Virus record (IMG/VR): IMGVR_UViG_3300028833_002293 | Location: 36,535 to 100,534 of that record | From: a virus | Lineage: Duplodnaviria > Heunggongvirae > Uroviricota > Caudoviricetes | Reading direction: 5' to 3' (one strand) | Length of the DNA: 64,000 bases | Part shown: piece by piece, positions 1 through 64,000 of the stretch | Layout of the letters: each line of letters begins with the position of its first letter | Numbering within the stretch: the first letter of the stretch is position 1 | Program-made: the position numbers and the translations under genes | Notes under the pieces: generated by a model | Databases searched by the model: none | Seen by the model: the letters and a program-made list of their open reading frames with translations, nothing else | Told to the model about the DNA's origin: nothing

Positions 1-519
1 AGTGGATATAGAACACACATAGTGACAACTTTTTTTGACTCCTTGATACCAAATCTCAAAGCTTCTTCCTTTGTGTAGAACTTCATATCTTTGGTATTCT
101 TGGTAGATACTGTTACACCTCTACCATCCCAACTATCCCAGCTATTATAACCATAGTCATACGTGCGGCTGTTGGGATATGTGATACTTATCCTCAACTC
201 ATAGTAATACTCTGTTTCATCCTCAGAGATATTGAGTTTAGCCCATATGTTAGCATAGAAATTCTCTTTTATTTTTCTGACCATTGCGCAAGTAGTAGGG
301 GTAAGGCTCTCAAAGCATATGGCAAAATGCTGCTTAAAAATGCTTTCATCAAACGGAGTCTTATGATAGCCTTTACCCTTCCTTCTGTATACGGCAATCA
401 ATCCATATCCATACTCTATGTCACAAGCATAAAAGTGATTCTCTATGTATTGCCCGAATGATTGTTTGCAATAACAAGGTTTACATCTATCTGGAAATTG
501 TCTCTCCATTCTAGTTTCG

Positions 520-1032
520 TTAGCTTTCTGCATTCTCAGCAATAATTCTATCTCTAACCTCGTTAAGAACCTTACCTAGTAAGTTCTGTCCTTTCCAAGT
601 AGACTCATCATCAGTAATCTCATTAGTGTGAATTCCAGCACCCCATATGCGGTCAAATGGACTTGATTCACAGAAGCCCTTGCCCTTATATCTCTCGCCT
701 AGCAAAGCCTCTTGGAGTTTAGGACACTTGGTATACTTGAGATAGTTTGCTTCAAGCATTACTTCGTAACGCTTTTCATCCCAAACCTTATCGTCATAGT
801 TCTTAACCTCTCTACCCAATGCCTTTGCAACCTTTGGGTCTTTACCCTCGTTGATTATCCTCTCAGCGGTTTCTTCATCACCAAATGTCTTGGCTTTAAC
901 GAACATGAAATACTGCTCCGCATTGTGGAACTCGTACTCTTTGCCCTCATACTCAGCAGTAAAAATTGAAGGATACCAATTTGAAGGCCATCCACTCCAG
1001 AAAAATACGTGCTCGTCTGTAACTCTAATCAT
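520..1032 (-). CDS. NADAR / YbiA-like (DUF1768) domain protein
   Basis: 170 aa ORF; motifs FFWSG...SNW and HNAEQYFMFVKAK typical of the NADAR/YbiA family (ADP-ribose/NAD-related N-glycosidase superfamily). Confidence 0.5.
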   Translation of the reverse strand: MIRVTDEHVFFWSGWPSNWYPSIFTAEYEGKEYEFHNAEQYFMFVKAKTFGDEETAERIINEGKDPKVAKALGREVKNYDDKVWDEKRYEVMLEANYLKYTKCPKLQEALLGERYKGKGFCESSPFDRIWGAGIHTNEITDDESTWKGQNLLGKVLNEVRDRIIAENAES

Positions 1033-1406
1033 ATTTTTTGTATTTTTTTAGTTTTTCTATTAAATTTAAAATTATTAGCTTTCATTACGCCAATAAGTTC
1101 TGCCATTTCAGAAAACTTTGGTTTTCTAATAATGCTAATTTCATAGACATTTCTTGACCATGCGGTGAAGCCAATATTCAAGTGTTTTACTCCTTCAGTC
1201 ATAGAATCAAAAAAATGCCCTCCAAGGTTTATGGCTGCAATTACCCCAATGTTTACAGATTTATAATTAGGGGCACTCCCATCATCAGAAATTATTCCAT
1301 TTGCAATGAATATTATATAATTTCTTTGGTGTGTATTTCTACTAATATCTGGATATTCAGCCACTAATACATCACCATATTTTATGTTTGACAAATTTTT
1401 ATACAT
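1029..1406 (-). CDS. hypothetical protein (tandem paralog 1)
   Basis: 125 aa ORF; clear similarity to the adjacent ORF 1382..1738 (shared DYIIFIA and IRKPxFSEMxELI motifs). Confidence 0.5.
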   Translation of the reverse strand: MYKNLSNIKYGDVLVAEYPDISRNTHQRNYIIFIANGIISDDGSAPNYKSVNIGVIAAINLGGHFFDSMTEGVKHLNIGFTAWSRNVYEISIIRKPKFSEMAELIGVMKANNFKFNRKTKKIQKI

Positions 1407-1738
1407 TTTCTATTATATATGTAACCGTTTTCTTTTAGTCTATTAATTAATTCTGTCATTTCAGAAAAAGTCGGTTTTCTTATCGTACTTGTTTTATGTT
1501 TTTCTATGAAATATATTGTGTAGCCAATGGACAAATTAGTTCCAACTTCAAGAGTATTTGAAAGGTCTATCGAAGCCATAACTGGTATTGAATAGCAAAT
1601 ATAACCATTACCACTTGATATAGACGGTTTATAATCACTAGCAATGAAAATTATATAATCCCTTTTAAATTGATGCTGCTCATCATTGTTGTATTTCGCA
1701 ACTAAAATATCACCACGTTTTATATCAAATATTTCCAT
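1382..1738 (-). CDS. hypothetical protein (tandem paralog 2)
   Basis: 118 aa ORF paralogous to 1029..1406. Confidence 0.5.
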   Translation of the reverse strand: MEIFDIKRGDILVAKYNNDEQHQFKRDYIIFIASDYKPSISSGNGYICYSIPVMASIDLSNTLEVGTNLSIGYTIYFIEKHKTSTIRKPTFSEMTELINRLKENGYIYNRKCIKICQT

Positions 1739-2091
1739 TAAAATAGTTTTTCTATAAATTTGACCTTTCTAGCCCTTCTGTCGTAGTAGCGACCACTGTT
1801 TTTAAGTTTGTCTACTACAAACATTGCTTCTTGTGGAGAGGCTTTAATTAAATCTCGTGTATCAAAGTCAATTCTAAGCGCATGATTGGTATTAATTGCC
1901 TCACCTTTAACAAAATACAAGAAATGGCAACTTATATCCACGCTATATGAATCACTATCAATTGATTTAAAACAGCCAATAACAAGAGTTTTATTTTTAT
2001 CAGCTACTTTGAAAAAGTCACCATCTTTAAATTCTTTTTTAGCCTTAATGAACTTTTCTTTAGCTCTTCTGCTTATCTCTTCTACAGTCAT
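1738..2091 (-). CDS. hypothetical protein
   Basis: 117 aa ORF; promoter motif at 2105..2150 and hairpin terminator upstream of that. Confidence 0.5.
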   Translation of the reverse strand: MTVEEISRRAKEKFIKAKKEFKDGDFFKVADKNKTLVIGCFKSIDSDSYSVDISCHFLYFVKGEAINTNHALRIDFDTRDLIKASPQEAMFVVDKLKNSGRYYDRRARKVKFIEKLF

Positions 2092-2128
2092 ATTGTTGTA
2101 TGTTTAGTTTGTGCAAATATATAAAAAA

Positions 2129-2160
2129 ACGTGGAAGATAACAAATCCTCCACGTTAAAT
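2129..2160 (-). terminator. rho-independent-type terminator hairpin (minus strand) followed by a U-run, nested in a promoter cassette
   Basis: acgtggaagataacaaatcctccacgt inverted repeat; the minus strand then reads TTTTTTT. Confidence 0.55.
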
Positions 2161-2164
2161 TATA

Positions 2165-2395
2165 TTAAAAAAAGCGTTTCTTGAAAGAATCAAAAACTTC
2201 TACCCACGAAATTAGGAATAAGAGCAATGCTCTCCAACAATAAAGTAGAAAATGATATATGTTCACAATCGGAACAAATACTACTTTAACGTTTTCCTTT
2301 ATGAAAGGATTATAGCCTTCAGATAGCATGAGTAGAATTAATGCTATCATTGGAACAATGTAAAGCCAAAATACCCAAATCATTAATGTATTCAT
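2165..2395 (-). CDS. small hydrophobic membrane protein
   Basis: 76 aa ORF, very hydrophobic (two predicted TM segments); promoter motif at 2418..2460; terminator hairpin 2129..2160 immediately downstream. Confidence 0.45.
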   Translation of the reverse strand: MNTLMIWVFWLYIVPMIALILLMLSEGYNPFIKENVKVVFVPIVNIYHFLLYCWRALLLFLISWVEVFDSFKKRFF

Positions 2396-2579
2396 AGATT
2401 TTATTATTTAATATTACATCGCAAAGATATAAAAAAAAGATGAGATAAACAAATATCTATTGATAATTATTGTTAAAACAAGAATTATAAAAAAGATAAA
2501 ATATCATATAAGGTATACACTGATGAAAATGAATTGTATAAAGAATTGGATATTATATATAAAGAAAAACTGTAAGCAA

Positions 2580-3920
2580 TCAATGCTTACAGTTTTTTAT
2601 TAAATTAAGTATATATTCACACTTTTCTTTGTTTCCTAACATTTTCCCTTTATCATTTGATAGTTTAACACAATCTTGCCACTCACGGCTTTCAGTAATT
2701 CTAAATCCAGTGAGTTTTATTACAATATTGCTATATGGGAACTTCTTTACTTCAACTGGATAATTACCTCTTATAGTTTTTCCATCCTTTACCTCGTCTA
2801 TTGCCATTGGAGTACCTAGTGTTTCACACCAAAGATAACTTACGTCAGCGCATAAATGAGTTCCTATTCCCACTGAATCTTTCATTCGCCCATTGACCCA
2901 TTTGTGTAATTCTATAGCCTTGTCAATTGTAAGAGCATTTGAATACACGATTGCCTTTGTCGATGGGTCAATACCAAGAGAACGATACTTTTCAATAATC
3001 TTCTCAGTTTGTTCTTTCTCATCACCACTATCAACACGTAGGCCATCAAATGTTTTCGCAAGACGCTTAGACAAATTAGGGAAGAACATAACATCTGAGA
3101 AATTATCATAAAGGAAAATTCCGACATCACCGTTAAAACAGCGACTCCACTTATCCATTACTTGATAGTTACATTCAAACACGCCACTAACGCACTCTTC
3201 GGCAGATACAATCTGATGCGACATCGTGCCTATAACTCCAAGGTTAAATTCCTTTGCGAACCATACGTTAGATGTACCAACAAATTTACCTAATTTATCG
3301 GATTCTACAACTTGACCAACATTGCTACCTTTTCCGCTTTCAATGGCTTCTTGTGCTGCCTTTAAACCCCTAATAACCTCATGTTGAGCCTCGTATGAAA
3401 AGCGTCTACGAGTTCCCATGTCACTCCAACTAACACCATTTGCAATTAGTTTATTACCTTTAATAAAAGCCTCTTGAAAAACAGTATCCATATTAACCAA
3501 TTTCATATCACCATTGATAGTGTGCATCAACTCAGAAATGGTGGAGAGAATAGGCATTTCCCACATAATTGTAGAATACCACTTACCCTCAATCATGATT
3601 GAGAGATAACCCTCAAGGTCTTGGAAAATGTGAACCTCAGATGGGTTGAAACGGAAACCACGCAAGAAATTGTAATACCAATCTGGAAGGAAATAAATCT
3701 TGCTCTTCATGAACTCAATCTCTTCCTCAGTGATAACGACATCTTTCATACCGTCAATCTGCTCTTGTAGAAGCTTACCAAAACCCTCTGGATAGCGAGT
3801 ATGGTTACGGTCAAAGAAAGAATACCGTACCTCTGCACGAGGATAAGTGTGAAGAATGTAATACTGGCAAGTGTACGTGTAAAGGTCATTGTCAGTGAAA
3901 TGTGTAACAATTTGATTCAT
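2580..3920 (-). CDS. nicotinate/nicotinamide phosphoribosyltransferase family enzyme (PncB/NadV-like)
   Basis: 446 aa ORF; size and overall composition match the type-II PRTase NAPRTase/NAMPT family; paired in this window with a nicotinamidase, an NMN deamidase and a Nudix enzyme. Confidence 0.55.
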   Translation of the reverse strand: MNQIVTHFTDNDLYTYTCQYYILHTYPRAEVRYSFFDRNHTRYPEGFGKLLQEQIDGMKDVVITEEEIEFMKSKIYFLPDWYYNFLRGFRFNPSEVHIFQDLEGYLSIMIEGKWYSTIMWEMPILSTISELMHTINGDMKLVNMDTVFQEAFIKGNKLIANGVSWSDMGTRRRFSYEAQHEVIRGLKAAQEAIESGKGSNVGQVVESDKLGKFVGTSNVWFAKEFNLGVIGTMSHQIVSAEECVSGVFECNYQVMDKWSRCFNGDVGIFLYDNFSDVMFFPNLSKRLAKTFDGLRVDSGDEKEQTEKIIEKYRSLGIDPSTKAIVYSNALTIDKAIELHKWVNGRMKDSVGIGTHLCADVSYLWCETLGTPMAIDEVKDGKTIRGNYPVEVKKFPYSNIVIKLTGFRITESREWQDCVKLSNDKGKMLGNKEKCEYILNLIKNCKH

Positions 3921-3923
3921 ATA

Positions 3924-4367
3924 TTATTTCTCTTTTATTTTTTCTAAATTTATTACTGTTTTCTCTCCAATACGTAATGGCATTTGTTTTACAAGTTCTA
4001 GCCCTTCTAGACCAATAACTTGACCACGACCAAGCCTATCTTGAATATAGGCTATAACGTAATGTTTATTCTGACCGTGTTCAGCAACACCAATTATTTT
4101 GAAATCACCTGCATTTTTTCTTGCATCCTCTTCGTCTTGATAATGTAAGAAATTAGAATAGTATGGAACTTGACACTTGCCAGTAAAATGAACAAATGCA
4201 CCCTTATAGGATGAATAAGATTCACCCCAATCCTTAACCTTTACAATATCTCCCACACGAAATGGAAACAAAATTGTACCCCCATCACTATTAATATATT
4301 CAAATAGTTTAATATTCATATTCTTGTTGGGTATATGCCCTAGTAGTATCTTGCTCATAATCATCAA
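3924..4367 (-). CDS. hypothetical protein
   Basis: 147 aa ORF tightly packed downstream of the PRTase gene. Confidence 0.5.
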   Translation of the reverse strand: MMIMSKILLGHIPNKNMNIKLFEYINSDGGTILFPFRVGDIVKVKDWGESYSSYKGAFVHFTGKCQVPYYSNFLHYQDEEDARKNAGDFKIIGVAEHGQNKHYVIAYIQDRLGRGQVIGLEGLELVKQMPLRIGEKTVINLEKIKEK

Positions 4368-4674
4368 CCTCTTCTATATCATCGGCTGTTTCTCTAGTGC
4401 TGCTCCTACCATAGTAACTATTTGAATTGTTATAATAGGGGTTATATCTATCATGGGAGTTCTTAGAAAGCTCTCCCATGAAATAGAATGTCTCAGCACA
4501 AGAAACCATTAGGCATAGAACTAAGGCAATTCTGATTAAGCCTCTGAATAAATCTCTTCCCATTACCCAATAGCCATTAGCCAATCTTAATATCTTCATA
4601 ATTCTCGTGATACCACTTGTCGAATTCCTCGAACTCAGCGTCTGAGAACTCCTTACGTACTGCATCATACTCAA
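4309..4674 (-). CDS. hypothetical protein (N/Y-rich low-complexity tail)
   Basis: 121 aa ORF; overlaps neighbours at both ends, so the true start may be internal. Confidence 0.3.
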   Translation of the reverse strand: MSMMQYVRSSQTLSSRNSTSGITRIMKILRLANGYWVMGRDLFRGLIRIALVLCLMVSCAETFYFMGELSKNSHDRYNPYYNNSNSYYGRSSTRETADDIEEVDDYEQDTTRAYTQQEYEY

Positions 4675-5488
4675 TGTAATCGCAATACTTCACCTTAACG
4701 ATGACACGAGTGGAACTACCATTGCCACTGTAAAGAGGAATGATGGGACGTGCTACAATACCCTCCTCAAGCATTGTTGGGTCAGCAGCTCCCTCAAATT
4801 TGGTAGTGAAGCCCTTACGTACCATATCCTCAATGTCACGCAAGGTCATAACACCCAAGAAAGGAACTTGCTCAAGGCCAAGACACTTGCACATTGCATC
4901 ACGGTTCTCCTTTGGCAACCACCAACCTTGCCGTTTGATGTCGAACACACGGAATCCATTACCATTCTGAATGTAGCGAGAACCACACTTCTGAATACCA
5001 GTACCGAAATACTCACCGTAGATATAAACTGGAACCTCTTCAAGGGTTACACGATACATATCGGAACATAATGTTTCTGCTTTATTTCCATCGAGCCTAT
5101 AGTACTCTATTTTATTTGTTTCTTTGTCTTTTCTTGGAGTAAATCTAGCACTCTCTTTAGGGAACATTGCGCAAAGTTGTGGCTTGATGCGCTCACCAAT
5201 CTCTTGCAGCATTTCAAACTGTCCATGCTGAGAGCTTGCTTTATCAGTTTTGCCTTCAATTAAAATTTCTTGAGTTGATGGGAAAAAAGCAATTTTGCTA
5301 CAAGTTCCATCAATTTTGCTATATGCCTCCCAAGGACAATTGAAAAGGTAACTAGCCTCAATGTTTGAAAACTCGCCCAAGATTATTTTATTCTTGAACT
5401 TAAGCCACTTCTTGTTTGGACATTTACTACCATCAAATACATACCTTTTATACAAGGTGTTTATTTTTTGATAAACTTCTAGGCTCAT
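4577..5488 (-). CDS. ATP-dependent RNA ligase-like protein
   Basis: 303 aa ORF with nucleotidyltransferase motif I KIDGT (KxDG) near residue 60, as in T4 Rnl-type RNA ligases. Confidence 0.5.
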   Translation of the reverse strand: MSLEVYQKINTLYKRYVFDGSKCPNKKWLKFKNKIILGEFSNIEASYLFNCPWEAYSKIDGTCSKIAFFPSTQEILIEGKTDKASSQHGQFEMLQEIGERIKPQLCAMFPKESARFTPRKDKETNKIEYYRLDGNKAETLCSDMYRVTLEEVPVYIYGEYFGTGIQKCGSRYIQNGNGFRVFDIKRQGWWLPKENRDAMCKCLGLEQVPFLGVMTLRDIEDMVRKGFTTKFEGAADPTMLEEGIVARPIIPLYSGNGSSTRVIVKVKYCDYIEYDAVRKEFSDAEFEEFDKWYHENYEDIKIG

Positions 5489-5506
5489 AAATTTTATTTT
5501 TATTAA

Positions 5507-5710
5507 TTATTCTGTTTCTTCTCTCCACAAATTATTTTCCATTTTGTCGGAATAAGAAAATTCTATAATTTTGTCAATGTTATCACATTTAATTTTTTTC
5601 AGCACATCCAATTCAATTTCTCCATTATTGACGTCCTCAACAATAGACAGCAATGTTTTATATGGGGCTAATAAATTCCTAAGATGTGCTCCTAAAGTTT
5701 CTGTTGCCAT
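5507..5710 (-). CDS. hypothetical small protein
   Basis: 67 aa ORF downstream of a tRNA-like unit and promoter 6014..6052. Confidence 0.35.
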   Translation of the reverse strand: MATETLGAHLRNLLAPYKTLLSIVEDVNNGEIELDVLKKIKCDNIDKIIEFSYSDKMENNLWREETE

Positions 5711-5725
5711 TTTTTTATTATTTGT

Positions 5726-5808
5726 AGGACAATGTGGACTCGAACCACAGACCTCACCATACTAGTGTTTCCACGTTCTGCTGCGCTCTCCCAACTGAGC
5801 TATCGTCC
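5726..5808 (-). ncRNA. non-canonical tRNA-like element (acceptor, D-arm and T-arm present; anticodon region aberrant)
   Basis: reverse complement gives GGACGAT-A-GCTCAGTTGGGAGAGC...GTGGTTCGAGTCCAC-ATTGTCC; the interior does not fold as a normal anticodon arm; paralogous to the unit at 39745..39815. Confidence 0.4.
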
Positions 5809-6013
5809 TTAACGCAATCTTCATGCGGCTAGCGTTTCCTTCTTCCGCACTCATCCAAGTGATTGCTTGATAACCGACTGTTTTACAATCTCGGTCAAAC
5901 TAACTCCATTGCAAGCATCAATCTGTTCCGAAGTCGAGACTGTTATATCTTAGCAATGTCGTGTGGCAGGACTGCCCTCACCACGTCTTTCAGCTACCGT
6001 TTTGAAGCTTCAT

Positions 6014-6052
6014 GTTGCAAAGGTACGAAAAAATTTTCAAATACCCAAATAA
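6014..6052 (-). promoter_or_regulatory. Bacteroidota sigma-A-type promoter (-33 TTTG / -7 TAnnTTTG), variant copy
   Basis: plus: gttgcaaaggtacgaaaaaattttcaaatacccaaat; minus: ATTTGGG...(20 nt)...TACCTTTGCA. Confidence 0.5.
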
Positions 6053-6058
6053 TTTATG

Positions 6059-6691
6059 TTAAAATAGGTTAATATTGCAAAGTTTATATATTCCAATGCA
6101 CGAATAGATAAATGTAGCAATCAGAAGAATTCCCAATACTAATCCACCCCAAAAATAATAGATTAGCCCAAATATCATAAATAAGCCAATTATAACGCTT
6201 GCTGTGCCAAATACAAATTGATAATACAACAACGAATGTTTTATTGGATACTCTTTATCTTTGAAGTATTCTTTAGCATAATATCCAAGGGCTTTAGGTA
6301 CAGTCATTATAGACACCGATTTACTATGGTCATAGTTATTGTCGTGAATCATTCTACGTATAATCTGCACCCTTTTTATAAAATCACTATCAAAAGGTCT
6401 TATGGTAATGTCACCTACATAAGATAACTCATGTGTTCTTAATGCTGATATTTTTTCCCCTACGTCTAAACCATGCATTTTGAACAATGAACAGAATGAG
6501 CCAAATACTTTTTGATTTTTCAGTGCTTTATAAAAATCGAGAACAATGGGGTTATTGGTCTCGACACCTGAATTATGATAAACATTCAAAGTAGTCTCTC
6601 TAACTCCCAAAACCTCTTTTTCCACTTTTATTTTATTTGATATGGCTTGTTTACGTTTTCTTAACTTAACCTTTTTACTCTGTCTTGTCAT
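6059..6691 (-). CDS. hypothetical protein with C-terminal transmembrane anchor
   Basis: 210 aa ORF; hydrophobic C-terminus. Confidence 0.5.
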   Translation of the reverse strand: MTRQSKKVKLRKRKQAISNKIKVEKEVLGVRETTLNVYHNSGVETNNPIVLDFYKALKNQKVFGSFCSLFKMHGLDVGEKISALRTHELSYVGDITIRPFDSDFIKRVQIIRRMIHDNNYDHSKSVSIMTVPKALGYYAKEYFKDKEYPIKHSLLYYQFVFGTASVIIGLFMIFGLIYYFWGGLVLGILLIATFIYSCIGIYKLCNINLF

Positions 6692-6914
6692 TCTTCTTGA
6701 ATACGTCTTTGAAAGGCTTTACAATGCTTTTCCAACTGAATAGCCTATCAACTAATTTCTCACTGTCTAAGTCTATTACAAGACCCTCTAGTATTCCAAG
6801 TTTCTCTTTATATGTTGATGCCTCTTTTGAAACATCAACAAGGGTTGACTCCAACTGCTTGATTTTATTCTTCAAGCCATTGTACTCTGTCATCGGGATT
6901 TCTATCCTAGGCAT
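6675..6914 (-). CDS. hypothetical protein (coiled-coil-like)
   Basis: 79 aa ORF. Confidence 0.4.
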   Translation of the reverse strand: MPRIEIPMTEYNGLKNKIKQLESTLVDVSKEASTYKEKLGILEGLVIDLDSEKLVDRLFSWKSIVKPFKDVFKKNDKTE

Positions 6915-7489
6915 ACTCTTTCAGAATTTTCGATGAAGTTAGTAAACTTGTCAGCAGTATCTTGAGCGATTGCTGGACACAAATTCTTAATCACATGGAA
7001 ATTAACGTGAGGTAATCCCCTCAGTCCATCTTTTACAGAATCTTGGATGCAATAATCGTAGGCAATACCAGCGACATCAACATCAGTCACATTTAACTGC
7101 TCTTCACAGATTGTAATGAGCTTGTCACAAGATTTACCATTCTTGAAGATAGAATACTCTTCATGGTCTTCGTTTACGCCCTTTCTCAGAACAAGGTAAT
7201 CAGCCTTAATCTTGTTCAGTGCATCAAGAATTGGCTCATAGATAGCTGCACCTTTTGAATGCTGAACACAGTGAACTGGCCACATACCGCCATTATCCTT
7301 AAACGAACAGTGAGTGAACGGATGCCAGTCAACGGTAAGAATAATCTTATCATACACTGGACCATTTTCTATGATAAACTGAGCGAGTTTATCCATTGCT
7401 GCTGTTGCTCCATTAACAGCAAGCTTGCCACCTTCCAGGAAGTCGTATTGGCAATCAATCAGTAACAGTATTTTCGTCATTTGTTTCAC
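6902..7489 (-). CDS. pncA: nicotinamidase / isochorismatase-family hydrolase
   Basis: 195 aa; N-terminal LLLIDCQYDF and a catalytic Cys context typical of the PncA/isochorismatase fold. Confidence 0.6.
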   Translation of the reverse strand: MKQMTKILLLIDCQYDFLEGGKLAVNGATAAMDKLAQFIIENGPVYDKIILTVDWHPFTHCSFKDNGGMWPVHCVQHSKGAAIYEPILDALNKIKADYLVLRKGVNEDHEEYSIFKNGKSCDKLITICEEQLNVTDVDVAGIAYDYCIQDSVKDGLRGLPHVNFHVIKNLCPAIAQDTADKFTNFIENSERVCLG

Positions 7490-7874
7490 TTTTTATTTCT
7501 TCAGTTATTTCTTTTTTTACTTTCTTAGCACTAGCTTTCTTAGTACTTGCCTTTCTAGTACTTTTAGGTCTCTCTTCCTTGAGAGGAACATTTTTCACGT
7601 CTGATGGAAGTTCTTGGAAGAATGTATCAGTTTTGGGCATTTTTTCATTGATGTGCTGAACTGCATCGTTAAACTCCTTTTGCTCTTCCTCAGTCATTTC
7701 TCTAATCTCAGTCTTTTTCTGTTCCTCTAATTCCTTCAATTCTTTCAAAAACTGATGCTTAGATATATCATAGGTGACACAGCTATTATGGAATTTCTTC
7801 GCAAATAGCTCAGTGCAAGAACCTTCTGTTCTCTTTACACCCTTAAACGGACAATTCTTACATAATGTACCCAT
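7455..7874 (-). CDS. hypothetical Cys-containing / Lys-Glu-rich protein
   Basis: 139 aa ORF; promoter motif 7890..7925. Confidence 0.45.
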   Translation of the reverse strand: MGTLCKNCPFKGVKRTEGSCTELFAKKFHNSCVTYDISKHQFLKELKELEEQKKTEIREMTEEEQKEFNDAVQHINEKMPKTDTFFQELPSDVKNVPLKEERPKSTRKASTKKASAKKVKKEITEEIKSETNDENTVTD

Positions 7875-7997
7875 ATCTTATTATTTTTTCTGCAAAGATA
7901 CTAAAAATATTTTAAATATAAAAATATTATATAATATATTATATTTTATTAATATTATTTAATATATTATTATATATTACTTAAAGAACCTAATAGA

Positions 7998-9392
7998 TTA
8001 GACTGTTAGGCTCTTCAGTTTGTTCTCTACAATCTCAAATGCTTCATCCTTAGTCATGTTAGGATTCTCAAAGTAAGCATCTTTAACAGTTTCAAGGAGT
8101 ATTCCTATTGTTGGAGAAGGTTTGATTTTAAATTCTTTTATGATGTCATTCCCAGAAATTGGAAGTTTTACATTTGCAGCTTTCTCAGCATCTTCCATTT
8201 CCTCAATTCTATTAAGAATATCAAGAACTTGTCTCTTCTTCTTACCATAGGTACAGTGCAAGTTGTTTGCATTCATCAAGTCAACAGTTGTGCCAAGGTC
8301 TTCACCAGTGAGGTTAATGAACTTCCTAATCTTCTTATCTGGAGGCATCACACCATCAGCATAAGGCGCAAATCCCCTATGGAACTTAATGGCAGTCTCT
8401 ACCGCCTTAATAATATAGTTAGGGAACTTCATTGCCTTAAGGTCATCAGCAGCCACTTCAGCACTGAATTTGTCTGGATTAACGTCTCTCCTTCTGTCAG
8501 TAATGATTCTGCCAACGTCATGGAACAACGCAGCTAAACGGTTCTCAAGATACGGCTGCACAGTATCAACCACGTTCATGGTATGGTCGAAAGTAGATAC
8601 CATTGGATTCTTTGACTCAAACGCATAAGTTGTGTCGTAAATGTCTGGCATTACTCTATGCAGTATTCCACAGTAGTACATTTTGCGAATACCAATACTA
8701 GGCTTTTTACAAAGCAGTATCTTTGAGATTTCGTCACTGATACGCTCTTGAGAGATTATCTTGATTCGATGTGCATTTTTAACCATACCCAACCATGTAT
8801 TCTTCTCAATACCCCAACCAAATCTAGTTGAGAAACGTATAACACGCAGTATTCTCAATGGGTCATCGTTGAACGTAATGTCTGGGTCAGTCGGTGTCTT
8901 AATCACTTGGTTCACAAGGTCATCCAAACCGTTGTTATAATCGTGAATCTTCTCTGTGCTAATGTTGTAGTACAGAGAGTTGATTGTAAGGTCACGTCTC
9001 TTAGCATCCTCTTGAATCGTACCATACACTGTGTCTGGATTTCTGCTCTCCTTATGATACTGCTCCTTACGAGTCTGAACACACTCAATCTCAATGTCTT
9101 TCAGCTCATCGTTTTTATAAAGCTGAAATTTAGCAGTTCCATATGTCTCAAACACGACTGGATTAGTTCCTTGTATATAACACTGATGCTTCATTGCCAT
9201 GTAACTTGCAAAGAGCATCCCCCCATTTTTGATTTCAATAACGATGTCAACGTCTTTTATGGGTTCATTGAGTAACGCATCCCTCACAGCACCGCCACAA
9301 ATATATACTTTTCCTTCAAAATGAGTTCCTTTAATTGAAGACTGTATTAGTTTTAACAGCTTTTTTATTTTTTCATCCTTGAAAATTTCCAT
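7998..9392 (-). CDS. cca: CCA-adding tRNA nucleotidyltransferase with HD domain
   Basis: 464 aa; Pol-beta head motif GGAVRDALL...DVDIV plus an HD-domain (HDVGR) region, as in bacterial CCA-adding enzymes. Confidence 0.65.
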   Translation of the reverse strand: MEIFKDEKIKKLLKLIQSSIKGTHFEGKVYICGGAVRDALLNEPIKDVDIVIEIKNGGMLFASYMAMKHQCYIQGTNPVVFETYGTAKFQLYKNDELKDIEIECVQTRKEQYHKESRNPDTVYGTIQEDAKRRDLTINSLYYNISTEKIHDYNNGLDDLVNQVIKTPTDPDITFNDDPLRILRVIRFSTRFGWGIEKNTWLGMVKNAHRIKIISQERISDEISKILLCKKPSIGIRKMYYCGILHRVMPDIYDTTYAFESKNPMVSTFDHTMNVVDTVQPYLENRLAALFHDVGRIITDRRRDVNPDKFSAEVAADDLKAMKFPNYIIKAVETAIKFHRGFAPYADGVMPPDKKIRKFINLTGEDLGTTVDLMNANNLHCTYGKKKRQVLDILNRIEEMEDAEKAANVKLPISGNDIIKEFKIKPSPTIGILLETVKDAYFENPNMTKDEAFEIVENKLKSLTV

Positions 9393-9393
9393 T

Positions 9394-10353
9394 TTATTTA
9401 ATTAGTTGTAAAGGATTCATAAATTGGCATAGTTCATGCTCATAATAGAAAACTAAATCTGAGGGCTTTATTTCCATCCCACCTAGTAGCTTATACACTT
9501 GTGGCATATAAGTGACAGGAACGCCCTTTAAAATGCGTTTATGGGCATTTAAATAGTCTTCTTTCTCATATACAGTTAATATTGAGCTAGATGTAGCTAG
9601 TTTAAACTGCCTTGAATGAAGTTTAAATTTGCTTGCTTTATATTCTACGCCTTCAAAAATTTTTATTGGGTCAATTTCAAGTTTTTCAAATTCTTCCTCA
9701 CTACCGTTAAATTTTAATATGATTTCGTCAGCATTAAGAGAAAAATATTCTAATTTTGTGTGCATAATAAATGAAAATAAACTGCCACAGAATTCATTTG
9801 TAATCCATTTTTCAAGATTCATTGTTCTCTTTGGATTCATTTTACCAAAGATAACTTGTCTTATATATTTGGACTTCTTGATATAATCAAGGTCAGTGAA
9901 TTTTCCAATGAAATCCTCATATGTTTTGGTATCATACACAATGGATGGGTTAGCATATCTCAATGTTTGGAAATTTGCCTTTTTCATATCATATGATACA
10001 AACATACATCCATCTTGTTCGTTGGTATAGAGATTTCTATCACCGCATATCGGTTTTATGTCTTTAACATATTTGTTATCTGAAATAAACTCCTTATATG
10101 CATCTGAACTTGTCACTTTTGTGATAATATTATTCCTTACTTGATGATAATATTCAAGGAAGTTATTTGGCTTTCCTTCAAATCTTTCATCAATTAATGA
10201 CATAAGTTCATCATATGAAGTCTTAGCTCCATATTCCTCTTCAAGTAATTCCAATCTATCCTCAAAATAAGGATTTTGGAGAACTTGAATGGGTATATTC
10301 ATATCACTTACGAATCTTGCCCTTAATTGTTTTAATTCAGTTGATGTTTCCAT
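9394..10353 (-). CDS. hypothetical protein
   Basis: 319 aa ORF; promoter motif 10384..10425. Confidence 0.55.
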   Translation of the reverse strand: METSTELKQLRARFVSDMNIPIQVLQNPYFEDRLELLEEEYGAKTSYDELMSLIDERFEGKPNNFLEYYHQVRNNIITKVTSSDAYKEFISDNKYVKDIKPICGDRNLYTNEQDGCMFVSYDMKKANFQTLRYANPSIVYDTKTYEDFIGKFTDLDYIKKSKYIRQVIFGKMNPKRTMNLEKWITNEFCGSLFSFIMHTKLEYFSLNADEIILKFNGSEEEFEKLEIDPIKIFEGVEYKASKFKLHSRQFKLATSSSILTVYEKEDYLNAHKRILKGVPVTYMPQVYKLLGGMEIKPSDLVFYYEHELCQFMNPLQLIK

Positions 10354-10549
10354 TTTAATACATTTTTTTCTTTTTGCAAATATATGAAAAAAAGTTGAAT
10401 TGACAAAATATCAACCCAACTTTTAACTTTTTTTATGGTTCTTTTTACTCTTAAAAGAACCAATACCCAATAATGCGAATAAGGCATAAATACCTCCAAT
10501 TGTCCAACAAATTGGGCATAGTATCAAATTAACCATAATGTATTATTTT

Positions 10550-11317
10550 TCACCCATTATTGATTGAACATTCAAAAATGGATACAAGGTCATTTGGTTT
10601 CAGCTTTTCAACGAATCGTGGGAAAAAGTCATTTATCCACCTTTCCTCATTTCCATCGTCATCAACATCAACCCATCCATTCTTATCAGCATAGGCATAG
10701 TTCCAGTATGCTGTGCTATAGGTAACGTAAGCCTCCTTTGACTTGAAGTTCTCAAAGTATGCTTCCCTATCTTTCATTGAATTGTAAATGGTTTTCTCTT
10801 GGTCATTCTGTGGTTCTCTACCATCCACGACAAGTTCCCAAGCAGCTTCATATACCTCTTTGTTAGCACCATTCATTGCATTCCAATCAACGTCTTTAGC
10901 TAATGCACTATAAGATTCTGACCCATCTTTCAATTTCAATGGTATACAGAAATTGCGCCCTATCCTACAAGTGTTATATTTAACGTTAGGATTGTCTTCT
11001 GACAGTGCATCACCATCTTCATTGTAGTACATTCCGTCTGTAAGCTCTCTGTAGTACTCGAATGGTGTTAGCTTGCTAAGATTGTCTAAACGTGCTTGTA
11101 AGGCTTCTTTAAGCGTTGGTTGAAGCCCAATGGTATCTACGTTATCAAGCATCGTCTGAATGGCTTTAATTGCCGTATCTTGGTATTTCTTAGCGTTAAG
11201 GTATTTGTATTTGACGTATGGTTCTGACTTGTAATCAGAACCATACTTTTCTACTATTTGTTTTGGGTTCTCACCCACTACCATCAATGAATAAAATTTG
11301 CTATTTGTCTGTGCCAT
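10550..11317 (-). CDS. hypothetical acidic protein
   Basis: 255 aa ORF. Confidence 0.55.
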   Translation of the reverse strand: MAQTNSKFYSLMVVGENPKQIVEKYGSDYKSEPYVKYKYLNAKKYQDTAIKAIQTMLDNVDTIGLQPTLKEALQARLDNLSKLTPFEYYRELTDGMYYNEDGDALSEDNPNVKYNTCRIGRNFCIPLKLKDGSESYSALAKDVDWNAMNGANKEVYEAAWELVVDGREPQNDQEKTIYNSMKDREAYFENFKSKEAYVTYSTAYWNYAYADKNGWVDVDDDGNEERWINDFFPRFVEKLKPNDLVSIFECSINNG

Positions 11318-11319
11318 AA

Positions 11320-12810
11320 TTATCCATGTCCTTCTCCATTGTCGGTAGCTATAGCACCTCTTGTTGCATCTGCTACAGCACCTCTTAGTGTTGCTGGGTT
11401 GTAATATATCATGTCATCATTGTTAGCAGTAAAAGTGTTAACCAACTCAGCAGTAAGTCTATCAACCTCGTTTCTTATACCACGAACTGTTTCCTCATTT
11501 GGGTGAAGAACCTCATCATGGTCGATTACAGTAGTGTTAGTTGCACGTCTCATTGTACCATCGTCATAGATTTCGTAACGTCCTGGATTCCATGCAATTG
11601 GTGCGTCTAGTGCTTGTCTTACACCGTTATCTCTTCCATTGTTGTCTTCCTCTGCAAGCATTTCATCAATGAAATCTCTCTCTGCTTCATAATTGTTTCC
11701 CTCTTGAATGTTCTCTTCGTCTATAATTTCTTCATCTTCTTCCATTGTTTCATCATCAAATGGGTCATTGTATGTGAATTCATGCGCTTTCATTTTTTCA
11801 TTAAACGAATCAGCCACGTATTCATTTTCTTTAAGCATCTTCGAAAAATCAATTTTGAAAAAGGAAGAGGCTGCGTTATTAAAGTGGAAAAACTGAAACT
11901 TGTTTAAAGATTGGAAAAGAATGTCGTTAATTATGTTTTGACTAGAATTCTTAAATCTGCTATATACCCAGATATAAGGCTTCTTATTATTCTCTACAAT
12001 CTTGTTATAGATTTTATCCATAATCATTCTCTCTTCTGTTATATCCTTAATAACAGTATTATCCTTTGAAGCCCAAGTAGAATGTTTGAATGAGTTCATT
12101 CCAGGATATGCGAATGACGGACAGCTAGCAGTTACGACACAAGCGATATTATATTCTTTTAGAATCTTATCAATATCTTCTTCATTGTATTGCATTCTCT
12201 CATTTTCCCAATACATCTTTCTACCAACACGCTTCTCTTGCTCCATCCTCCATGTTCTGTCAAGAGATACACAACCACCAATACATAGGCAGTTAAACTT
12301 GTTCAGTTTGATAACTGAATAGTCTTGAACCGTTTTGATGTTACTGATGTCAATAAGAGCGTCTTCAAAATACTTAGGGTCATCGTTACCCCTCACAAAC
12401 AATACGTGTGTATTGTTGTCTGCTAGAACCTTATTAAACATTTCTAGCTTATCGTGATAGTATTTCAAATCCTTTTCGCCAAATCCATTGCAACCATCTA
12501 CTATAATAACAGTATCTGTGAGGCTGTAACCACAATTCATCATCTTTGGCATTTTTTTCAGTCTAGTAGGTCTAGGTGCATAGTGCGGTGCTGGACCACC
12601 AAATATTCCACCCCCACCGTTATGATTTTCTTCTTCCCTTTTCCTAGCTAGTCTCTCTTGTCTTTCAATCTCTTTGGGGTGTGTTTCAACCACATAGCTC
12701 TTTAAGTTGCGTAGACTGCCGACTACTGTCTTGATAAATCTATCAAAGTTTCCGTCAATGCTACCGCAAATTAAACAGTTTTTAGTTTTACCATAATCGT
12801 AAATTTTCAT
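11320..12810 (-). CDS. calcineurin-like metallophosphoesterase (possible polynucleotide 3'-phosphatase partner of the RNA ligase)
   Basis: 496 aa; GNDD motif (LFVRGNDDPKYF) and DGC...G metal-binding motifs of the calcineurin-like phosphoesterase fold; promoter 12850..12890. Confidence 0.55.
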   Translation of the reverse strand: MKIYDYGKTKNCLICGSIDGNFDRFIKTVVGSLRNLKSYVVETHPKEIERQERLARKREEENHNGGGGIFGGPAPHYAPRPTRLKKMPKMMNCGYSLTDTVIIVDGCNGFGEKDLKYYHDKLEMFNKVLADNNTHVLFVRGNDDPKYFEDALIDISNIKTVQDYSVIKLNKFNCLCIGGCVSLDRTWRMEQEKRVGRKMYWENERMQYNEEDIDKILKEYNIACVVTASCPSFAYPGMNSFKHSTWASKDNTVIKDITEERMIMDKIYNKIVENNKKPYIWVYSRFKNSSQNIINDILFQSLNKFQFFHFNNAASSFFKIDFSKMLKENEYVADSFNEKMKAHEFTYNDPFDDETMEEDEEIIDEENIQEGNNYEAERDFIDEMLAEEDNNGRDNGVRQALDAPIAWNPGRYEIYDDGTMRRATNTTVIDHDEVLHPNEETVRGIRNEVDRLTAELVNTFTANNDDMIYYNPATLRGAVADATRGAIATDNGEGHG

Positions 12811-12849
12811 CTTTGAGTTAGGTTTAAAATGTTTAACATAAATTTCCTT

Positions 12850-12890
12850 TTTGCAAAGATATGTTTTTTTTTCTTAAAAAACAAATAAAA
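12850..12890 (-). promoter_or_regulatory. Bacteroidota-type promoter upstream of the phosphoesterase gene
   Basis: ttgcaaagatatg...acaaat. Confidence 0.55.
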
Positions 12891-12947
12891 AGATAAAAAA
12901 AATGAGCGATGAAATAATTTTTTTATTCATCGCTCATTGGCGGTTAT

Positions 12948-15005
12948 TTAAGCTCTAGTAAGCTCGTACTCAAGAGCATCTTCTGTCTTGGTTACATCGC
13001 TTTCGACTACATACTTTCCGAAAATAGACTCTGTAGGCTTGATGTACTCATCCAAGTTGATGCCGCACTCTTTAGCAAGGTCTTTAGCTTGCTTTCTAAT
13101 CTTCAAGTCAGGTCTCTGACCAAGCAACTTGAGTGCTTCCATGTTCTTATTGCGGATGCAATTCTCAACAGCAGAACAATCAAAGTCGTTAACAACATTG
13201 ACATCAATGTTCTTCTTAGAGACAAGTGCCTCTACAACCCATACCTCGCTAGGATACTCACAAGCCACGTTAATAGCTGTATCGTTATTGAGGTCTTTAG
13301 CATTGAAGTCGAAAGTCTTACTTGACAGTATAGACTTAATCATACTTTTCAATAGAGTGTTGTCCTCCTTAGAGGTGCTAACCTCGTCACTACCACTCAG
13401 ATAAAGAAGTGACTCAAGAAGTGTCTCACCGAAACCATCCTCAATCTTAGAGTCAAAGCCCTCATAATTAACGATAGTGTCGAAAAGCTTGAACATCTTG
13501 TTGTTGATAGCTGAGAAGATAGGAACTCTCTGGTTGAACTCGTAGTTGACGTTAATCTTACCACGCTCCTTTTCAATTAGCTTGATTGCACCAATCTCAT
13601 CGTTCTCGTCAATGAGCTTATGAAGCAGAATAGATGGGTCAATTGCCTCACGGTTAAGGAAGTCATCTGTTGACATTCCAATTTTAGAGAAATAGCCGTC
13701 CCTTGTTATGTCTGCACCAAAAATGTCTTGCATTCTCACAAGAGACAATGTACCATATTGGTCTTTACGGTACTGCATCGCAATTAATGACTTGTCGTTA
13801 TTGATTGGGAGATTGAAATCCATGAACAAATAAATCTTGTTGCTGTTATCAATTCCATTGAAGTTATTAGCCTTAATGAAAGTTTTCTTAACAAAGTCAT
13901 TGAATGCTCTAGTGTTCAGAATGTTAAGAACCAAGCGTCCATCGTTTTCATATGCCACCGCATATGACTCTGGATTTTTCTTAACCATTTCCAAGATGTC
14001 TGTAATGTTCCATTTGAAACCCAAGTCTTTTGGGAGACGCATGAAGATGCTCATCTTGATACCGAACTTATCAAAAACGTTGTAGATACTCAGACTCTCA
14101 TTACCTTGAGTATAAGGACTAATCATACCATAGTTATGACAAGTCTGTGCCTCAACAATACCTTGACCACCCTCTACTGTAAAACCGATATGTGCGAATG
14201 CGTCAGTCTCCTTACGGCTGAAGTCGAACAAGAAGTATTGGTCACGGTTTGACTTACTTGTAACATAGTTCTTGAAATAGTTTTCTTCACGAGCGATACA
14301 CCATCCTGTACGCCCGTTACCACAAAGTTTATGGCTTGAATCGAATGAAGGGACATGAACGACCACACAAGGGCCTTCATTGAACACAACCTCACAGTCT
14401 TTTGTATTGTGCTCCATGTAAGCAAAAAGGTCTTCCTTACCCTCTTTCCAATCATAGGACTTATTCAAACAGTCCAAGATTGCTTGGTGAAGAGAATCAG
14501 CAGACTTGAGGGCAGAGCAAGTACTGTAGAACTTGTTCTTGATACCCATAGGCTTCTTATTAAATGCCTTAAAGACATCGTACCATTTTTTAATAGTTGG
14601 GCTTCCGTAAGCACCAAGAGGCGTGTATTCTCTTCCCAAGATAGTGTCAGTAAGAATTTTCCTCTGGTCGGTGTTGAAGCGTGAAATGATATTCTTAATA
14701 AACACAATACGGTCAACGCCTTCAATCTCTTTAAGTAACTGCGCAATACCACTTTTATTAGAGTATGACACTACGTTCCTTTTTTCGAGCTTACTAATTA
14801 AATTGCTGTTACCAACAATCCAATTGTGGATATGCTCAAGCTCTTCAAACGTCATAGACTGAGAGAAAATCATTCTAACAGCCCAAATCTGATAGTTTGA
14901 CTGGCCATCGAACATTTCACATACCTTAATAAACAATTTGTTAGTTTCTGGATTGATGCCATACTTATCAATCAAAGGCTGCATCTGTTTTTTGTTATAA
15001 GTCAT
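12948..15005 (-). CDS. large protein with C-terminal ankyrin repeats; shares a central domain with 15329..17809
   Basis: 685 aa; ankyrin-like repeats near the C-terminus; central region FLFDFSRKETDAFAHIGFT aligns with QYMIFDFSKLEDDKLSIVGFT of the next gene. Confidence 0.55.
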   Translation of the reverse strand: MTYNKKQMQPLIDKYGINPETNKLFIKVCEMFDGQSNYQIWAVRMIFSQSMTFEELEHIHNWIVGNSNLISKLEKRNVVSYSNKSGIAQLLKEIEGVDRIVFIKNIISRFNTDQRKILTDTILGREYTPLGAYGSPTIKKWYDVFKAFNKKPMGIKNKFYSTCSALKSADSLHQAILDCLNKSYDWKEGKEDLFAYMEHNTKDCEVVFNEGPCVVVHVPSFDSSHKLCGNGRTGWCIAREENYFKNYVTSKSNRDQYFLFDFSRKETDAFAHIGFTVEGGQGIVEAQTCHNYGMISPYTQGNESLSIYNVFDKFGIKMSIFMRLPKDLGFKWNITDILEMVKKNPESYAVAYENDGRLVLNILNTRAFNDFVKKTFIKANNFNGIDNSNKIYLFMDFNLPINNDKSLIAMQYRKDQYGTLSLVRMQDIFGADITRDGYFSKIGMSTDDFLNREAIDPSILLHKLIDENDEIGAIKLIEKERGKINVNYEFNQRVPIFSAINNKMFKLFDTIVNYEGFDSKIEDGFGETLLESLLYLSGSDEVSTSKEDNTLLKSMIKSILSSKTFDFNAKDLNNDTAINVACEYPSEVWVVEALVSKKNIDVNVVNDFDCSAVENCIRNKNMEALKLLGQRPDLKIRKQAKDLAKECGINLDEYIKPTESIFGKYVVESDVTKTEDALEYELTRA

Positions 15006-15098
15006 TGTTTATGAAATAATTTAAATTTGTTTCTTGTTTGTTTTGTGCAAAGATATATCTAATTTTTCTATCTGCCAAATTTTTTTAGTTAACAAAAC

Positions 15099-15323
15099 TT
15101 AAAAGAAAGAAAAAAATATCGTCCATGCGACAATAATCACTATCATCATAAGGAAAGATATGATTGCACCGTTCTTTGATTCATCTTCATTGAATGCAAT
15201 AACCCTAACTGCCTTACTGAATTTGTCATTGATAAAGAATACTGTAAAAGCAATTGCAATGAATAAGACAAATGTTTTCATTTTCTTAATTTTTAAAGTG
15301 TGGTGTGCTATATAACACACCAC
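15099..15323 (-). CDS. small membrane protein
   Basis: 74 aa hydrophobic ORF. Confidence 0.35.
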   Translation of the reverse strand: MVCYIAHHTLKIKKMKTFVLFIAIAFTVFFINDKFSKAVRVIAFNEDESKNGAIISFLMMIVIIVAWTIFFSFF

Positions 15324-15328
15324 TTATT

Positions 15329-17809
15329 TTAGAACGGAGGGTTTTCTAAGTCTATGGTATATCGACCAACTCTTCCACTGTTAACAGTAACATGACTTAC
15401 TACAAACGCCTCTTGCTCTTTCTTGGTCTTTATAACTGAGTCATAGATTGGGGCAATCCAAGCATGTTTCTCAGCTAGACTCTTAATTGTATCTTGCATT
15501 TCCTCGTCACCGAATCTTGCAAAGTAAGACACAATATAATTAGTTGTATCTCTTTTTTCGGACATATTTAGATTATCAAGCATCAAATACATAAGTTCCT
15601 TGATAAGAGCACCTGTTAAACCAGAATTATAGATATTACTAATAATTTTATGGTATATCATATTGAAATCAGTACCCTTCTTATTCTCACGTTTGATAAT
15701 TTCTTTGACAATAAGGTAATTACCCACGTACATAACATCATTACGATTCTTCAATGTCTCGTTATAGAAAGCCTCAATACGCTCTTCATTCGGTTTCTCC
15801 ATCACTGAGTTACGATACAACTGTCTGCTAGCTGTTTTGAGATTATTGAACGAACATTTCAAAATCTCTGCAATATAGCTAGAATCTATATACTCGTTGA
15901 GGTAATGACCATTGTCATATATAATGTTAAGATAGTCGAATGATAAGAAATCTACAACTGACTGATATATAGTGTGATAGATTGTTTCATGCTCAAAGTA
16001 ATCCATCATTGCCTTATGCAAGCAATTCTTTTCTTTCTTGATACAGTCCATCAACATGTTTACATTAAAACTAGTGAAAGCGTTTCTAACTTTCTTATTA
16101 ATGTCATCAGTTCTTCTGATAATATCATAAGGTACACCAAATTCAATCAGTTTGGAATCAAAATTGACATTGACGCTCATTGAGGTTTCATTGTACATAT
16201 AGTTGCAATAGTCTTCTTCTGAGTCACCGTTATAGATGATACCAAATATCAGTTTATTTGGGTCATACTGACTCATAGTGAAATCAGCAAAGATAATGTG
16301 TTGCTCTTCATAATCATCAGATGAAATGTTATCCATGTAAGCATCACCAAAGAAATACTTGATATTCTCGTCACGAACTGACAGCACAAGTCTGTCACCA
16401 TCATATTTGATAACATCGACATTATTCTTGTCCACACACTCATAGAGATAAGACATTAAATCCTCATAGCTCCACTTGTATTGCGGTTTATCATAATGCG
16501 CAACTAGAGTGATGTCAATGCCACAATTCTGGAGCACCTTGTAGATGCTGTTACTACCATCGAATCTTGCAAGGTATGACTTGAGCATAAGGGTATTCAT
16601 GTTGTTACCACCATTCATCAAGTTATCGTTGATGAAGTTGTGTGCCGAAGTGATACCCTTGTTGTATGTTGTGGTAAAACCTACAATAGATAGTTTATCA
16701 TCCTCAAGTTTTGAGAAGTCAAAAATCATATACTGTGTTGCCTTACCATGATTATATTCAATGTAATTATTCCAATATGTCTTATTCTTGGAAATACACC
16801 AGTTGGTTGTCTTACCCAATTGCTTGATGGTTTCGTAGTCTGCTACTTTAACAAGAACAACAAAATCGTTTTCATAGACCACCTCATAGTTGATACCATC
16901 TACATTCTTAATGAAATCCATGAATGACTCCTTACTCCAGTCAAAATGTACACTTGTGACGTGTCTCATTTGACGCATAAGCTCTTGATAGTTATCAATA
17001 GTTGATACCTTTCTAATGAAGTTGTTCTTCTTTGTGTCAGAAAGCTTAGAGAATCTTGCCAACGTATTCTTGTCAGTCTTTGACTGTTCGTTAGTTTTCA
17101 ATAGTTTTTTCTGTGCTGTATTGAATAAGTTGATGGCATCGTTAACTCGCTTCTCATTTCTGAGAATTGCCAACTCTTCCATAAGGTCGTTTACACTTTC
17201 TTGACTTGTATAAGCTGTGATAGTACCTTTTGACAAGTTTTTTGTCAACTGCTTATAATGCTCATTCCAAGTGAGGATGTTAAGAATAGTACGCATAGAG
17301 CAACCAGCCTTGAAATATAAATCCATAGCCCACTGGAAGAAGTATTTAGAACCTTCAGTATAGATGTAAATTCTCTTGACTCTAATATCATTAGTATTTA
17401 CACCATACTTTTCAGTAAGGCTTTTGACCATCTTGTTATTTTCCTTCAAGAATGATGCATAGTCTTTGTCAAACGAATTAGGAAGAAGTGTTATCTCGTT
17501 GAATAAACCATTATATCCCCTAAATCCGTCACAGCTTTTAGTTACCTCTAATAACCCATTATGAGTAACCTCATACAACATATCACGCATTTCAGTGGAA
17601 AGACTAGATAGTGTATGAATGCTATAGTTACCTTTGTTATACCAAGAACTAAAGATATACATTCGCTCTCCTATTTTTGAGTCAGGTTTTGTTTTGATGA
17701 CCTCACAAATGTCCCAGCCATGCTCTCCGCCTCTGACTAAGATTTTTCTAAGAGAGCAATCAGACACCCTCCATAGATGTCTGATTCCTCTTATATTAGT
17801 ACCTATCAT
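15329..17809 (-). CDS. large hypothetical protein (paralogous central domain with 12948..15005)
   Basis: 826 aa uninterrupted ORF. Confidence 0.6.
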   Translation of the reverse strand: MIGTNIRGIRHLWRVSDCSLRKILVRGGEHGWDICEVIKTKPDSKIGERMYIFSSWYNKGNYSIHTLSSLSTEMRDMLYEVTHNGLLEVTKSCDGFRGYNGLFNEITLLPNSFDKDYASFLKENNKMVKSLTEKYGVNTNDIRVKRIYIYTEGSKYFFQWAMDLYFKAGCSMRTILNILTWNEHYKQLTKNLSKGTITAYTSQESVNDLMEELAILRNEKRVNDAINLFNTAQKKLLKTNEQSKTDKNTLARFSKLSDTKKNNFIRKVSTIDNYQELMRQMRHVTSVHFDWSKESFMDFIKNVDGINYEVVYENDFVVLVKVADYETIKQLGKTTNWCISKNKTYWNNYIEYNHGKATQYMIFDFSKLEDDKLSIVGFTTTYNKGITSAHNFINDNLMNGGNNMNTLMLKSYLARFDGSNSIYKVLQNCGIDITLVAHYDKPQYKWSYEDLMSYLYECVDKNNVDVIKYDGDRLVLSVRDENIKYFFGDAYMDNISSDDYEEQHIIFADFTMSQYDPNKLIFGIIYNGDSEEDYCNYMYNETSMSVNVNFDSKLIEFGVPYDIIRRTDDINKKVRNAFTSFNVNMLMDCIKKEKNCLHKAMMDYFEHETIYHTIYQSVVDFLSFDYLNIIYDNGHYLNEYIDSSYIAEILKCSFNNLKTASRQLYRNSVMEKPNEERIEAFYNETLKNRNDVMYVGNYLIVKEIIKRENKKGTDFNMIYHKIISNIYNSGLTGALIKELMYLMLDNLNMSEKRDTTNYIVSYFARFGDEEMQDTIKSLAEKHAWIAPIYDSVIKTKKEQEAFVVSHVTVNSGRVGRYTIDLENPPF

Positions 17810-17818
17810 AACGTATTT

Positions 17819-19309
17819 TTAGAATTTAATTTCGTTACTAAATTTCTCTGTGATAGCCTTTTCAAATTCATCGAATTTGATGCTAGCCTTTTCACATAAG
17901 TCCTTTACGGCTTCAAGAACCTCTTCCTTGATTGCAAGTATATGAGAGTCATAACGATTGACGATATACTTGACAGACTCAAACTTGAGTTCATCTTCTT
18001 TCTTGGTTGCGGTAGTTGTTGTAGTGGTGCTACGTGTGGTCTGTGCGCCATATCCGTAGTAGCTTCTACGGTTGTTATCACCAAGGTCTTGGAGCATTTC
18101 TGTATCGTCAACAGCAACACGCTCGTATGTACCGTTATTGTTACGCCTGAACGAATTCTCAGTGCTAGAAGTCCAGCTGTTGCCTACATGCTTCAGCTTA
18201 TGCTCTGTGCAACCAATATTGTCGATAAGGTCAATACCCATACCGCAAGCTTGGTCCATATCCTCAACGATAATATACTCACTTGGTGAGTGTGCGTAGT
18301 AGCCGCCATTACCGAAATTCATACAGATAATATCTGTCTTCTCACGAATGTTCTTAACATCCGTGTAAGGCTCTGAGAAGAAACAACCCTTGGTAAGACC
18401 CCAACGGTCACAAACCTCTTTCATGTGTTTTGTGTAGAACTCGTAGCTAAACAGCTTCACTCCATTACAAGACCATGCAGCACGATAAAGGTCTGGAGAG
18501 TCATAACCAATCACGTAACCTACATCCTTGAACCAATCTAAGTCAAGTGCGTTAGAACCGTGACAGCCAGTTTCCTCATCCAAGAAGAAACAAGCCTTGA
18601 GTTTATCAAGATGGTCAAACATTGACAGACAGATGCAGACACCACTCTTATCATCAGCACCGATACCGATTGCTGCGCCACCATTTGCATCCACACTTAC
18701 CTTGTGATACCCCTCCTTAGTTCTCTCAGTTTTGAGGTCAAGAGGTACACCAGCGTAGATATATGGGTCTTGCTTGTCTTGCACTGTGTCCAAGTGTGAC
18801 GTTACACAAGGATAAAACTCACCTTCTGCAAGCTCACCCTTTGTGAGATATACGTTTCCGAAATCGTCAAACTCGTATTTGACACCATTTCTTCTTGCCC
18901 ATAAAATGATGAATGTCACCATGCGATACTCTTTCTTAGAATGAGTTGGCACAGCCATACAATCATACACGAAGCTTTTGTCCAAATAGAGCAACTGCAT
19001 ATCATCGTCTTTTGGGTCTTCAGGCAGTTCTACTTTCTTTTCCTCTTCGCTGGGCTTTGACTCATTTGAGTTAGCATTTGTTGCTGTGTTTACATCAGCA
19101 TTAGGGGTGTTTTCTGCACCCTTATTCTCTACATTCTCATTAGAGTCATTTTTCTGTTCTTTTTCAGCCTCACTAGGAATGTTTACATTTTCCTCATAAG
19201 GCGTGTTGGCAACAACATTGCCATTCTCAGTTAAATTCTTTGAGTCAGCCATTTCTATTATTGATTTAATAAGTTTCTGCAAAGATATAATTTTTTTTTG
19301 GTTAAACAA
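17819..19309 (-). CDS. putative metallopeptidase-like protein with low-complexity N- and C-terminal regions
   Basis: 496 aa; SHLDTVQD resembles the HxDVV metal-binding motif of the M20/M28 families; promoter 19278..19315. Confidence 0.35.
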   Translation of the reverse strand: MFNQKKIISLQKLIKSIIEMADSKNLTENGNVVANTPYEENVNIPSEAEKEQKNDSNENVENKGAENTPNADVNTATNANSNESKPSEEEKKVELPEDPKDDDMQLLYLDKSFVYDCMAVPTHSKKEYRMVTFIILWARRNGVKYEFDDFGNVYLTKGELAEGEFYPCVTSHLDTVQDKQDPYIYAGVPLDLKTERTKEGYHKVSVDANGGAAIGIGADDKSGVCICLSMFDHLDKLKACFFLDEETGCHGSNALDLDWFKDVGYVIGYDSPDLYRAAWSCNGVKLFSYEFYTKHMKEVCDRWGLTKGCFFSEPYTDVKNIREKTDIICMNFGNGGYYAHSPSEYIIVEDMDQACGMGIDLIDNIGCTEHKLKHVGNSWTSSTENSFRRNNNGTYERVAVDDTEMLQDLGDNNRRSYYGYGAQTTRSTTTTTTATKKEDELKFESVKYIVNRYDSHILAIKEEVLEAVKDLCEKASIKFDEFEKAITEKFSNEIKF

Positions 19310-19344
19310 ATAATTAATAAAAACTTTAACGTTTTTTAATCAAA

Positions 19345-19590
19345 TCACTCGATAATTGCACAAGTAGCCAACGGCAAATGTTTATCTTTCGGTGCTATTT
19401 GAATTCGTGTTTCTTTCCTTTTTCCTATTGTTATGTCCTTTTCATGACAATCTTTAGTTGCAACATTTACCCCAATTTTATAACCAAGTTCTCTAATTAG
19501 ACTAATCCTAAAATCAATCTCTTTAACATGGTCAATGAAATAATTTATATCCCTAATATCCCTAGATATGTCTTTAACTTTTTTACCCAT
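19345..19590 (-). CDS. hypothetical protein
   Basis: 81 aa ORF. Confidence 0.35.
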   Translation of the reverse strand: MGKKVKDISRDIRDINYFIDHVKEIDFRISLIRELGYKIGVNVATKDCHEKDITIGKRKETRIQIAPKDKHLPLATCAIIE

Positions 19591-19945
19591 TGTGTAATAC
19601 TGAGTTTAGAAGTATTTTCTTGTCTTGGGATGGGAGTTTAAACCATTTACTTGAGAAGCGAGACAATCCAAACTGATTCTTAATCCGTGTTTTGTCCGTA
19701 TTCGCTAATGCGTCATAAGTTCTAATCAATTCACCTTTAAGAAGAATGTTCCTTTGATGATAAGTCAATTTATTAAAAATATTTGACCAATCATTTGTAG
19801 GTAAATGATACCTTGCAAATATGTGTTTGTATTTGGAACTAGTATGCAACCTTTCAGTAACGGTCTTCTTGTCCCATCTGTCGCTTGCCCTTCGCTCTAT
19901 TGAGGCACGTGATAATATGTTATTGCTACTTTCATTTTCAGCCAT
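19583..19945 (-). CDS. hypothetical protein
   Basis: 120 aa ORF. Confidence 0.4.
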   Translation of the reverse strand: MAENESSNNILSRASIERRASDRWDKKTVTERLHTSSKYKHIFARYHLPTNDWSNIFNKLTYHQRNILLKGELIRTYDALANTDKTRIKNQFGLSRFSSKWFKLPSQDKKILLNSVLHNG

Positions 19946-20478
19946 TATGAATTTTTTCTTTTTAAAATATGGAAATAAAATGACTTTTCAACACCTTCCC
20001 ATGAACTCACTTGAGCCATCGACTTATAATAAGTGTACCAATCATTTTCATTAATCTCTGGGAAACTGACATCACCTTCCTTATCATCTTTCACTATTGT
20101 AAGCCTTAACTCGTCAACCAAATCGCTATCCATAAACTGGCGATATACCGTCTCACCACCAATCACGAAAAGCTCCTTATCTGAGAAGAAAGCTTCGCAC
20201 AAATCAATCACATCTTGAACGGAATGAACAATGTAAGCATTGTCAAAATCTTGACTAACACCGTATTCCTTGTCAGAGGTCAGGATTATATTAATCCTAT
20301 CCTTTAAAGGCTCACTATTGGGCAAACTCTCAAATGTCTTTCTTCCCATAATCACAACATTGTTTTTTGTCATTCTAGCAAAATTTGCAATGTCATTCTT
20401 AATGGTATAAAGCAATTTACCGTCTTTTCCCAATGCCCTTTTTTGGTTAATACACGCAATAATCTTAAACATAAACAA
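19945..20478 (-). CDS. folA: dihydrofolate reductase
   Basis: 177 aa; N-terminal IIACINQKRALGKDGKLLY...VIMGRKTFESLP matches the DHFR signature; promoter 20495..20514. Confidence 0.7.
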   Translation of the reverse strand: MFMFKIIACINQKRALGKDGKLLYTIKNDIANFARMTKNNVVIMGRKTFESLPNSEPLKDRINIILTSDKEYGVSQDFDNAYIVHSVQDVIDLCEAFFSDKELFVIGGETVYRQFMDSDLVDELRLTIVKDDKEGDVSFPEINENDWYTYYKSMAQVSSWEGVEKSFYFHILKRKNS

Positions 20479-20513
20479 AAAATTAATTACTTTGCTGCAA
20501 AGATATAAAAAAA

Positions 20514-20545
20514 CATGGAGGATTCAAAATCCCCCACGTTAAATT
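20514..20545 (-). terminator. second copy of the same terminator hairpin
   Basis: acatggaggattcaaaatcccccacgt imperfect inverted repeat followed on the minus strand by a T-run; homologous to 2129..2160. Confidence 0.45.
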
Positions 20546-20548
20546 ATG

Positions 20549-20842
20549 TTAATTATGCTCTAATAGTATGCTAAAAAAACAATTACTAATAATTTCTTGA
20601 ACTGCGTTATGGTATAAATATTTCCTACACTCATCAAGAAAAGGCTTTTCTTTACACAATTCTTGCGGTTTTTCACCTTTATAGATTACTTTCCACTCTG
20701 TTCCATCAAGTTTTTTACATTTTCCATATGGGTCAATATCTTTATAATAGTAAAGTGTTACAGTTTCTATTTTATAACCAAGTCTAGAAAGTAATTCATT
20801 ACATTGGTCATCTGAAAATTGTAAATTAATATATGTATTCAT
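20549..20842 (-). CDS. hypothetical protein
   Basis: 97 aa ORF. Confidence 0.4.
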   Translation of the reverse strand: MNTYINLQFSDDQCNELLSRLGYKIETVTLYYYKDIDPYGKCKKLDGTEWKVIYKGEKPQELCKEKPFLDECRKYLYHNAVQEIISNCFFSILLEHN

Positions 20843-20851
20843 TTGTAAAAA

Positions 20852-21523
20852 TTATTTCCTATGCCTAAAACTAATTTTTTTATCGAAACCATGTGATTCT
20901 ATGTGTTGGTCGTTTGTTCTTGTATCCTCAAACTCTTTATCTCTTAGTGAAGAAATATATTCGTATAAATTATTCCACATTTCTTTTGCATCAATGAATT
21001 TAGGAATATATGTGTTTTTCAATATAGGGTTTTCAACAACATTTATTGAATTTTTAGCGACTGAAACAGTGCCTCTATATCTAGTATACAGCACATCAGT
21101 GCAAATAGACAAAGGGCAATCACTTAATCTCTGTTCTTTACCAATTTTCTTTTTCTCGATTAGTTGCGGCTCTAAAATCACTTTATCATTATCATCAAGA
21201 TACCTCTCAACTTTAAAAAAATAATGATAATATCCGCTTTCCACAACAAAATAGAAAAATCTTCCTTCCATAACTGGAATCTTAATTCCATATCCCTTAA
21301 CTAATCTGCGTTTTATGTCATATGTCTTGTCTTTTTCTTTTTTGAAAATATTATCAAGACCATGACCAATATAAAAACAATTTATGTCGATAGGGAATGA
21401 TTTTCTCCTATCATATACAATTAATTCATCTATACCAAAATAATTTTGGATATAATCATAATAATCTTTTTCTCCACGTTTGCAAATAATTTTCATAACA
21501 AAAAAAAAATAAACGCTAGACAA
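20852..21523 (-). CDS. hypothetical protein
   Basis: 223 aa ORF. Confidence 0.5.
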   Translation of the reverse strand: MSSVYFFFVMKIICKRGEKDYYDYIQNYFGIDELIVYDRRKSFPIDINCFYIGHGLDNIFKKEKDKTYDIKRRLVKGYGIKIPVMEGRFFYFVVESGYYHYFFKVERYLDDNDKVILEPQLIEKKKIGKEQRLSDCPLSICTDVLYTRYRGTVSVAKNSINVVENPILKNTYIPKFIDAKEMWNNLYEYISSLRDKEFEDTRTNDQHIESHGFDKKISFRHRK

Positions 21524-21576
21524 TAATATTTGTAATTATCATCTAGCGTTGTTACTTACTAAACTGTTTTTTTAGT

Positions 21577-21756
21577 TTACTCTGCAACTGCACTGTCAGG
21601 TACAAGTGAATCAACTACAAGGCTGTCACCAGCAAGTGAGTCAACTACTGCAACACTGTCAGAGTCATTTGCATTCTGTTCTGATGCAGTCTGACCACCG
21701 CAAGCTGCAAATGTCATGGCAACGCTAGCCATAAACACGAATAAAATCTTTTTCAT
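21577..21756 (-). CDS. small putative lipoprotein with DSL repeats (below the ORF-track length cutoff; coordinates approximate)
   Basis: minus-strand reading MKKILFVFMASVAMTFAACGG... with a lipobox-like FAAC; preceded by promoter motif 21823..21858. Confidence 0.3.
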   Translation of the reverse strand: MKKILFVFMASVAMTFAACGGQTASEQNANDSDSVAVVDSLAGDSLVVDSLVPDSAVAE

Positions 21757-21858
21757 TTCTAATTTTTTTTAATTTTTAAAATTATTATTTAGTTTAAATA
21801 AATATCATATCCTCGTAATTTTTGCAAAGATATAAATATTTTTTTAGATTTCCAAATT

Positions 21859-22197
21859 TTACCACAAAAATTTTGCCTTAATGTAAAAATTCCACCACTG
21901 CACGCTCTCCTTGGTGAATTTTAAGAACTCTGAATACCAATATATGCGTATGAATGTGTTTCCTACATCAAGAACACCACATGCTTGAAGCGTATTGGTT
22001 AATGCAGCCAATTCCTCGTAGTCAGAAGGGTATGGATATGTACCCCTACTGCTATAGTTATAGTCCATGTAAATCATGTACTCGTCAAACAGCTTCTTTC
22101 TCTTGAGATAGCGAAGCCATTTTTTGTAAACAGTACTAACAGATTTTGGCTGGTTCTTTCTAGTAGAACTGTTGAGCAAGCTTACAATCTTTTTCAT
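21859..22197 (-). CDS. hypothetical protein
   Basis: 112 aa ORF. Confidence 0.45.
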   Translation of the reverse strand: MKKIVSLLNSSTRKNQPKSVSTVYKKWLRYLKRKKLFDEYMIYMDYNYSSRGTYPYPSDYEELAALTNTLQACGVLDVGNTFIRIYWYSEFLKFTKESVQWWNFYIKAKFLW

Positions 22198-22208
22198 AAC
22201 CGCTATGA

Positions 22209-22823
22209 TTAAACGTCCTCGTCTTCATCCAACAAACGCAACTGAAGAGAAATCTCTTCAATGCGAGTCTTGTGGTTGAAAGCCCACTCGTAGTTGTCAA
22301 TGTCCTTAATCTTGACCCACTTAATCTCGCCTACCTCTGCACCCTCATTCTTCTCTTTTGAGAACTTGAAATCAGTTGTAACGTGGTCTTCAATCTTAGC
22401 ACCAAAACGGAAAGTAACGTTCTGTCTATTGGCTGTTACTGGGTTATCTTCATAATTGATAAATATAAGACTTTCAATAGGAATATGAACACCAGTTTCC
22501 TCAAAACACTCACGGACTGCGCACTCCTTAGTGGTTTCGTCATAATCGAGATAACCGCAAGGACAATTCCACATTCCCCTAAAGTCAGCAGCCTCTAAAC
22601 CACGCTCTGATGCTAGGACACACCAATCGCCATCTTCGTCCTTACAAAACGCAAACAATGCTGTTGCCATAGAACGGCTAAACCATCCAATGAAACACTT
22701 GTTAATCACCTCCAAGAACGGTTCATCGTCAATACCAGCGACACCGATGTTGGCACAGAGGTTTTTGATTTCCTCAATAAGTTTATTCATGTCCAAACAA
22801 GGACGATTTGTCATTTTCTCCAT
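22209..22823 (-). CDS. Nudix hydrolase
   Basis: 204 aa; Nudix box GX5EX7REVCEETG is present (AVRECFEETGVHI). Confidence 0.6.
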   Translation of the reverse strand: MEKMTNRPCLDMNKLIEEIKNLCANIGVAGIDDEPFLEVINKCFIGWFSRSMATALFAFCKDEDGDWCVLASERGLEAADFRGMWNCPCGYLDYDETTKECAVRECFEETGVHIPIESLIFINYEDNPVTANRQNVTFRFGAKIEDHVTTDFKFSKEKNEGAEVGEIKWVKIKDIDNYEWAFNHKTRIEEISLQLRLLDEDEDV

Positions 22824-23356
22824 GCTTTTTTACTGAATTTATTTTTTTCGTAACTTTTGTCATACCAAGGTTGGTCTTCGCAATATGAGTAATGCTTACC
22901 ACTTGATACTTTATTTGTTGTTCTATATAGTTTTTTACTTAGTTTTCGTGAAAGAACTACTTTAGGGTGTTTTTTATCATAGAACTCTTTAAATTCTTGA
23001 GTCCAACGTACATTAGTAATACGGTACATACCTATAAGATTTTTCAACCCAAGAGACATATATTGTATAGTAGCTTTAGCACCATCTTCACCCTTATTGA
23101 AACCATATATTATACTACATATGTTTTTAGCGGTGAATACTGTCTTTTCATCTACCTTATAGTCACATAAGGTATATGTATATGTATAAGATGTATGTAG
23201 CATAAAATAGCCACTGTTTTCATTACAACGCCTTTGCTTTCTAAATAGCTCGGATTGATGCGTCACATAGGTGGATACATCTTTAATCCATGCGCCATAC
23301 AGCTTTTTATCTATTAGGTATTCTACCCATTCTAAATATAGTTCTGGATATTTCAT
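22811..23356 (-). CDS. hypothetical protein
   Basis: 181 aa ORF. Confidence 0.5.
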   Translation of the reverse strand: MKYPELYLEWVEYLIDKKLYGAWIKDVSTYVTHQSELFRKQRRCNENSGYFMLHTSYTYTYTLCDYKVDEKTVFTAKNICSIIYGFNKGEDGAKATIQYMSLGLKNLIGMYRITNVRWTQEFKEFYDKKHPKVVLSRKLSKKLYRTTNKVSSGKHYSYCEDQPWYDKSYEKNKFSKKAWRK

Positions 23357-23829
23357 TTCCTAAACAAATTAAAGAATCTATCTATAACTTTATCGTATAA
23401 ACTCTTTCTCAACTCACTGCTACCAATATATTTGGAGTGTATTTCGCTTGATTTAGTTCCATACAACCTTGCTGCCATTTCATGATTAATTCTTGCGCAT
23501 TCCATTTTACAATAGAAATCTTCACATCTATCTTGCCACCAATGCCATGTACCGTTTACTTGTGCGTCAATTGCTTTGCATACACATTGTATTCTGTCAT
23601 AGGTTGTAATATCTACCAAATAATCCCTACTATATCCATTATGTATTAATTCAAATATCCTATCCATATAACGTTTAAATAAACGTTTTTCCTTCAGATA
23701 GCAATACCATTCCTTACATAAATTACATTTTTTATCTCCCTTAAAATAAAGACTATTTGCGAATAATATTCGTATTTTATCTTCTTCATTGGGAATCATG
23801 TAAATTCTTCCAACCCGTTTTGACTGCAT
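23353..23829 (-). CDS. hypothetical Cys-rich protein
   Basis: 158 aa ORF; promoter 23843..23880. Confidence 0.5.
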   Translation of the reverse strand: MQSKRVGRIYMIPNEEDKIRILFANSLYFKGDKKCNLCKEWYCYLKEKRLFKRYMDRIFELIHNGYSRDYLVDITTYDRIQCVCKAIDAQVNGTWHWWQDRCEDFYCKMECARINHEMAARLYGTKSSEIHSKYIGSSELRKSLYDKVIDRFFNLFRK

Positions 23830-24063
23830 ACACTAATATTTGTGCAAAGATACTAAAAATTTTTCAAATACCCAAAAATTCTATGTTAAAAAACAATAAA
23901 AGTTGGTGTTTTACTCGACACCAACCTTGTTTTTAATAAATTCTGTATGCATATCTGTAATATCTATCATCATAGCATTGCGCATATTTATGAAAATACC
24001 ACTTTGCTGCTTTCTTAGCCATTTTTGCAATTGTCTTCATAATAAATTTCCCTTTCTTTAAAC

Positions 24064-24447
24064 TTACTTACTAATTTTTTCTATATTAAATCCCCTATTT
24101 TCAAGAGTTAAATTCAAAAGCATAAGATACTTCTTATACTGATTGTCATTAAGAATGTAATGCATATACTTTATATTCTTTTTAATAGCGTTTGCAACAA
24201 TAGTGTTACGACTTTCCTCAGTTTCCATTACTGATGCAAACATCATGTCATTCTCAAATTCTGAAATAACATCGCCATACATCTCCATTTGGTCTTTTGA
24301 CATATCCAATGTACACGCAAGCCTACGATGATTAATCTTCAATTCATACCTTTCAGTTTCAGCCATCTTTGTAGCCTCATTCTCTTCAGCAAATGAATAC
24401 ACACTCATGGTGAACATCATCACCAACATTAAAAATACTTTCTTCAT
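24064..24447 (-). CDS. secreted hypothetical protein (signal peptide)
   Basis: 127 aa; N-terminal hydrophobic signal MKKVFLMLVMMFTMSVYSFA; promoter 24752..24793. Confidence 0.5.
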   Translation of the reverse strand: MKKVFLMLVMMFTMSVYSFAEENEATKMAETERYELKINHRRLACTLDMSKDQMEMYGDVISEFENDMMFASVMETEESRNTIVANAIKKNIKYMHYILNDNQYKKYLMLLNLTLENRGFNIEKISK

Positions 24448-24907
24448 AATAAATTTCCCTTTCTTTAATTTTTTTTTGTTATTACTTACTTCATTTTTTT
24501 ATTGGGGAAATAATCGGCACACTTACTTCCAAAAACTTAAAGCCGATAACCCCCAATGTTACACTTACTTTAACTAATTATTTCCCAAAGCCGTTGCCGC
24601 ACAACACCACCCAAAAACTACTCACTTCACTTAATATATATCACATCATACCATTTATTTAATTAATTTATATACATAATTTCTTTAAAAACACACTAAA
24701 TTTGATTTACGTCAATTCGTGGTGTGTGCGAACACATCAGTTGTTTTCAACGATGCAAAGATATGAAAAATATGCCTAATACACAAAAAATGGGTAATAA
24801 AAATTCAATTTACCCCTTTAAAATTGATACAAATCATCTTATGCATAGTGATAATACATATATATAATAAAGGAGTAACCTTGTTGATTACTCCTTATTA
24901 TATACTA

Positions 24908-25867
24908 TTACTGTTCTACCTTTGTCCAATTATACTTACCTAAGTAATAATCTCCCGTACCCATCCATACATCATAACCACTACTACCACTTGGTACTGT
25001 TAATGTACCACTTGTCTTTATATCTAGGAATACATTACTTTCTATTGTAGGTGCTGTGGTAGCATTACATACTATACTTGTAAGACTAGCACAACCAGCG
25101 AAAGCACTACCACCAATACTTGTAACACTATTACTAATAATTACACTTGTTAAACTTGTGCAACCAGCGAAAGCTTGATAGCCAATAGATGGTGTAGAAT
25201 CACCAATAATTACTGTTTCAAGATTAGTCCAAACACCTCTAAAAGAAGAATTTATATCACATTTTGCATTGTAATTTAGAGTCTTTAATGCATCATGGCC
25301 AAAACAATAGAAAGCTTGCTTACCTATGTTTGTAACACTATCTGGTATGGTTATACTTATTAAACCACTACAACTTTGGAAAGCACTACTACCAATACTT
25401 GTAACACTATTAGGTATAACTATACTTGTAAGATTATTACAATTTTGGAATGCACTATTACCAATGCTTGTAATACTATTTGGTATAATAATCTCTATCA
25501 AATTGGATGAATTAAACACAAGCGCATTATTACCTAATTTGGTTTCATCATATAACTCATATTTAACTGTATGAACACCAATTGTATCAAATCTGTACCC
25601 AGTCACAAGTCCATCTAACATAACGCCGTCTATCTCCATTGACTTGAATACGTTATTTTCATAGCTTGTTCTTAATGGCGTTTGGGTGCTTGTATCTGTC
25701 ACATTATACTTTGCAACAACCCTTGTCTCTTCAGGTTCACTTGGATTATAGTATACAGTTGTAGTGGCATCCTTACACACTGATACATTAGGCTTAATAA
25801 AGTTAGCAGTGTCTGCTGTATAAGCTTCATACTGACTTGTTGTTTCAAATAATTTAAGATATTTCAT
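24908..25867 (-). CDS. BspA-type leucine-rich-repeat surface protein (possible receptor-binding or cell-surface protein)
   Basis: 319 aa; repeated IPNSVTSIGxxAFQxCxxLTSI units typical of Bacteroidota BspA LRRs. Confidence 0.55.
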   Translation of the reverse strand: MKYLKLFETTSQYEAYTADTANFIKPNVSVCKDATTTVYYNPSEPEETRVVAKYNVTDTSTQTPLRTSYENNVFKSMEIDGVMLDGLVTGYRFDTIGVHTVKYELYDETKLGNNALVFNSSNLIEIIIPNSITSIGNSAFQNCNNLTSIVIPNSVTSIGSSAFQSCSGLISITIPDSVTNIGKQAFYCFGHDALKTLNYNAKCDINSSFRGVWTNLETVIIGDSTPSIGYQAFAGCTSLTSVIISNSVTSIGGSAFAGCASLTSIVCNATTAPTIESNVFLDIKTSGTLTVPSGSSGYDVWMGTGDYYLGKYNWTKVEQ

Positions 25868-25952
25868 AATTTATTACTGTTTTAGTAATAAATATCAAAT
25901 AGGGAATAAAAAAATGAGGAACTGTATTGAAACAATTCCTCATTATTTTTTT

Positions 25953-27239
25953 TTAATACCAAATTATTGATTTATCTTGTACCCAATCTGGGAATTTAGT
26001 ATAAACCTCTTGAATTGGTGTTCTTTCGCTACACCATTGGAAGCTAGTGCTAACACAAATTTTCTCTGGAGCTTCTCCAGTTTCAACAGCGAGTGTAATT
26101 ACGTTATCACCATTTTTTACAATTACAGGAATTGACTTAACGGCTTCTGCTCCGTCAATATTCCAATTTGCATCGCCCAATATTACTTTATAGCTAACTG
26201 GTGGACGTGATACGATTCCAGTGTTGACCATAGTGTTAGTAGACACATTGAACATATTATGTACCTCTTTTCCACCAACTGTAAGTGGTAGAGTTCCACC
26301 AGCTGCTTGTAGGGTGATATATGCTACAAGTTTATTTGCGCCCAAGTCTCCAATCCACTCATTAGCAACCTTTGCGTCAAATACAACGTCATTGTAGTCA
26401 AAGTCAGATGTGCTTCCACCAAGGTCTTCTGCAATAATTCTTACAGCACCTTCCATATTGAACTTAGCTGGACTAATCTTCACAATCCAATCGTTGAAGA
26501 CCCAATCCCTAGTCACATCCATATTAACGTTTGCATCTTGACCTACTGGATGGTATCCAACAATGTCAAATCCAACATAGTATGCGCCATCAATCTCAAG
26601 GATGATATAGTCATAGTAGTAATTACTAGAAGAGGTGTTGTGATAACCAAATTGGTCTGCAACCTCACCGCTACCCATATCAACCATCAACGTAGTGCCA
26701 ATGAACTTCTCGTGTGTAACATCATCAGTGTACTCAGTAGTGTTATTAGCATTGTTAAAGTTATTAACGTGCTCATAACTGTTGGTATTGAAATTCCAAG
26801 CTAGCAATTGATTCATAACGCCACTAGGATAAACATGAGTGCCATTTCCATCTACAGAATACTGAGTGCCTTGATGAACTTGCTGAACCCAATAATTCTC
26901 CCAAGGTATATTTTCAATATGAGTTGCACCTTCACGGACTTTAGAGAACTCAGCAACAACCTTTTCCTTTTCAGCTTCTGTCACGTTAACTGGCCTCTCC
27001 CACTGCTGATACCACATATTTCCGTTAACATTGTGGCCTCTAGTCTTGTTTTGTGAAAAATCAAACAAAACAATAGATTCATTGAATCCCCAATCTTGGT
27101 TCTTGTCTATCTTACCAAAAGTATTGGTGAATTCAGCCTTAAACTTTGCATCTGCTGCCTCTTGATAACTTAAATCATTATCGTGCCCACAAGCAGCAAA
27201 CGATAACACGGCAAATAGCCCTAAAATTAATTTCTTCAT
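25953..27239 (-). CDS. lipoprotein, function unknown
   Basis: 428 aa; signal peptide with lipobox (LSFAAC). Confidence 0.55.
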   Translation of the reverse strand: MKKLILGLFAVLSFAACGHDNDLSYQEAADAKFKAEFTNTFGKIDKNQDWGFNESIVLFDFSQNKTRGHNVNGNMWYQQWERPVNVTEAEKEKVVAEFSKVREGATHIENIPWENYWVQQVHQGTQYSVDGNGTHVYPSGVMNQLLAWNFNTNSYEHVNNFNNANNTTEYTDDVTHEKFIGTTLMVDMGSGEVADQFGYHNTSSSNYYYDYIILEIDGAYYVGFDIVGYHPVGQDANVNMDVTRDWVFNDWIVKISPAKFNMEGAVRIIAEDLGGSTSDFDYNDVVFDAKVANEWIGDLGANKLVAYITLQAAGGTLPLTVGGKEVHNMFNVSTNTMVNTGIVSRPPVSYKVILGDANWNIDGAEAVKSIPVIVKNGDNVITLAVETGEAPEKICVSTSFQWCSERTPIQEVYTKFPDWVQDKSIIWY

Positions 27240-27259
27240 TGTGTTAATATCCTTTTAAT

Positions 27260-27496
27260 TTAATTATTATTAGTCTTTTTCCTTAATAGTTGCCATGCAC
27301 TAACTCCAGTGTTCTTGTAGAAATTAAGGTCAGTGACCTTATCCATGACAAAGGCAATAGCCATGTCTATAAAAAACACAAGAATTGTAAAAAAAAGCAA
27401 TAGATAACTCGGAGCACCTATTCCTACTGTATATCCAAACAATGCCGCTAGAACCAATGCAATTGGCATTAACAATTTAACTATTATTTTTCGCAT
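27260..27496 (-). CDS. small membrane protein (holin-like size)
   Basis: 78 aa; two hydrophobic segments. Confidence 0.4.
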   Translation of the reverse strand: MRKIIVKLLMPIALVLAALFGYTVGIGAPSYLLLFFTILVFFIDMAIAFVMDKVTDLNFYKNTGVSAWQLLRKKTNNN

Positions 27497-27777
27497 ATTC
27501 TATACCATATTCAAAAAACTTTTGGCACAATTCTGCCACTTGATTTTGTGTCATTAATGATGACTCACCAAGCAAAGCTATTCTTAGCTTTCTACGGAAA
27601 AATTCTTGTTTTTCTTTAGTCATCATAACATTCCCTCCTTATTTTAATAGGTTAATTTTTCTAAGAACTCATCGTCATCTTCTTCCTTCACATATATCCC
27701 CATGTCATAAATACATCGTTTACGTAAGTCTCTTGCTTCGCATCTACTGTAGATGCTACACCTTTCATCGCATGGAA

Positions 27778-28077
27778 TCATTGCATATCGTCTTTTAGTG
27801 TGTTATTTTCTAAATCTCTAGATTCTTTGCGTATTTTTTTAACCTTTTTATGAGAATCCCAATGTTTCCAAGAATCACGCCAAGGTTTAGAGGTTTTCTT
27901 ATACAGTTTAACTTTAGATTCTGGGTCTTCATCCAATTCTTTCCAATTCTTTGCACCCCTATACCCACTAGGGGCATTTTCATCTTTAACTCTCCAATAA
28001 TAGAGATTACGATTTATCCTAGAAACATACTTTAAATAAGCAGTCCAAAGCCTATAAGCCTTTCCTCTTTTATCCAT
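27778..28077 (-). CDS. hypothetical basic protein
   Basis: 99 aa ORF. Confidence 0.35.
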   Translation of the reverse strand: MDKRGKAYRLWTAYLKYVSRINRNLYYWRVKDENAPSGYRGAKNWKELDEDPESKVKLYKKTSKPWRDSWKHWDSHKKVKKIRKESRDLENNTLKDDMQ

Positions 28078-28103
28078 AAATATAAATAGTTTTCAATTAC
28101 GAA

Positions 28104-28313
28104 TTATTGCCAATATGGTTTGCTTGATTTATAACGGAATGTCTTTAAATGGTGTGTACCATCATCTAGTTTTACACCACCATCATCAATTGGTCTTCCG
28201 TTCTTTATCCATTCCTCATAAGTGAATGGACGCCAGTACTCAGCAAATATATCTCCATTACACCACATATTGAAGCTATATTTCTGGTATTCTTCTTCGT
28301 ATGGTCTATTCAT
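28104..28313 (-). CDS. hypothetical small protein
   Basis: 69 aa ORF. Confidence 0.3.
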   Translation of the reverse strand: MNRPYEEEYQKYSFNMWCNGDIFAEYWRPFTYEEWIKNGRPIDDGGVKLDDGTHHLKTFRYKSSKPYWQ

Positions 28314-28329
28314 ATTCCTTAAATTTTAG

Positions 28330-28418
28330 TGGCAGAGGTGGGATTCAAACCCACAACACCATTTCTGGTGACTCGCTTAGGAGGCGAGGACGGTCATTCA
28401 ATTACGTTTTACTCTGTC
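28330..28418 (-). tRNA. class-II (long variable arm) tRNA with apparent anticodon CCU (non-canonical; A-C mismatch in acceptor stem)
   Basis: reverse complement: GACAGAG..ACG/CGT D-stem..CTCGC-CTCCTAA-GCGAG anticodon arm..CACCA-GAAA-TGGTG variable arm..GTGGG-TTTGAAT-CCCAC..CTCTGCC-A. Confidence 0.45.
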
Positions 28419-28473
28419 AAATAAATAAAAAGGCTTACCAACCATTCTCCTAATTGATAAGCCTTCTAAATGT

Positions 28474-29061
28474 TTAGCGTCTGCCAATGCTTCCAAGACT
28501 GAAGCGACTGTGCATAACAGTTGATGCATCATCAGTCTCTGGAACATTCTTCCAAGGCTCATCGACCTTGCGAACAAAGCGTCCGTTAGCGGCACGTCTT
28601 ACAACCTCTTGCTCGAACTGCTGCATTGCACGATAGTTATTCTCGGCAACTTGCTCAAGGCTTGGACGTGGAGCGAAGCGAGGACAATCTCTACGAACCT
28701 CTGGTCTACCACACTCACACTGTCTTGGTTGTACACAACCGTTAAGCAGTTCAGTAACCACACAAAGCAAAACTGCTGAAGCAATCTGAAGCTCTGGAGT
28801 ACTGTCAATCAAGTAGACATCCTTAGTCCTTACGTCAAACGCAAGTACTGCGTGTGCTCCACTACGTGCATCATTACTGATTGCACGTGCCTCATCGATA
28901 GTGAGCTTGTACTCACGGTCAGCGTTAGGAGTGGTTGCGCACTCTACATGATTCTCAGAGAGGTGATAGATTACGAGACGGAGATTTGACTTATCGCTGC
29001 ACTGTGACAGAATTTCAGCCATAGGGCTGTTGTCAGAATGAAGTCTTACGTAATTCCACAT
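28474..29061 (-). CDS. hypothetical protein encoded in a GC-rich island
   Basis: 195 aa ORF; local GC visibly higher (~50%) than the flanks (~33%), suggesting foreign origin. Confidence 0.5.
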   Translation of the reverse strand: MWNYVRLHSDNSPMAEILSQCSDKSNLRLVIYHLSENHVECATTPNADREYKLTIDEARAISNDARSGAHAVLAFDVRTKDVYLIDSTPELQIASAVLLCVVTELLNGCVQPRQCECGRPEVRRDCPRFAPRPSLEQVAENNYRAMQQFEQEVVRRAANGRFVRKVDEPWKNVPETDDASTVMHSRFSLGSIGRR

Positions 29062-29159
29062 AAAGTCTCTTGTTTTTAAATTAATACTGTTAAGAAAATT
29101 AGATGGGCAGTCGTTTGGCGGCTACCCACCTTTAGATTAGAGGTTTGCTATTCCGCTAA

Positions 29160-29507
29160 TTACTCAGCATCAGCAGCATCCTCGTCATCACCACCGAAGA
29201 ACTCATCATAAGTTGCCTGAGCAATCTTCAGCTCTACACCAAGAGTGTAAAGACGAGTCTTAGCTTCCTGAAGGTCAGCAGCCCACTTATTGGGGTTCCA
29301 ACCCTTTACACCAGGACGCAGACTATCTGTGGTGTCTGGAGCGAAGTCAGTCAGACCCTGAATCTGCATTTCCACGTTGGTCTTCTCAATCTTGAGCTTG
29401 TGGATGATTTCCTCTTGGGCAATCTTTGCCTGAGTGTTAATCTGTGAAGCACGTGCTACAAGAGCCTTAGAGTCATTCTGACTCATCATCTGTAAAAACT
29501 TTCCCAT
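29160..29507 (-). CDS. hypothetical protein
   Basis: 115 aa ORF; promoter 29593..29630. Confidence 0.5.
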   Translation of the reverse strand: MGKFLQMMSQNDSKALVARASQINTQAKIAQEEIIHKLKIEKTNVEMQIQGLTDFAPDTTDSLRPGVKGWNPNKWAADLQEAKTRLYTLGVELKIAQATYDEFFGGDDEDAADAE

Positions 29508-29592
29508 TGTTGTTTAAGTTTAAAGGTTTATAAAAAGTTAATTGTGAATATTGTTTCGCAACTTGCGTTGCTTTGTTTGTTTCTTAATTACA

Positions 29593-29630
29593 GTGCAAAG
29601 ATATAAAAAATTTTTGAGACTTCCAAATTT
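29593..29630 (-). promoter_or_regulatory. Bacteroidota-type promoter (full consensus copy)
   Basis: gtgcaaagatataaaaaatttttgagacttccaaat. Confidence 0.6.
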
Positions 29631-29662
29631 TTGCACGTTAAAAACTGTTAATAGTTAGGCGT

Positions 29663-30274
29663 TTACCTTAATATAAGTAATTTCCTTTTATAATTGATGG
29701 AAACACCACCCAAACCATTCAAAACGTTCATTCCAAGTAGCAAAGGCGCATCTGGATTCTCCATTACTAAGCAATCTACGTTCTTTACAGAGGTATCACC
29801 GATTGAAACTTGAGCAATCTTAATCATGAAGCACTTTGTCGTGTCACCATTGGCGATTGTGCATTCAGATACTTGCGCTGTACTATCGGATATTAGTTTC
29901 TGCTTTTTCAAGAACTCATACTCTATGATGGAGATAGACATCGTTGAAGCTCCAGTGTCCAATGTCATTTTCATCGGAATTCCGTTGACGTTAGCACCAA
30001 CCAAGTAGCAATCACCATCTTGTTCTAGTTTAACAGCGTACTCAAATTCCTTAACTTGTTTCCACTCCACACTATCATTTTTGGTTGGTGTATGTGTACT
30101 ATCAACTTTAGGTTTAACGATTTCCACACTGTCTTCATCAATGCCTAGAGCCTTTGCTTCTAAAACGTTGTACGCTCGTGGAAATAACACTGAGAATAGC
30201 CAAATGAACCCAACTACCACGATGATTGTGAGTATTAGCTTTGTCAAACAACTAGATAATGTTATCTTTTTCAT
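29663..30274 (-). CDS. membrane-anchored retropepsin-like aspartic protease
   Basis: 203 aa; N-terminal TM helix and a DTGAS active-site motif (LDTGASTMSI). Confidence 0.45.
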   Translation of the reverse strand: MKKITLSSCLTKLILTIIVVVGFIWLFSVLFPRAYNVLEAKALGIDEDSVEIVKPKVDSTHTPTKNDSVEWKQVKEFEYAVKLEQDGDCYLVGANVNGIPMKMTLDTGASTMSISIIEYEFLKKQKLISDSTAQVSECTIANGDTTKCFMIKIAQVSIGDTSVKNVDCLVMENPDAPLLLGMNVLNGLGGVSINYKRKLLILR

Positions 30275-30277
30275 ATT

Positions 30278-31264
30278 TTATTTGGTAAAAATTTCAAAAG
30301 CATCATCTACTAGCTTGTCAACCATATCTATTTGATAAGTTGCTAACGCACTCCTAAACATTCTGCCACTCATTGTACGTCTGCCTTTCCTCTTCTTTCC
30401 ACCACTAGAAACGGTTTTAACAATCTCTTTCTTTTTTGGCGGCTTCAAGTGTTCAGCTTCAGTTGCATATCCAATGTGTGTAAACCCTAGGAATGAGCCG
30501 TTCTTCTCAATCTTGCAAATCTCAACATGATTAGCACCGTATTTGAACTCTCCAGTACGAACTTTAATCTGCTTAACGTATCTCACTGATTGGTCTTTAA
30601 GACTCATACCAACTGCAAACATTGCATCAAAGAAATTAGTAAGCTTTTTGCTTCCACTAAGACTGTTCTGTGTTAATGGTGAGCCTAAATTTCGTTTTGG
30701 AGTATGAGACAAAACAAGAATGCTAGCTCCATACTTCTTTTTAATTTCACATAGATTCTTCATCAGCTTACCAGCGGTAGTCGCTGTGTCTTTCATATTA
30801 ACAAGCCAACTCAAGTTATCTACAATTAATATCTTAGAGTTATACTTGATAATATTAGCTTCAATAGCCTCTATGATTACTTCATCAAACGCTTTCTTAG
30901 AATACTCGCAATAATCTCTTACCTTATCACTATCAAGTTCGACCCTAATAAATTTGTCGTTAAAGTTGAACGTTTCCTTAGTCTTTTCATCTGTGTACCT
31001 AAGTTCAAACTGTTTTTTACTTAACTCAAAGTCATAATAAAGAATGGTATCGTCACCTTTTAGCTTTTCAGCAATAGAATTGCCAATCTGTACGGCAAGG
31101 ATACTCTTACCGACATTGGCATCTGCGAAGAGGCAGCAAACCTCATTCTCAAACCAAAACTCTTTCCAGAGTTTATTAGGATTCTTCTGCGTCTTTGCTT
31201 CCTCAATGGCTTGATTGGCAGTCATTGCGCTGAAGATGTCTGTAAGTGAAGGTTTGTTTGCCAT
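30278..31264 (-). CDS. RecA-superfamily ATPase (AAA_25 / DnaB-C-terminal-like)
   Basis: 328 aa; Walker A ADANVGKS, Walker B ILIVDNL, followed by SHTPK. Confidence 0.5.
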   Translation of the reverse strand: MANKPSLTDIFSAMTANQAIEEAKTQKNPNKLWKEFWFENEVCCLFADANVGKSILAVQIGNSIAEKLKGDDTILYYDFELSKKQFELRYTDEKTKETFNFNDKFIRVELDSDKVRDYCEYSKKAFDEVIIEAIEANIIKYNSKILIVDNLSWLVNMKDTATTAGKLMKNLCEIKKKYGASILVLSHTPKRNLGSPLTQNSLSGSKKLTNFFDAMFAVGMSLKDQSVRYVKQIKVRTGEFKYGANHVEICKIEKNGSFLGFTHIGYATEAEHLKPPKKKEIVKTVSSGGKKRKGRRTMSGRMFRSALATYQIDMVDKLVDDAFEIFTK

Positions 31265-31297
31265 TATATAAAAAAGTTAAATGATTTCTAAAAAAAA

Positions 31298-31378
31298 AAT
31301 GTGAACCCCCTCAAGGAATCGAACCTCGTTATTACAGCACCACGCCAAATGTCCTACCATTAGACGAAAGGGGTATGG
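31298..31378 (-). ncRNA. tRNA-like element (acceptor, D-arm and T-arm fold; anticodon stem does not pair) - possible pseudo-tRNA
   Basis: reverse complement: ACCCCTT-TC-GTCTAATGGTAGGAC...CGAGG-TTCGATT-CCTTG-AGGGGGT. Confidence 0.3.
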
Positions 31379-31577
31379 ACGAGAAATGATTTTGCTAGCG
31401 TTGCTCACTTCTCGCAAAAGCAACAGTTGTACTCAACCAACGAGACGGTTTAAAACACCCCAACAGAGCCATATTCCGACAACCCGCTCAGTTGCTATAA
31501 GACCAACCACTCTACAAGCTTACGTGCCCACCATTGCACGTTGAAAAAGGAAAGCTTGCTCACCCTTTAGAATTACA

Positions 31578-32414
31578 TCATCGTCTAACGTTCCACATCT
31601 GATTGGTGCTGCCACCACCGACAAGGACATCAATATTAGCACCTTGTTTTTCTGCAATGGTCTCAATCCACTTCAAGCTAATAAAATCAGCTGCGCTCAA
31701 ATGCATTTCCTCCATATATGCCTTATCAGCCTTTGCTCTCTGACGTTCAGCCTTTTCACGCGCCATTTGAACCTCTGCCTCGCGGTCTTGCGTCTGTTTT
31801 GCTTGCACAGCCTTGGCAGTCTTGTTCATTTCCTCAAGCTGCTCCTTATTAGGAAGCGCCTTACCAATGGTGACTTGCTTTATAATTACTGGAAATTCCT
31901 TCTCCTTTGACAACTTCGCCACATAATCTTGCATTTGTTTCAAAACCTTTGCATCAATATCATTCAAAATTGCACGGTTGGACATAAGGTCAAAAGGACT
32001 ATGCTGAGAAATATGGTCTCTAACTAGGTTGCAATAATAGTTATAAAGGTTTGTGTCAAACCAAGCAGTACCATAATTCTGCAAAAGAATAGGAGACTTG
32101 CCCTTAATAATCTGAGTGATGATAATCGTATGAAAATCAAGTGGAGTATTGTCATCGGAGAACAAGTCATCCATATCCACTTGGTGTTTAAAAGGCACAA
32201 TCTTAAACGTCTCGGTGTCAGTTGACCACCAAATCCATTCCAAACCCGTCTCTACTGGCTTCTCTTGTACACCACCATGACCCAAGAACCAAGGCTTGTC
32301 AATCAAGACGGTTTCCTCGTCAGCATCAACTGTGGTGCAACCAATACACGATGTCATCGTCAAACTCAACATTGCTACGAGAGCAATCGAAAACATTGCT
32401 AAAATTTTCTTCAT
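31578..32414 (-). CDS. lipoprotein, function unknown
   Basis: 278 aa; signal peptide plus Cys lipobox (LTMTSC). Confidence 0.5.
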   Translation of the reverse strand: MKKILAMFSIALVAMLSLTMTSCIGCTTVDADEETVLIDKPWFLGHGGVQEKPVETGLEWIWWSTDTETFKIVPFKHQVDMDDLFSDDNTPLDFHTIIITQIIKGKSPILLQNYGTAWFDTNLYNYYCNLVRDHISQHSPFDLMSNRAILNDIDAKVLKQMQDYVAKLSKEKEFPVIIKQVTIGKALPNKEQLEEMNKTAKAVQAKQTQDREAEVQMAREKAERQRAKADKAYMEEMHLSAADFISLKWIETIAEKQGANIDVLVGGGSTNQMWNVRR

Positions 32415-32456
32415 AATTTTTTATTCTTTAAATTAAAAGTTAAATAGTTCGATTTG

Positions 32457-32771
32457 TTAATAGAAAATACCTACCTCTACCTCAAGGGAAGACAAAGTAT
32501 TTGCGGTTACAAGCTCCTTATCAATGATGTTGATTTTTGCGTAGCCACAGTCACCGCCCTTAATGTAGATGCTACCATCTTTCTTACGCTTGACACTTTC
32601 ATTTTCCCAATCCTTGCGGTCTTCCTCGTCATCGAAATTGTAATCCTCAAGAATCTTTTCGTAAACTTTCTCTACTACAGCCTTGGCTGTCTCCTTACTG
32701 TCACAAGGGATGACATCAGTACTTACATCATAGTCATCGCTGTCGAAAAACATTGTTTCTACTACAATCAT
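32457..32771 (-). CDS. hypothetical acidic protein
   Basis: 104 aa ORF; promoter 32819..32855. Confidence 0.45.
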   Translation of the reverse strand: MIVVETMFFDSDDYDVSTDVIPCDSKETAKAVVEKVYEKILEDYNFDDEEDRKDWENESVKRKKDGSIYIKGGDCGYAKINIIDKELVTANTLSSLEVEVGIFY

Positions 32772-32860
32772 TGTTTTTTATTATTTAAAGTTAATACTAT
32801 GTTGTTCTCAAATTCGATGCAAAGATATGAAAAATAATTGAAATACCCAAATTATTAATG

Positions 32861-33244
32861 TTAATCTTTCTTAATGGGGCAAACTTTTGGCTTATCCTCT
32901 GTGATGGTATCAACAACCCATTGGATAAAATCATCTTGAATTTTTGCCGCATCAGTAGGATTAAGACCGTATCCACCACTTCCAGTTAACGCACCCCAAC
33001 CACGAACCATAATGAGGATTCCGCTGACATAAAGCCTATCTTTATCAACATTAATATCAGCCTTATCGTATTTTTCAGCTATCTCACCATTAAGCAAACC
33101 AACGATGTGATTCATGTGTGTTTGAGCCTTATCTCCAAATGCAGTAAAAGTTTTAATTCCGTTACTACTATATGCATATATGTTAAAGTCCGCAATTCTA
33201 AACGGTGGCGCATATACATCTTTAAATGTCAATTTCTCTTTCAT
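32861..33244 (-). CDS. hypothetical protein (start trimmed to an internal Met because the ORF's 5' part reads through a tRNA)
   Basis: ORF 32861..33307 begins with GSNPSS, i.e. translation of a tRNA T-arm; second Met at 33244. Confidence 0.45.
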   Translation of the reverse strand: MKEKLTFKDVYAPPFRIADFNIYAYSSNGIKTFTAFGDKAQTHMNHIVGLLNGEIAEKYDKADINVDKDRLYVSGILIMVRGWGALTGSGGYGLNPTDAAKIQDDFIQWVVDTITEDKPKVCPIKKD

Positions 33245-33247
33245 AGT

Positions 33248-33323
33248 TGCAGAGGATGGATTCGAACCAACGACCTCCCTCGTTATGAACAAGGGCGAGC
33301 TGACCAAAACTGCTCTACTCTGC
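33248..33323 (-). tRNA. tRNA with CAU anticodon (Met/Ile2-type), slightly irregular stems
   Basis: reverse complement: GCAGAGT..GAGCAGTTTTGGTCAGCTC..CCTTG-TTCATAA-CGAGG..GTTGG-TTCGAAT-CCATC-CTCTGC-A. Confidence 0.5.
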
Positions 33324-33746
33324 GGACGCTATCTGTTTATTACGTCTATTATAGCAAAGACCTAAGTACTTAGAATGAAATCGAACTTTCAAAAGGCAAT
33401 GGCCTGTCACCTAATGACTCAGATTCCATCGTGGACCAGGTAGGGCTTGAACCTACGTGTAACCAATTACGGTTTCAACTGCTTATGAGGCAGAGCCGAT
33501 ACAAGTCCAAATTGCCAAAGGAACTTTCAGATTAATTCTATCGTATATGCCGTGCTTTACGCCTAGTCTCAACACATTTAAGCCATAATCTCACCGTTTA
33601 TGTCACACATACGAATCCTATGTTAGACTCTCTTTGGCTATGATTTTATTCAATAGTAGTCTTCATCATCATGAAGGCCTATCATAATTTATTTTTTTAG
33701 TTTCGTGATGCAAAGATACGAAAAAAAATTGAGATTACCAAATATT

Positions 33747-34184
33747 TTAAAGTTTTTTAAGCTTTAAATAAAAAAATAGCCCAACCCCCAGTATAATTGA
33801 CAACATGCATACTAATACAATAGTAGCTAAGATACCAAGTAATGTCATGGATAGTTTAAGAAGGTTACTAATAAAACCGTTAAAGTCTTTTTCAAATTCT
33901 TTTTGTTCGGCTTCTTTCTTCGCTTTTTCTGCTGCTTCCTCTCTTTTCTTTATCTCTTTCCTAATGGAGTCATTTTTGGAATTACTTATTGGAATTAGGT
34001 TAAGTTCATCTACCTTAAATCCTAATTGAACCTTGTGTTCATCATTGAAGATAAGGTATTCTGTTCCATCTTTATCTTTAACCTTATTTCCTTTAAGCCA
34101 AAAGGTATCACCATAAGCCAATAAAGAAAATGACACCACAATTGTTATGAATACAATAGTCCAAAATTTTCTAACAGTAATCAT
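33747..34184 (-). CDS. membrane protein with coiled-coil / Lys-Glu-rich segment
   Basis: 145 aa; N- and C-terminal TM segments. Confidence 0.45.
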   Translation of the reverse strand: MITVRKFWTIVFITIVVSFSLLAYGDTFWLKGNKVKDKDGTEYLIFNDEHKVQLGFKVDELNLIPISNSKNDSIRKEIKKREEAAEKAKKEAEQKEFEKDFNGFISNLLKLSMTLLGILATIVLVCMLSIILGVGLFFYLKLKKL

Positions 34185-34222
34185 ATTGGCAAAAAATTAT
34201 TCTAGTAGAAATAAAAAACCAC

Positions 34223-34594
34223 TTAGTAACTCATGCGTGAGGGAATACATCCCCTCACACCCCCTCTTGGGTCTTCAACATCACCATCATACCTTGGTAT
34301 AATATGAATGTGGCAGTGCATCACGGTTTGTCCAGCACTCTTACCACAATTAACACCAATGTTATAACCACTTGGATGATACTTATCATCAAGTATTCCT
34401 TTAACGTGGTCAACTGCGCCAACAAGAGCACCCAATTCCACTTGGTTTAAATCAAAATAAGTTTCACAATGTCTTTTGGGAATTAATAGGGCATGCCCTT
34501 CCGAGACTGGATAACCATCTAAAATAGCCACCCATAAAGAATCTTGATAGACTATTCTATCTTCTTTGATGCCACAAAATACACAACCTTCCAT
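34223..34594 (-). CDS. HIT-family nucleotide hydrolase
   Basis: 123 aa; histidine-triad motif HCHIHIIP. Confidence 0.65.
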   Translation of the reverse strand: MEGCVFCGIKEDRIVYQDSLWVAILDGYPVSEGHALLIPKRHCETYFDLNQVELGALVGAVDHVKGILDDKYHPSGYNIGVNCGKSAGQTVMHCHIHIIPRYDGDVEDPRGGVRGCIPSRMSY

Positions 34595-35094
34595 TATTCT
34601 TCTACGGTTATACGTTTAATCTCACCAATTGCAATGTCCAAAGCCTCATTGATAGCTGTTTCTATGTTCTGACCTCGCAACCCATCAACATTGATTTTGC
34701 TATATTTGAAATCAACTTTTTTGTCGGTTAATGTAGCCACACAAATCCAAACCGTATTATCTGGGTCTTCATCAGCCGCCATAGGTGGAACTACGTTACC
34801 CACAACAGCCACACAAACGTCCACATTAAGCTTATAAATACCGTTGAGAGCCATTTGGCAAGCTGCTTGGGAACTAACAAGCCCATTGTTTTTAAACACG
34901 TTGTGAGAGACTTCTAGCATTTTCTCCATGTGGTCTGCATCGACTGTAACAATTGTACCACCATAAACGGTTGAAAGACCACACATGCTTGAGATTGATG
35001 CACCAAGCAAACCACTAGTGCAATGCTCAACAGTTCCGATGGTTAGACCAGCGTTCAGAAGCTCTAATCCTAATACTTTTAATTTATCCCTCAT
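34594..35094 (-). CDS. CinA C-terminal domain protein (PncC-type NMN deamidase)
   Basis: 166 aa; LTIGTVEHCTSGLLGASIS matches the CinA/PncC signature. Confidence 0.55.
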   Translation of the reverse strand: MRDKLKVLGLELLNAGLTIGTVEHCTSGLLGASISSMCGLSTVYGGTIVTVDADHMEKMLEVSHNVFKNNGLVSSQAACQMALNGIYKLNVDVCVAVVGNVVPPMAADEDPDNTVWICVATLTDKKVDFKYSKINVDGLRGQNIETAINEALDIAIGEIKRITVEE

Positions 35095-35476
35095 TTTTTA
35101 TTTCCATTTTTTTACCATACAATTCCATCTGTACTTTCAACATCCTTTTGTTGATGTCTTGACGCTGTTTTCTTAATTCATCTATAACATGGTTATATGC
35201 CTCTTCTTTATTGAGATATATCTTAGTGTAACCACAATCATATACGGTAGACTTAAGTATGTTAACACCACGATTATAATATCCACCGTCAAAATATATT
35301 GTGTGGAATATATTTTCTTGGCATCTTCCCAATTTATCAACTAATGTGAGGTCTAATGAATTGTCATTATAGCGACTTATAGATACTTTACCCCTTTTAG
35401 CTTTTATGGTATTACCTTTAACTTCATAGTAATCTATGATTTGTCCTTCCATTTGTTTTAAATCATCAAATGTCAT
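35084..35476 (-). CDS. hypothetical protein
   Basis: 130 aa ORF; promoter 35504..35542. Confidence 0.5.
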   Translation of the reverse strand: MTFDDLKQMEGQIIDYYEVKGNTIKAKRGKVSISRYNDNSLDLTLVDKLGRCQENIFHTIYFDGGYYNRGVNILKSTVYDCGYTKIYLNKEEAYNHVIDELRKQRQDINKRMLKVQMELYGKKMEIKNEG

Positions 35477-35569
35477 TACCTAATAATTTTATAATTTCAC
35501 TTTTTGCAAATATATAAAAAAAAATTGAACCAACCAAATAATTGATTCAATCTTAAACTTATTTAACAG

Positions 35570-36124
35570 TTAGTAGTTTACATTTTGCTTGCAAATAAAC
35601 ATAGGCAAATCTAATTTTTTAAAACATTGATTAACAGTTAAAATTAAAATGTCTCTAAGTTCATTTTCAAACCAAAATTTCATTATATTTTCTTCTTGCT
35701 CATGTGATGCGCCCAAATTTTTCCAATATTTGGTTTTGTGTATTTTATTTATATTGTAATAATGATTGCTACCGTCATATAAATCATCGCCTAAAGAAAT
35801 TACTTTATTCTCATCTATTTTGAAATAAAATGATATGAACGATTGCCTATAATTTTTATCACTTAAAACTGTTTTCGTGTTTATTAAAAATGCTTTTTTC
35901 CATTTAAACAGTTTAAAAGGTTCAACAACATATTCGTTATAATATAAATAATAATAGGGGTTGCTTATTATACAATTAATGCGGTCTAAAAATTTAAATA
36001 CCAAAGGAGCTATAGGACTTAATGGGATAAACAAAAGATAATCCCCAGATACAAAATCCACATAGTCAGCCCCGTAAATTAGTTTACTTTTATTTTCAGT
36101 GTATAATTCTGTAAAATTTTCCAT
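35570..36124 (-). CDS. hypothetical protein
   Basis: 184 aa ORF. Confidence 0.5.
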   Translation of the reverse strand: MENFTELYTENKSKLIYGADYVDFVSGDYLLFIPLSPIAPLVFKFLDRINCIISNPYYYLYYNEYVVEPFKLFKWKKAFLINTKTVLSDKNYRQSFISFYFKIDENKVISLGDDLYDGSNHYYNINKIHKTKYWKNLGASHEQEENIMKFWFENELRDILILTVNQCFKKLDLPMFICKQNVNY

Positions 36125-36322
36125 GTGTTATAACTTGAGACGATAATTGGTAATAATATATAATAGGTTTACCTGTACCAACCTTAAAGGTATCCTCTTA
36201 TCCATCAAGGAACTAGGGCAAGGGACTAATCCTCGCACCGCATTACTGCTTGTCTGCCATTTCTTACGTGGCTTGCGCTGTCTAACACATTTAAATCCTC
36301 AATATGAGAATACCAGCCGTAG

Positions 36323-36413
36323 TGAGCGTAGTAGGATTCGAACCCACGGTGAACTTTCTCAAGCCCATGCTAGTTTTAGGGACTAGTGCTTTAAACCACT
36401 CAGCCATACGCCC
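36323..36413 (-). tRNA. class-II tRNA with CUA anticodon - candidate amber (UAG) suppressor
   Basis: reverse complement: GGGCGTA/TACGCTC acceptor (one G-U) + A73; anticodon arm CTAGT-CCCTAAA-ACTAG, so anticodon CTA; ~20-nt variable region; T-arm GTGGG-TTCGAAT-CCTAC. Confidence 0.5.
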
Positions 36414-36421
36414 ATTATCTA

Positions 36422-36736
36422 TTATTCTGAAAGTCTTTTCAACTTATTGTTCAAAACAAGCAGCATACCTTCAGCAAGAAGCTTTTCATCTGTATGTCTC
36501 TGGATTGCCTCTTTCAACCTCTCTATTGCCACTTTCTTGGCTTCTTCTTCACTCTCATACACAAGTTGCCCATTAACGAGATAATCACCGTTCTCAAGGT
36601 CGGTTCTACCGATTTTGAACTTGGGTCTAGTTTTACCATCGTTAATAGGTTCTTTGACTACTTTTGATTCTATGACATCGTAGCCATTTATGTATATGGC
36701 AGTATCGCCAACATTTAAACTTGCTGCTTTTTTCAT
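36422..36736 (-). CDS. hypothetical protein
   Basis: 104 aa ORF; promoter 36739..36775. Confidence 0.5.
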   Translation of the reverse strand: MKKAASLNVGDTAIYINGYDVIESKVVKEPINDGKTRPKFKIGRTDLENGDYLVNGQLVYESEEEAKKVAIERLKEAIQRHTDEKLLAEGMLLVLNNKLKRLSE

Positions 36737-36738
36737 AT

Positions 36739-36775
36739 TGCAAAGATACGAAAAAAAGTTGAATTATCCAAATTT
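36739..36775 (-). promoter_or_regulatory. Bacteroidota-type promoter (full consensus copy)
   Basis: ttgcaaagatacgaaaaaaagttgaattatccaaat. Confidence 0.6.
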
Positions 36776-36787
36776 TTTAGGAATTTT

Positions 36788-37567
36788 TTACAATTCAATA
36801 TGTAATTCTTCTAATCTTTTCTCTCTTATCTTAGTGAAAATCTTCTCAGCATCACTTTTAGACATTTTATTTGGAATCTTAAAAAGCCAACCATGAGCAT
36901 AATAATCTCTAGTCTTACAATTTTCTTTATCCCAAATTCTATCAGTATGTGTATAATGAACTTTTATATCATTTTCTACAAGTTCCCAGTTACTGTTTTT
37001 TAATAATGCTATTTTTTCTTTTTCATATAATGGTGCTGTTTTTCTTCTAGCAGTCCATCTACCATCTTCGTTCTGGTCAAACCCATATGTCTTATCACAA
37101 CTCAGTGAGCCATAGAACACATATTTAATATCAGTGCCACATAAACAAGCGTTGATGAACTCACTCATTTCAGTAAGCACATCTTCTTTTATATAAGTCT
37201 TTTTACTTCTTTTGACCAAATATAAAATGTTCTTATGTGGGTATTTACTAGTATTGTCATCATGCCTAATTCCACTGTAAGAGCAGTCATAATTTCTTAT
37301 TGGGAACAAACTTCTTAATGCTCTAAATATGGTAGGCGCAACAGCGCAATCAAACCTACGTGATATTTGACACCACACAACATCCCACCAGAATACCTCT
37401 TTGATAGGCTCTTTATTCCACCAAGGATGATACATGCTATGATATTTAGAATAGGCAGTAACCTTACTTATCATTGAGCATATTTTATTCTCATGCTTGG
37501 TAAGCTTTTTAGTATATTTATGTTGCGTCTCTCCAATCCAAGGCGCATTTCTCCAAAATCCACTCAT
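36788..37567 (-). CDS. hypothetical protein
   Basis: 259 aa ORF. Confidence 0.55.
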   Translation of the reverse strand: MSGFWRNAPWIGETQHKYTKKLTKHENKICSMISKVTAYSKYHSMYHPWWNKEPIKEVFWWDVVWCQISRRFDCAVAPTIFRALRSLFPIRNYDCSYSGIRHDDNTSKYPHKNILYLVKRSKKTYIKEDVLTEMSEFINACLCGTDIKYVFYGSLSCDKTYGFDQNEDGRWTARRKTAPLYEKEKIALLKNSNWELVENDIKVHYTHTDRIWDKENCKTRDYYAHGWLFKIPNKMSKSDAEKIFTKIREKRLEELHIEL

Positions 37568-37775
37568 AATCTAAATTAATTTAAAAATACTAAGGCTACC
37601 CTCCATATTTCTTTGTCTCTGGTAGTCATGGCGTACTCTTCTGCTAACATTTGTACCATTATATCTACTGTCGCTACTTCTTGCAAGTGTAGTGGTAGCA
37701 GTCTCCCTTTCGCCTTAGTATTTATTGTGAAAAAAAGCACTATAAGCAAGAGCCTACAGTGCTTTTTATATTCTA

Positions 37776-38075
37776 TCAATCTTCGGTAACAATATCTAGA
37801 TTCTTGAATAGCTCTTCGTGACCGTGTACTGCAATTGCAGTAATTTTATTATCTAAATCTGGTTCCATAAAAACAGAGTAGTCGATACCTAGAAGCTCAA
37901 GTCTTCTTTTCCACTGTTTTACATCAGCCCTCAAGTAAATAAGATATTCGTTCTCCCATTGGCGGCTATATTTGTGCTCAAGCATCCATTGTGCTACAGC
38001 ATGACCTCCTTGTACACAACCATACACTGGTTTTAATGTCTTGTCAATTAAGACATAAAGCTTATTTTTAATCAT
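37776..38075 (-). CDS. hypothetical protein
   Basis: 99 aa ORF. Confidence 0.45.
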   Translation of the reverse strand: MIKNKLYVLIDKTLKPVYGCVQGGHAVAQWMLEHKYSRQWENEYLIYLRADVKQWKRRLELLGIDYSVFMEPDLDNKITAIAVHGHEELFKNLDIVTED

Positions 38076-38379
38076 TTTCAGTTGAAGTATATTTGTTATA
38101 AATGTTAATCACTGCGTTTTTAAACGCTGGGATAGCATAACTATCAGTCATATCACCGCCACTTACGCCCCAGCGACCACTATATAACATTTTATAACAA
38201 CGGTTTCTTACTTCTTCCTCAAGATACTTGTCTCGCTCTTCACCCTCAATACGATGCTTAAAAATGTAATAAGCAACATAATCTTCGTGAGAATGTTCGC
38301 AATCAGCTTTAATGTACTCCTTAAACTTAAGATACTGTTCTCTAGTGGTGGCTTCGTTTGTAAAAATTTTCTTTTCCAT
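38068..38379 (-). CDS. hypothetical protein
   Basis: 103 aa ORF. Confidence 0.45.
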   Translation of the reverse strand: MEKKIFTNEATTREQYLKFKEYIKADCEHSHEDYVAYYIFKHRIEGEERDKYLEEEVRNRCYKMLYSGRWGVSGGDMTDSYAIPAFKNAVINIYNKYTSTEND

Positions 38380-38687
38380 ATGATATATTTTTTAATTTGT
38401 TTATTATTATTAATGAATTTAAAATACTTCACTTATATTTCCCATCCAAACTAAAATATATCAGGACCACGAATTAGTTTCAGCTACCAAAACTCGCTAG
38501 AAACCTACCAAAAACTGTTTTTTCTCATAATGATAATTAATTTAAATTTGTTATTAAAAAACGGAAGCTTTTTTTCTAGAATAAATGATTATAAGTCAAG
38601 TCCTATAGAAATTTGCTGTTAGCTTCCTTGAAATGAAAATAAGGAGATTTCTCTCCACTCCTAAATTTAATATCTACGTTTTTTTGT

Positions 38688-38759
38688 TGCGGAAAATGGG
38701 AGTCGAACCCACTGTTTTTTGCTTATGAGACAAACGTGTAAGCCGTTTCACTCTTCCGC
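38688..38759 (-). tRNA. tRNA-Met/Ile2 (anticodon CAU)
   Basis: reverse complement: GCGGAAG-AG-GTG..CAC-G-TTTGT-CTCATAA-GCAAA..GTGGG-TTCGACT-CCCAT-TTTCCGC-A. Confidence 0.6.
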
Positions 38760-39063
38760 AATGTTAAAAAACCTACGGAGGTACTTTCTGGGAATCTGGC
38801 ATTCTCAACCGCCAAGGCTTTTTTTATCCACGAGGGGCTTGACATTGAGTGCTTCACTACACCATAAGAGTATTACTAAGTGTGTACCCTTGAGCCTAGA
38901 TGCGATTGCTCACATCCTTAGTCGCTGTTAATTCAGTTAACGCTACTCCACGCTTGTACCTCTACTCCTACATCGTAAGTTTATTGTTTAAGGTTTTGGA
39001 AACTGGTAGAGCCACACTACGAAACTCTCTACCTACTCATCGTAGCATTATTCCAAACCTTAG

Positions 39064-39136
39064 TGGAGACGGAGAGACTCGAACTCTCTAATATACCTTG
39101 CAAAAGTATCAGTTTAGCCTGTTAGCCTACGTCCCC
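39064..39136 (-). tRNA. tRNA-Ala (anticodon UGC); D-arm irregular
   Basis: reverse complement: GGGGACG..ATACT-TTTGCAA-GGTAT..GAGAG-TTCGAGT-CTCTC-CGTCTCC-A. Confidence 0.5.
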
Positions 39137-39272
39137 AGTGTAAAAATTGTTAGTTTTTTATACAGAACTAACAAACTGCATAGAGTTCTCAGCTTATTCG
39201 TCTTTGGTGTGCTCACTTTGAACCTCTTTTGTTAGTCAGAAGGAATTGAACCTTCATTACAACCATTTGACC

Positions 39273-39626
39273 TTAAAGAACTTCTACTACTTTTCCGTAG
39301 ATTTGGTTTCTACCTACCCATCCATTCATATGACCATGATTGTTACCAATTAGGTACTCACTATCATTTTTAATGGCATGGATTAAATGCAAATAATGAT
39401 GACCCCTCACCTTACAAAGAACAATGTTTTTTTTCTCAAGCTTAGTGCCATCTTTCACTGGCTCACAAATTACTGCTTGCCTCGATTTCAAGATAGGTGT
39501 CATAGAATTACCAATTCCAATCACCTTGCATGTCTCACCTGCTCTCAGATGGTTGCATGTCTCTTGGTTTTCAAAACCACTATAAGTAAAATCTCTCATA
39601 ATTAAAATTGTTAAGCGGTGGAGCAT
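39273..39626 (-). CDS. hypothetical protein
   Basis: 117 aa ORF embedded in the RNA-rich region. Confidence 0.45.
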   Translation of the reverse strand: MLHRLTILIMRDFTYSGFENQETCNHLRAGETCKVIGIGNSMTPILKSRQAVICEPVKDGTKLEKKNIVLCKVRGHHYLHLIHAIKNDSEYLIGNNHGHMNGWVGRNQIYGKVVEVL

Positions 39627-39744
39627 AGGAGAATCGAACTCCAGAGGTCAAAACAAATACACCTCACGTATGGTCTTCTTATGCACAAAACCGACCAGCA
39701 AGTCACCACCCAACGTGTTTTTATGCCCCATAGATTTTACTTAC

Positions 39745-40000
39745 TTGCAGGGACTGACGGACTCGAACCGCCATCGTTTATTAACAGTTAAAGGCACACT
39801 CTGTTCCGAAGTCGAGACTGCGTTATTCCTTAAATCGCAACAAATTACTCTTACCATTAAGCTAAATCCCTATATAAATACAAAAGACTGAGAATTTTGT
39901 CTTATTGTTGATGCCATTCTACAACGGTTGGACGTTGCTCTTCACACGCTACCTTACGATAGACGTAGACACCATGCACGGACGGTCTTGTGAAGACCAC
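39745..40000 (-). ncRNA. LSU (23S) rRNA-like fragment, domain IV region (equivalent to E. coli ~1880-2070), containing a tRNA-like T-arm and a 22-nt repeat
   Basis: minus strand reads ...CTGCACCGTAAGGTTTAA...TCGTAAGGTAGCG...GAATGGC...CAGTCTCGACTTCGGAACAGAGTGTGCCTTTAACT, colinear with 23S H67-H71 and the GACGGAAAGACCCCGUGAACCUUUACU segment. Confidence 0.4.
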
Positions 40001-40964
40001 CAAGAAACTTACTAGTTTAAACCTTACGGTGCAGCATCATAGCTTTCAGTTCTTCGCCAAGCTCTTGCGGATTCGTAGGATGCCTCCTACTGACTCAGAC
40101 GAGTACTTTTACACGCTCATTGATTTCCTTGCGAGTCCTCAATGTCTCAATATTGCATGAGAATAAGTGCATTTTAGCTGCCTAGTGTCGCACACTTTCG
40201 CTTTGAGTTATATTATCATTTTTGAAATCCTAATTCAAACCTTATTTGTGCAACGATTATGGAAGACGAGGTGCGACTGATAGCATTCGTACCTTTTGAG
40301 CACGACCCACTAAATCGCCTCCCTGTGAAAGCTCACCACAAGCAACTCACTATCACGTACTATCAGCTCCTATGAGTTCTTACGTCTTTCAACGTAAGAC
40401 TAGTACACAACTGAACCCAACACGCCAACTGGTGATTATTGCATCGAGTTCCGCATGGTAATCTTTTGTGTCACCACTCATCCAAAGACGTACCTTGCCC
40501 TTGGAAGCCTACACCAATGGTGTTACCCACAGCGTAGACCGTACCATGCGCTTTTCCGTGAAATGCCTTGAGAGCTTCGGCTCTCCAAACATCCGCAATG
40601 CCTAACCGTAACAAACAGCATCACGTTTATCCCATCACTGGATTATCCTTCCATCTGGCCACGAAAGCTGGCCATTAGCCTATGCCTTTTGCAAGACATT
40701 TCCTCTTGGAATCAGCTTATTCTTTTGGGTATTATTTCCATTTTGGATTATTATAATCAGTAAAGTGCTTCCTCTTACGAGGTGGGTCTCTATCCCAAGC
40801 TCCGATTCTTTACACCATCATAGAATACCTTCCCCAATTCATTTTTTTCTAGTACACGTTCTCTAGAATTATGGCTTCCGAAGTCACCATAGTTATGGAT
40901 TGTTTAACCACATAAAACCCACTTTTACCGTTGTCTACGGCACGAAAAGGCATTTAATGTTGGT

Positions 40965-41100
40965 AAGAGTAGATTTGCACTACTGAAGCCTCCTAAGAGA
41001 CACATCAAGCACGAACTTGATGCCCATTTGTCTACATCACCATCACTGGTGTTCTCCTCTGGTACTTACCAAAAGGTGGTTTTTTACTTTGTCCACCGCA
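40965..41100 (+). repeat. LSU rRNA-like segment (E. coli ~2240-2320 equivalent), copy 1 of a ~135-bp direct repeat
   Basis: plus strand reads CCTCCTAAGAGA..AAGCACGAAC..ACATCA..GGT, compared with CCUCCUAAAGAGUAACGGAGGAGCACGAAGGUUGG...GACAUCAGGAGGUUAG; second copy at 41440..41570. Confidence 0.35.
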
Positions 41101-41439
41101 AAAACTCTTTGCGTTAAGAATTAACGTATTGTTGATGAGGATTTTTCGAGTCAACAAATCATTCTAGACTAACTTGAAGACCTACCCACAGCTTCCTAGA
41201 CATTTTGCGCATTGTTCTAGTAAACACTAGCCTCATCACTACCGTTTTAGCTGCGAGATTCAATATTATTGCAGTATTGCAAAGGCTGATTCATTTTACA
41301 GAACCAATTTAATGGTAAAGGACATCTGCTATATTTCGTACAGTTGTATGTTTGTCGCAACCTCACTTTCCTCGCCAACCTTTACTGCCGATTGCACATG
41401 AACGTTTATACTGCTTAGTTGGTAGAGCTAGATTTGCAC

Positions 41440-41570
41440 TAGCGAAGACTCCGAAGAGCCACATCAAGCACGAACTTGATGCCCATTTGTCTACATCAAC
41501 CTAAAAGGTTGTTCTCCTCTGGTATCTACCAAAAGGTGGTTTTTTAACTTGTCCACCACAAGAATTGTTG
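41440..41570 (+). repeat. LSU rRNA-like segment, copy 2 of the direct repeat
   Basis: ~85% identical to 40965..41100. Confidence 0.35.
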
Positions 41571-41652
41571 CGGGAGTTGGATTCGAACCAACACAATGCG
41601 AGTTCCGTCTCAAGGTTATGAGCCTTGCATGTTACCATTACACTATCCCACA
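41568..41652 (-). tRNA. tRNA with CAU anticodon and an 18-nt variable region (class-II-like body)
   Basis: reverse complement: TGTGGGA-TA-GTGT-AATGGTA-ACAT-G-CAAGG-CTCATAA-CCTTG-(18 nt)-GTTGG-TTCGAAT-CCAAC-TCCCGCA-A; promoter 41757..41795 upstream. Confidence 0.5.
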
Positions 41653-41756
41653 ATATTATGTATCTAAGTCGGAAACTATATTTTTTTCGCGTTTTAGATT
41701 TACAGTCTAATGAAAAGTTAATTAATTGCTGTAAGTTTCCTTTATTAGTTTCAACT

Positions 41757-41795
41757 TTGCAAAGATATGAAAAATATTTTTAATATCCAAAATTT
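41757..41795 (-). promoter_or_regulatory. Bacteroidota-type promoter driving a tRNA transcription unit
   Basis: ttgcaaagatatgaaaaatatttttaatatccaaaat; the 5' leader contains the GGAAACTTACAGCAA motif; tRNA at 41568..41652. Confidence 0.6.
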
Positions 41796-42065
41796 TTAGG
41801 AAGTTTTTTCAATCTTTTTGAAGAATTCATCCAACTTATAAATTTCTGAAAGTATATTGGAGTATTCCTCTACAGAAAGAACAAGTTCTTCCTTACCATT
41901 TTCAATATTGGATGCTTGCAATTTTAGTTTTTCAACCAATGCAACCTTTAATGCTTCACGATACTTAACACTAACAATCTTCTGGGCTTCTTGCTTCTCA
42001 TAGCCAGCTTCACAAAGATTCTTATATAGCTCGTTTCTAAATTCTTTTTCTAAAATCTTACTCAT
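41796..42065 (-). CDS. hypothetical protein
   Basis: 89 aa ORF; promoter 42087..42125. Confidence 0.5.
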   Translation of the reverse strand: MSKILEKEFRNELYKNLCEAGYEKQEAQKIVSVKYREALKVALVEKLKLQASNIENGKEELVLSVEEYSNILSEIYKLDEFFKKIEKTS

Positions 42066-42167
42066 TGTTTATCCTTTCGTTTAACAGTGCAAAGATATAG
42101 AAAATTTTCGAGATTTCCAAATATTGGAAGAACTTTTTTGTTAAAAGATGTTAACTGATTGATTATC

Positions 42168-42255
42168 AGTAACTTAGTGGAGCTAGAGGGAGTCGAACCC
42201 TCGTGCAAACAACCATTCCATAAGAAATTATACAAGCTTCCCCAAAGTGTTCGAA
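42168..42255 (-). ncRNA. tRNA-like element (canonical T-arm GAGGG-TTCGACT-CCCTC; acceptor pairing unclear)
   Basis: T-arm and adjacent 3' strand present; the 5' strand could not be paired cleanly. Confidence 0.25.
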
Positions 42256-42571
42256 AACACCGCCTTTGAGACCACCTCATTTTGTGAAAACGAGGAAAAC
42301 TAGGGGGGATGACTGGGAGTCACCGATTCCACCATTCAGTTTTGAGAAAACCGAAAAAACAAAATGCTAGGTTGTTCTGTTCCTAAGAGCCTAGCCTCTC
42401 GGCTCACTTACGCTGCAATAGCGTACTCGTAAGCAGGAGAATTAACATTCTCGCCAGTTATAGTTTTTGCTATTTTGGGTGTATGCCCACCGCTTGTTTC
42501 TTACCAAACGCATTGCTGTCAAATCCATTATAGCCCCATACGTTTCAAATGCTCAAAGAACTCTTTTAATG

Positions 42572-42645
42572 TGGTGATGGAGTGACTCGAACACCCAACC
42601 TATTGAATATCAGTCAATTGCGCTGACCAGTTGCGCCACATCACC
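42572..42645 (-). tRNA. tRNA-Ile (anticodon GAU)
   Basis: reverse complement: GGTGATG-TG-GCGC-AACTGGTCA-GCGC-A-ATTGA-CTGATAT-TCAAT-AGGTT-GGGTG-TTCGAGT-CACTC-CATCACC-A; clean cloverleaf. Confidence 0.7.
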
Positions 42646-42679
42646 ATTTTATTTATAAATATTGTTTCATGTTAAAAAG

Positions 42680-42750
42680 TACGGAAACGTTTTAATACAT
42701 TAAGTTGCTCTAGCCAACTGAGCTACAAGGAGCATAAAACTCCTCGATGG
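42680..42750 (-). ncRNA. split / permuted tRNA-like pair: T-arm plus acceptor 3' strand lies immediately upstream of an acceptor 5' strand plus D-arm
   Basis: minus strand: GGGTTCGAATCCCAT-CGAGGAG-TTTTAT-GCTCCTTG-TAGCTCAGTTGGCTAGAGCA; the two acceptor strands can pair (with two G-U). Confidence 0.3.
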
Positions 42751-43083
42751 GATTCGAACCCATGACCTACTACTTACAAGGCTTATTAAAAAACTATTGC
42801 TGTCTGTTTCCTTAGCGCTTGAGGTCGGATTTGCACCTTCTGTCTCTGTCTCCATCTTTCGATTTTGTACCAGCGTTTATACTACTTAACACTTCTCAAG
42901 CATGTTTCGCCTACTGTACTCATGTGATAACTTGAAAATGTATCACAACAAGCCATCGCAGACTTGTCTTGCATTAACGTAGTTAAGACCAATATACGGC
43001 ATTCTTGACCTAAAGTATGCTTACGAACACGTTATATATATACTGTTTATCATGCCATAAAACCTCTAACGTGTAAAAGGTTA

Positions 43084-43206
43084 TTTTTCTGCGTATCTGA
43101 ATATCATTCCACAATGATGGCATATAAATACCTCACCATTTTCATCAATAGCATTTGAAATGTCAATTTTTACATCACCACCACATTTTACGCATTTAAC
43201 TTCCAT
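43084..43206 (-). CDS. small zinc-ribbon protein (below ORF-track cutoff; coordinates approximate)
   Basis: minus reading MEVKCVKCGGDVKIDISNAIDENGEVFICHHCGMIF..., two CxxC pairs; promoter 43229..43268 upstream. Confidence 0.3.
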
Positions 43207-43228
43207 ATCGTTATTTTTTTTTTTACTC

Positions 43229-43268
43229 TGCAAAGATATGAAAAAAAATTGGAATATCCAAATTCTTT
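43229..43268 (-). promoter_or_regulatory. Bacteroidota-type promoter
   Basis: ctgcaaagatatgaaaaaaaattggaatatccaaat; exactly 20 nt between the TTTG and the TAtcTTTG on the minus strand. Confidence 0.6.
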
Positions 43269-43288
43269 AACACTCTTTAAGAAAAAAG

Positions 43289-43359
43289 TAGGGTATGACG
43301 GAATCGAACCGCCCTTCTTAGGATGTAAGCCTAATGTCCTTCCGATGAACGAATACCCT
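43289..43359 (-). tRNA. tRNA-Val (anticodon UAC)
   Basis: reverse complement: AGGGTAT-TC-GTTC..GGAC-A-TTAGG-CTTACAT-CCTAA..GGCGG-TTCGATT-CCGTC-ATACCCT-A. Confidence 0.6.
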
Positions 43360-43691
43360 AGTTTGGCACGAACATTTTGCCATATACACATATAGAATCT
43401 TTATGTTAAGCGAAACAACCGTAGTTGAAAAGGGGCTTGCACCCTTATCCTTCCCAGATGCTATACAGGAATGCTTTATTTTCTACCTTGAGTATTGCTA
43501 GACAAACTCAGTGCCTTTTCTTGTATCAGTTATGGTCTATTACAGACCTACCTTGCCCTTATACTTGTAAGCAAACCAACCGATAACTCCACCCAAAATG
43601 AATTCAATCATAGTTGTAATATTTTTAAAAGATTAGACAATTAATTTGATGTTGCAAAGATATAAAAAATATTTTTAATTTCCAAATAAAA

Positions 43692-44357
43692 TTACCATCT
43701 TTCTAACTTTTTAACAATCTCTTCTTTTTCCATTTGAGCATTGAACTTGTCTTGTATCAATTCAGCTTGAATCTCATTCTCAAGTTCATCGTAATCATCT
43801 TCGTTGTATTGCTCATGTAAGCCATACTTTTTCTTACGAGGTCTTTTACATGTTGGCTCGTCACACTTTATAGCGTTTTTGCCATCACCCCAGCGGAACT
43901 GTAGCCAACCCTCGTATTCTCCGTAATCGAATACATAGCCTTTTGGAATTTCATCGTCACCCCTAAAGTATTCATCAAGCATTCTCAATGATACCTCTTG
44001 TGACCTCCAAGGATAATTCATATTGGAGTGACCATATACTCCGTCATGCCCAATTTTAATGATTCTACTTCTCTCAAAGTCTAAAACCATGTATCCCCAG
44101 AACCTATCTTGGACATCAAATATCCATTCTTTAGTGTGCCACTTATCTCTTGGAATTTCTTCTTGGTGTGGTCTTGGAGTATCAGCGTAAACCTCTTCAA
44201 TCAGTTTAACCTCTTCCTTCCACTCTTCCTCAGTGTCAAACTCAGTCTCAGTATGGATATACTCATGTAGGTTATACAAGCCAGTCATTTTTTTATCTGA
44301 CAATGATTTACCCCACATTGAGAATATGACCATATATCGTTTTGTATGCTTCTTCAT
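43692..44357 (-). CDS. hypothetical protein
   Basis: 221 aa ORF. Confidence 0.55.
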   Translation of the reverse strand: MKKHTKRYMVIFSMWGKSLSDKKMTGLYNLHEYIHTETEFDTEEEWKEEVKLIEEVYADTPRPHQEEIPRDKWHTKEWIFDVQDRFWGYMVLDFERSRIIKIGHDGVYGHSNMNYPWRSQEVSLRMLDEYFRGDDEIPKGYVFDYGEYEGWLQFRWGDGKNAIKCDEPTCKRPRKKKYGLHEQYNEDDYDELENEIQAELIQDKFNAQMEKEEIVKKLERW

Positions 44358-44971
44358 GTTTCTTTTCTTTTTCTGAAAGATGTCTTTAAGTCAAATCCAT
44401 GAGACAATATCTTACCCTCATTGGTTTGTGTCTTAATGCCATCAACAGAACCAAACAAGTCTATGAAAAGAGTATTCTTAAACTCTTTCAAGTAATCTTT
44501 CTTATAGCCATAAACCTCTAAAGATGCGATAAGGTTTGAAAGCAACCTCTCAAGGTCTTTAACAAGGTGGTCTTCAATACCATTACCTATTAAATCCCAA
44601 GGTCTTGTTTCGTGGCCTATTGATGTGCCATTAAGTTGCGTTAAATATGTAATCTCATAGTACCCACCAATAATGCCAATGATATGTTTGCGCCTTATAC
44701 CAACTTCATCATATACCTTTTTTGCTTTTATATGACTAACATCTTTATAGTAATAGAATCCAAGAGGTGAAATACATTTAGCATAACGCCCACTTTTACC
44801 AGTGTAGCACACTACCCTAGAATCGTCCTTAATAACTTTCTCACCTTTGGTGAAAGATGTTCTTGCACTATTAATTCCGATTCCTTTCCTATCTTTATCT
44901 TCAACTTTCGCAACAATCACGTCACATTTGCTGAATAGGATTTTCCTCTTTTCTCTTATTTTAACAGCCAT
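44354..44971 (-). CDS. hypothetical protein
   Basis: 205 aa ORF. Confidence 0.55.
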   Translation of the reverse strand: MAVKIREKRKILFSKCDVIVAKVEDKDRKGIGINSARTSFTKGEKVIKDDSRVVCYTGKSGRYAKCISPLGFYYYKDVSHIKAKKVYDEVGIRRKHIIGIIGGYYEITYLTQLNGTSIGHETRPWDLIGNGIEDHLVKDLERLLSNLIASLEVYGYKKDYLKEFKNTLFIDLFGSVDGIKTQTNEGKILSHGFDLKTSFRKRKET

Positions 44972-45186
44972 TAGTCAACAAAACTTTCAAAATAATTTTT
45001 TACAACCTTAAACGGCCAAAAAAATACCAATCCAGCTATAAACAAAACTGCCATTGGTTCTTCGCTGCCTTCGTTTAGCTCTTTCACTAATTCATATTCT
45101 AGCTTGTATTCATCGTACCACCATATGAATGTCAGTATAATACCAACAAAGAAATATCCTATTACAATAAAATAACAAATGTCCAT
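44971..45186 (-). CDS. small membrane protein
   Basis: 71 aa hydrophobic ORF. Confidence 0.4.
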   Translation of the reverse strand: MDICYFIVIGYFFVGIILTFIWWYDEYKLEYELVKELNEGSEEPMAVLFIAGLVFFWPFKVVKNYFESFVD

Positions 45187-45283
45187 AACAATAAAGTAGG
45201 CTTCCTCTACCTATCACGTCACCTAAAGTTTTCTCTGCAAGCAGTCGCAAGTGGTGTTTTCCTTTAACTCGATGAGGATTATC

Positions 45284-45355
45284 GCAGGCACAGCAGGAAT
45301 CGGACCCACATCTGAGGTTTTGGAGACCCCCATTCTAACCATTAAACTATGCGCC
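45284..45355 (-). tRNA. tRNA-Trp (anticodon CCA)
   Basis: reverse complement: AGGCGCA..GGGGT-CTCCAAA-ACCTC..GTGGG-TCCGATT-CCTGC-TGTGCCT-G. Confidence 0.55.
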
Positions 45356-46088
45356 TATTTATGTATTCTAGCAAATATTTTTTAGATGTTGGCAAATTAT
45401 AGTGTTCACACCACCTTCTTATACCATTATCTGAAACATTATATTTTTTTCCAACTTTTACGAAACTCTTTAATTCTTTGAAATCGTTGATAAGTGTTTC
45501 TTTTGATGGGTGCGTGTTTTCAAATCTTTTTTCAGCAAAATCACTAATAGAGGCTATAGAGCTTTTATTATCGCATTTTTTTACTTTCTCTTTTTTAACT
45601 TTCTCTTTTTTTACATATTTTGTGCTATTTTCCCTATTAGCATTTTTACCAGCATATGTATCAGTTAGTGAATGACAATTAGGGCATAATAACTGGATAT
45701 TCTCTAATCTATTATCATTATGTACCCCATTAACATGGTGTATCTGTAATGGTATAGGAACTCCTTCCCATTCAGTCCTTTTACAGCCTTCACATCTATA
45801 CTTTTTTATCCCTTCTTCTATTAATCTCTTCTTTAACTTTGTTGCGTCTTTGTATGTACTATCCTTCACTAGAATGTCTTTTGTTTCAATCCTAGGATGA
45901 TAGCTACACATTGTTTTTCTTTTGTAAGTGAATTTTAATTCAACTCCTAGTTCTTGCGCTAGTTGTTTAATCTCTTTGTAGTCTTCTCCACCTACGTTTT
46001 CAATTCCCATTTTATGACAAAGGTCTAACATATTAACACATTTGTCAGCATTTTCAATAAGTTTGTCAATTGCGTATTCCCGTTTCAT
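45342..46088 (-). CDS. HNH homing endonuclease
   Basis: 248 aa; HNH motif IHHVNGVHNDNRLENIQLLCPNCH. Confidence 0.6.
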   Translation of the reverse strand: MKREYAIDKLIENADKCVNMLDLCHKMGIENVGGEDYKEIKQLAQELGVELKFTYKRKTMCSYHPRIETKDILVKDSTYKDATKLKKRLIEEGIKKYRCEGCKRTEWEGVPIPLQIHHVNGVHNDNRLENIQLLCPNCHSLTDTYAGKNANRENSTKYVKKEKVKKEKVKKCDNKSSIASISDFAEKRFENTHPSKETLINDFKELKSFVKVGKKYNVSDNGIRRWCEHYNLPTSKKYLLEYINRRIV

Positions 46089-46234
46089 ATCTATATTCTT
46101 TTAATATAAATATCACGTAAATTGCAAAAATCGAACTTATTTGGAAATTTATTTTTGGTTCAACTTTCTTTAAAAAACCTAGCCGCTACTGTCTGTAAAC
46201 AGTATTTCTTTTCCCTTATTTATTTACTGACATA

Positions 46235-46945
46235 TTACTTATCTTCTACGTACATACCACAATATTGAGGTTTACCCAATTCAACCCATTCATCGTGAGT
46301 CATAATGTGATATGTCTTGTGCTTTGGTTGTTTCTTGTCACCAACACTACTAATATCTCTTGTCTTAGAGTCAACAGACTTTATGATGTCTGGTATTCTA
46401 TAGCTTCCCGCCATCTGTTTAATCAAAGACGCATAGTTATTTGTGAAATAATACTCAGAGCATGTTATCCACAATGGAGTTTTAGACTCACCACGTAGAA
46501 TCTCTACGCAATCTGGAATATTACAATGATATGGATTCTTAGCAATACCAACAATTGATATGTCTGGTCTGTTGTATTCTGTCATCAAAGCGTTTGCAAG
46601 ACGCATACCAATTCCAAGAGTTCTGTCCTTTCCATTTTCAGATAGCCAAACGAATCCATCAACAATGATTGTATCGACATCATCTAAATCTAGCATCTTC
46701 AAACATTGCATAATGCATGGAAGTTCACGCTTATACAATTCTCCTGGTTTATACTCCGCATCAATGGTTTCCCTTTTACTAGTGACGAAATATTTTACTT
46801 TCGTGTCTGCCCAACTTTCAAATACACCGCCAACAGTATATGAATATCCATCGTAATAGTACGTATCAAATGCAACAATCATGCTAATATTTTTTCTATA
46901 TCCTTTTTCAGCCCATAAAAGTTCCTCTTTAATGGTAAAGGACAA
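46235..46945 (-). CDS. endonuclease V-like (inosine-specific endonuclease family) protein
   Basis: 236 aa; DTIIVDGF...GIGMRLA resembles the EndoV core (VDGxG...HPRRxGxAsHxG). Confidence 0.35.
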   Translation of the reverse strand: MSFTIKEELLWAEKGYRKNISMIVAFDTYYYDGYSYTVGGVFESWADTKVKYFVTSKRETIDAEYKPGELYKRELPCIMQCLKMLDLDDVDTIIVDGFVWLSENGKDRTLGIGMRLANALMTEYNRPDISIVGIAKNPYHCNIPDCVEILRGESKTPLWITCSEYYFTNNYASLIKQMAGSYRIPDIIKSVDSKTRDISSVGDKKQPKHKTYHIMTHDEWVELGKPQYCGMYVEDK

Positions 46946-47045
46946 TGGTCAAGAACTTCACCAATCTCCGAAAGTTCCTCTTTCGTGAGTTCAATGATGT
47001 CGTATTTATCGTTTAACGTATCGTGAGCAATAGACATAATTACGT

Positions 47046-47318
47046 TTATTGAAGGTAGCCGTGTTCAATTAAATATTTCTCACCCTTTTTAGTACAACGA
47101 TACACAGTTTTAACAACTTCGCCATGTCTGCACTTTTTCAAAGGCTTAGTAAGCTTCTCGATTATATAATCATCCTTTATCAACACCTCAATTGAATAAG
47201 AAATACCATAATCAGAAATAGTTTTCAAATAAGGTAATGCACTTATCTCACCATACGACATTGGCACAGCATGAATGCTAGCCAATATTTTTTCTGTTAC
47301 CTCTAACATAGTTACCAA
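47046..47318 (-). CDS. hypothetical protein
   Basis: 90 aa ORF. Confidence 0.4.
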   Translation of the reverse strand: MVTMLEVTEKILASIHAVPMSYGEISALPYLKTISDYGISYSIEVLIKDDYIIEKLTKPLKKCRHGEVVKTVYRCTKKGEKYLIEHGYLQ

Positions 47319-47668
47319 GAAAATTTGATTTTATACTTATCGCCACAGAAAGGGTAAAGAGGACAACACCACTGATTTATATCAATATCAATATTGAACC
47401 CAAGGCTACGAAATTCTGTCTGTAAAAGCTCTCTAATGTCACGTTCTTTGTGACCGTAAACCCTATACCTTCTTGGCACTTTAATCCAAACGTATCTACT
47501 AGAGTAGTCTGAATCTATGGCTTTCTTAATCTCGCCCTCATAGACGAGTTTAAGCCAACCAATCAGCTTACCGCAATCAAGCAATAGTTGCTCCCCTTGC
47601 GATTTCTTGCTTAACTCAGCTAAGTATTTTGCGGAATCCGAATTAAAACTTCTATTTTCCATGTTCAC
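47312..47668 (-). CDS. hypothetical protein
   Basis: 118 aa ORF; promoter 47685..47720. Confidence 0.5.
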   Translation of the reverse strand: MNMENRSFNSDSAKYLAELSKKSQGEQLLLDCGKLIGWLKLVYEGEIKKAIDSDYSSRYVWIKVPRRYRVYGHKERDIRELLQTEFRSLGFNIDIDINQWCCPLYPFCGDKYKIKFSW

Positions 47669-47753
47669 ATATTTTTATATATGTTGCAAAGATACGAAAA
47701 AAATCTGAGACTACCAAATTCTTTAACGTTTTTTGTGATTTTAGTACATCCTT

Positions 47754-48032
47754 TTATTGTGCTTCTGGATTTCTTATAATTAACTTCGTATATTTATTAA
47801 TTGATTCATCACGACATTCGTCATACGTAGGATATAAATCATCTTCCATAATAATTTTTATACGCTTAGAATAATCTTTATATTTAACTTGGCATTTGTA
47901 TGCTGGTTTTTCTTTAACTATAATTGTGTCTATTAATTCAACTTCTTTTATATAATTATAGTCACATAGCCAATATAGATGAGATTTATCGTAATACTTA
48001 AAATTTACTGTAATCGTTTTTGATTGTTCCAT
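47754..48032 (-). CDS. hypothetical protein
   Basis: 92 aa ORF. Confidence 0.4.
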   Translation of the reverse strand: MEQSKTITVNFKYYDKSHLYWLCDYNYIKEVELIDTIIVKEKPAYKCQVKYKDYSKRIKIIMEDDLYPTYDECRDESINKYTKLIIRNPEAQ

Positions 48033-48113
48033 ATGATAAGAATTTTATAGTTATGTGTTAACAGTTAACTACCGTTTTTCCAATTTCATATTTCATAACA
48101 TTCTTTTTTTTTG

Positions 48114-48199
48114 TACACCGTATTGGAATCGAACCAATGTCACTGAACAAAACAGTACAGATTAAAAGTCTGTTGCATAATCCACTCTGCCAACAGTGC
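48114..48199 (-). tRNA. tRNA with UUU anticodon (Lys-type) and an 18-nt variable region
   Basis: reverse complement: GCACTGT..ACAGA-CTTTTAA-TCTGT-(18 nt)-ATTGG-TTCGATT-CCAAT-ACGGTGT-A. Confidence 0.45.
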
Positions 48200-48209
48200 A
48201 TATGAGTTG

Positions 48210-48300
48210 TGCTTCCACAGGGAGTCGAACCTTGCTTTTCGGTTTAAAAGACCGAAGTAATCCGTCTGTCTCCAGGCACTTACCGATATACGATGGAAGC
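48210..48300 (-). tRNA. tRNA with UUU anticodon carrying a ~17-nt insertion in the D region
   Basis: reverse complement: GCTTCCA...TTCGGT-CTTTTAA-ACCGAA..CAAGG-TTCGACT-CCCTG-TGGAAGC-A. Confidence 0.4.
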
Positions 48301-48306
48301 GTATCG

Positions 48307-48380
48307 TGCGCCTAGAGGGATTCGAACCCTCGACCCCATGATTAAAAGTCATGTGCATCTACCAACTGAGCTATAGGCGC
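48307..48380 (-). tRNA. tRNA-Lys (anticodon UUU), copy 1 of a tandem duplicate
   Basis: reverse complement: GCGCCTA-TA-GCTCAGTTGGTAGA..CATGA-CTTTTAA-TCATG-GGGTC-GAGGG-TTCGAAT-CCCTC-TAGGCGC-A. Confidence 0.65.
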
Positions 48381-48399
48381 ATTGCTTATTAAAAATTTG

Positions 48400-48473
48400 T
48401 GCGCCCAGAGGGATTCGAACCCTCGACCCCATGATTAAAAGTCATGTGCATCTACCAACTGAGCTATGAGCGC
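48400..48473 (-). tRNA. tRNA-Lys (anticodon UUU), copy 2 of a tandem duplicate
   Basis: near-identical to 48307..48380; acceptor changed to GCGCTCA/TGGGCGC. Confidence 0.65.
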
Positions 48474-48495
48474 ATAAAACCAAAGTACTCCTAAA

Positions 48496-48567
48496 GGGAT
48501 TCGAACCCTTAACCCTCGGCTTAAGAGGCCGCAGCTCTACCGTTAAGCTATAGGAGCATTTCTATAT
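48496..48567 (-). tRNA. tRNA-Lys (anticodon CUU)
   Basis: reverse complement: GCTCCTA-TA-GCTT-AACGGTA-GAGC..CGGC-CTCTTAA-GCCG..AAGGG-TTCGAAT-CCCTT-TAGGAGT-A. Confidence 0.55.
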
Positions 48568-48658
48568 CTTATCCATAACGCTCCTAGCCCAATTATGTTG
48601 GTCGCTAACAGAGCGTTACATCTGCTTACGTTTTATGCATTTAATCTTTCTCATATGC

Positions 48659-49024
48659 TTATTCTTTTTTATTTCGTTTGTTACTTATTTCGATTATTTG
48701 TTTTTTAAATTCTTCAAGTGATTGGCATTTTTCGAGGTAAAAATCTTTGTTATTGTTATTCACAATATCATCAATCTCTTTCAAAACCTCTTCATCGGAT
48801 GCTTCACCTTTATCATTCATTTCCTCTAATACAACAACGTATTGATAGAGTTTATGGAAATCACGTGGTTTTAGAAGTTTATAAACGTCATCACCAATTT
48901 TAACAAAATTTCCTGTGTCACATGTACATATTAGGTTGACGTTATACTCACGTGCAATGTCTAGATGCCAAGGAGAATAAGAACCAGTTCCACTCGGTTT
49001 AAATTCAATACCTAATTTCTCCAT
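48659..49024 (-). CDS. hypothetical protein
   Basis: 121 aa ORF. Confidence 0.5.
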   Translation of the reverse strand: MEKLGIEFKPSGTGSYSPWHLDIAREYNVNLICTCDTGNFVKIGDDVYKLLKPRDFHKLYQYVVVLEEMNDKGEASDEEVLKEIDDIVNNNNKDFYLEKCQSLEEFKKQIIEISNKRNKKE

Positions 49025-49269
49025 TAAACAATCTTGATTAGGGTATCATTATCATTTGCCCTTCTAATCCACCTCATAAGAAGCAGACCCTTTTCTGTTG
49101 GCTTAAACGCAGCAGTCTCTCCGACATCTTTTTTGTCGCTCAAGTCAATCTCAAGCTGATACTTATTACCATCAACACTAGTGATGTGGTATACTGCAAT
49201 TCCTCCAGCCATGATGTACTGCAACTGGGCAATACCCTTTACCAATGGCTTAATATCCTCTACAATCAT
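49024..49269 (-). CDS. hypothetical protein
   Basis: 81 aa ORF. Confidence 0.4.
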   Translation of the reverse strand: MIVEDIKPLVKGIAQLQYIMAGGIAVYHITSVDGNKYQLEIDLSDKKDVGETAAFKPTEKGLLLMRWIRRANDNDTLIKIV

Positions 49270-49649
49270 ACTATCTTATGTTTTTTTCTGTCTAATTTAA
49301 ATTTATATTCTTTTAAGTCTTTTAGGAATGATTCTTTAATTCCTAATTCTTTCATGTCGAATTCTTTTTGCTTCCTCTTGAACACCTTGTAATCTACATA
49401 AACCATGCCAAAGCTAACTATAGCCATGATAATATCAAATGCGCCATCAATGTCTGCCAAACAAGCAAGTCCATTAAATACAAGACCAATTGCCATCAAC
49501 GCCCATCCCATTAAGACTTTCTTTCTATCTGACTTCCAACTAAGTGCTATACCTACATAGATGTCAACGAATCCTATTGTCCAAAGAATCCACCAAACTG
49601 TACTCATAACATTAAACTTATTAAATATGTTAGAATTCCACTCTCCCAA
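49266..49649 (-). CDS. membrane protein
   Basis: 127 aa; multiple hydrophobic segments. Confidence 0.45.
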   Translation of the reverse strand: MGEWNSNIFNKFNVMSTVWWILWTIGFVDIYVGIALSWKSDRKKVLMGWALMAIGLVFNGLACLADIDGAFDIIMAIVSFGMVYVDYKVFKRKQKEFDMKELGIKESFLKDLKEYKFKLDRKKHKIV

Positions 49650-49796
49650 ATGATTGACATATATTTCTTATGCCAAGTTACACTCCGTCAAGTTTATCCA
49701 ATTTATTTTCTACTCTCCTATATACGCAGAAGAGAAGCCCAGTCAATAATACTTCTGTCATACTCTACCTCCTTGTTTTAATGAAATTAGTTTAAT

Positions 49797-49878
49797 GCGG
49801 AGGGCACTGGAGTCAAACCAGATTCGCTTTTACGCGAACGAAGCAAATTAGCAGTTTGTCCCTATCATCGTCAAGGTT
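49797..49878 (-). tRNA. class-II tRNA, probably tRNA-Ser (anticodon GCU)
   Basis: reverse complement: GGAGGGT..CAAA-CTGCTAA-TTTG..variable hairpin TTCGC-GTAAAAG-GCGAA..TCTGG-TTTGACT-CCAG..GCCCTCC-G. Confidence 0.45.
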
Positions 49879-49887
49879 TACCCTCCT

Positions 49888-49954
49888 TTTACAAGTGGCG
49901 ATAGAGGAGTATGATTCCCCAACCTCTTGAATATGAGTCAAGTGCTCTGCCAAT
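49888..49954 (-). tRNA. tRNA-Met/Ile2-type (anticodon CAU) with non-canonical T-loop ATCATAC
   Basis: reverse complement: GGTGATA-TA-GCTC-AATTGGCA-GAGC-A-CTTGA-CTCATAT-TCAAG..GGGGA-ATCATAC-TCCTC-TATCGCC-A. Confidence 0.5.
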
Positions 49955-50095
49955 TGAGCTATATCACCATCTATTAAAATACCTACATTCCACTATCTCG
50001 TACAACTGTAATGCTTGCCTTGATTGTGTGATACAAATACATTCGTTGCCTACGATTACTTCTCTAGGTGGTTGTTCCTAGCGTTTCCTTCAGTA

Positions 50096-50389
50096 TTATA
50101 GCGTTCTATTAAATTCTATACTTTTAATATTCACTCTTTCCAATGTCACATAAAGATTTTCCTTATGTAAATGACTTGGTGAACTGATTACCCATCTATG
50201 TTGTTCAATAACCAAATCAACAGTATCATCGTTAAATGTTGCTTTGATTACTTTGTCATCAGCAAATGAATGGCTTAACAAATTCCACCTATTATAGAAT
50301 TCTCCATTAATTTCTACAGATTTAAATAAATCAATTCGATAAGTTTCATTGACTCTTTTTTTCCAATCATTCCAAAACTTCTTTGTCAT
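50096..50389 (-). CDS. hypothetical protein
   Basis: 97 aa ORF. Confidence 0.45.
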   Translation of the reverse strand: MTKKFWNDWKKRVNETYRIDLFKSVEINGEFYNRWNLLSHSFADDKVIKATFNDDTVDLVIEQHRWVISSPSHLHKENLYVTLERVNIKSIEFNRTL

Positions 50390-50418
50390 TTCATAATAAC
50401 CGCCACCAACTATATTTG

Positions 50419-50850
50419 TTACTCCCCTAATGTTGGAAGGGATGCTTTTCGTATCATTGTTGGTAATAACTCGTTACAAGATACAAATCCTAATTTACCA
50501 TAAAACTTTTTTAAATCTTTTACGGTTTTATGAGAATCGTCATAATGTCCTCTAGGCATTGGATGGCATAAAAGATAAAGATTATAGTCTTTATATACCC
50601 TAATCACCTCTTTCAGTAGTTCTGTTGCTACACCCCAACCGCAATATTCTCTGTCAGTTTCAACTCTGACGATTTTGGCCAGTTTGTTTCCGTTACATAA
50701 ACATTTATACCTATCAAATTCTATGTTTTCGGTATCAACAATAACTTTACCTAAATGTGTTCTGTTTTTAGCATCATATGCATGAAAGCATGTAGTCCCA
50801 CCGACACCAAACCATTCAATTTTAAATAAATTACTCCTATCTTCTAGCAT
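50419..50850 (-). CDS. hypothetical protein
   Basis: 143 aa ORF. Confidence 0.5.
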   Translation of the reverse strand: MLEDRSNLFKIEWFGVGGTTCFHAYDAKNRTHLGKVIVDTENIEFDRYKCLCNGNKLAKIVRVETDREYCGWGVATELLKEVIRVYKDYNLYLLCHPMPRGHYDDSHKTVKDLKKFYGKLGFVSCNELLPTMIRKASLPTLGE

Positions 50851-50856
50851 AACATT

Positions 50857-51273
50857 TCATTGATTAATACTACTCAATATATGTTCTTTCCAGTAATTAC
50901 GTCTTGTACTATTTTTGTTTTTAGATTTAAAAGTGTCTAGTTGACTATCACAGTTAGGGCATATCATCCTTAAATTTTCTCTTTTGTTGTTTGACGCATC
51001 ACCATCAATATGGTCTAATACGAACACTAACGGTTTACCATTATGTTCTGGTTTACATCCGCATATTGCGCACATATTATTTTGTTCTTTCATAAATTCA
51101 TCTTTAAAATTTTTTGGGGTATAATTTCCTTTACAATATTTCTCATTGTGCTCCAAAAAATCTTTGTAAGATTCTTTATGCCTATATTCAGCAGAACATT
51201 GAAATGAACAATAAACTTTGTTTTCTCTTGTTGTTTCGAATTCTTTATTACAATTTATACATTTTTTAATCAT
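50857..51273 (-). CDS. HNH homing endonuclease (paralog of 55348..55962)
   Basis: 138 aa; the segment FVLDHIDGDASNNKRENLRMICPNCDSQLDTFKSKN is almost identical to the C-terminal half of 55348..55962. Confidence 0.6.
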   Translation of the reverse strand: MIKKCINCNKEFETTRENKVYCSFQCSAEYRHKESYKDFLEHNEKYCKGNYTPKNFKDEFMKEQNNMCAICGCKPEHNGKPLVFVLDHIDGDASNNKRENLRMICPNCDSQLDTFKSKNKNSTRRNYWKEHILSSINQ

Positions 51274-51274
51274 G

Positions 51275-51365
51275 CGGAGGTAGAGGGATTCGAACCCCCA
51301 TGCCGACTCATCACCGACCTACTTGTTTTCAAGACAAGCCTCTTCACCAGTTTGAGTATACCTCC
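51275..51365 (-). tRNA. tRNA-Ser (anticodon UGA), class II
   Basis: reverse complement: GGAGGTA-TA-CTC..GAG-G-CTTGT-CTTGAAA-ACAAG-long variable arm-GGGGG-TTCGAAT-CCCTC-TACCTCC-G. Confidence 0.6.
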
Positions 51366-59479: not shown

Positions 59480-59562
59480 GCTCTAACCCTACTGAGCTAC
59501 CGCCACATATAGATAATAAATGGTGTGGCGGACAGGATTCGAACCTGTGACCCCTAGCATAG
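59480..59562 (-). ncRNA. permuted or split tRNA arrangement: 3' half (T-arm plus CCGCCAC-ACCA) lies 14 nt upstream of its complementary 5' half (GTGGCGG plus D-arm)
   Basis: minus strand: ...ACAGG-TTCGAAT-CCTGT-CCGCCAC-ACCA-TTTATTATCTATAT-GTGGCGG-TA-GCTC-AGTAGGGTTA-GAGC-AC...; acceptor strands are perfectly complementary and a CCA is encoded. Confidence 0.35.
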
Positions 59563-59605
59563 CGTGCTTTTTAAACGATGTACTTTGCTGTACGTTTCCA
59601 CCTTG

Positions 59606-59676
59606 AGAGGGTAAAGGGAATCGAACCCTTGTATGAAGATTGGAAGTCTCCCGCACTACCACTGTGCTATACCCTC
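59606..59676 (-). tRNA. tRNA-Gly (anticodon UCC)
   Basis: reverse complement: GAGGGTA-TA-GCAC-AGTGGTA-GTGC-G-GGAGA-CTTCCAA-TCTTC-ATAC-AAGGG-TTCGATT-CCCTT-TACCCTC. Confidence 0.6.
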
Positions 59677-59919
59677 AATGATGAACTAACTTCGTGATAC
59701 CATTTACACTACAAGTATGAAAAGAACGCAATCCTCGGCAAAAAGTACGAGAAACAATGGTATCTGGTTTGGTATTAGTCCGTGAGCTGTTTACCTTTCG
59801 CAGCAACCGTTTACCTAATCATTTTAGAAAATTAAGGAGAATGTAGACAAAACTTATGATTGGTAAACTTGCGGTTTTATTTAACGTAAACCACCGCCAA
59901 CGCATATTTCTCCCAAATT

Positions 59920-60933
59920 TTACTGAAGTACCTTAACTATTGCTAGACGATTGAGCTGCACGCCAATACCTTTCCAACTATTGACTCTTACACCACGTTT
60001 TGTCAAGTAATTAGCTACCACTTCTGCACGACTTTCAGAAATCATCTGATTAAATTCAGGCGTACCTTCTGGAGAAGCAGTACCAATAACGTCTACAATA
60101 ATGTCTTGTCCGATTGAATTCAATATTGTTTTAGCATTGTCAGATAAATCTGCCTTACCTTGTTCAAACTCTACAGTCCAATCATTTTTATTAATAGTTA
60201 CTTCAGTTTTTTTTTCCACTGTAGGTTTTCTATCCATACATTCCTTAAGGTCTGACTTAAGTTGGTCTATCCTTCCTCTTTGATATTCAATTTCAGAATT
60301 CATTAGTCCAATGTCATATGTCTTAAAGTGATGTGTGCCATTACTGTTTTTAAAATGGTAAACATAAGTTGCCATTAAACTGACAAGTGCATTATGGTTA
60401 TTAAACTGAATGCGGCCATCATCATTCCTAAGAAGCCAATAAATTGCTGGAGTAATTACCAATGAATGAATCTTCTTCTTGCCAAAATTGAATGCTAGGT
60501 CTGAACCTGTTTTAAGTGAAATATTATTCCTTCCACCATCAAAGGCACTATGCCATCCTAATCCACCGACTGTGGACACTTCGAAAGACCTAGGTCTGCC
60601 AATATAACCTCCAATAATGTTCGAAATGTTAAGCACACCATTCACACCAATATTGGCATTCTTGAACGCAGTTCTAGCATTTCCCACATGATTATCACTG
60701 AGAGATGTTAAAAACTCAAGCTGAGTGCCAAATACTGGAGTAATTCCCTTGCTAAACGCAAAACCAAAAGTGGTGTTCATTGGGAATACATTGTCAAAAT
60801 CAAGAGGTGTGGTCACACCAAATGTTCCACTAACGCTAAGATTATCAAGCGCATTGCTATTTTCAGTAGCAATCTGTGCATTTGCACTTACAATGGCACT
60901 AAACAGTGCCAACATCAAAAAAATTTTCTTCAT
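59920..60933 (-). CDS. OmpA-family outer-membrane protein (signal peptide, beta-barrel, C-terminal OmpA peptidoglycan-binding domain)
   Basis: 337 aa; N-terminal signal MKKIFLMLALFSAIVSANA; C-terminal segment (TASPEGTPEFNQMISESRAEVVANYLTKRGV) matches the OmpA_C signature. Confidence 0.55.
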   Translation of the reverse strand: MKKIFLMLALFSAIVSANAQIATENSNALDNLSVSGTFGVTTPLDFDNVFPMNTTFGFAFSKGITPVFGTQLEFLTSLSDNHVGNARTAFKNANIGVNGVLNISNIIGGYIGRPRSFEVSTVGGLGWHSAFDGGRNNISLKTGSDLAFNFGKKKIHSLVITPAIYWLLRNDDGRIQFNNHNALVSLMATYVYHFKNSNGTHHFKTYDIGLMNSEIEYQRGRIDQLKSDLKECMDRKPTVEKKTEVTINKNDWTVEFEQGKADLSDNAKTILNSIGQDIIVDVIGTASPEGTPEFNQMISESRAEVVANYLTKRGVRVNSWKGIGVQLNRLAIVKVLQ

Positions 60934-61103
60934 AACTTTTATTTAATATTATTTAGAATTAATTAGTCATAAAAAATAAGGGAACTATGTTTTGATAGAA
61001 TCGAACTACCTATTTTTTATTTCACAGATAAAAAAATTAACCAAATAAAACTTGCTGTAAGTTCCCGCATATATACTATTTCTTGCAGATTGTATATTCT
61101 AAT

Positions 61104-61418
61104 TTAGAACGGCAAATCATCTACACTTGGAAGTTTTTTGAATTTCCATTTATATATATAAGTTTTTACACCATCTTTCTTCACCATATGAAAAGTCGGT
61201 ATTCTCACGTCATAACCCTTTCTCTCGAATGTTCTCACAACTAGTTCAAATGCCTCATAGCAATATGGATGCTGTGAAGTTTCAATCTCTAAATCGAGTT
61301 CATCGCCAGGGTCTTTAATATCGTATTCATCTAGACTTTCAATAATCTCCTTTATGAAGAAATGACAGTATCTAGGAAAATCGACATCTTCTTTTGTTAT
61401 CTTCTTATATTCACCCAT
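61104..61418 (-). CDS. hypothetical protein
   Basis: 104 aa ORF. Confidence 0.45.
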   Translation of the reverse strand: MGEYKKITKEDVDFPRYCHFFIKEIIESLDEYDIKDPGDELDLEIETSQHPYCYEAFELVVRTFERKGYDVRIPTFHMVKKDGVKTYIYKWKFKKLPSVDDLPF

Positions 61419-61843
61419 AACATTGCCTTTAAAAAACGGATACTTTTGTTTAATAGACCAATACCTACGAATAGGTGCTTAAACCATTTTATTAGGTTTA
61501 GCTTGGATTCGAACCAAGAAATTGTAACAAAGTCACATTGCTGTTAGTATCCTTGAGTTAACTATATCAACTATCACGTTTGGACTGCTACTAGAGACCT
61601 TACCCCCATCCATACCTCTCTAGGAAGATAACCTAGCACATTCTTTCAATTTCCATGACCCCACAGTTTATTGGACTTACGTGGCACGATTATTTGATAT
61701 ATAGTTGATGGTGTGGGATTCGAACCCACGTTGCCGATAGGCTGCGTTCCTACAGAAATTATTCACCTATCCATAGGATTCACTACTCTCTAGTTTCTTT
61801 TAGTACCGCCTTGCGCAATCCAGCTTACTGAACCATCAATTTG

Positions 61844-61916
61844 TCGAGAATGTTGGATTTGAACCACTCCCCATCACCCCAGATGACGTATGCTACCCGT
61901 TTACACTACATTCTCG
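61844..61916 (-). tRNA. tRNA, anticodon uncertain (possibly GGG, Pro-type); canonical acceptor stem and T-arm
   Basis: reverse complement: CGAGAAT...GTGG-TTCAAAT-CCAAC-ATTCTCG-A. Confidence 0.4.
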
Positions 61917-61929
61917 ATTTTCGGAAACA

Positions 61930-62000
61930 TTTTTTATTTTTTACATTGCTCTACCAACTGAGCTACAACGAGCTATTGCCCATTGAAGAGACTCGAACTC
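61930..62000 (-). ncRNA. third instance of a T-arm/acceptor-3' segment immediately upstream of a tRNA 5' half (GCTCGTT plus D-arm)
   Basis: minus strand: AAGAG-TTCGAGT-CTCTT-CAATGGG-C-AATA-GCTCGTT-GTA-GCTC-AGTTGGTA-GAGC-AATG. Confidence 0.25.
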
Positions 62001-62214
62001 TTGACCTACGGATTACAAATCATAATAAAAACGTTTGCATTGCTGTATGTTTCCTTTTATGTTTTATGAGACTGTTTTGGCTCTATGCTTTCTGTTCTAT
62101 CACGTTCCAATACGTAATCCCTAAGAAGGGTTAGGCTTAACGAATTATTCTTTTACATTTCATTCGCCCTCTTGCTACTATAGCAAGACTGTGATTACTC
62201 ACCGTTCAGTCTCA

Positions 62215-62285
62215 TTGAGCAAGCCTATGGAATTGAACCATTCTCGCCCTCGGTTGAGGACAGTGCTACCGTTACACCAAAGCCG
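62215..62285 (-). ncRNA. mini tRNA-like element (acceptor-like end, D-arm, one hairpin, TTCAATT T-loop; no anticodon arm)
   Basis: reverse complement: GCGGCTT-TG-GTGT-AACGG..GTCCTC-AACC-GAGGGC..ATGG-TTCAATT-CCAT. Confidence 0.25.
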
Positions 62286-62299
62286 CATTTCATTTCTGT

Positions 62300-62338
62300 T
62301 TTGCAAAGATATATAAAATATTTCTTATTTCCAAATTT
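62300..62338 (-). promoter_or_regulatory. Bacteroidota-type promoter in the tRNA array
   Basis: ttgcaaagatatataaaatatttcttatttccaaat. Confidence 0.55.
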
Positions 62339-62479
62339 TTTAGAATTTTTTTTATTAAAATCCCATTTCTTCTTTTTGGGCGAAGTGTTGGTAATGCTCC
62401 AACGTCTTGAGTGCCACAAACTCACATTCTGCTTTTGAACTAACTACGCCATATTAAAAAAATCGGAATCTATTTTTTT

Positions 62480-62551
62480 TCGGAATTGTTGGATTCGAAC
62501 CAACGTCTCAAAATTATCAGTTTTGCATCTTAACCACTTGATTAAATTTCG
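62480..62551 (-). tRNA. tRNA-Ile (anticodon GAU), second copy; one A-C mismatch in acceptor
   Basis: reverse complement: CGAAATT-TA-ATC..GAT-G-CAAAA-CTGATAA-TTTTG-AGAC-GTTGG-TTCGAAT-CCAAC-AATTCCG-A. Confidence 0.5.
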
Positions 62552-62581
62552 TAAATTATCTTGCTGTTAGATTCCTTGTAG

Positions 62582-62653
62582 TTGCTAGGGTAGGACTCTG
62601 ACCTACAATCTCTTGGTAAAATCCAAGGCTTTGTGTAATTAAGCTACCTAGCA
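62582..62653 (-). tRNA. tRNA-Lys-like (UUU) with irregular anticodon-loop length and non-canonical T-loop
   Basis: reverse complement: TGCTAGG-TA-GCTT-AATTACACA-AAGC-C-CTTGG-ATTTTA(C)-CCAAG..GTAGG-TCAGAGT-CCTAC-CCTAGCA-A. Confidence 0.4.
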
Positions 62654-62744
62654 AAAATGCCAACACTCTAGAATTCTTGCATTATTACCTCTATAGTCTT
62701 ATGCTACTCTTAGAGAGGTTGTCTAAAGACTTGTACTAGCTTGT

Positions 62745-63368
62745 CGGAGAGGAGGGATTCGAACCCCCTGCATTTCTTATGTACTAGATTTCTTGCCACA
62801 CTATGTTACCATAGCCAAACTTAACAATAACGTATATACGAGGCACATGTCCCCATGCATCCAACCGATGATGCGTTAAATTTGTTGTGGTCTGGAATAC
62901 ATCTTTACCATATTGAAATTCTTCGAAGTTAATGTTCAGTAATTCCTATCATCTGTTTCATCTGATACGTCTACTTAAAATTAGATAGATATGTACATTA
63001 AATTTCAACTTAGGCATTCTTATCAGATACGTCTGAATAGAATGTGAGGGTATTCAATATATTTCCCTCATATCTCCTCTATACTCTCTACACGTTTATG
63101 AGAATCTTTCATTATCCATCTTCTTCCATTTTACTGATGGCTCTTCTCAATTTAGCACGGTATTATCCTTCCTTATTGTTTCAGATGCAGTTTACGTTTG
63201 CTGCAAGCCATTAAAGCCGTATTCCACTTTCGCCTATAGGCTACTAAGGGTCTTCAATTTTAACTAGGACTTCCACCGTTTTAGGGAGATTCTCATATGG
63301 GATTTCTCGCCATATGATGCAAATTCCTTACAGTCTAGCGCCCATCCACCATCTGAGCAGCTCTCCGA
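62745..63368 (-). ncRNA. ~620-nt mosaic RNA module, copy 2: termini CGGAGAG...CTCTCCG with a D-arm-like 5' end and a T-arm at the 3' end
   Basis: same five conserved blocks and GNRA hairpin CTATG-GTAA-CATAG as 54736..55311. Confidence 0.4.
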
Positions 63369-63590
63369 TTTTAAAGCATAGGTTTCTCAACCACAATCCT
63401 TTCGAATTGACCACAGTGGTGAACTGTGTATGCTTTAGTGCTTATTTAATTTTTCTATTTCTTTATTTATCGTCATAACAACACGGATATGGGCATTTTA
63501 CCCTTAGTATCCTATCACGCCCATCACAAGGGTTACAAGAGCATGCGTCACAACGTTTTTTCCATCTTTCATTATATTCATCCATAGCAC

Positions 63591-63989
63591 TCATTTAAAT
63601 TTACCTAGCCTTATACCTTCAACAAGGTAATTGTAAATTATTTCCCAATCTGTTTCGGCTTCAAATCCGAATTTGTCATCAATACCTACATTGAAATATG
63701 TCTTTTCATCAAAGCAAGATAGACTTGTGTTCTCAGTTTCAGTGTTGACATTTACAAAATCGAATCTTATGCCATTCTCCTTAAAGTATTCAAAATACTC
63801 ATTAATGACGTTGTTATAGGTTGATGTCCAGAGTATCAATGAAATCTGCTGCGAATGAGCCATGATGTCCAAAGCCTCTTTAGCATAAGGATACCACTTG
63901 TGCTCTTCCTTATCATAGTAGCAAGCCTCAAATACAGTGTCATGAATATCTACAAGCACATATATTTTTTCCCAATTGCGCTCTTTCAT
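63591..63989 (-). CDS. hypothetical protein
   Basis: 132 aa ORF. Confidence 0.45.
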   Translation of the reverse strand: MKERNWEKIYVLVDIHDTVFEACYYDKEEHKWYPYAKEALDIMAHSQQISLILWTSTYNNVINEYFEYFKENGIRFDFVNVNTETENTSLSCFDEKTYFNVGIDDKFGFEAETDWEIIYNYLVEGIRLGKFK

Positions 63990-64000
63990 TCGTTTGAACG

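Follow-up and report, generated by a model that had tools for sequence, protein, structure and literature searches.

A putative, scattered Preiss-Handler NAD salvage module in a Prevotella/Bacteroidales-type jumbo phage fragment

Introduction

Do six phage genes from families associated with NAD(P) or ADP-ribose metabolism serve one NAD pathway? This question is raised by the 64-kb stretch of viral DNA analyzed herein (the window), for which the initial annotation listed six such genes and suggested that their combination may be a new variant of phage NAD rebuilding. According to Li et al. 2024 (Microbiome 12:268, PMC11662467), Preiss-Handler pncB-nadD-nadE clusters and pncA are present in gastrointestinal jumbo phages, and these genes have been proposed to raise NAD for phage needs and to counter NAD depletion; the suggested novelty has largely been pre-empted. 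In the present study, we consider it reasonably probable that the window derives from a jumbo phage of the Prevotella/Bacteroidales type with a scattered Preiss-Handler NAD salvage module.

Results

All six open reading frames were recovered at their listed positions, all on the minus strand, and each matched its named family in Pfam searches (NAPRTase, Isochorismatase, CinA, NUDIX, HIT and NADAR). Thus, the six family calls are upheld in full, whereas three of the six genes show no link to the nicotinamide-to-NAD pathway. All six genes are conserved in the phage clade of the window and are spread over 35 kb among unrelated genes; the salvage genes are interspersed with tRNA-repair and uncharacterized genes and do not form an operon. 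Two neighbors kept in synteny provide context only, namely an RNA ligase-like gene between PncA and PncB (4577..5488, minus strand; Pfam RNA_ligase 4e-12, PHROG RNA ligase), which does not belong to NAD metabolism, and a tRNA CCA-nucleotidyltransferase gene just upstream of PncA (7998..9392, minus strand; PHROG 2244, 4.9e-60).

The PncA-type nicotinamidase, which would convert nicotinamide to nicotinate, is encoded at 6902..7489 (minus strand) by an open reading frame beginning with GTG, with an alternative ATG three codons on (Met4, approximately position 7480). The Pfam Isochorismatase score (2e-05, 25.2 bits) is just below the 27-bit gathering score, and the NCBIfam PncA score (NF008623, 88 bits) is short of the model cut-off. 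The PDB relatives are nicotinamidases or pyrazinamidases throughout, D12/K103/C147 align to the triad of P. horikoshii PncA (1ilw), and D54/H56/H73 align to its zinc ligands, the residue roles being those in the 1ilw/1im5 structure. With an intact catalytic triad and metal site, the protein is, as judged from this alignment, a real nicotinamidase despite the weak isochorismatase score, and the structural relatives and aligned residues agree with the earlier nicotinamidase call. One of the top PDB matches is deposited only as an "alpha/beta-hydrolase-like protein".

The PncB gene (2580..3920, minus strand) encodes a predicted nicotinate phosphoribosyltransferase (nicotinate + PRPP to NaMN), matching Pfam NAPRTase_N (1e-30) and NAPRTase (5e-39) and scoring 296 bits against the NAPRTase equivalog model of NCBIfam (TIGR01514), above the cut-off of 269.55. 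The best PDB matches, 2im5 and 1yir, are both NAPRTs, and all PDB relatives are nicotinate phosphoribosyltransferases. The TIGR01514 score and the structural relatives rule out a NAMPT and settle the choice between the two enzymes, which the original NAPRTase/NAMPT-family label had combined, in favor of NAPRT. Homologues with 66-80% identity were observed in 10 large IMG/VR contigs, the nearest cellular PncB is from Prevotella MAGs (54% identity), and the protein differs from most relatives by two short insertions, of 10 and 24 aa. On sequence grounds, PncA and PncB would constitute the genuine first steps of deamidated (Preiss-Handler) nicotinamide salvage carried by a phage, as the initial annotation had supposed.

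The third candidate member is a Nudix hydrolase (22209..22823, minus strand), tentatively assigned to the NrtR/NadM-Nudix (ADP-ribose pyrophosphatase-like) group by the Nudix box, the family profile and operon homologues. The protein matches Pfam NUDIX (3.5e-14), carries a complete Nudix box at residues 90-112, and has an invariant proline 16 residues past the box, a position diagnostic of ADP-ribose pyrophosphatase-type enzymes. The family profile matched 2fml best, followed by 2qjt (NadM-Nudix), with 3gz5/3gz8 among others, and these matches are weak (E of approximately 1e-9 to 1e-6) and only marginally above those to generic Nudix proteins. The window protein is 44-46% identical to the Nudix genes between PncA and PncB in loci L083 and L091; for the Nudix gene that immediately follows PncB in L009, the identity is 33-34%. 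In the clade of the window, the gene is displaced approximately 18 kb from PncB. The homologues in the compact NAD operons of relatives point to the Nudix hydrolase as the third member of the NAD module, consistent with its earlier listing as an NAD-related gene, and the weak similarity and gene context suggest that ADP-ribose is the most likely substrate.

Gene order in related phages provides the main argument for a module. Of 10 related IMG/VR loci, 7 keep the order CCA enzyme, PncA, RNA ligase, PncB, NADAR, with 50-95% identity, a sign of purifying selection. In other, unrelated large viral contigs the genes form compact operons, i.e. PncA-NadE-PncB-Nudix-x-NadD (L009), PncA-Nudix-(3 ORFs)-PncB-NadE-NadD (L083) and PncA-Nudix-PncB-NadE-NadD (L091), whereas the clade of the window has the scattered version. 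Moreover, PncA, PncB, NadD or Nudix was located within 6 kb in 23 of 80 NadE loci; two distant loci, L007 and L008, are the only ones in which an AAA_28 (NadR-kinase-like) open reading frame adjoins PncB. Because PncA, PncB and Nudix recur as an operon elsewhere, their grouping exceeds chance, and the coherent NAD module would comprise these three genes only, with PncA and PncB as its core. The CinA, HIT and NADAR genes were observed in none of the compact PncA-Nudix-PncB-NadE-NadD operons examined; their grouping with the NAD genes may be due to chance, and they are placed outside the module.

Among the Preiss-Handler components, PncA (with the Asp-Lys-Cys triad and metal site) and PncB are present in the window and NadD is absent. 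Whole-window Pfam scans revealed no NadD, NadE, NMNAT or PRPP synthetase in the 64 kb, CTP_transf_like had no match there, and the NadD HMM matched neither the window nor any clade locus searched. Thus, the route within the window is incomplete, and the observed steps would depend on host enzymes. In all three far-reaching clade contigs (L047, L051 and L065), a NadE gene follows on the Nudix/CinA side of PncB at a distance of 61-73 kb, and by synteny the NadE of this genome would fall approximately 0-12 kb past the end of the window. Phage NadE is 64-70% identical to Prevotella or Muribaculaceae proteins.

The CinA-like protein (34594..35094, minus strand) matches Pfam CinA (2e-24) and scores 66.9 bits against TIGR00199, below the cut-off of 68.9. 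The AF2 model (pLDDT 94; TM 0.82-0.87 to 2a9s, 5vu3 and 4ct8) is confidently a CinA fold. In alignment with AtCinA (2a9s), S31 is replaced by His24, Y58 by Val51 and K63 by Met56, and the protein lacks the Ser/Lys catalytic dyad and the phosphate-binding Tyr. The S31A, Y58A and K63A mutants of AtCinA have lost NMN deamidase activity (PMC5384747). At least 90% of the 36 homologues compared have His24, and the replacement is conserved across the clade, while the outgroup CinA proteins P0036-38 retain S/Y/K. Since three essential residues are replaced throughout the clade, the protein is probably not an NMN deamidase; of the earlier label, the CinA family and fold stand, but the PncC-type activity is not supported at the residue level.

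The HIT-family nucleotide hydrolase or transferase gene (34223..34594, minus strand; Pfam HIT 2.7e-24) shares 1 nt (TAATG) with the CinA-like gene and encodes an intact histidine triad HxHxHxx as HCHIHII (residues 93-99). The CinA-HIT adjacency is kept in L017, L018, L187 and L188, and not in L186 and L022. The structural relatives in the PDB are of generic kinds (HIT, Hint, Fhit and Ap4A phosphorylase) and single out no branch of the superfamily, and no specific NAD link was observed among these relatives or in the compact NAD operons; thus, the family call is upheld but the proposed NAD relation is not, and the CinA-like/HIT pair lies outside the proposed pathway.

The NADAR domain protein (520..1032, minus strand; Pfam NADAR 5.6e-43) belongs to the YbiA subfamily (TIGR02464, 132.6 bits versus a cut-off of 73.7). 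E39/K46 are spaced as E36/K43 of AdfN, and the Glu of CESSPFD in the last strand is a YbiA-type mark (PMC11257639, PMC11125620). NADAR proteins reverse guanine ADP-ribosylation (PMC11543638, PMC11125620, PMC11257639), and all NADAR subfamilies are reported to be active in vitro, with toxin-specific protection in vivo (PMC11125620); the enzymes act on ADP-ribosylated bases and not on free NAD metabolites. The NADAR fold and the Glu/Lys pair are shared with the anti-DarT1 factor AdfN (T4 gp30.3; PMC11257639) and the YbiA-type antitoxins (PMC11125620), whereas T4-like phage NADARs have His in the last strand, where the window protein has the YbiA-type Glu. The gene is syntenic with PncB in the clade and is not a member of the compact operons. 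Thus, the initial annotation correctly named the family and its removal of ADP-ribose from guanine, but not its membership in an NAD module. The sequence is consistent with a candidate YbiA-type ADP-ribosyl-(guanine) glycohydrolase, which may be a separate counter-defence against DNA ADP-ribosylating toxins, an already known phage theme.

Discussion

Every enzyme that cleaves NAD, NADase defence effectors among them, yields nicotinamide. Herein, we propose that the scattered module would return this product to the NAD pool. First, PncA would deamidate nicotinamide. Second, PncB would join nicotinate and PRPP to form NaMN. Third, the Nudix hydrolase most likely cleaves ADP-ribose to AMP and ribose-5-phosphate, which host PRPP synthetase can convert to PRPP. 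Fourth, NaMN would be adenylylated by NadD, supplied either by the host or by a phage gene located in another part of the genome. Finally, amidation would be performed by the phage NadE predicted beyond the window. The likely hosts already have the PncB step, as suggested by the nearest cellular PncB from Prevotella MAGs, and the phage copy would therefore add dosage and not a new capability.

The same biochemistry might serve supply instead of counter-defence, as an auxiliary metabolic gene set providing NAD for NAD-consuming enzymes of the phage itself (NAD-dependent DNA ligase, ADP-ribosyltransferases, dehydrogenases) during a long jumbo-phage infection, a purpose that we regard as possible but distinctly less probable. 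The host-derived appearance of PncB (54%) and NadE (64-70%), typical of auxiliary metabolic genes, and the housekeeping-type neighbors (tRNAs, CCA enzyme and DHFR, with TyrRS and RtcB in relatives) favor supply; however, no NAD-consuming enzyme was detected in the 64-kb window, and NARP2 and NARP3, the two experimentally studied phage salvage pathways that likewise take nicotinamide or its riboside as substrate, proved to act as counter-defence. One purpose does not preclude the other. The literature search turned up no demonstration that phage-borne Preiss-Handler genes defeat an NAD-depleting defence and no experimental test of this route.

The dispersal over 35 kb, interleaved with unrelated genes, and the frequency of Nudix, HIT and NADAR as phage domains with their own PHROG families could also indicate independent accessory genes that happen to share one extended early-gene region in a gene-rich jumbo phage, with no functional unit. 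This reading is unlikely, given that PncB and PncA are rare (13 and 8 of 50,697 deposited phage records, respectively) yet co-occur and are often adjacent, as in the uncultured phage records MT835470 and MT839920, where they adjoin, or the 735-kb LR756501, where they are 7 kb apart, and that several unrelated viral contigs have homologues of PncA, Nudix and PncB packed closely into operons with NadE and NadD. Similarly improbable is one integrated six-gene NAD/ADP-ribose network, with CinA as a PncC converting NMN to NaMN, HIT and Nudix processing dinucleotides and NADAR returning ADP-ribose, since the correct family calls, the conservation of all six genes in the clade and a more distant relative (P0036, 375-kb contig) that retains a canonical S/Y/K CinA with HIT and Nudix on the same collinear backbone are set against His/Val/Met at the inactivating CinA positions, the lack of CinA, HIT and NADAR in every compact operon examined, the exclusively generic HIT matches and the action of NADAR on ADP-ribosylated bases.

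The scattered salvage module resembles the "NAD-jumbo phages" of Li et al. (PMC11662467), gut-type jumbo phages, many with Bacteroidota hosts, carrying pncB (and pncA); it differs in that the window genes are scattered and not clustered, with nadD and nadE absent from the 64 kb, and under the complete-pathway criterion given there the fragment alone would not qualify. A Nudix gene as a regular operon member and an altered CinA were not encountered in the text consulted. NARP2 (Nampt + Nmnat; Vibrio phage KVP40 NadV/NatV; Osterman et al., bioRxiv 2024.02.11.579819) likewise relies on a type II phosphoribosyltransferase and PRPP to recover nicotinamide, and its Nudix domain falls into the same wide group as the window Nudix, which has NadM-Nudix 2qjt among its nearest solved relatives. 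However, NARP2 follows an amidated route (Nam to NMN to NAD) of two self-sufficient steps with a NAMPT and has been validated experimentally, whereas the window route would be deamidated with four steps and a NAPRT, and is known here from sequence. A NAMPT-type phosphoribosyltransferase with an NMN adenylyltransferase was not found in the window. NARP1 (Adps + Namat) and NARP3 (PnuC + NadR; PMC13464706) share the presumed NAD rebuilding during infection but differ in substrates and chemistry; whole-window Pfam scans, which could miss very divergent homologues, revealed no Prs-like (Adps) or second phosphoribosyltransferase (Namat) domain, and such scans also revealed no PnuC or NadR domain. 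Compared with the bacterial pyridine nucleotide cycle (PncA-PncB-NadD-NadE, with PncC), the window PncA and PncB match their bacterial orthologues in family and catalytic residues, but the genes are phage-borne, a CinA-fold protein lacking the Ser/Lys dyad stands in the place of PncC, and NadD was not seen in the window or the searched clade loci.

The scattered Preiss-Handler module would allow the NAD pool to be upheld during infection, most plausibly against NAD-depleting immunity.

Results

All substantial open reading frames (ORFs) of the window are carried on the minus strand, and the GC content is approximately 35%. Nothing was retrieved from the deposited phages at the nucleotide level (megablast of 20 kb against INPHARED), and a tblastn search of the same collection with an 826-aa ORF returned nothing. 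Ten IMG/VR viral contigs of 46-410 kb carry genes whose products share 66-80% identity with the window PncB, and the CinA-like protein has a homologue with 91% identity (P0006) on a 384-kb contig (384,471 bp). The nearest cellular PncB, at 54% identity, belongs to Prevotella and Bacteroidales MAGs, and Prevotella and Muribaculaceae NadE proteins share 64-70% identity with that of a related phage. The large related contigs and these similarities indicate that the window is a piece of a jumbo phage, and they point to a Prevotella-like member of Bacteroidales as the most likely host. The BspA-type LRR protein (24908-25867), the lipoprotein-like ORF of 428 aa (25953-27239) and the OmpA-domain protein (59920-60933), all on the minus strand, are of cell-envelope type, typical of Bacteroidales. 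Other recognisable genes encode a tRNA CCA-nucleotidyltransferase, an RNA ligase, DHFR, an AAA_25 ATPase and HNH endonucleases, together with an SPFH/Band 7 protein (31578-32414, minus strand) and a retropepsin-like aspartyl protease (29663-30274, minus strand).

A dense tRNA region was observed on the minus strand at 31300-62600, where 28 tRNA genes were predicted using ARAGORN (31 to 63 kb); Rfam revealed 30 tRNAs and one tmRNA in the window. The candidates added by Rfam are located at 38688-38759, 39748-39871 and 62379-62449, and the second of these, with a length of 124 nt, possibly contains an intron. The full-length tmRNA (42175-42537, minus strand; RF00023, 76.9 bits, E 4e-28) is absent from the ARAGORN output and is overlapped by a 72-aa ORF (42062-42280) that is probably spurious. 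Several HNH or DUF723 endonuclease-like ORFs lie among the tRNAs (45342-46088, 50857-51273, 52614-53384 and 55348-55962). In addition, a CUA-anticodon tRNA (36322-36413, minus strand), labelled 'Pyl' by ARAGORN, is a potential amber suppressor, and TAG ends only 2/60 long ORFs of the window, fewer than either other stop codon. Recoding of TAG in the window was rejected, as reading through TAG does not lengthen the ORFs; the standard code is therefore kept, and if TAG is recoded at all, the genes concerned would lie in other parts of the genome.

The initial annotation had proposed six genes of NAD or ADP-ribose metabolism, and an ORF matching the named Pfam family is indeed present at each of the six positions. 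The phosphoribosyltransferase (2580-3920, minus strand), for which the choice between NAPRT and NAMPT had been left to be checked, is a nicotinate phosphoribosyltransferase (PncB): the protein scores above the cut-off of the NCBIfam equivalog TIGR01514, and every relative of known structure is a NAPRT, which rules out NAMPT. PncA (6902-7489, minus strand) scores just below the Pfam and NCBIfam cut-offs and aligns readily with solved nicotinamidases, with D12/K103/C147 and D54/H56/H73 aligning with the triad and the zinc ligands of P. horikoshii PncA. At the level of family membership, residues and gene context, the proposed interpretation of PncA and PncB is right. Two insertions distinguish the window PncB from the form of approximately 407 aa in other phages: one of 10 aa, seen in the window alone, and one of 24 aa, otherwise present only in the related locus L002. 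Among 50,697 deposited phage records, PncB was observed in 13 and PncA in 8; the two genes lie side by side in two records from human faeces and are separated by 7 kb in the 735-kb phage LR756501.

The order CCA enzyme (7998-9392, minus strand), PncA, RNA ligase (4577-5488, minus strand), PncB and NADAR is kept in 7/10 related loci. In this group of phages, the NAD genes are repeatedly embedded among genes for tRNA maturation and repair, including the CCA enzyme and the RNA ligase of the window, TyrRS and RtcB, which adjoin NadE in the clade contigs L047 (3441-4721 and 7723-9087), L051 and L065, and Thg1 in L007 (5882-6706); tRNA repair and NAD supply may be linked. Two adjacent paralogous ORFs (1029-1406 and 1382-1738, minus strand), 39% identical, lie between PncB and NADAR and are kept in L010 and partly in L005. 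Genes of the TnpB/IS605 OrfB type (Cas12f1-like TNB) were observed beside PncB in L007 (11678-13321) and, in L187 (8100-9227), close to CinA, HIT and Nudix; these insertions suggest that transposons are active in these jumbo phages.

Compact NAD operons are present in more distantly related viral contigs, which are the informative ones here, arranged as PncA-NadE-PncB-Nudix-x-NadD in the 356-kb contig L009, PncA-Nudix-three ORFs-PncB-NadE-NadD in L083 and PncA-Nudix-PncB-NadE-NadD in L091. PncA, PncB, NadD or a window-type Nudix is located within 6 kb of NadE in 23/80 viral NadE loci. The three ORFs inside the L083 operon are 178, 112 and 257 aa long, and a YqeY-like (GatB/YqeY domain) ORF (899-1375) immediately precedes this operon. 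A comparison of all window ORFs with the compact operons gave matches for PncA, PncB and the Nudix protein and for no others; hence, the recurrent unit is PncA, Nudix, PncB, NadE and NadD, and NADAR, HIT and the CinA-like gene are outside this unit. The identity of the window Nudix (22209-22823, minus strand) is 44-46% to the operon Nudix proteins of L083 and L091 and 33-34% to the L009 protein. The place of the Nudix in the NAD set is better supported than could be known from the window. The Nudix box is intact, and the closest matches to the profile, by a small margin over generic Nudix proteins, are in the NrtR and NadM-Nudix group. ADP-ribose is the most likely substrate, and its hydrolysis would supply ribose-5-phosphate for making PRPP. 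Hidden NAD enzymes among the small conserved ORFs beside PncA and PncB were also considered and rejected, as those at 3924-4367, 6059-6691, 6675-6914, 7455-7874 and 9394-10353 match nothing in Pfam, NCBIfam or PHROG and are not represented in the compact operons.

Neither NadD nor NadE was detected in the 64-kb window, where every minus-strand ORF of at least 70 aa was scanned using Pfam, together with HMMs built from phage NadD and NadE. In an alignment-based scan of IMG/VR, NadE and PncB were 61-73 kb apart in L047, L051 and L065, with NadE lying towards Nudix and CinA; these are the only clade contigs that reach far enough in this direction. Scaling these distances to the window would place NadE at roughly 64-76 kb, just past the window end. 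An exact-protein look-up aimed beyond this end yielded only a contig of 2.4 kb. L001 extends the other end by 4 kb, with no Pfam-annotated genes there. No match to the NadD HMM was observed in any of the clade DNA examined, the ORFs beside NadE in the relatives have neither an HxGH motif nor NadD similarity, and a single-protein NadD search of the viral collection returned only the contig of the query. NadD is essential in bacteria, and the host enzyme is therefore the default supplier.

The remaining genes fit the proposed set less well. First, the product of 34594-35094 (minus strand) has a confident CinA fold, and an ungapped alignment with A. tumefaciens CinA places His24 on S31, Val51 on Y58 and Met56 on K63; the S31A, Y58A and K63A mutants of that enzyme are all inactive (PMC5384747). 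The assignment as PncC is not sustained with these residues replaced, and NMN deamidase activity is improbable. His24 and the flanking EHCTSGLLGASISS form the best-conserved block of the family, down to 50% identity, and Ser, Tyr and Lys are retained in the outgroups P0036-P0038 and E. coli PncC; this pattern suggests that the function has changed and been conserved, not that the gene is decaying. Lys58, two residues past the K63 equivalent, is conserved in the clade and may stand in for K63. Second, the CinA-like gene overlaps the HIT gene (34223-34594, minus strand) by one base, an adjacency kept in L017, L018, L187 and L188 but not in L186; in L022, a relative with the canonical residues, the two genes are 4.4 kb apart. 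The histidine triad of HIT is intact, and the protein is similar only to generic HIT, Fhit and Ap4A-phosphorylase proteins. A place for HIT in the NAD set is not supported. Third, NADAR (520-1032, minus strand) is a strong match to its family, with a Glu/Lys pair corresponding to E36/K43 mutated in AdfN and, in the last strand, the Glu typical of the YbiA subfamily. NADARs of phages are known to act against DarT1 (PMC11257639). The window NADAR belongs to a separate, already known theme and is absent from the compact operons.

Discussion

The module is best read as a nicotinamide salvage route of the deamidated kind; this reading draws on protein families, residues and gene neighbourhoods, with the activities and the purpose predicted. 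Nicotinamide would be converted to nicotinate by PncA, and nicotinate and PRPP to NaMN by PncB. NaMN would then be converted to NaAD by NadD, either that of the host or a phage copy elsewhere, and NaAD to NAD by the phage NadE placed just outside the window. The Nudix hydrolase would channel ADP-ribose to ribose-5-phosphate and then PRPP. Few outcomes of anti-phage immunity in bacteria are commoner than NAD depletion. The purpose may be to counter NAD-depleting defence systems, to supply NAD for phage enzymes, or both; each is plausible.

The proven NARP1 (Adps and Namat), NARP2 (Nampt and Nmnat) and NARP3 (PnuC and NadR) pathways use different enzymes, and their chemistry is amidated or ADPR-based, whereas that of the window module is deamidated Preiss-Handler. 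No experimental test of a phage Preiss-Handler module was found in the literature searched, and so far this route is only predicted, from jumbo-phage metagenomes. Li et al. 2024 (PMC11662467) describe 174 'NAD-jumbo phages' from animal guts, with Preiss-Handler pncB-nadD-nadE clusters and pncA among them, and a counter-defence role proposed by the authors. The module is not the new variant initially suggested as possible, but a scattered member of a kind described there. Relative to the parts of that paper used for comparison, three modest results may be new: the regular membership of the Nudix, the altered CinA protein, and the relationship between operon and scattered arrangements.

A more ambitious joint reading, which we consider rather doubtful, is that PncA-Nudix-PncB(-NadE-NadD) constitutes a fourth kind of phage NAD reconstitution pathway, of the Preiss-Handler type, recycling both NADase fragments (nicotinamide through PncA and PncB, ADP-ribose through the Nudix) and overcoming Thoeris-, DSR- or SIR2-type defence in Bacteroidales, and that the clade module may be accompanied by a neofunctionalised CinA-fold protein (catalytic Ser to His), translationally coupled to HIT, with a pyridine or ADP-ribose nucleotide as a possible ligand or substrate in an undescribed way.

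The salvage module opens no new class of system. The automatic 'PncC' annotations in the clade of the window are probably wrong, and the window and its relatives provide a concrete, testable minimal gene set of PncA, Nudix, PncB, NadE and NadD. For gut and rumen ecology, the results are more evidence for the manipulation of vitamin B3/NAD metabolism by Prevotella-type jumbo phages.

Follow-up and report, generated by a model that had tools for sequence, protein, structure and literature searches.

A repeated, predicted host-type promoter, at some sites overlapping a putative terminator, in the tRNA region of an uncultured Bacteroidales phage

We analysed a 64,000-nt stretch of viral DNA (IMGVR_UViG_3300028833_002293:36535-100534; hereafter the window), a region of auxiliary, nucleic-acid-metabolism and tRNA genes in an uncultured phage that belongs to a family with ~400-kb genomes. 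Twenty-six copies of a repeated sequence in this window are very probably near-consensus promoters for host RNA polymerase (RNAP) carrying the primary sigma factor (sigma-ABfr type), and some of them appear to double as terminators. This reading draws on motif statistics, position, orientation, conservation together with the downstream gene, identity with host sequences, and the enrichment and covariation of hairpins, all of which were computed directly.

Motif census, promoter anatomy and transcription units

A preliminary description of the window had listed more than 25 copies of the motif, every one oriented for minus-strand transcription. Our sequence scan found all 26 listed positions occupied, and the orientation held for each. 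The start positions given were accurate to within 1-3 nt for 25 of the 26, the exception being a copy placed at 10384, which lies 9 nt away at 10375. The core 17-mer TGCAAAGATAYGAAAAA, allowing no more than two mismatches, was matched 21 times in the window as written on the plus strand, compared to 0.12 matches expected. Equal density on the opposite strand was not observed, as TTTG-N18-22-TAnnTTTG occurred 26 times on the minus strand and twice on the plus strand of the window (~1 expected). The 26 minus-strand matches comprise 25 of the listed copies and a site at 49409, which is probably a chance match. A 42-nt matrix identified 24 sites of at least 10 bits on the minus strand of the window and none on the plus strand, with a shuffle maximum of 11.5. 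Both strands of the window were also scanned with a matrix consisting of a -7 block and a -33 block whose spacing was allowed to vary by 1. This matrix separated the copies cleanly: exactly 26 minus-strand sites scored at least 20 bits, the range from 10 to 20 bits was empty on that strand, and the top plus-strand score, from one site, was 17.5 bits. Sigma-70-type sites were no commoner than chance in a scan of the window. All called genes and tRNAs of the window lie on the minus strand. Intergenic sequence makes up only ~22% of the window, yet all 26 copies are intergenic, overlap being limited to short, doubtful ORFs at two copies.

The -33 element TTTG occupies -36 to -33 and the -7 element TAHHTTTG occupies -12 to -5, with a spacer of 20 nt in nearly all of the 26 copies. 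TTTG was found at N19-20 in 25 of 26 copies (TTTT replaces it in copy 7891) and TA..TTTG in every copy, bearing out the assignment to Bacteroidota-type -33/-7 promoters with canonical spacing. The register of the TTT in the -33 box was fixed in the 21 copies that were profiled, and the variable positions of the -7 element were TC, TA or CC, never G. The predicted +1 residue, 5 nt past the G of the -7 box, was a purine in all cases (A in 18, G in 8). Further conserved blocks were a T-run at -19 to -15, ATTTCAA at -29 to -23, and CA following the -7 box. Flavobacterium johnsoniae promoters have a G-5/T-12 geometry with 4 nt separating the -7 box from +1, and carry AT-rich motifs at -18 and -28 (PMC6847099). 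The G at -5, the 4 nt to the predicted +1 and a TAHHTTTG element with no G at its two variable positions are common to both sets, and AT-rich blocks one and two helical turns 5' of the -7 element are present in the phage copies, in agreement with that study.

The predicted promoters and hairpins are as follows, with the left end of the 17-mer in brackets.

2109..2146, minus: promoter fused to a terminator [2112], given from the predicted +1 as far as the A of ATTTG; 18-nt leader to CDS 2091..1738
2128..2156, minus: terminator hairpin, -33 box in loop, U-tract identical to T-run; 12 pairs, dG -16.9, z -7.4
2417..2454, minus: promoter [2420]; 22-nt leader to 76-aa ORF
6013..6050, minus: promoter [6016]; ~200-nt leader to tRNA-like gene 5809..5725
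7888..7925, minus: promoter with TTTT at -33 [7891]; 14-nt leader
10372..10409, minus: promoter fused to a terminator [10375]; 19-nt leader
10390..10424, minus: terminator hairpin around -33 box; 16 pairs, dG -15.0, z -5.4
12849..12886, minus: promoter, A-run variant [12852]; 39-nt leader
15043..15080, minus: promoter, mixed-run variant [15046]; 38-nt leader to ankyrin-repeat protein gene
19275..19312, minus: promoter, A-run variant [19278]; 23-nt leader
20493..20530, minus: promoter fused to a terminator [20496]; 21-nt leader to DHFR gene
20512..20540, minus: terminator hairpin, homologue of 2128-2156; 13 pairs, dG -16.7, z -4.5
21820..21857, minus: promoter [21823]; 64-nt leader
23840..23877, minus: promoter [23843]; 11-nt leader; separate terminator 23899-23928 just upstream
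24751..24788, minus: promoter [24754]; 304-nt leader
29591..29628, minus: promoter [29594]; 84-nt leader
32815..32852, minus: promoter [32818]; 44-nt leader
33706..33743, minus: promoter [33709]; tRNA-Met 33324 after long leader or short ORFs
35502..35539, minus: promoter fused to a terminator [35505]; 26-nt leader
35521..35554, minus: terminator hairpin around -33 box; dG -12.7, z -4.6
36736..36773, minus: promoter [36739]; predicted +1 is the A of ATG, mRNA probably leaderless
41755..41792, minus: promoter [41758]; tRNA-Met 103 nt on, then GOLLD-like RNA
42085..42122, minus: promoter [42088]; 20-nt leader
43226..43263, minus: promoter [43229], immediately 3' of tRNA-Val; 20-nt leader
43650..43687, minus: promoter [43653]; long leader, then tRNA-Val
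47682..47719, minus: promoter [47685]; 20-nt leader
52558..52595, minus: promoter [52561]; tRNA-Phe, first of a tRNA array, 7 nt past predicted +1
54147..54184, minus: promoter, A-run/mixed variant [54150]; 22-nt leader
56714..56751, minus: promoter [56717], abutting the upstream gene's stop codon; 17-nt leader
62299..62336, minus: promoter [62302]; tRNA-like sequence ~15 nt downstream

The distance to the downstream start codon or tRNA was 0-84 nt for 20 of the 26 copies, and the leader mode of ~20 nt matches the 23-nt mode of Bacteroides thetaiotaomicron (PMC7366714). Most of the mRNAs would carry a leader of ~20 nt that is A-rich and devoid of a Shine-Dalgarno sequence. Distances from one promoter to the next spanned 0.3-5.6 kb across the 26 copies, and the window would be divided into ~26 co-directional units of that size. 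The earlier proposal that tRNA units and protein genes form many short independent units holds only in part, as several units would combine protein genes with arrays of tRNAs and with large non-coding RNAs. Moreover, a terminator scan revealed no recognisable minus-strand terminators in the tRNA-rich 40-60 kb part.

Host promoters carrying the same extended pattern

The conservation of ~35 nt had been taken as a sign of a phage-specific promoter class, an interpretation that the host sequences do not support. At least 120 cellular Bacteroidales genomes contained the exact extended 35-nt pattern, one per locus, where the downstream genes were housekeeping genes such as tRNAs, rpsF, rpsT, rpmB, rpmG, tig, tyrS, rmlA, parB and dnaN-like genes. 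Among the 80 matches listed, all host records with the pattern were from Bacteroidales save one that was unclassified. The earlier assignment to a Bacteroidota host agrees with this result as well as with the promoters themselves, and we are confident from these sequence matches that the host is a member of the order Bacteroidales. Unselected host promoters (n = 101), sampled from loci that had been chosen for bearing one strict copy, yielded the consensus aaaaATTTG..tAT.TcaAAAAaaatt.GTA.cTTTGCA. These promoters, too, have an A preceding TTTG, an AT.TCAA block in the spacer and CA following the -7 box.

Two other explanations of the repeats were weighed against recognition by the host enzyme. 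Were the motif read by a phage sigma or specificity factor, or by a modified host RNAP, unmodified polymerase would use it inefficiently. The sharply bimodal scores fit such a class, as does the moderately greater uniformity of the phage set: information outside the core was 28.3 bits for the window and 24.2 for the viral family, compared to 19.6 for the host. The T-run at -19 to -15 is likewise favoured, with a frequency of 82% among the window copies, 54% among family copies and 28% among unselected host promoters, and GG follows TTT in 82% of copies versus 45% of host promoters. However, the exact pattern precedes ordinary chromosomal genes, each of the extra blocks is matched in the unselected host promoters and by the published AT-rich motifs at -18 and -28 (PMC6847099), and a scan of 30 window proteins identified no sigma, anti-sigma, RNAP or ADP-ribosyltransferase domain. 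We consider a phage-specific class improbable. As the phage set is tighter and prefers the T-run, a phage-specific preference added on top of host-type recognition is possible. Repetition alone would also suit elements of replication or packaging, transposon ends, or a recent functionless duplication. That the copies are without exception intergenic and co-oriented with the genes, lie a short fixed distance from start codons, are conserved at orthologous sites and are identical in form to host promoters makes a non-promoter origin exceedingly unlikely.

The most likely explanation is therefore the host primary-sigma promoter, with the use of host sigma-A, the precise start site and promoter strength all predicted from the motif. 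The unmodified host holoenzyme would contact TTTG at -36 to -33 and TAHHTTTG at -12 to -5 over the fixed 20-nt spacer. Phased A/T tracts 5' of the -33 element, together with the AT-rich blocks near -28 and -18, would aid binding, and transcription would start at the invariant purine 5 nt past the G of the -7 box.

Composite terminator-promoters and conservation in related phages

Two of the copies had been described as fused to a homologous terminator hairpin. These hairpins (2128-2156 and 20512-20540) are real; the second departs from the first at two pairs, with a compensatory A-U to G-C change at one and a G-C to G-U change at the other. We identified two further fused copies, 10375 and 35505, for a total of 4 of 26 (z -4.5 to -7.4). 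In each hairpin the stem flanks the -33 box and the loop contains it, and the U-tract of the hairpin is the T-run of the promoter. All four window hairpins have the layout of an intrinsic terminator, with G+C-containing stems of 12-16 pairs followed directly by T5-T8 on the transcribed strand. Among related ~400-kb phage contigs, 80 of 464 promoters (17%) carry a composite terminator, compared to 7.2 expected, such that in both the window and the family a host-consensus promoter and a stable stem-loop share one short intergenic module. The 80 family composites contain 57 distinct 3' arms, with several pair types at each stem position, indicating covariation. G-U pairs account for ~15% of the stem pairs, indicating that the symmetry is meaningful only in sense RNA. 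The window hairpins are thus best read as intrinsic terminators of the upstream unit, with an efficiency that is likewise predicted. In the four fused copies one 45-bp stretch would double as the terminator of the unit upstream, and the arriving polymerase would be released just ahead of the next -7 box, thereby insulating neighbouring units.

Inverted repeats bracketing the -33 element occupy a natural position for a repressor, and could instead be operators at which a dimeric phage or host protein occludes the promoter. The variation and covariation of the arms argue against this possibility, since no single recognition sequence is kept. In addition, the G-T stem pairs become A-C mismatches on the opposite strand, a strand-specific and RNA-like property, and the stems always adjoin a T-run. 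We regard operators as highly improbable.

Comparison of relatives showed that orthologous promoters travel with the downstream gene while their upstream flanks diverge. Promoter 42088 and its downstream gene are conserved in four relatives with an unrelated upstream flank, and promoter 43229 is kept in three relatives. It is conceivable, though doubtful, that modules of ~55-75 bp act as mobile cassettes, a Bacteroidota analogue of the promoter-early stem-loop (PeSL), providing homology patches with which flanked genes are inserted, deleted or swapped. This role is compatible with the promoter/terminator explanation, to which it would add a second role. Similarity among non-orthologous copies does extend over ~55-75 nt, and homology with relatives ends at the upstream promoter edge at 42088; furthermore, a 936-bp insertion or deletion ends at 36793, by promoter 36739, and a replaced gene ends at 35574, by promoter 35505. 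However, no second promoter copy flanks the 936-bp insertion, other breakpoints fall at tRNAs or just where divergence is high, and promoters that are mere conserved islands predict the same pattern. Only tentatively might the dual-coded elements, about one in six promoters of this Bacteroidales phage family, be a counterpart of the T4 PeSLs that arose independently in Bacteroidota, both insulating transcription units and serving as portable patches for the shuffling of genes in megaphage accessory regions.

Implications and comparison with known systems

These results assign the host to Bacteroidales on the basis of sequence and map the predicted transcription units in part of a lineage of uncultured megaphages, to which nothing in the phage isolate collection that we searched is closely related. 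The IMG/VR metagenome samples containing the ~400-kb family are, we believe, from ruminant gut or rumen. The promoters suggest that host polymerase could express the accessory and tRNA region without being modified, a point of use in annotation, and near-consensus copies could supply Bacteroides or Prevotella engineering with strong constitutive promoters. The compact terminator-promoter is a neat case of overlapping signals, and a role in recombination, if true, would carry the PeSL concept past T4-like phages. Current understanding is not overturned.

The sigma-ABfr promoters of Bacteroidota have a -33 TTTG and a -7 TAnnTTTG (B. fragilis; B. thetaiotaomicron by dRNA-seq, PMC7366714; F. johnsoniae, PMC6847099). 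The phage copies share both boxes, the 19-21-nt spacing, AT-rich blocks near -18 and -28, and leaders of ~20-30 nt without a Shine-Dalgarno sequence. They differ in that all detectable phage promoters are near-consensus and no tail of weak sites accompanies them, nearly every copy keeps the same 20-nt spacing, the T-run is strongly favoured, and the density of perfect-core promoters, at 0.34 per kb, is ~3-fold that of host DNA, at 0.11 per kb.

Early promoters of T4-like phages have an extended sigma-70 consensus and an A/T-rich upstream region, and are read when infection begins by host RNAP that is still unmodified (PMC2839356). In both systems many host-type copies are scattered among small accessory genes and tRNA genes; compared with typical host promoters, these copies depart less from the consensus and their conservation extends further along the sequence. 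The elements are -33/-7 here and -35/-10 in T4, and early timing is established for T4 only; timing during infection would be an extrapolation for the phage described here. PeSL cassettes are found in the T4-like phages RB49/phi1, PST and nt-1 (PMC2839356, PMC4122927). Like the composites, they consist of a strong host-consensus promoter with a terminator stem-loop inside it, their A/T-rich upstream part often takes in the preceding gene's stop codon, their stems contain G-T pairs, and they are repeated many times across accessory-gene regions. The sequences are unrelated, however, and in the present phage the predicted hairpin is on only 15-17% of promoters, with the -33 box in the loop that its stem closes and with a U-tract that is also the AT block at -18.

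P_BfP1E6 is a Bacteroides phage-derived promoter used in synthetic biology (Whitaker et al. 2017, per bioRxiv 10.1101/2025.03.18.644028, PMC11554821). According to the latter two sources, host RNAP alone suffices for its activity in several Bacteroides species, and its strength exceeds that of P_rpoD or P_rRNA several-fold. As described there, it is like the window copies a -33/-7 promoter of phage origin that has UP-like elements, but its source is a B. fragilis phage of small size and theirs is a megaphage.

Distribution and anatomy of the promoter copies

The window is AT-rich (G+C 31–41%) with a negative GC skew throughout, and the minus strand carries every sizeable ORF free of overlap with another, as well as all 28 tRNAs reported by ARAGORN. 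The preliminary description listed more than 25 copies of an extended promoter oriented for minus-strand transcription; copies are designated here by the plus-strand left end of their core 17-mer. Searching the window for this core with up to 2 mismatches identified 21 occurrences, always in one orientation, compared to 0.12 expected. The pattern TTTG-N18-22-TAnnTTTG, which combines the −33 and −7 boxes, matched 26 times on the minus strand and twice on the plus strand (about 1 match in shuffled sequences), and a scan with a 42-nt matrix gave 24 minus-strand sites and no plus-strand site. A two-block matrix in which the spacing between the blocks may vary by 1 recovered exactly the 26 listed minus-strand sites at ≥20 bits and none at 10–20 bits; the best plus-strand site was a single one of 17.5 bits. 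The number and orientation of the copies were thus confirmed. Every listed site holds a copy, although one coordinate was displaced by 9 nt (10375, not 10384). The promoter set is sharply bimodal, with no continuum. A second population of weaker promoters in the promoter-less gaps was rejected for lack of sites of intermediate score, and is also disfavored because the minus strand has just one further −7 box between genes. Sigma-70-type sites were no more frequent than expected by chance in any of the three 20-kb segments scanned.

The minus-strand consensus is aaaA-TTTGG-nn-ATTTCAAnTn-TTTTT-YR-TATCTTTGCA-nn-R. The TTT of the −33 box occupied one fixed register across the 21 copies profiled. 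In the 25 listed copies with an exact TTTG, the spacer between TTTG and the TA of the −7 box was 20 nt in 22 cases and 19 nt in 3. Every one of the 26 copies has a purine 5 bases past the G of the −7 box (18 A and 8 G), and the two variable −7 bases are TC, TA or CC. Mapped promoters of F. johnsoniae contain T-12, A-11, T-8, T-7, T-6 and G-5, and the start site follows 4–5 nt later; G is absent from their two variable −7 positions, and AT-rich motifs are centered at −18 and −28 (PMC6847099). When the invariant purine is taken as +1, the boxes in the window occupy exactly the same positions, with ATTTCAA at −29 to −23 and a stretch of T residues (T-run) at −19 to −15.

All 26 copies are intergenic; two of them overlap only short, doubtful ORFs, one of which itself overlaps the tmRNA gene. 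Distances from the predicted +1 to the start codon of protein genes were 0, 11, 14, 17, 18, 19, 20, 20, 20, 21, 22, 22, 23, 26, 38, 39, 44, 64 and 84 nt. This mode of ~20 nt agrees with the modal leader of 23 nt in B. thetaiotaomicron (PMC7366714). Promoter 24754 has a long leader of 304 nt to the next CDS. The distance from +1 to a tRNA was 7 nt in one case and 103 nt in another, four further copies lie 290–385 nt ahead of the next ARAGORN tRNA or CDS, and Rfam places a tRNA-like gene ~200 nt downstream of promoter 6016. A 104-aa ORF (36736..36422, minus strand) starts with an ATG whose A is also the predicted +1 for promoter 36739, and hence the mRNA of this ORF is probably leaderless. Leaders of <10 nt are rare in B. 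thetaiotaomicron (~3.7%).

Comparison with host promoters and viral relatives

One genome per prokaryotic species was searched for the strict 35-nt pattern ATTTGG-N12-TTTTTYRTATCTTTGCA. At least 120 stretches matched, with one match per locus, and the records among the matches listed were from Prevotella/Segatella, Paludibacteraceae, Bacteroidaceae, Rikenellaceae, Muribaculaceae and other Bacteroidales. Leaders of the host copies were mostly 15–60 nt, and the genes 3′ of them were tRNA genes and ordinary genes, the latter identified by N-terminal sequences and including those for ribosomal proteins S6, S20, L28 and L33, trigger factor, tyrosyl-tRNA synthetase, RmlA, ParB and the DNA polymerase III beta subunit. 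We then derived a consensus from 101 further host promoters with perfect boxes, taken from the loci matched by the strict pattern but leaving out the ascertained copy: aaaaATTTG..tAT.TcaAAAAaaatt.GTA.cTTTGCA. The A preceding TTTG, the AT.TCAA block, the A/T run ahead of the −7 box, the C and A past the −7 box and the phased upstream A-tracts are all shared with this consensus, and therefore these extra blocks are host-general. Information outside the fixed core was 19.6 bits for host promoters (20.0 bits with a standard deviation of 2.5 in host subsamples of 22), 24.2 bits for viral loci (282 non-ascertained promoters) and 28.3 bits for the window. The clearest difference between phage and host was that T is favored over A at −19 to −15; a T-run was present in 82% of the window copies, 54% of the copies in the related family of ~400-kb viral contigs and 28% of the host promoters. 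GG after TTT was also more common in phage than in host promoters.

These results bear on the earlier proposal of a phage-specific promoter class, perhaps read by a modified host RNAP or a phage factor. The extended conservation on which it was based does exist, but mostly amounts to a closer adherence to the host consensus, and so a phage-specific recognition factor is not called for. As the extra blocks are host-general and the strict pattern is found in host genomes, the data do not support such a class. No transcription-related domain was found in the 30 window proteins screened, which instead contained NAPRTase, NUDIX, isochorismatase-like, RNA ligase, CCA-adding enzyme, DHFR, HNH endonuclease, BspA-type LRR, SPFH, aspartyl protease, KaiC/RecA-like ATPase and ankyrin repeat domains. 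The data support the assignment of the host to the phylum Bacteroidota and allow it to be refined to the order Bacteroidales. Judging from sequence, we conclude that the repeats are near-consensus host-type promoters, predicted to be read by the primary sigma factor of Bacteroidota (sigma-ABfr), of an uncultured Bacteroidales megaphage; start sites, strength, timing and termination are likewise predictions throughout.

In IMG/VR viral contigs the strict pattern matched at least 113 stretches. Among the matches listed, four ~410-kb contigs and one 295-kb contig each carried several, mostly on one strand per contig and spread over its whole length. The ~410-kb relatives are IMGVR_UViG_3300028048_000038, 3300021387_000463, 3300032007_000003 and 3300011989_000257. 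Judging by their IMG/VR sample numbers, these contigs are probably from metagenomes of the rumen or ruminant gut. Several of them are collinear with the window, with 65–97% identity in patches, and none is identical to it. No match was obtained when the DNA of the window was searched against 50,697 phage records, and protein searches gave a weak match to a 635-kb uncultured phage, plus two fecal fragments and nothing else. BLAST of the 42-nt consensus against phage records returned mostly short, partial matches, including Bacteroidota phages and gut microviruses, which are too weak to count as evidence. A text search of the literature for the core sequence returned only unrelated papers; the crAss001 paper deals with host invertible promoters rather than phage promoters.

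At orthologous sites the promoter is kept together with its leader and downstream gene, and the sequence 5′ of it can be unrelated; non-orthologous copies are similar over ~55–75 nt. When 108 promoter-proximal genes of the large relatives were scanned against PHROGs, the matches were to helicases, HNH endonucleases, RNA-binding and similar proteins, with one weak large-terminase match and no head or tail proteins. These matches fit a non-structural gene class, although the evidence is weak because most of the proteins had no match. Homology breakpoints, including those from a comparison with three contiguous relatives, give a mixed picture of a possible role of the promoter modules in gene shuffling: some coincide exactly with a promoter edge (at 36793, at 35574 and upstream of 42088), and others lie elsewhere. 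The closest relative, IMGVR_UViG_3300028805_000083, lacks a 936-bp segment (36794–37729) that contains a 259-aa ORF. The upstream edge of promoter 36739 forms one boundary of this segment; the two-block matrix scan found no second copy at its far end, and the inserted gene lacks its own copy.

Predicted transcription units and their RNA genes

Successive promoters lie 308 nt to 5.6 kb apart (median ~2 kb). The view that tRNA units and protein genes are transcribed as many short independent units was only partly right. Some units do consist of a single small gene (e.g. 2420 to 2112), but others combine tRNA arrays, non-coding RNAs and protein genes, and canonical minus-strand terminators, present in the first 30 kb of the window, were not found in the tRNA-rich 40–60 kb. 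The unit from 52561 to 47701 (4.9 kb) contains 12 tRNAs together with 8 predicted ORFs, of which one (43 aa, inside the tRNA array) is doubtful, and the unit from 41758 contains tRNA-Met, a GOLLD-like RNA and further tRNAs.

RNA genes, unannotated stretches and metabolic genes in the window
39885–40323, minus strand: GOLLD-like large non-coding RNA, in the ORF-less stretch 39626–41567
42175–42537, minus strand: phage tmRNA gene (Rfam 76.9 bits, gathering score 47)
36322–36413, minus strand: 92-nt tRNA with CUA anticodon (amber suppressor; ARAGORN label 'Pyl')
61929–62030, 59452–59572 and 42688–42790, minus strand: weak matches to YrlA (Y RNA-like), 33–37 bits, gathering score 69
~62215–62285, minus strand: tRNA-like sequence (GCGGCTTTGGTGTAACGGTAGCAC...GGTTCAATTCC...), starting ~15 nt past promoter 62302
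5725–5809, minus strand: tRNA (Rfam only, E-value mode, 42.9 bits), with leader 5810–6012
38688–38759, 62379–62449 and 62582–62653: further Rfam-only tRNAs
24448–24750, 33325–33705 and 43360–43649, minus strand: stretches of ~300–380 nt from a promoter to the next annotated gene
2580–3920, 4577–5488, 6902–7480, 7998–9392 and 22209–22823: genes for NAD salvage/turnover (NAPRTase, isochorismatase-like, NUDIX) and tRNA repair/maturation (RNA ligase, CCA-adding enzyme)
19945–20472: DHFR gene

The Rfam GOLLD model aligned end to end (1–416) with 39885–40323 at 85 bits (E ~1e-20), below the gathering score of 150 bits, and the GOLLD signature blocks were conserved in this alignment. The RNA lies 3′ of tRNA-Met (41567–41652) and is followed by a tRNA-like gene (39748–39871); the nearest promoter copy 5′ of it is 41758. 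The same tRNA-flanked context has been described for GOLLD in phages (PMC12286853). Two ~146-nt segments 5′ of the GOLLD-like core (40958–41104 and 41418–41562) correspond to two segments in the relatives, and each of the former matches both of the latter, which implies a putative internal duplication in the 5′ part of this RNA region.

The tmRNA gene comes directly after tRNA-Ile (42571–42645) and was not reported by ARAGORN. The length of the CUA tRNA suggests a long variable arm, and its anticodon is a hint that TAG may be recoded in other parts of the genome; within the window, ORFs read well with the standard code. The YrlA match at 61929–62030 resembles the 3′ half of a tRNA with a 5′ half after it, as in a permuted tRNA-like module. 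Neither ARAGORN nor Rfam called the tRNA-like sequence at ~62215–62285. The tRNA at 5725–5809 has an apparent insertion in the anticodon region, and its ~200-nt leader, which would be transcribed from promoter 6016, is possibly structured. The three stretches of ~300–380 nt may be long leaders, short ORFs or unannotated RNAs. The genes for NAD salvage and tRNA repair/maturation co-occur with more than 30 tRNA genes.

Predicted composite terminator–promoters

Two copies (2112 and 20496) had been described as fused to a terminator hairpin, which was confirmed, and we identified two additional composites of this kind at 10375 and 35505. For the four hairpins, ΔG lies between −12.7 and −16.9 kcal/mol and the z-score between −4.5 and −7.4; no significant hairpin was found in the other 22 of the 26 window copies. 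Every composite has the −33 box in the loop, with the stem arms on either side of it, and the stem abuts the T-run. Two differences separate the hairpins of copies 2112 and 20496: a compensatory change of A-U to G-C, and a change of G-C to G-U.

A hairpin (ΔG ≤ −10, abutting the T-run) was present in 80 of the 464 distinct promoters from the window and viral loci, compared to 7.2 when upstream halves were permuted among promoters and 6 when the halves were reversed. The 80 hairpin promoters contain 57 distinct 3′ arms, with several Watson-Crick pair types at most stem positions, and ~15% of the stem pairs are G-U, where the opposite strand would have A-C mismatches. The variation and covariation of the arms, together with these G-U pairs, favor a sense-strand RNA structure, i.e. 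a putative intrinsic terminator, over a DNA operator. Hairpins are essentially confined to the T-run class. The possibility that the T-run is a mere relic of terminators was rejected, as 18 of the 22 perfect-core copies in the window are T-run promoters and 14 of these lack a hairpin (all four hairpin copies being taken as T-run class); the T-run of 28% of unselected host promoters also counters it. The C, A and A at spacer positions 11–13 are constant and are promoter-constrained in host DNA as well, and neighboring stem positions covary, indicating a dual constraint.

The same composite design was found in 11 of 214 host promoters (4.5 expected). Thus, the design is not unique to phage, although it is much more common in this phage family than in the host. 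Host composites with the −33 box in the hairpin loop are at loci L123, L131, L138, L178, L203, L208, L211 and L224, and examples lie 5′ of a conserved lipid-kinase-like gene in Paludibacteraceae. This dual-coded terminator–promoter module, enriched and covarying across the phage family, is the most interesting addition of the present analysis.

The near-consensus host-type promoters of the window follow a logic comparable to that of T4 early promoters. The dual-coded terminator–promoter is a variant of a known design, and its closest described analogue is the promoter-early stem-loop (PeSL) cassette of T4-like phages, for which transcription termination and recombination have been shown (PMC2839356; PMC4122927).

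Follow-up and report, generated by a model that had tools for sequence, protein, structure and literature searches.

The interval described here is probably best read as an auxiliary-gene stretch of a ~400-kb phage, in which two predicted working RNA-end enzymes, an RNA ligase and a CCA-adding enzyme, are found together with one dead relative of an enzyme and with interleaved NAD-salvage genes, and we favour this reading, which contains no three-enzyme repair module, with moderate confidence. The window (the whole stretch of DNA analysed, 64 kb) represents ~15% of the genome, and a Pnkp-type gene may sit elsewhere in it. The clade is uncultivated, with genomes of ~400 kb, and is absent from INPHARED. 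A sequence-only reading had joined the ligase, the CCA enzyme and a calcineurin-like phosphoesterase into one tRNA repair module next to the tRNA array. The first two identifications were borne out; the module was not. All three ORFs (4577-5488, 7998-9392 and 11320-12810) are on the minus strand and their coordinates were confirmed exactly (Table 1).

Table 1. Features of the interval, with positions in the 64-kb window
Feature	Position	Strand	Evidence or remark
Nicotinate phosphoribosyltransferase PncB, just downstream of ligase	2580..3920	-	TIGR01514 296 bits vs cut-off 269.55; PF04095, PF17767
ATP-dependent RNA ligase, 303 aa	4577..5488	-	PF09414; Rnl2-like nucleotidyltransferase domain only
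Ligase motif I KIDGT	5303..5317	-	aa 58-62; K58 is the predicted AMP-accepting lysine
tRNA-like gene, ~12-14 nt anticodon-arm insertion, no encoded CCA	5725..5809	-	Rfam tRNA 42.9 bits, E 8e-8 (local search); ARAGORN intron mode
Nicotinamidase, PncA-like, between CCA and ligase genes	6902..7489	-	NF008623 E 5.8e-25; PF00857 E 2e-5
Class II tRNA nucleotidyltransferase (CCA-adding type), 464 aa	7998..9392	-	Pfam, PHROG, NCBIfam and PDB matches
HD-domain segment of CCA enzyme	8358..8555	-	PF01966 22.7 bits vs cut-off 22; TIGR00277 HDIG E 4e-4
319-aa protein between CCA gene and 255-aa gene	9394..10353	-	No family match
255-aa protein, function not assigned	10550..11317	-	Starts 2 nt after the end of the phosphoesterase-like ORF
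Phosphoesterase-like protein, C-terminal tail, aa 331-496, predicted disordered, acidic	11320..11820	-	pLDDT and composition
Phosphoesterase-like protein, N-terminal domain, aa 1-330, calcineurin-like metallophosphoesterase fold, degenerate active site	11821..12810	-	Fold and catalytic-position comparison
685-aa protein, C-terminal ankyrin repeats	12948..15005	-	Weak Ank_2 and Ank_4 matches
Dispersed tRNA array and one tmRNA	31303..62653	-	ARAGORN 28 genes; Rfam a few more

An RNA ligase of the Rnl2-like branch

The motif KIDGT, from which an RNA ligase had been proposed, lies inside a match to the Pfam family PF09414, RNA_ligase (E 4e-12, 47 bits against a cut-off of 27), and is therefore no chance pentapeptide. 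The ORF also matched phrog_548 and phrog_968, both annotated as RNA ligase, and hhalign paired it with the Rnl2 of the T4-like KP27 with a probability of 97%. When the family profile was compared with the PDB, the best match was the nucleotidyltransferase domain of T4 Rnl2 (1s68, E 3.4e-12), followed by the archaeal Rnl3-type RNA ligases Pab1020 and MthRnl. There was no capping enzyme and no Rnl1 among the PDB matches, the latter even at E values up to 10. Motifs I, III, IIIa, IV and V are intact and invariant in the homologue alignment. Specifically, K58, G61, E159, G162, Q166, F182, D183, E242, G243, K265 and K267 are the same in the crAss-like, Lak, Streptomyces-phage and T4-like homologues. 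Together, these comparisons support the prediction of an RNA ligase of the Rnl2-like branch, neither a DNA ligase nor a capping enzyme.

The protein ends 36 aa past motif V and the all-helical C-terminal domain of Rnl2 is missing. It groups with the short ligases (~205-300 aa) of crAss-like, Lak and Streptomyces phages. It carries an extra N-terminal segment of ~20 aa, and the ligases of the huge-phage clade carry insertions at two places, one following aa ~16 and the other spanning aa ~66-150 (the predicted structure is of low confidence, pLDDT 40). The enzyme would adenylylate K58 and then seal RNA breaks that already bear 3'-OH and 5'-phosphate ends. Broken tRNAs are a plausible substrate, and the homologous gene of Streptomyces phage Coruscant, located within a tRNA array, supports this suggestion.

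A CCA-adding enzyme and the phage tRNAs

The second ORF, proposed to code for a CCA-adding nucleotidyltransferase with an HD domain, matched the PolyA_pol head (E 3.4e-26), PolyA_pol_RNAbd (E 6.4e-16) and tRNA_NucTran2_2 in Pfam, phrog_2244 (tRNA nucleotidyltransferase, E 4.9e-60) and solved CCA-adding enzymes in the PDB (best 9ns2, E 4.9e-33). In NCBIfam it hit TIGR02692 (E 4.8e-62, under the equivalog cut-off). The motifs GGAVRD (aa 33), DVD (aa 47), RRD (aa 132) and DDPLR (aa 176) were found, as well as an intact C-terminal HD motif (H270, H291-D292) that is the only phosphohydrolase-type site of the interval with intact signature residues. To judge from family and motifs, this is a genuine CCA-adding enzyme of class II, equipped with an HD motif, and tRNA is its presumed substrate.

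Rfam detected 30 tRNAs plus one tmRNA in the whole window, and ARAGORN 28 tRNAs. In none of the 28 ARAGORN-called genes is the discriminator followed by CCA, and the most direct role of the enzyme would for this reason be the maturation of their 3' ends; it would build the 3' CCA on the phage's own tRNAs and rebuild it after damage. The array is not adjacent to the three ORFs, as had been described. Between its nearest tRNA (31303-31374) and the phosphoesterase-like ORF there are 18.5 kb, and the distance to the ligase is 25.8 kb; ~25 unrelated genes lie in the gap. Besides, a previously overlooked tRNA-like gene is located upstream of the ligase, 236 nt from its start codon; this gene appears only in the same-strain copies L001 and L002 and is missing in L003, L005 and L007.

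A degenerate phosphoesterase in a block of its own

The third ORF had been suggested to stand in for Pnkp, but only one of its seven catalytic positions is kept, which makes it a poor candidate for an end-healing enzyme of that kind. It has S17-I-D19 in place of D-x-H, G106-C107 in place of G-D and GN-DD in place of GNHD, and A228 and R285 each stand in place of a histidine. Pfam Metallophos does not match it, whereas active relatives are matched. The family comprised 1,635 clusters in the profile search. Its 49 best-scoring representatives, the close clade, keep between 0 and 3 of the 7 positions, while the Lak-A1 homologue and members further removed are canonical (7/7). The complete GDxHG / GD / GNHD / H / GHxH set was present in 38 of the best 150 representatives, and ten canonical ones tested against PF00149 all passed or approached it. 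Inside the clade the substituted positions are not conserved. Thus the protein is predicted to have a metallophosphoesterase fold that is catalytically degenerate: of the seven residues for catalysis or metal binding that its more distant relatives keep, six are gone. Most likely it is a non-catalytic binding or scaffold protein. A rebuilt, non-canonical active site is conceivable given that D143, D184, E204 and R140 stay invariant and that Asp or Asn occupies positions 19, 105, 108, 142 and 144 of this protein. The tail has pLDDT values below 50 across most of aa 330-496 and contains 25% D+E and 8% K+R.

The gene belongs to a separate conserved block formed by genes for an M20-like protein, a protein of ~830 aa, an ankyrin protein of ~690 aa, the phosphoesterase (or its degenerate version) and a protein of ~255 aa. 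In all relatives examined the 255-aa gene is its constant downstream neighbour, and the ankyrin gene its constant upstream neighbour. The canonical orthologues occupy the same slot. No match to the 255-aa or the 319-aa protein was found in Pfam, PHROG or NCBIfam, and the 319-aa gene is missing at this position in L007, L014 and L015. No such constancy holds for the ligase and CCA genes. In L014 neither of them is found within 10 kb of the phosphoesterase homologue, and in Lak-A1 161 kb separate the ligase and phosphoesterase homologues. Members of the huge-phage clade down to 39% identity keep the phosphoesterase-like, CCA, PncA, ligase and PncB genes in this order, a pattern compatible with either some functional coupling or mere genome-wide collinearity.

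Possible roles of the ligase and CCA enzyme

Polynucleotide kinase, HAD phosphatase, 2H, RtcB and Tpt1 domains were not found in the 64 kb (Pfam on the larger ORFs and a Walker-A scan), nor was a separate kinase seen when 10 kb of flank was added. With no kinase and no working end-healing phosphoesterase in the 64 kb, a heal-and-seal pathway of the T4 type is not encoded there. It is therefore very unlikely that the three proteins work jointly as a tRNA heal-and-seal module, with the calcineurin-like protein taking the place of the Pnkp phosphatase and removing 2',3'-cyclic or 3'-phosphate ends; apart from the substituted active site, the linkage is lost in relatives with the active enzyme, and genes for PncA, a membrane protein and further unrelated products lie among the three ORFs. 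If the ligase does repair nuclease-cut tRNA, healing would have to be done by the CCA enzyme through its HD domain, by products of phage genes located elsewhere or by the host. A dispersed pathway of this sort, with ligase and CCA enzyme acting after anticodon or acceptor-end nucleases, is possible but doubtful. The HD domain of E. coli Cca has phosphatase and 2',3'-cyclic phosphodiesterase activities and the motif is intact here, a canonical MPPED2-like metallophosphoesterase of 226 aa is located ~7 kb past the left edge of the window (L019:8055-8735), the relative L014 encodes Tpt1/KptA, an RNA 2'-phosphotransferase, and the Coruscant homologue points the same way. However, the kinase would have to come from elsewhere or from the host, and the 226-aa protein has no demonstrated link to RNA. 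Ligase homologues also appear in crAss-like phages and a 65-kb podovirus beside DNA polymerase, HicA or nuclease genes, with 0 or 1 tRNA gene in the few kb examined.

The crAss-like context suits a ligase unrelated to tRNA, which would seal nicks in duplex RNA, RNA:DNA hybrids or mRNA, the role proposed for T4 Rnl2, and whose position would be explained by its NAD- and nucleotide-metabolism surroundings. The closest solved relative is precisely this nick-sealing enzyme, PncA and PncB flank the ligase in every relative, and in crAss-like phages it adjoins DNA polymerase I and the HicA mRNase. We consider this unlikely all the same, since the C-terminal domain needed by Rnl2 for nick sealing is absent, the Streptomyces-phage gene sits among tRNAs and a tRNA-like gene precedes the ligase here. 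That same tRNA-like gene raises protein-dependent splicing of short intervening sequences in phage tRNA genes, instead of repair. Insertions of 12-53 nt in the anticodon arm are found in it and in the tRNA-like genes at 39747-39871 and 59029-59142 (Rfam 35-43 bits each), and one relative has Tpt1. Yet the analysis turned up no splicing endonuclease, the insertions sit at non-canonical positions, which could be a sign of pseudo-tRNAs, and the ligase-adjacent element is strain-specific. The intron mode of ARAGORN, moreover, easily yields false positives, and Rfam does not support its 538-nt 'intron'. All of this leaves splicing extremely improbable. The reading of an auxiliary stretch without a three-enzyme module is the one we retain.

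Comparison with known systems

The phage ligase shares with T4 Rnl2 (gp24.1) and PF09414 the nucleotidyltransferase domain and its motifs, and differs in having the N-terminal segment and the two clade insertions but not the C-terminal domain. The parallel drawn with T4 Pnkp and Rnl1, which counter PrrC, holds in that a phage with many tRNAs has an ATP-dependent RNA ligase that might seal healed tRNA breaks. It fails in that Rnl1 is the tRNA-repair ligase of T4, whereas the phage enzyme is Rnl2-like, and the window has neither polynucleotide kinase nor HAD phosphatase. The CCA enzyme has the head, RNA-binding neck, tRNA_NucTran2_2 region and HD motif of bacterial class II Cca and phrog_2244, but it scores under every NCBIfam equivalog cut-off, so that its exact specificity may be CCA-, CC- or A-adding, or poly(A). 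Inactive proteins with a metallophosphoesterase fold are known, such as the B-subunits of DNA polymerases alpha, delta and epsilon and Plasmodium GAP50. They have no sequence relationship to the phage protein, which derives from a phage-specific phosphoesterase family with other, canonical members.

In the Pnkp/Hen1 system, bacterial Pnkp contains a metallophosphoesterase-type domain that heals RNA 3' ends, a precedent for the proposed replacement of Pnkp. That domain keeps its binuclear metal site and is fused to kinase and ligase domains, while the phage protein has lost the metal ligands and is neither fused to such domains nor accompanied by a kinase. A few jumbo phages have also been noted to carry calcineurin-like phosphatases (Iyer et al., 2021; PMC7824862). 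Healing of this type would therefore not be without precedent, and for this particular protein the idea is not supported. The general idea of tRNA-linked repair genes is already published for jumbo phages, in which RNA ligases and CCA-adding enzymes have been tied to large tRNA sets and tRNA-targeting defences, as the sequence-only reading had it (PMC7824862). The recurrent counter-defence set comprises tRNAs, Rnl1, Rnl2 or RtcB ligases, CCA-adding enzymes, NADAR, Nudix and NAD-synthesis genes, with kinase and phosphatase partners described as usually congruent with the ligases (PMC7824862). These partners were not found in the window, which otherwise fits the repertoire. For a very large phage, a ligase, a CCA enzyme and a degenerate phosphoesterase-like protein are an ordinary jumbo-phage gene set.

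Three ORFs had been joined by the sequence-only reading into a tRNA repair module, and we found all of them at exactly the positions of that reading, on the minus strand (see table). Overall the observation held up in part, and so did its interpretation. We consider it fairly probable that they stand for something else: a CCA-adding enzyme for tRNAs encoded without CCA, a minimal Rnl2-like RNA ligase for which no healing enzyme was found in the window, and a catalytically dead relative of the phosphoesterases that belongs to another gene block.

The G+C of the 64-kb window is 35.8%, and 74 of its 78 non-overlapping ORFs (at least 70 aa) are on the minus strand. Among 50,697 deposited phage records, megablast detected no relative of the region. 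Close homologues of the proteins of the interval were found on metagenomic contigs of 300-416 kb and distant ones in the Prevotella Lak megaphages and crAss-like phages, indicating that the source is an uncultivated, very large phage, with Bacteroidota as a plausible host. An uncultivated clade of ~400-kb phages has genes in common with Lak megaphages and crAss-like phages.

Features of the window and of two related contigs (positions in the window unless a contig is named)
Feature	Position	Strand	Remarks
NADAR protein	520-1032	-	
PncB	2580-3920	-	Above the TIGR01514 cut-off
Rnl2-like RNA ligase	4577-5488	-	
tRNA-like gene	5725-5809	-	Rfam 42.9 bits; 236 nt upstream of the ligase start
Membrane protein	6059-6691		
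PncA-like nicotinamidase	6902-7489	-	
CCA-adding enzyme	7998-9392	-	
ORF following the hairpin gap	9394-10353		
Hairpin	10390-10424	-	16 pairs, A+T-rich, then T-run
255-aa protein	10550-11317	-	
Phosphoesterase-like protein	11320-12810	-	
Ank protein, ~690 aa	12948-15005	-	
~830-aa protein	15329-17809	-	
M20-like protein, ~490 aa	17819-19309	-	
NUDIX protein	22209-22823	-	
AAA_25/KaiC-like ATPase	30278-31264		
tRNA array (ARAGORN)	31303-62551		28 tRNA genes
HIT-family protein	34223-34594	-	
CinA/PncC-type NMN deamidase domain	34594-35094	-	
Suppressor-type tRNA	36322-36413	-	92 nt; anticodon CTA, reads TAG
tRNA gene, anticodon-arm insertion	39747-39871	-	53 nt inserted; Rfam 39.4 bits
tmRNA	42175-42537	-	RF00023, 76.9 bits (gathering 47), E 4e-28, full model
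HNH-type endonucleases	45342-46088; 50857-51273; 55348-55962	-	
Endonuclease V-like	46235-46882		Weak match
Lys, Asn, Met tRNA genes, long variable arm	48113-48199; 51684-51772; 41567-41652	-	86-89 nt
tRNA gene, anticodon-arm insertion	59029-59142	-	34 nt inserted; Rfam 35 bits
YrlA (Y RNA-like) matches	59452-59572; 61929-62030	-	35.3 and 33.3 bits (gathering 69)
tRNA-Tyr call with 538-nt 'intron'	62743-63367		ARAGORN; treated as a false positive
Canonical metallophosphoesterase, 226 aa	L019 (same phage, past left edge) 8055-8735	+	
Tpt1/KptA RNA 2'-phosphotransferase	L014 (relative) 2026-2550	+	PF01885, E 1e-38

A probable CCA-adding enzyme for CCA-less tRNA genes

The second of the three ORFs had been taken for a CCA-adding nucleotidyltransferase with an HD domain, and several lines of evidence agree with it. 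Pfam detects the head (PF01743, E 3.4e-26), the RNA-binding neck (PF12627, E 6.4e-16), tRNA_NucTran2_2 and HD; phrog_2244 matches with an E of 4.9e-60, and CCA-adding enzymes head the PDB matches. Among NCBIfam models the best is the CCA model TIGR02692, whose 210 bits (E 4.8e-62) fall short of the cut-off of 438.8; models for PcnB and for A-adding enzymes match too. The motifs GGxVRD, DxD, RRD and (E/D)DxxR are found at aa 33, 47, 132 and 176, and the H...HD motif is also present and intact, with a putative phosphatase role. On these data the ORF encodes a tRNA nucleotidyltransferase of class II and probably of the CCA-adding type, the specificity for CCA over A, CC or poly(A) being putative.

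ARAGORN identified 28 tRNA genes, and an Rfam scan of the whole window gave 30 tRNAs plus a tmRNA that ARAGORN did not call, a local scan adding two more. CCA follows the discriminator in none of the 28 genes, whichever base is taken as discriminator, so that the phage tRNAs need CCA addition for their maturation. Maturation is the most economical reason for this ~400-kb clade to encode the enzyme, which matches the set of CCA-less tRNA genes; it may also repair damaged 3' ends, as the chemistry is identical.

Some of the tRNA genes are unusual. The tRNA-like gene upstream of the ligase, which the sequence-only reading missed, has good acceptor, D and T arms and an anticodon arm of ~25 nt against 13 (an insertion of 12-14 nt). 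It is strain-specific, being identical in two copies of the same strain (L001, L002) and absent from three relatives (L003, L005, L007). Two genes of the array carry larger insertions in the anticodon arm, and several have long variable arms that are unusual for Lys, Asn and Met tRNAs. These odd genes of the array could be introns, decoys or pseudo-tRNAs. The 'intron' called by ARAGORN in a tRNA-Tyr was discarded, as it had no Rfam support. TAG is the stop codon in only 3 of the 78 ORFs and, together with the tRNA with anticodon CTA, this suggests that TAG recoding is possible elsewhere in the genome. Within the array there are also two sub-threshold YrlA matches, which may be a mere tRNA-like module, and genes for HNH-type endonucleases scattered among the tRNAs.

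A minimal Rnl2-like RNA ligase

The KxDG protein had been proposed to be an RNA ligase, an identity that a DNA ligase or an mRNA capping enzyme would have contradicted. The ORF scores 47 bits (cut-off 27, E 4e-12) with PF09414 (RNA_ligase, Pfam), a domain present in all 120 homologues among the matches listed, and PHROG RNA-ligase families match as well. KIDGT (aa 58-62) lies within the PF09414 match, and motifs I (KxDG), III, IIIa, IV and V are present and conserved, with K58, D60/G61, E159, F182/D183, E242/G243 and K265/K267 invariant across divergent phage homologues and T4-like Rnl2. Using tblastn, homologues annotated as RNA ligase were found in crAss-like phages (30-32% identity), Lak phages, a 65-kb podovirus and Streptomyces phages; a T4-like 'RNA ligase 2' aligns with the C-terminal half of the ORF only. 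A profile of close homologues matched Rnl2 of Klebsiella phage KP27 with 97% probability (hhalign). That profile alone was uninformative in the PDB search, which became informative when the crAss-like, Lak and Streptomyces-phage homologues were included. The top matches were then RNA ligases: the adenylyltransferase domain of T4 Rnl2 (1s68, E 3.4e-12), the full-length T4 Rnl2 (2hvq, E 3e-11) and the archaeal Pab1020 (2vug, E 4e-5) and MthRnl (5d1o, E 0.02). We rejected a DNA ligase or a capping enzyme, as the matches to entries whose deposited name is 'DNA ligase' (3qwu, E 1e-4; 8ucf, E 2.5e-3) are much weaker than those to Rnl2 and there is no room for an OB domain. No capping enzymes appeared among the PDB matches, and no Rnl1 chains up to an E of 10 with the single sequence and family profiles. 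The classification rests on sequence profiles, the structure model reaching a pLDDT of 40 from a shallow alignment (76-100% identity).

Compared with Rnl2 proper (T4 gp24.1 type), the nucleotidyltransferase motifs are common to both but the C-terminal all-helical domain is missing. The ORF stops 36 aa after K267 of motif V, and nothing in it aligns with the ~95-aa C-domain of KP27 Rnl2. In T4 Rnl2 the C-terminal domain is required for the adenylate-transfer step of nick sealing, and the short family must therefore bind its substrate in a different way. Candidates for this are the conserved N-terminal YxKIxTLYKR segment and clade-specific insertions. Regarding its role, the homologue of Streptomyces phage Coruscant is located in the middle of a tRNA array, which favours a tRNA-related function; the crAss-like homologue adjoins genes for DNA polymerase I and a HicA mRNase, neighbours that give no support to such a function. 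Being widespread, and located in a tRNA array in one Streptomyces phage, this short Rnl2-type family is a reasonable target for biochemistry.

A degenerate member of a phosphoesterase family

Whether the single sequence or a family profile was used, searches of the third ORF against Pfam, PHROGs, NCBIfam and PDB gave only spurious matches to acidic tails, and PF00149 gave none even at an E of 0.01. Huge-phage-like contigs are the source of all its 136 close homologues. The predicted structure is an alpha/beta sandwich of the calcineurin-like kind, with Dbr1 (15.7), CWF19L1 (15.4), aq_1956 (15.3), TT1561 (15.0), Rv0805 (13.7) and Mre11 (12.6) as fold relatives (figures as listed), and a Foldseek search of viral models is in agreement. 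There the closest structure (BFVD A0A8S5RY88, 31% identity) is a 617-aa Myoviridae protein with a Hint/intein annotation, possibly a member of the family into which an intein has inserted.

When 1.84 billion cluster representatives were searched with a profile (E up to 1e-3), the family extended to 1,635 clusters. The full canonical set (GDxHG, GDxGxG, RGNHDDP, S/T-H and YGHFH, seven positions) is found in 38 of the best 150 representatives. Nine of ten canonical-motif relatives scanned pass PF00149 (32-45 bits, cut-off 21.5), and the tenth (the family representative P0357) has no PF00149 match and a weak one to Metallophos_2 only. The Lak-A1 homologue is also canonical (GDPHG, GDNGVGF, RGNHDNP, SHNCP, YGHFH). 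The GNDD that had been read as a phosphoesterase signature is thus a true remnant of motif III, but the catalytic set is largely lost. In our protein D-x-H has become S17-I-D19, G-D has become G106-C107, GNHD has become GN-DD (N142, with the His deleted) and the two remaining His are A228 and R285, leaving one of the seven positions. Between zero and three are kept in the 49 best-scoring representatives, the first canonical members appearing at rank 50, and the substituted positions vary even within the degenerate clade. Alignment of the family with one canonical phage metallophosphoesterase (hhalign) matched motif III alone, with 2% probability. Invariant in the degenerate clade are R140, G141, D143, P145, C176, G178, G179, S182, D184, W187, E204, P231, F233, W246 and W281.

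From its sequence, this is the pattern of a pseudo-enzyme, in which fold and surface appear to be kept and the metal site abandoned, and the protein would be a poor candidate for the removal of 2',3'-cyclic or 3'-phosphates. A more elaborate scenario is that in one clade of ~400-kb phages the orthologue of an active phage phosphodiesterase lost the whole metal site and, retaining the fold, R140/D143/D184/E204, the acidic tail and both partners (Ank and 255-aa), now binds a ligand without cleaving it, either as a sponge or decoy for phosphodiester signals or RNA ends or as a scaffold for its neighbours. We regard this as a long shot.

Gene order and healing partners

The idea of a single module was checked against gene order. 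Relatives with 39-54% identity share the order Ank, phosphoesterase-like, 255 aa, (318 aa), CCA, PncA, ligase, PncB and NADAR. As the whole region is collinear in the clade, this conserved order says little about functional coupling. A block consisting of the M20-like, ~830-aa, Ank, phosphoesterase(-like) and ~255-aa genes is conserved far beyond the close clade (L014, L015, L003, L005, L007, L009, contigs of relatives), and the relatives with canonical phosphoesterases keep it while the other genes vary. In L015 the CCA gene is two genes on from the block and the ligase is absent within 10 kb; in L014 both are absent within 10 kb, and in Lak-A1 161 kb lie between the homologues of ligase and phosphoesterase. 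With constant Ank and 255-aa neighbours and variable CCA and ligase genes, the phosphoesterase(-like) gene belongs with the Ank and 255-aa genes. In the window itself the three ORFs are separated by a nicotinamidase, a membrane protein and several unknowns, and the ligase has PncA on one side and PncB on the other. All this argues against one module. The repair genes had also been described as lying next to the tRNA array; actually the nearest array tRNA is 18.5 kb from the phosphoesterase-like gene and 25.8 kb from the ligase, with ~25 unrelated genes between (including DHFR, NUDIX, an LRR protein, an aspartyl protease and the AAA_25 ATPase).

Healing enzymes were looked for as well. A separate polynucleotide kinase gene, the search for which had been part of the proposal, was not found in the window (~15% of the genome). 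Neither it nor a HAD phosphatase, 2H phosphoesterase, RtcB, Tpt1 or RlaP was detected by Pfam and Walker-A scans of ~70 window ORFs, the sole Walker-A motif being in the AAA_25/KaiC-like ORF. The NADAR protein gave access to ~10 kb past the left edge, and no kinase was found there either. This stretch contains, ~7 kb past the edge and ~12 kb from the ligase, a canonical metallophosphoesterase of 226 aa. It is a PF00149 member with SDMHG, AGNHD, SHDAP and GHLH intact and MPPED2 as best PDB match (E 1e-6), and judging from these motifs it is possibly a working phosphodiesterase. The relative L014, which has a canonical phosphoesterase, carries a Tpt1/KptA, an enzyme that repairs RNA at the expense of NAD+ and for which the scans of the window gave no counterpart.

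Downstream of the 255-aa gene, a gap of 196 nt before ORF 9394-10353 contains a hairpin with a T-run, a consensus match only, which overlaps a promoter-like match and could be a transcription-unit boundary. Sigma-70 promoter matches did not exceed those in shuffled sequences (54 against 50.1), and this consensus would be inapplicable to a Bacteroidota host. PolA-like motifs guessed in ORF 9394-10353 had no support from Pfam, PHROG or NCBIfam. Dispersed NAD-related genes were found around and between the three ORFs (NADAR, PncB, nicotinamidase) and further on (NUDIX, HIT-family, CinA/PncC-type), a set that may serve NAD+ salvage or counter-depletion of the jumbo-phage kind.

Comparison with known repair systems

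In our preferred reading, the CCA-adding enzyme would mature and maintain the CCA-less tRNAs of the phage, the minimal Rnl2-like ligase would seal RNA breaks with 3'-OH and 5'-P ends, possibly in tRNA, and the dead phosphoesterase relative would be part of a separate gene block. The attractive reading of the window as a new variant of Pnkp/Rnl1 tRNA repair, built on a phosphoesterase, is thereby corrected: such a variant is not encoded there. The chief interest lies in the conserved pseudo-phosphoesterase, a modest but clean example of a viral pseudo-enzyme and a clear case of active-site decay in an otherwise conserved family, and in the short ligase family with its putative substrates.

In the bacterial Pnkp/Hen1 system, Pnkp has a healing domain of metallophosphoesterase type, so that phosphoesterase-based healing would not have been unprecedented even had it been encoded here. 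As to T4-type or bacterial heal-and-seal repair, no polynucleotide 5'-kinase was found in the ~70 window ORFs scanned. For a 3'-phosphatase or 2',3'-cyclic phosphodiesterase linked to the ligase, the phosphoesterase-like protein is degenerate, and the intact HD domain of the CCA enzyme and the 226-aa phosphoesterase past the edge may be candidates. The PDB searches gave no match of the ligase to Rnl1 (T4 gp63), the tRNA repair ligase with a C-terminal tRNA-specificity domain. Jumbo phages have been described (Iyer et al., 2021; PMC7824862) in which tRNA sets are supplemented by Rnl1, Rnl2 and RtcB ligases, with polynucleotide kinases and HAD phosphatases, calcineurin-like or HD phosphatases 'in a small number', and also CCA-adding enzymes, NADAR, Nudix and NAD-synthesis genes. 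Our phage adds a further instance of this equipment.

Follow-up and report, generated by a model that had tools for sequence, protein, structure and literature searches.

Phage suppressor tRNAs are the best-known route to stop-codon recoding, and the Sup-CUA tRNAs of the TAG-recoded gut phages (crAss-like, Lak, Garnet, Topaz and Phassvirus; code 15) belong to genomes whose hallmark genes carry in-frame TAG that is read as glutamine. A CUA anticodon can also sit on the body of a serine tRNA, as in E. coli supD/serU and phage T4 psu1+. These are point mutants from the laboratory in which the native acceptor stem and discriminator of tRNA-Ser are unaltered, and seryl-tRNA synthetase (SerRS) charges them without reading the anticodon. 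CUA is likewise the anticodon of tRNA-Pyl, whose variable loop is 3 nt long and whose D-loop is tiny; it lacks G18G19 and the T-loop consensus, and comes with linked pyl genes. Class-II-shaped tRNAs with anticodons other than those of Ser, Leu or Tyr are represented by the nematode nev-tRNAs. Bacterial and phage allo-tRNAs also join a long arm to a non-Ser/Leu/Tyr anticodon and lie in tRNA clusters, and the 12 bp of their acceptor branch are divided 8/4 or 9/3 (Mukai et al., PMC5389517). Finally, suppressor tRNAs are known from phages that use the standard code but are related to recoded ones, and from gut jumbo phages as well (10.1101/2021.08.26.457843; PMC11662467), and Borges et al. describe a state of 'TAG depleted, suppressor acquired, not recoded'.

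The tRNA analysed here lies in a 64,000-nt stretch (the window) of a giant phage that infects Bacteroidota of the gut or rumen and has a genome of 300-430 kb, and it adds a new case to a known kind of phage suppressor without proving that the genetic code has changed. The initial annotation had pointed to recoding in crAss-like and other gut phages; the window phage is not crAss-like, and its relatives are huge phages of 295-412 kb. With the code-15 phages it shares a phage-encoded CUA tRNA, low GC, a standard-code Bacteroidota host and the placement of the tRNA in a standard-code part of the genome, but in contrast to them no in-frame TAG was found in ∼0.64 Mb of sequence from its clade. Eight CUA tRNAs were sampled in unrelated large-phage loci, and each of them is a short class-I molecule of 71-76 nt, whereas the window tRNA is a 91-nt class-II molecule with a Ser-type body. 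The suppressors of standard-code relatives and gut jumbo phages likewise occur without detectable recoding and with TAG-depleted stops; those, however, have only been noted in surveys, while the present family shows clade-wide conservation with compensatory changes. Compared with supD and psu1 the window tRNA is natural and conserved, and it has a non-Ser acceptor stem (GGGCRUA, G2·U71) and A73. It resembles the allo-tRNAs in its long arm, but its canonical 7/5 configuration (7-bp acceptor, 5-bp T-stem) places it outside that group. With tRNA-Pyl it has CUA alone in common, as its D- and T-loops are canonical and its variable arm has 22 nt; the label 'tRNA-Pyl' is the name ARAGORN gives to any CUA anticodon and is meaningless as an identity, and no Pyl-related families were seen among the annotated ORFs. 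From its sequence features we somewhat favour a working phage amber-suppressor tRNA built on a tRNA-Ser body.

Structure, conservation and genomic setting of the CUA tRNA

ARAGORN calls a 92-nt tRNA with anticodon cta on the minus strand (36322-36413), and Rfam RF00005 matches 36323-36413 (-) end to end at 55.0 bits (gathering score 29; E = 4.3e-9 in a search of the whole window). The acceptor stem pairs GGGCGUA with UACGCUC, with G2·U71 inside it and A73 as the discriminator, in a 7/5 acceptor/T configuration, and CCA is not encoded. The D-stem has 3 bp and G18G19 are present, the anticodon stem CUAGU/ACUAG is a perfect 5 bp closing the loop C32-C33-C34-U35-A36-A37-A38, and the T-arm is GUGGG-UUCGAAU-CCUAC. 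These results bear out the initial annotation, which had described a 7-bp acceptor stem with one G-U and a discriminator A, a 7-nt loop on a perfect 5-bp stem, a ∼20-nt variable region and a canonical T-arm; its placement of CUA at positions 34-36 is reproduced both by ARAGORN and by the RF00005 alignment, and its reading as a class-II-shaped candidate amber suppressor is upheld, CUA being kept in 11/11 family members. The strand of the gene was missing there, and C33 had been passed over. A single-sequence folding z-score of -1.5 is nothing out of the ordinary for a tRNA, and we give it little weight.

Table 1. Features of the CUA tRNA locus in window coordinates
Feature	Position	Strand	Basis
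CCA-adding enzyme (tRNA nucleotidyltransferase)	7998..9392	-	PHROG 2244 (E = 4.9e-60), Pfam PolyA_pol
tRNA gene, class-II cloverleaf, 91 nt to A73	36323..36413	-	ARAGORN, Rfam, covariation
Variable region, 22 nt (7-bp stem + GAGA loop)	36348..36369	-	alignment, cloverleaf
Anticodon CUA (positions 34-36), pairs with UAG	36377..36379	-	ARAGORN, Rfam alignment
C33 (usual base U33)	36380..36380	-	sequence
104-aa ORF between promoter and tRNA	36422..36736	-	ORF list
Putative Bacteroidota-type promoter: TTTGG, 19-nt spacer, TATCTTTGC	36740..36772	-	consensus motif

Position 33 of tRNAs is U almost without exception, and given the role of U33 in the U-turn, decoding may be weakened by C33. Among the tRNAs sampled, C33 occurs in 31 of 1183 phage tRNAs (2.6%) and in 0/174 bacterial tRNAs, and non-U33 loops of any kind make up 3.4% of the phage tRNAs and 0/174 of the bacterial ones. 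Within the family C33 is found in the window copy and in its closest large relative (L024) only, the other members having U33.

Relatives of the locus were found by using a helicase-like gene 5 kb from the tRNA as an anchor. The 11 copies of the CUA tRNA all come from one huge-phage clade (contigs of 100-412 kb), and the tRNA is at the syntenic site in 8/9 related loci. Over the 10 homologues from related phages 96.2% of pair cells are standard pairs, a value that falls to 37-54% in shifted registers, and ten pairs have changed on both sides, including acceptor pairs 3:70 and 5:68, three D-stem pairs and three anticodon-stem pairs; none of 500 shuffles attains the observed pairing values. These homologues are not recent copies of one sequence, because the proteins of their flanking genes are 63-97% identical. 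Position 2:71 is G·U or A-U throughout, never G-C, within an acceptor stem of the pattern GGGCRUA, and A73 is invariant. The variable arm is cut to 15-16 nt in some orthologues and lost (4-7 nt) in others, and at least four orthologues without a long arm (L018, L019, L022 and L047) are otherwise intact. From these sequence comparisons we conclude that selection is maintaining the fold and the CUA anticodon of the family.

The T-arm and 3′ acceptor pattern of the family was present in nine IMG/VR contigs, every one of them from the clade, and was matched by none of 185,579 bacterial species genomes, so that an origin from a host tRNA was set aside. A search of viral contigs with the exact anticodon arm had a single match (L004), a false one because the arm is nearly palindromic and the matched segment, read on the opposite strand, is a tRNA-Leu(UAG) arm. 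Relatives of a 259-aa protein adjoining the tRNA were absent from the viral contigs, and a search of deposited genomes for phages related to the window phage returned none.

A motif of the Bacteroidota promoter type begins 359 nt ahead of the 5′ end of the tRNA, and its match to the consensus suggests that it acts as a promoter. The window has ∼25 occurrences of TTTGG-N19-TAtcTTTGCA on the coding strand vs 2 on the opposite strand, which fits a Bacteroidota host, and an equivalent motif stands upstream of the CUA tRNA in 9/9 relatives checked. The stop codon of the 104-aa ORF lies 8 nt ahead of the tRNA, a layout repeated in four relatives (L016, L017, L021 and L024), and a family search with this ORF gave no match. 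The ORF and the tRNA are probably co-transcribed, because no terminator-like site was found between them. CCA is encoded in 0/28 window tRNAs, so a CCA-adding enzyme is needed for their maturation, and the one encoded by the phage presumably acts on the CUA tRNA; the window also holds an RNA ligase, about 28-31 tRNAs and a tmRNA.

Isotype of the tRNA body and of the acceptor end

In the initial annotation a class-II body was taken to imply Ser, Leu or Tyr, whose synthetases were said to ignore the anticodon. The second statement fails for bacterial TyrRS, which does read the anticodon. As a rule the first is unsafe as well, because in these phages a long arm is often found on tRNAs with Lys, Asn, Met or Arg anticodons: the window itself has Lys(UUU) and Asn(GUU) on class-II-shaped tRNAs, its relatives have Met and Arg on such tRNAs, and in unrelated large-phage loci 55 of 1173 tRNAs are long-armed with class-I anticodons. 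What survives is the Ser-like body, which is supported by direct tests of this tRNA.

By three such tests of its sequence features the body of the CUA tRNA is tRNA-Ser-like, while the acceptor end is not. The annotated phage tRNAs nearest to it are tRNA-Ser. The D-arm pattern of the family was found in 117 bacterial tRNAs, 115 of which are tRNA-Ser, one tRNA-Tyr and none tRNA-Leu, and some of the matching tRNA-Ser also have the same anticodon stem and T-arm. The long variable regions of the family have 15-22 nt with a stem of 4-8 bp and mostly one unpaired 3′ base, and the reference tRNA-Ser set has stems of 5-7 bp with one unpaired 3′ base in 143/156. The window tRNA thus combines a base-paired long variable arm (stem of at least 5 bp) with a Ser D-arm. 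Its D-loop layout agrees with Ser and not with Tyr or Leu; in ARAGORN counts with a 3-bp D-stem, four bases precede GG here and mostly five in tRNA-Leu (59/98). For tRNA-Tyr, A73 fits and CUA is one change from GUA, yet the 7-bp variable stem falls outside the 3-4 bp and 11-15 nt of that isotype. For tRNA-Leu, A73 fits as well, but the variable stem is too long against 3-4 bp and none of the 117 D-arm matches is Leu. At the acceptor end, the family lacks the Ser-type combination of G73, G2-C71 and a GGAGR acceptor stem; bacterial tRNA-Ser with the family D-arm have G73 in 107/115 and A73 in 3, and the phage's own tRNA-Ser has G73.

Serine is the amino acid that the body of this tRNA points to, and we hold it tentatively, at slightly under an even chance, to be the one inserted. 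The main alternative, which has a substantial though smaller share of our confidence, is that the tRNA is a suppressor inserting another residue, charged by GlnRS or LysRS through U35, by LeuRS or TyrRS through A73, or by different enzymes in different members of the family. Many E. coli amber suppressors are indeed mischarged with Gln or Lys, and A73 and G2·U71, invariant or nearly so in the family, are both atypical of tRNA-Ser. The members without a long arm have retained all other features, so that SerRS recognition cannot be essential to the family: SerRS cannot charge those orthologues, and amino acid identity may therefore differ between members or be loose across the family. The long-armed tRNAs of the window are also suggestive, since its Asn tRNA has G73 and its Lys tRNA A73, each as the anticodon predicts, as if identity followed the anticodon and the acceptor end and took no account of the arm. 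Against a residue other than serine stand the D-arm, the variable-arm geometry, the anticodon stem and the T-arm, all of which are Ser-type, together with a D-loop layout unlike that of tRNA-Leu and a variable stem far longer than that of tRNA-Tyr. G1-C72 with A73 is moreover poor for E. coli GlnRS, and Ser-bodied amber suppressors such as supD and T4 psu1 insert serine. All described phage TAG reassignments, on the other hand, are to Gln (10.1101/2021.08.26.457843), a precedent on the side of another residue.

TAG as a stop codon in the sampled part of the genome

If the CUA tRNA serves a changed code, genes interrupted by TAG should be found in the phages that carry it. A link to TAG recoding had been proposed initially, with all long ORFs of the window intact in the standard code. 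The ORFs of the window are indeed intact, but the link is not borne out by what was sampled: in ∼0.64 Mb of clade sequence, which forms a composite of ∼118 kb (window coordinates of about -50 kb up to +68 kb), or about one third of the genome, we found no in-frame TAG, no TAG spanned in frame by a homologue and no TAG-containing gene needing the CUA tRNA. The composite was extended to +68 kb through six relatives (L025, L026, L027, L117, L321 and L324) and to -50 kb through one (L316), and the stretches reached by this walking on both sides hold small accessory ORFs only. Reading TAG as sense (code 15) raises coverage by at most 0.04 in protein-dense loci of the clade, and in most tRNA-rich loci by no more than the TGA-as-sense control does. 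Among 80 unrelated loci recovered with an HNH-family probe, which served as background and positive control, three (L039, L048 and L065) gain 0.20-0.24 under code 15, demonstrating that the procedure detects recoding. As far as it has been sampled, the genome looks standard-code.

Within the clade TAG is an ordinary stop that ends 3-18% of ORFs, with 2/69 in the window, 1/20 in L001, 54/512 over the relatives and 8-9 of ∼45 in each of L321 and L324; in relatives the share is 9-18%. Backup stops behind TAG-ended genes are the same as behind TAA and TGA genes (p = 0.47), and this lack of adaptation to readthrough counts against a working suppressor because an efficient one, transcribed from the same type of promoter, would extend the proteins concerned. 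Several apparent exceptions were examined and rejected. A TAG at 4374-4376, which a homologue in L006 seemed to span, precedes both the Shine-Dalgarno sequence and the ATG of the gene and closes a mini-ORF of 25 codons; the L006 gene begins at its own ATG, and the L011 gene has no upstream extension. In-frame extensions of 66-286 codons after TAG stops are the next gene, which shares the frame and has a start of its own. The TAG stop of an isochorismatase-like gene is kept in 7/9 genomes, but it falls where ribosomes would bind to translate the following gene, and the extensions past it, which a readthrough product would contain, are not conserved.

It is unlikely in our view, though not negligible, that the tRNA serves TAG codons in late structural or lysis genes in the remaining two-thirds of the 300-430 kb genome. 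In such a model early genes would use the standard code, and the suppressor would accumulate during infection before the late proteins are made. This is the published pattern in recoded gut phages, where most recoding falls on genes for structure and lysis, and the genes that bring about the code change themselves keep the standard code (10.1101/2021.08.26.457843; PMC13037316). The strict conservation of CUA over a divergent clade argues for a real job, TAG is depleted in the window phage and in L001, and the ∼118 kb composite contains no recognisable structural gene, all of which agrees with late targets. The absence of in-frame TAG from the clade sequence and the common use of TAG as an ordinary stop in the relatives, L321 and L324 included, speak against them, as does the position of the tRNA behind the same host-type promoter as the early or middle genes around it. 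The check for release-factor and synthetase genes that had been suggested also came out negative, with no RF2 or aminoacyl-tRNA synthetase gene among the window ORFs of at least 150 aa and the extension ORFs scanned; in known recoded phages such genes are optional (10.1101/2021.08.26.457843). One survey has in addition scored 99.5% of jumbo phages as standard code (PMC13037316). The narrower proposal that the clade reads UAG as serine, and not as glutamine, in a subset of late genes outside the sampled part is improbable.

Proposed function and what it means

We consider it quite likely, from the conserved anticodon and fold, that the CUA tRNA is a translational suppressor of UAG. A non-translational role, in which the RNA would be a decoy or substitute against host defences that target tRNAs, or a regulator, with CUA incidental, is highly improbable. 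The window is rich in genes for tRNA repair and supply, non-U33 loops are a phage trait in our samples, and phage tRNAs reportedly have altered anticodon loops by which they escape the anticodon nucleases of the host (PMC10264068). However, the host has no CUA-anticodon tRNA that it could stand in for or imitate, CUA would not hold in 11/11 copies while adjacent stem pairs turn over if it were incidental, and the parts needed for aminoacylation and ribosome binding are all conserved. That the gene has no function, being either a tRNA-Ser copy in decay or mutated by accident or a tRNA-like stretch that arose by chance, is barely credible in spite of the unusual C33, the eroded long arm of some relatives and a z-score of merely -1.5, given the Rfam score, the syntenic family, the ten compensatory pairs that no shuffle matched, an invariant T-arm and anticodon, and an acceptor stem kept with two-sided changes at 3:70 and 5:68.

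For a working suppressor on a tRNA-Ser body the following course can be proposed. The host RNA polymerase would transcribe the tRNA along with the small ORF next to it. The tRNA would be released by RNase P and 3′ nucleases, and CCA would then be added. A37 is probably modified, because it stands in an A36-A37-A38 motif. Host SerRS would charge the tRNA by binding its long variable arm and ignoring the anticodon, and the charged tRNA would compete with release factor 1 at UAG and insert serine. The most likely state, to which we give an even chance, is that of a suppressor retained while the genome goes on using the standard code. In that state readthrough of UAG would be cheap, and amber mutations or a few TAG codons would be tolerated.

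The family shows a different chassis for phage suppression, as a huge-phage clade maintains a CUA tRNA that combines a serine body with a non-serine acceptor end. For annotation it carries a caution, namely that a long variable arm in the tRNA arrays of large phages does not predict Ser, Leu or Tyr. If the tRNA is charged with serine, it would widen the range of amino acids that phages can assign to UAG and would be a natural tRNA charged by a host synthetase without reading of the anticodon. If UAG were in fact read as serine in late genes, a virus would for the first time be known to reassign UAG to Ser, by means of a tRNA-Ser body whose acceptor end has been remodelled and which relies on the SerRS of the host. 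As far as the genomes have been sampled, the clade offers a concrete case of the proposed intermediate in which a suppressor has been acquired and the code has not yet changed.

The CUA tRNA gene and its conservation

All the tRNA features listed in the initial annotation are present. ARAGORN reads a 92-nt tRNA with anticodon cta, the Rfam tRNA model matches end to end (55.0 bits against a gathering score of 29; E = 4.3e-9 over the whole window), and direct reading shows an acceptor stem GGGCGUA/UACGCUC in which G2·U71 is a wobble pair, discriminator A73 with no encoded CCA, a 3-bp D-stem whose 11-nt loop carries G18G19, a fully paired anticodon stem CUAGU/ACUAG closing the loop C-C-CUA-A-A, a variable region of 22 nt that contains a stem of 7 bp, and the T-arm GUGGG/UUCGAAU/CCUAC. 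Two points are absent from that annotation: the gene lies on the minus strand, and position 33 is C, U33 being near-universal in tRNAs. The ARAGORN label tRNA-Pyl was rejected, as it is given to any CUA anticodon and none of the tRNA-Pyl peculiarities is present; an allo-tRNA was likewise rejected, the configuration being the canonical 7/5 (PMC5389517).

With a helicase-like gene as anchor, the CUA tRNA occupies the same relative position in 8/9 related loci. Its T-arm and 3′ acceptor sequence occur in 9 IMG/VR contigs, all of this clade, and in 0 of 185,579 bacterial species genomes; one further, short family member lies on contig L047. The 10 distinct members all have CUA; standard pairs fill 96.2% of pair cells, and both partners have changed at 10 pairs (two in the acceptor stem, 3:70 and 5:68, the whole D-stem of three, three anticodon-stem and two variable-stem pairs). 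Observed pairing values were matched by 0/500 shuffles, and shifted registers lower pairing to 37-54%. The covariation and the invariant CUA, together with these controls, therefore rule out a chance match or a decaying mutant. A host-type promoter motif stands upstream in every relative. In some the distance is about 360 nt and an ORF of 110-130 codons intervenes, the arrangement also seen in the window, and in others the motif is at 40-220 nt with no ORF between; no terminator-like site was found between the upstream ORF and the tRNA. CCA is encoded by 0/28 window tRNAs, which fits the phage's own CCA-adding enzyme. The CUA family is thus real, clade-specific, conserved with compensatory changes and placed behind host-type promoters. 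Directly after the tRNA, and outside it, a trailer C-UACGGCU(U)GG is kept in 7/9 genomes (equivalent sites in the relatives L016, L019-L022 and L024) and may serve in processing or belong to the leader of the following gene.

Within the family, C33 is confined to the window copy and to L024, the large relative closest to it; the other members have U33. Among all tRNAs collected, C33 occurs in 31/1183 distinct phage tRNAs versus 0/174 bacterial ones, and a base other than U33 in 40/1183 (31 C, 8 G, 1 A) versus 0/174; the loop CCCUAAA recurs in one unrelated phage CUA tRNA. Because of this recurrence, C33 counts as a rare phage feature that recurs and does not reflect an error. Changes in the anticodon loop of phage tRNAs are reported to protect them from host anticodon nucleases (PMC10264068), and non-U33 loops may be related to such evasion.

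Coordinates of the features discussed (window positions unless a contig handle is given)
Feature	Location	Strand	Detail
CUA tRNA (Rfam)	36323-36413	-	91 nt
CUA tRNA (ARAGORN)	36322-36413	-	92 nt
3′ trailer of CUA tRNA	36310-36321	-	
Promoter-like motif, examples	36740-36772; 41767; 43662; 52570	-	
Non-U33 tRNA-Pro(UGG)	31303-31374; 61843-61916		
Non-U33 tRNA	L037 4924-4996		
Long-arm tRNA-Lys(UUU)	48113-48199		87 nt
Long-arm tRNA-Asn(GUU)	51684-51772		89 nt
Long-arm tRNA-Met(CAU)	L016 15537-15620; L022 16054-16146; L024 16263-16348		
Long-arm tRNA-Arg(CCU)	L019 12297-12387		
Long-arm tRNA-Trp(CCA)	L069 5801-5889; L071 5718-5806		unrelated phage contigs
Candidate split tRNA-Tyr(GUA)	62743-63367	-	538-nt insert
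Candidate split Asn(GUU)	39747-39871	-	53-nt insert
Candidate split Leu(AAG)	59029-59142	-	34-nt insert
HNH endonuclease-like genes	45342-46088; 50857-51273; 55348-55962	-	
tmRNA	42175-42537	-	Rfam 76.9 bits
Mini-ORF	4374-4451	-	TAG at 4374-4376
Gene downstream of mini-ORF	3924-4367		
Isochorismatase-like gene	6902-7489		TAG stop at 6902-6904
NAD+ salvage genes	520-1032; 2580-3920; 6902-7489; 22209-22823; 34594-35094		
RNA ligase	4577-5488		
CCA-adding enzyme	7998-9392		
YqeY/GatB-like protein	L026 17549-18184		Pfam YqeY E = 7.5e-17

Long-arm tRNAs and amino-acid identity

The initial annotation took a class-II body to mean Ser, Leu or Tyr, which is unsafe here, since the window and its relatives encode Lys, Asn, Met and Arg tRNAs of this shape, with a 3-bp D-stem and a paired long variable arm on class-I anticodons. 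Their discriminator bases fit the isotype of the anticodon, and the Lys and Asn examples each adjoin normal 75-nt copies with the same anticodon. An HNH endonuclease-like gene family lies among the window's tRNA genes, and related genes mark the tRNA arrays of many large phages unrelated to this one (80 loci, 1.4 Mb, 1173 tRNAs), where 55/1173 tRNAs are long-armed with class-I anticodons, 21 of them tRNA-Ile(UAU). The anticodon arm and T-arm of the long-arm tRNA-Trp(CCA) are nearly identical to those of the CUA family member L021, the anticodon arms differing at the middle anticodon base only (CCA versus CUA); the acceptor stem is different and the discriminator is G73, a mosaic that may reflect exchange of modules between phage long-arm tRNAs. 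ARAGORN also reports three candidate split tRNAs: the tRNA-Tyr(GUA), from its intron search, is interrupted in the anticodon and folds well when spliced, with an unusual C1-G72, and no known intron class was found in its insert (Rfam); the others are an Asn(GUU), with an Rfam tRNA hit of 39.4 bits, and a Leu(AAG).

By three direct tests on sequence the body of the CUA tRNA groups with tRNA-Ser. Its nearest annotated phage matches are tRNA-Ser; 115 of the 117 bacterial tRNAs with the family D-arm pattern are tRNA-Ser, some near base-for-base the same in anticodon stem and T-arm; and variable-arm geometry and D-loop layout are Ser-like, not Tyr or Leu. Long-arm family members have a variable region of 15-22 nt, a stem of 4-8 bp and mostly 1 unpaired 3′ base, the corresponding values being 15-24 nt, 5-7 bp and 1 (in 143/156) for tRNA-Ser, 11-15 nt, 3-4 bp and 2-3 for tRNA-Tyr, and 10-19 nt, mostly 3-4 bp and 1-2 for tRNA-Leu, in which G18G19 also falls one D-loop position later than in the CUA family. 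The acceptor end departs from tRNA-Ser: every family member has A73, whereas 107/115 of the bacterial tRNA-Ser with the family D-arm, and the phage's own tRNA-Ser, have G73, and the family's pair 2:71 is G·U or A-U in place of G-C. In several orthologues the arm is shortened to 15-16 nt or lost (75-77 nt tRNAs) with all else kept. Because the acceptor end is non-Ser and the arm is reduced in orthologues, we favour serine over any other single amino acid for the window copy with its long arm, at a probability somewhat short of even; family members may differ in identity or have a looser one.

The genetic code around the tRNA

The neighbourhood of the CUA tRNA uses the standard code. Window ORFs of at least 80 aa (n = 69) stop at TAA (53), TGA (14) or TAG (2), and ORF coverage, 0.67 in the standard code, reaches only 0.72 when TAG is read as sense; the controls with TGA or TAA as sense gain as much or more in the window, and the gains lie over tRNA genes. 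Across related loci the standard code gives a coverage of about 0.9, with 54/512 ORFs ending in TAG. The test can detect TAG recoding: in three unrelated IMG/VR contigs serving as positive controls (L039, L065, L048), which are probably TAG-recoded phages, coverage rises by 0.20-0.24, only under code 15 (TAG as sense), and L048, which lacks TAG stops, carries two CUA tRNAs of class I. Walking outwards, the standard code holds to about -50 kb on the left (L001, L025-L027, L117, L182, L321, L324) and about +68 kb on the right (L316), in window coordinates, and this stretch holds no recognisable structural genes. The initial annotation had described the window ORFs as intact in the standard code, which stands, and had looked to the rest of the genome for recoded genes, of which the sampled third holds none; nor is a release factor or an aminoacyl-tRNA synthetase, which it had also proposed to seek, found among the annotated window genes.

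Individual TAG codons gave the same picture. In the related loci, backup stops are no closer after TAG-ended genes (median 9 vs 8-12 codons, p = 0.47), and long extensions past TAG were rejected as readthrough, being simply neighbouring genes in the same frame. A search filtered for in-frame TAG flanked on both sides by one continuous homologue left a single candidate (4374-4376), rejected because the ribosome-binding site and start codon of the gene itself lie downstream of it. This TAG ends a hydrophobic mini-ORF of 25 codons (MIDITPIITIQIVTMVGAALEKQPMI), in frame with the following gene such that readthrough would fuse both; L002 and L005 have the mini-ORF as well, and L006 lacks a stop there but has its own start site. 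The isochorismatase-like gene keeps its TAG stop in 7/9 genomes (orthologues in L005, L007-L009, L011 and L012), versus about 9% of clade ORFs ending in TAG. As a readthrough site it was rejected, since the TAG falls where the ribosome binds for the following gene, 8-10 nt ahead of its ATG, and the extensions of 3-20 aa are unconserved.

Phage, host and a possible suppressor role

This is a huge phage, not crAss-like. Relatives in IMG/VR are contigs of 100-412 kb, and the different coordinates of the region in four contigs of about 410-413 kb suggest that these are complete, circularly permuted genomes; no related phage was found among deposited genomes. The window is a single long run of same-strand genes at 35% GC. 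The motif TTTGG-N19-TAtcTTTGCA, which we take to be the Bacteroidota -33/-7 promoter consensus, occurs about 25 times on the coding (minus) strand and twice on the opposite one, which makes a Bacteroidota host probable and suggests transcription by host polymerase. About 31 tRNA genes and a tmRNA are accompanied by DHFR and HNH endonuclease genes, by an RNA ligase and a CCA-adding enzyme that form a tRNA repair and maturation kit, and by an NAD+ salvage set (NAPRTase, NADAR, CinA/PncC, nicotinamidase-like isochorismatase, NUDIX) matching the published 'gut jumbo phages with NAD+ systems' (PMC11662467). The phage-encoded tmRNA is present in relatives too, with tag peptides such as GENVDSPAYEYAVAA. 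About 17 kb past the window's left edge, the related contig L026 encodes a YqeY/GatB-like stand-alone tRNA-binding domain protein (PHROG 'tRNA amidotransferase').

We put at about even the chance that the CUA tRNA is a suppressor kept by a phage whose genome has stayed with the standard code. It would be transcribed, matured and given its CCA end, charged by host SerRS via the long arm, and would insert serine at UAG in competition with RF1. Suppressors without recoding have been noted in surveys and proposed as a step before recoding (10.1101/2021.08.26.457843, PMC11662467). That its targets are instead TAG codons of late genes in the unsampled part of the genome is unlikely. The sampled composite of about 118 kb, roughly a third of the genome, reads in the standard code; the capsid, portal, terminase and lysis genes would lie beyond it, and published recoding is concentrated in structural and lysis genes (10.1101/2021.08.26.457843). 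The rest of the probability goes to variants charged with something other than serine, to a role outside translation, or to an absence of function.

In TAG-recoded gut phages, the Sup-CUA tRNAs share anticodon and host phylum with the window tRNA but are class-I and tied to Gln recoding, whereas the window tRNA is class-II with a Ser body. Its other nearest counterparts are suppressors in standard-code relatives of recoded phages and Ser-derived amber suppressors such as supD and T4 psu1. The window tRNA is anatomically unusual: it joins a Ser body to a rebuilt acceptor end, has a long arm that the family can do without, and carries C33. Its interest would be much greater if full genomes read TAG as serine in late genes.
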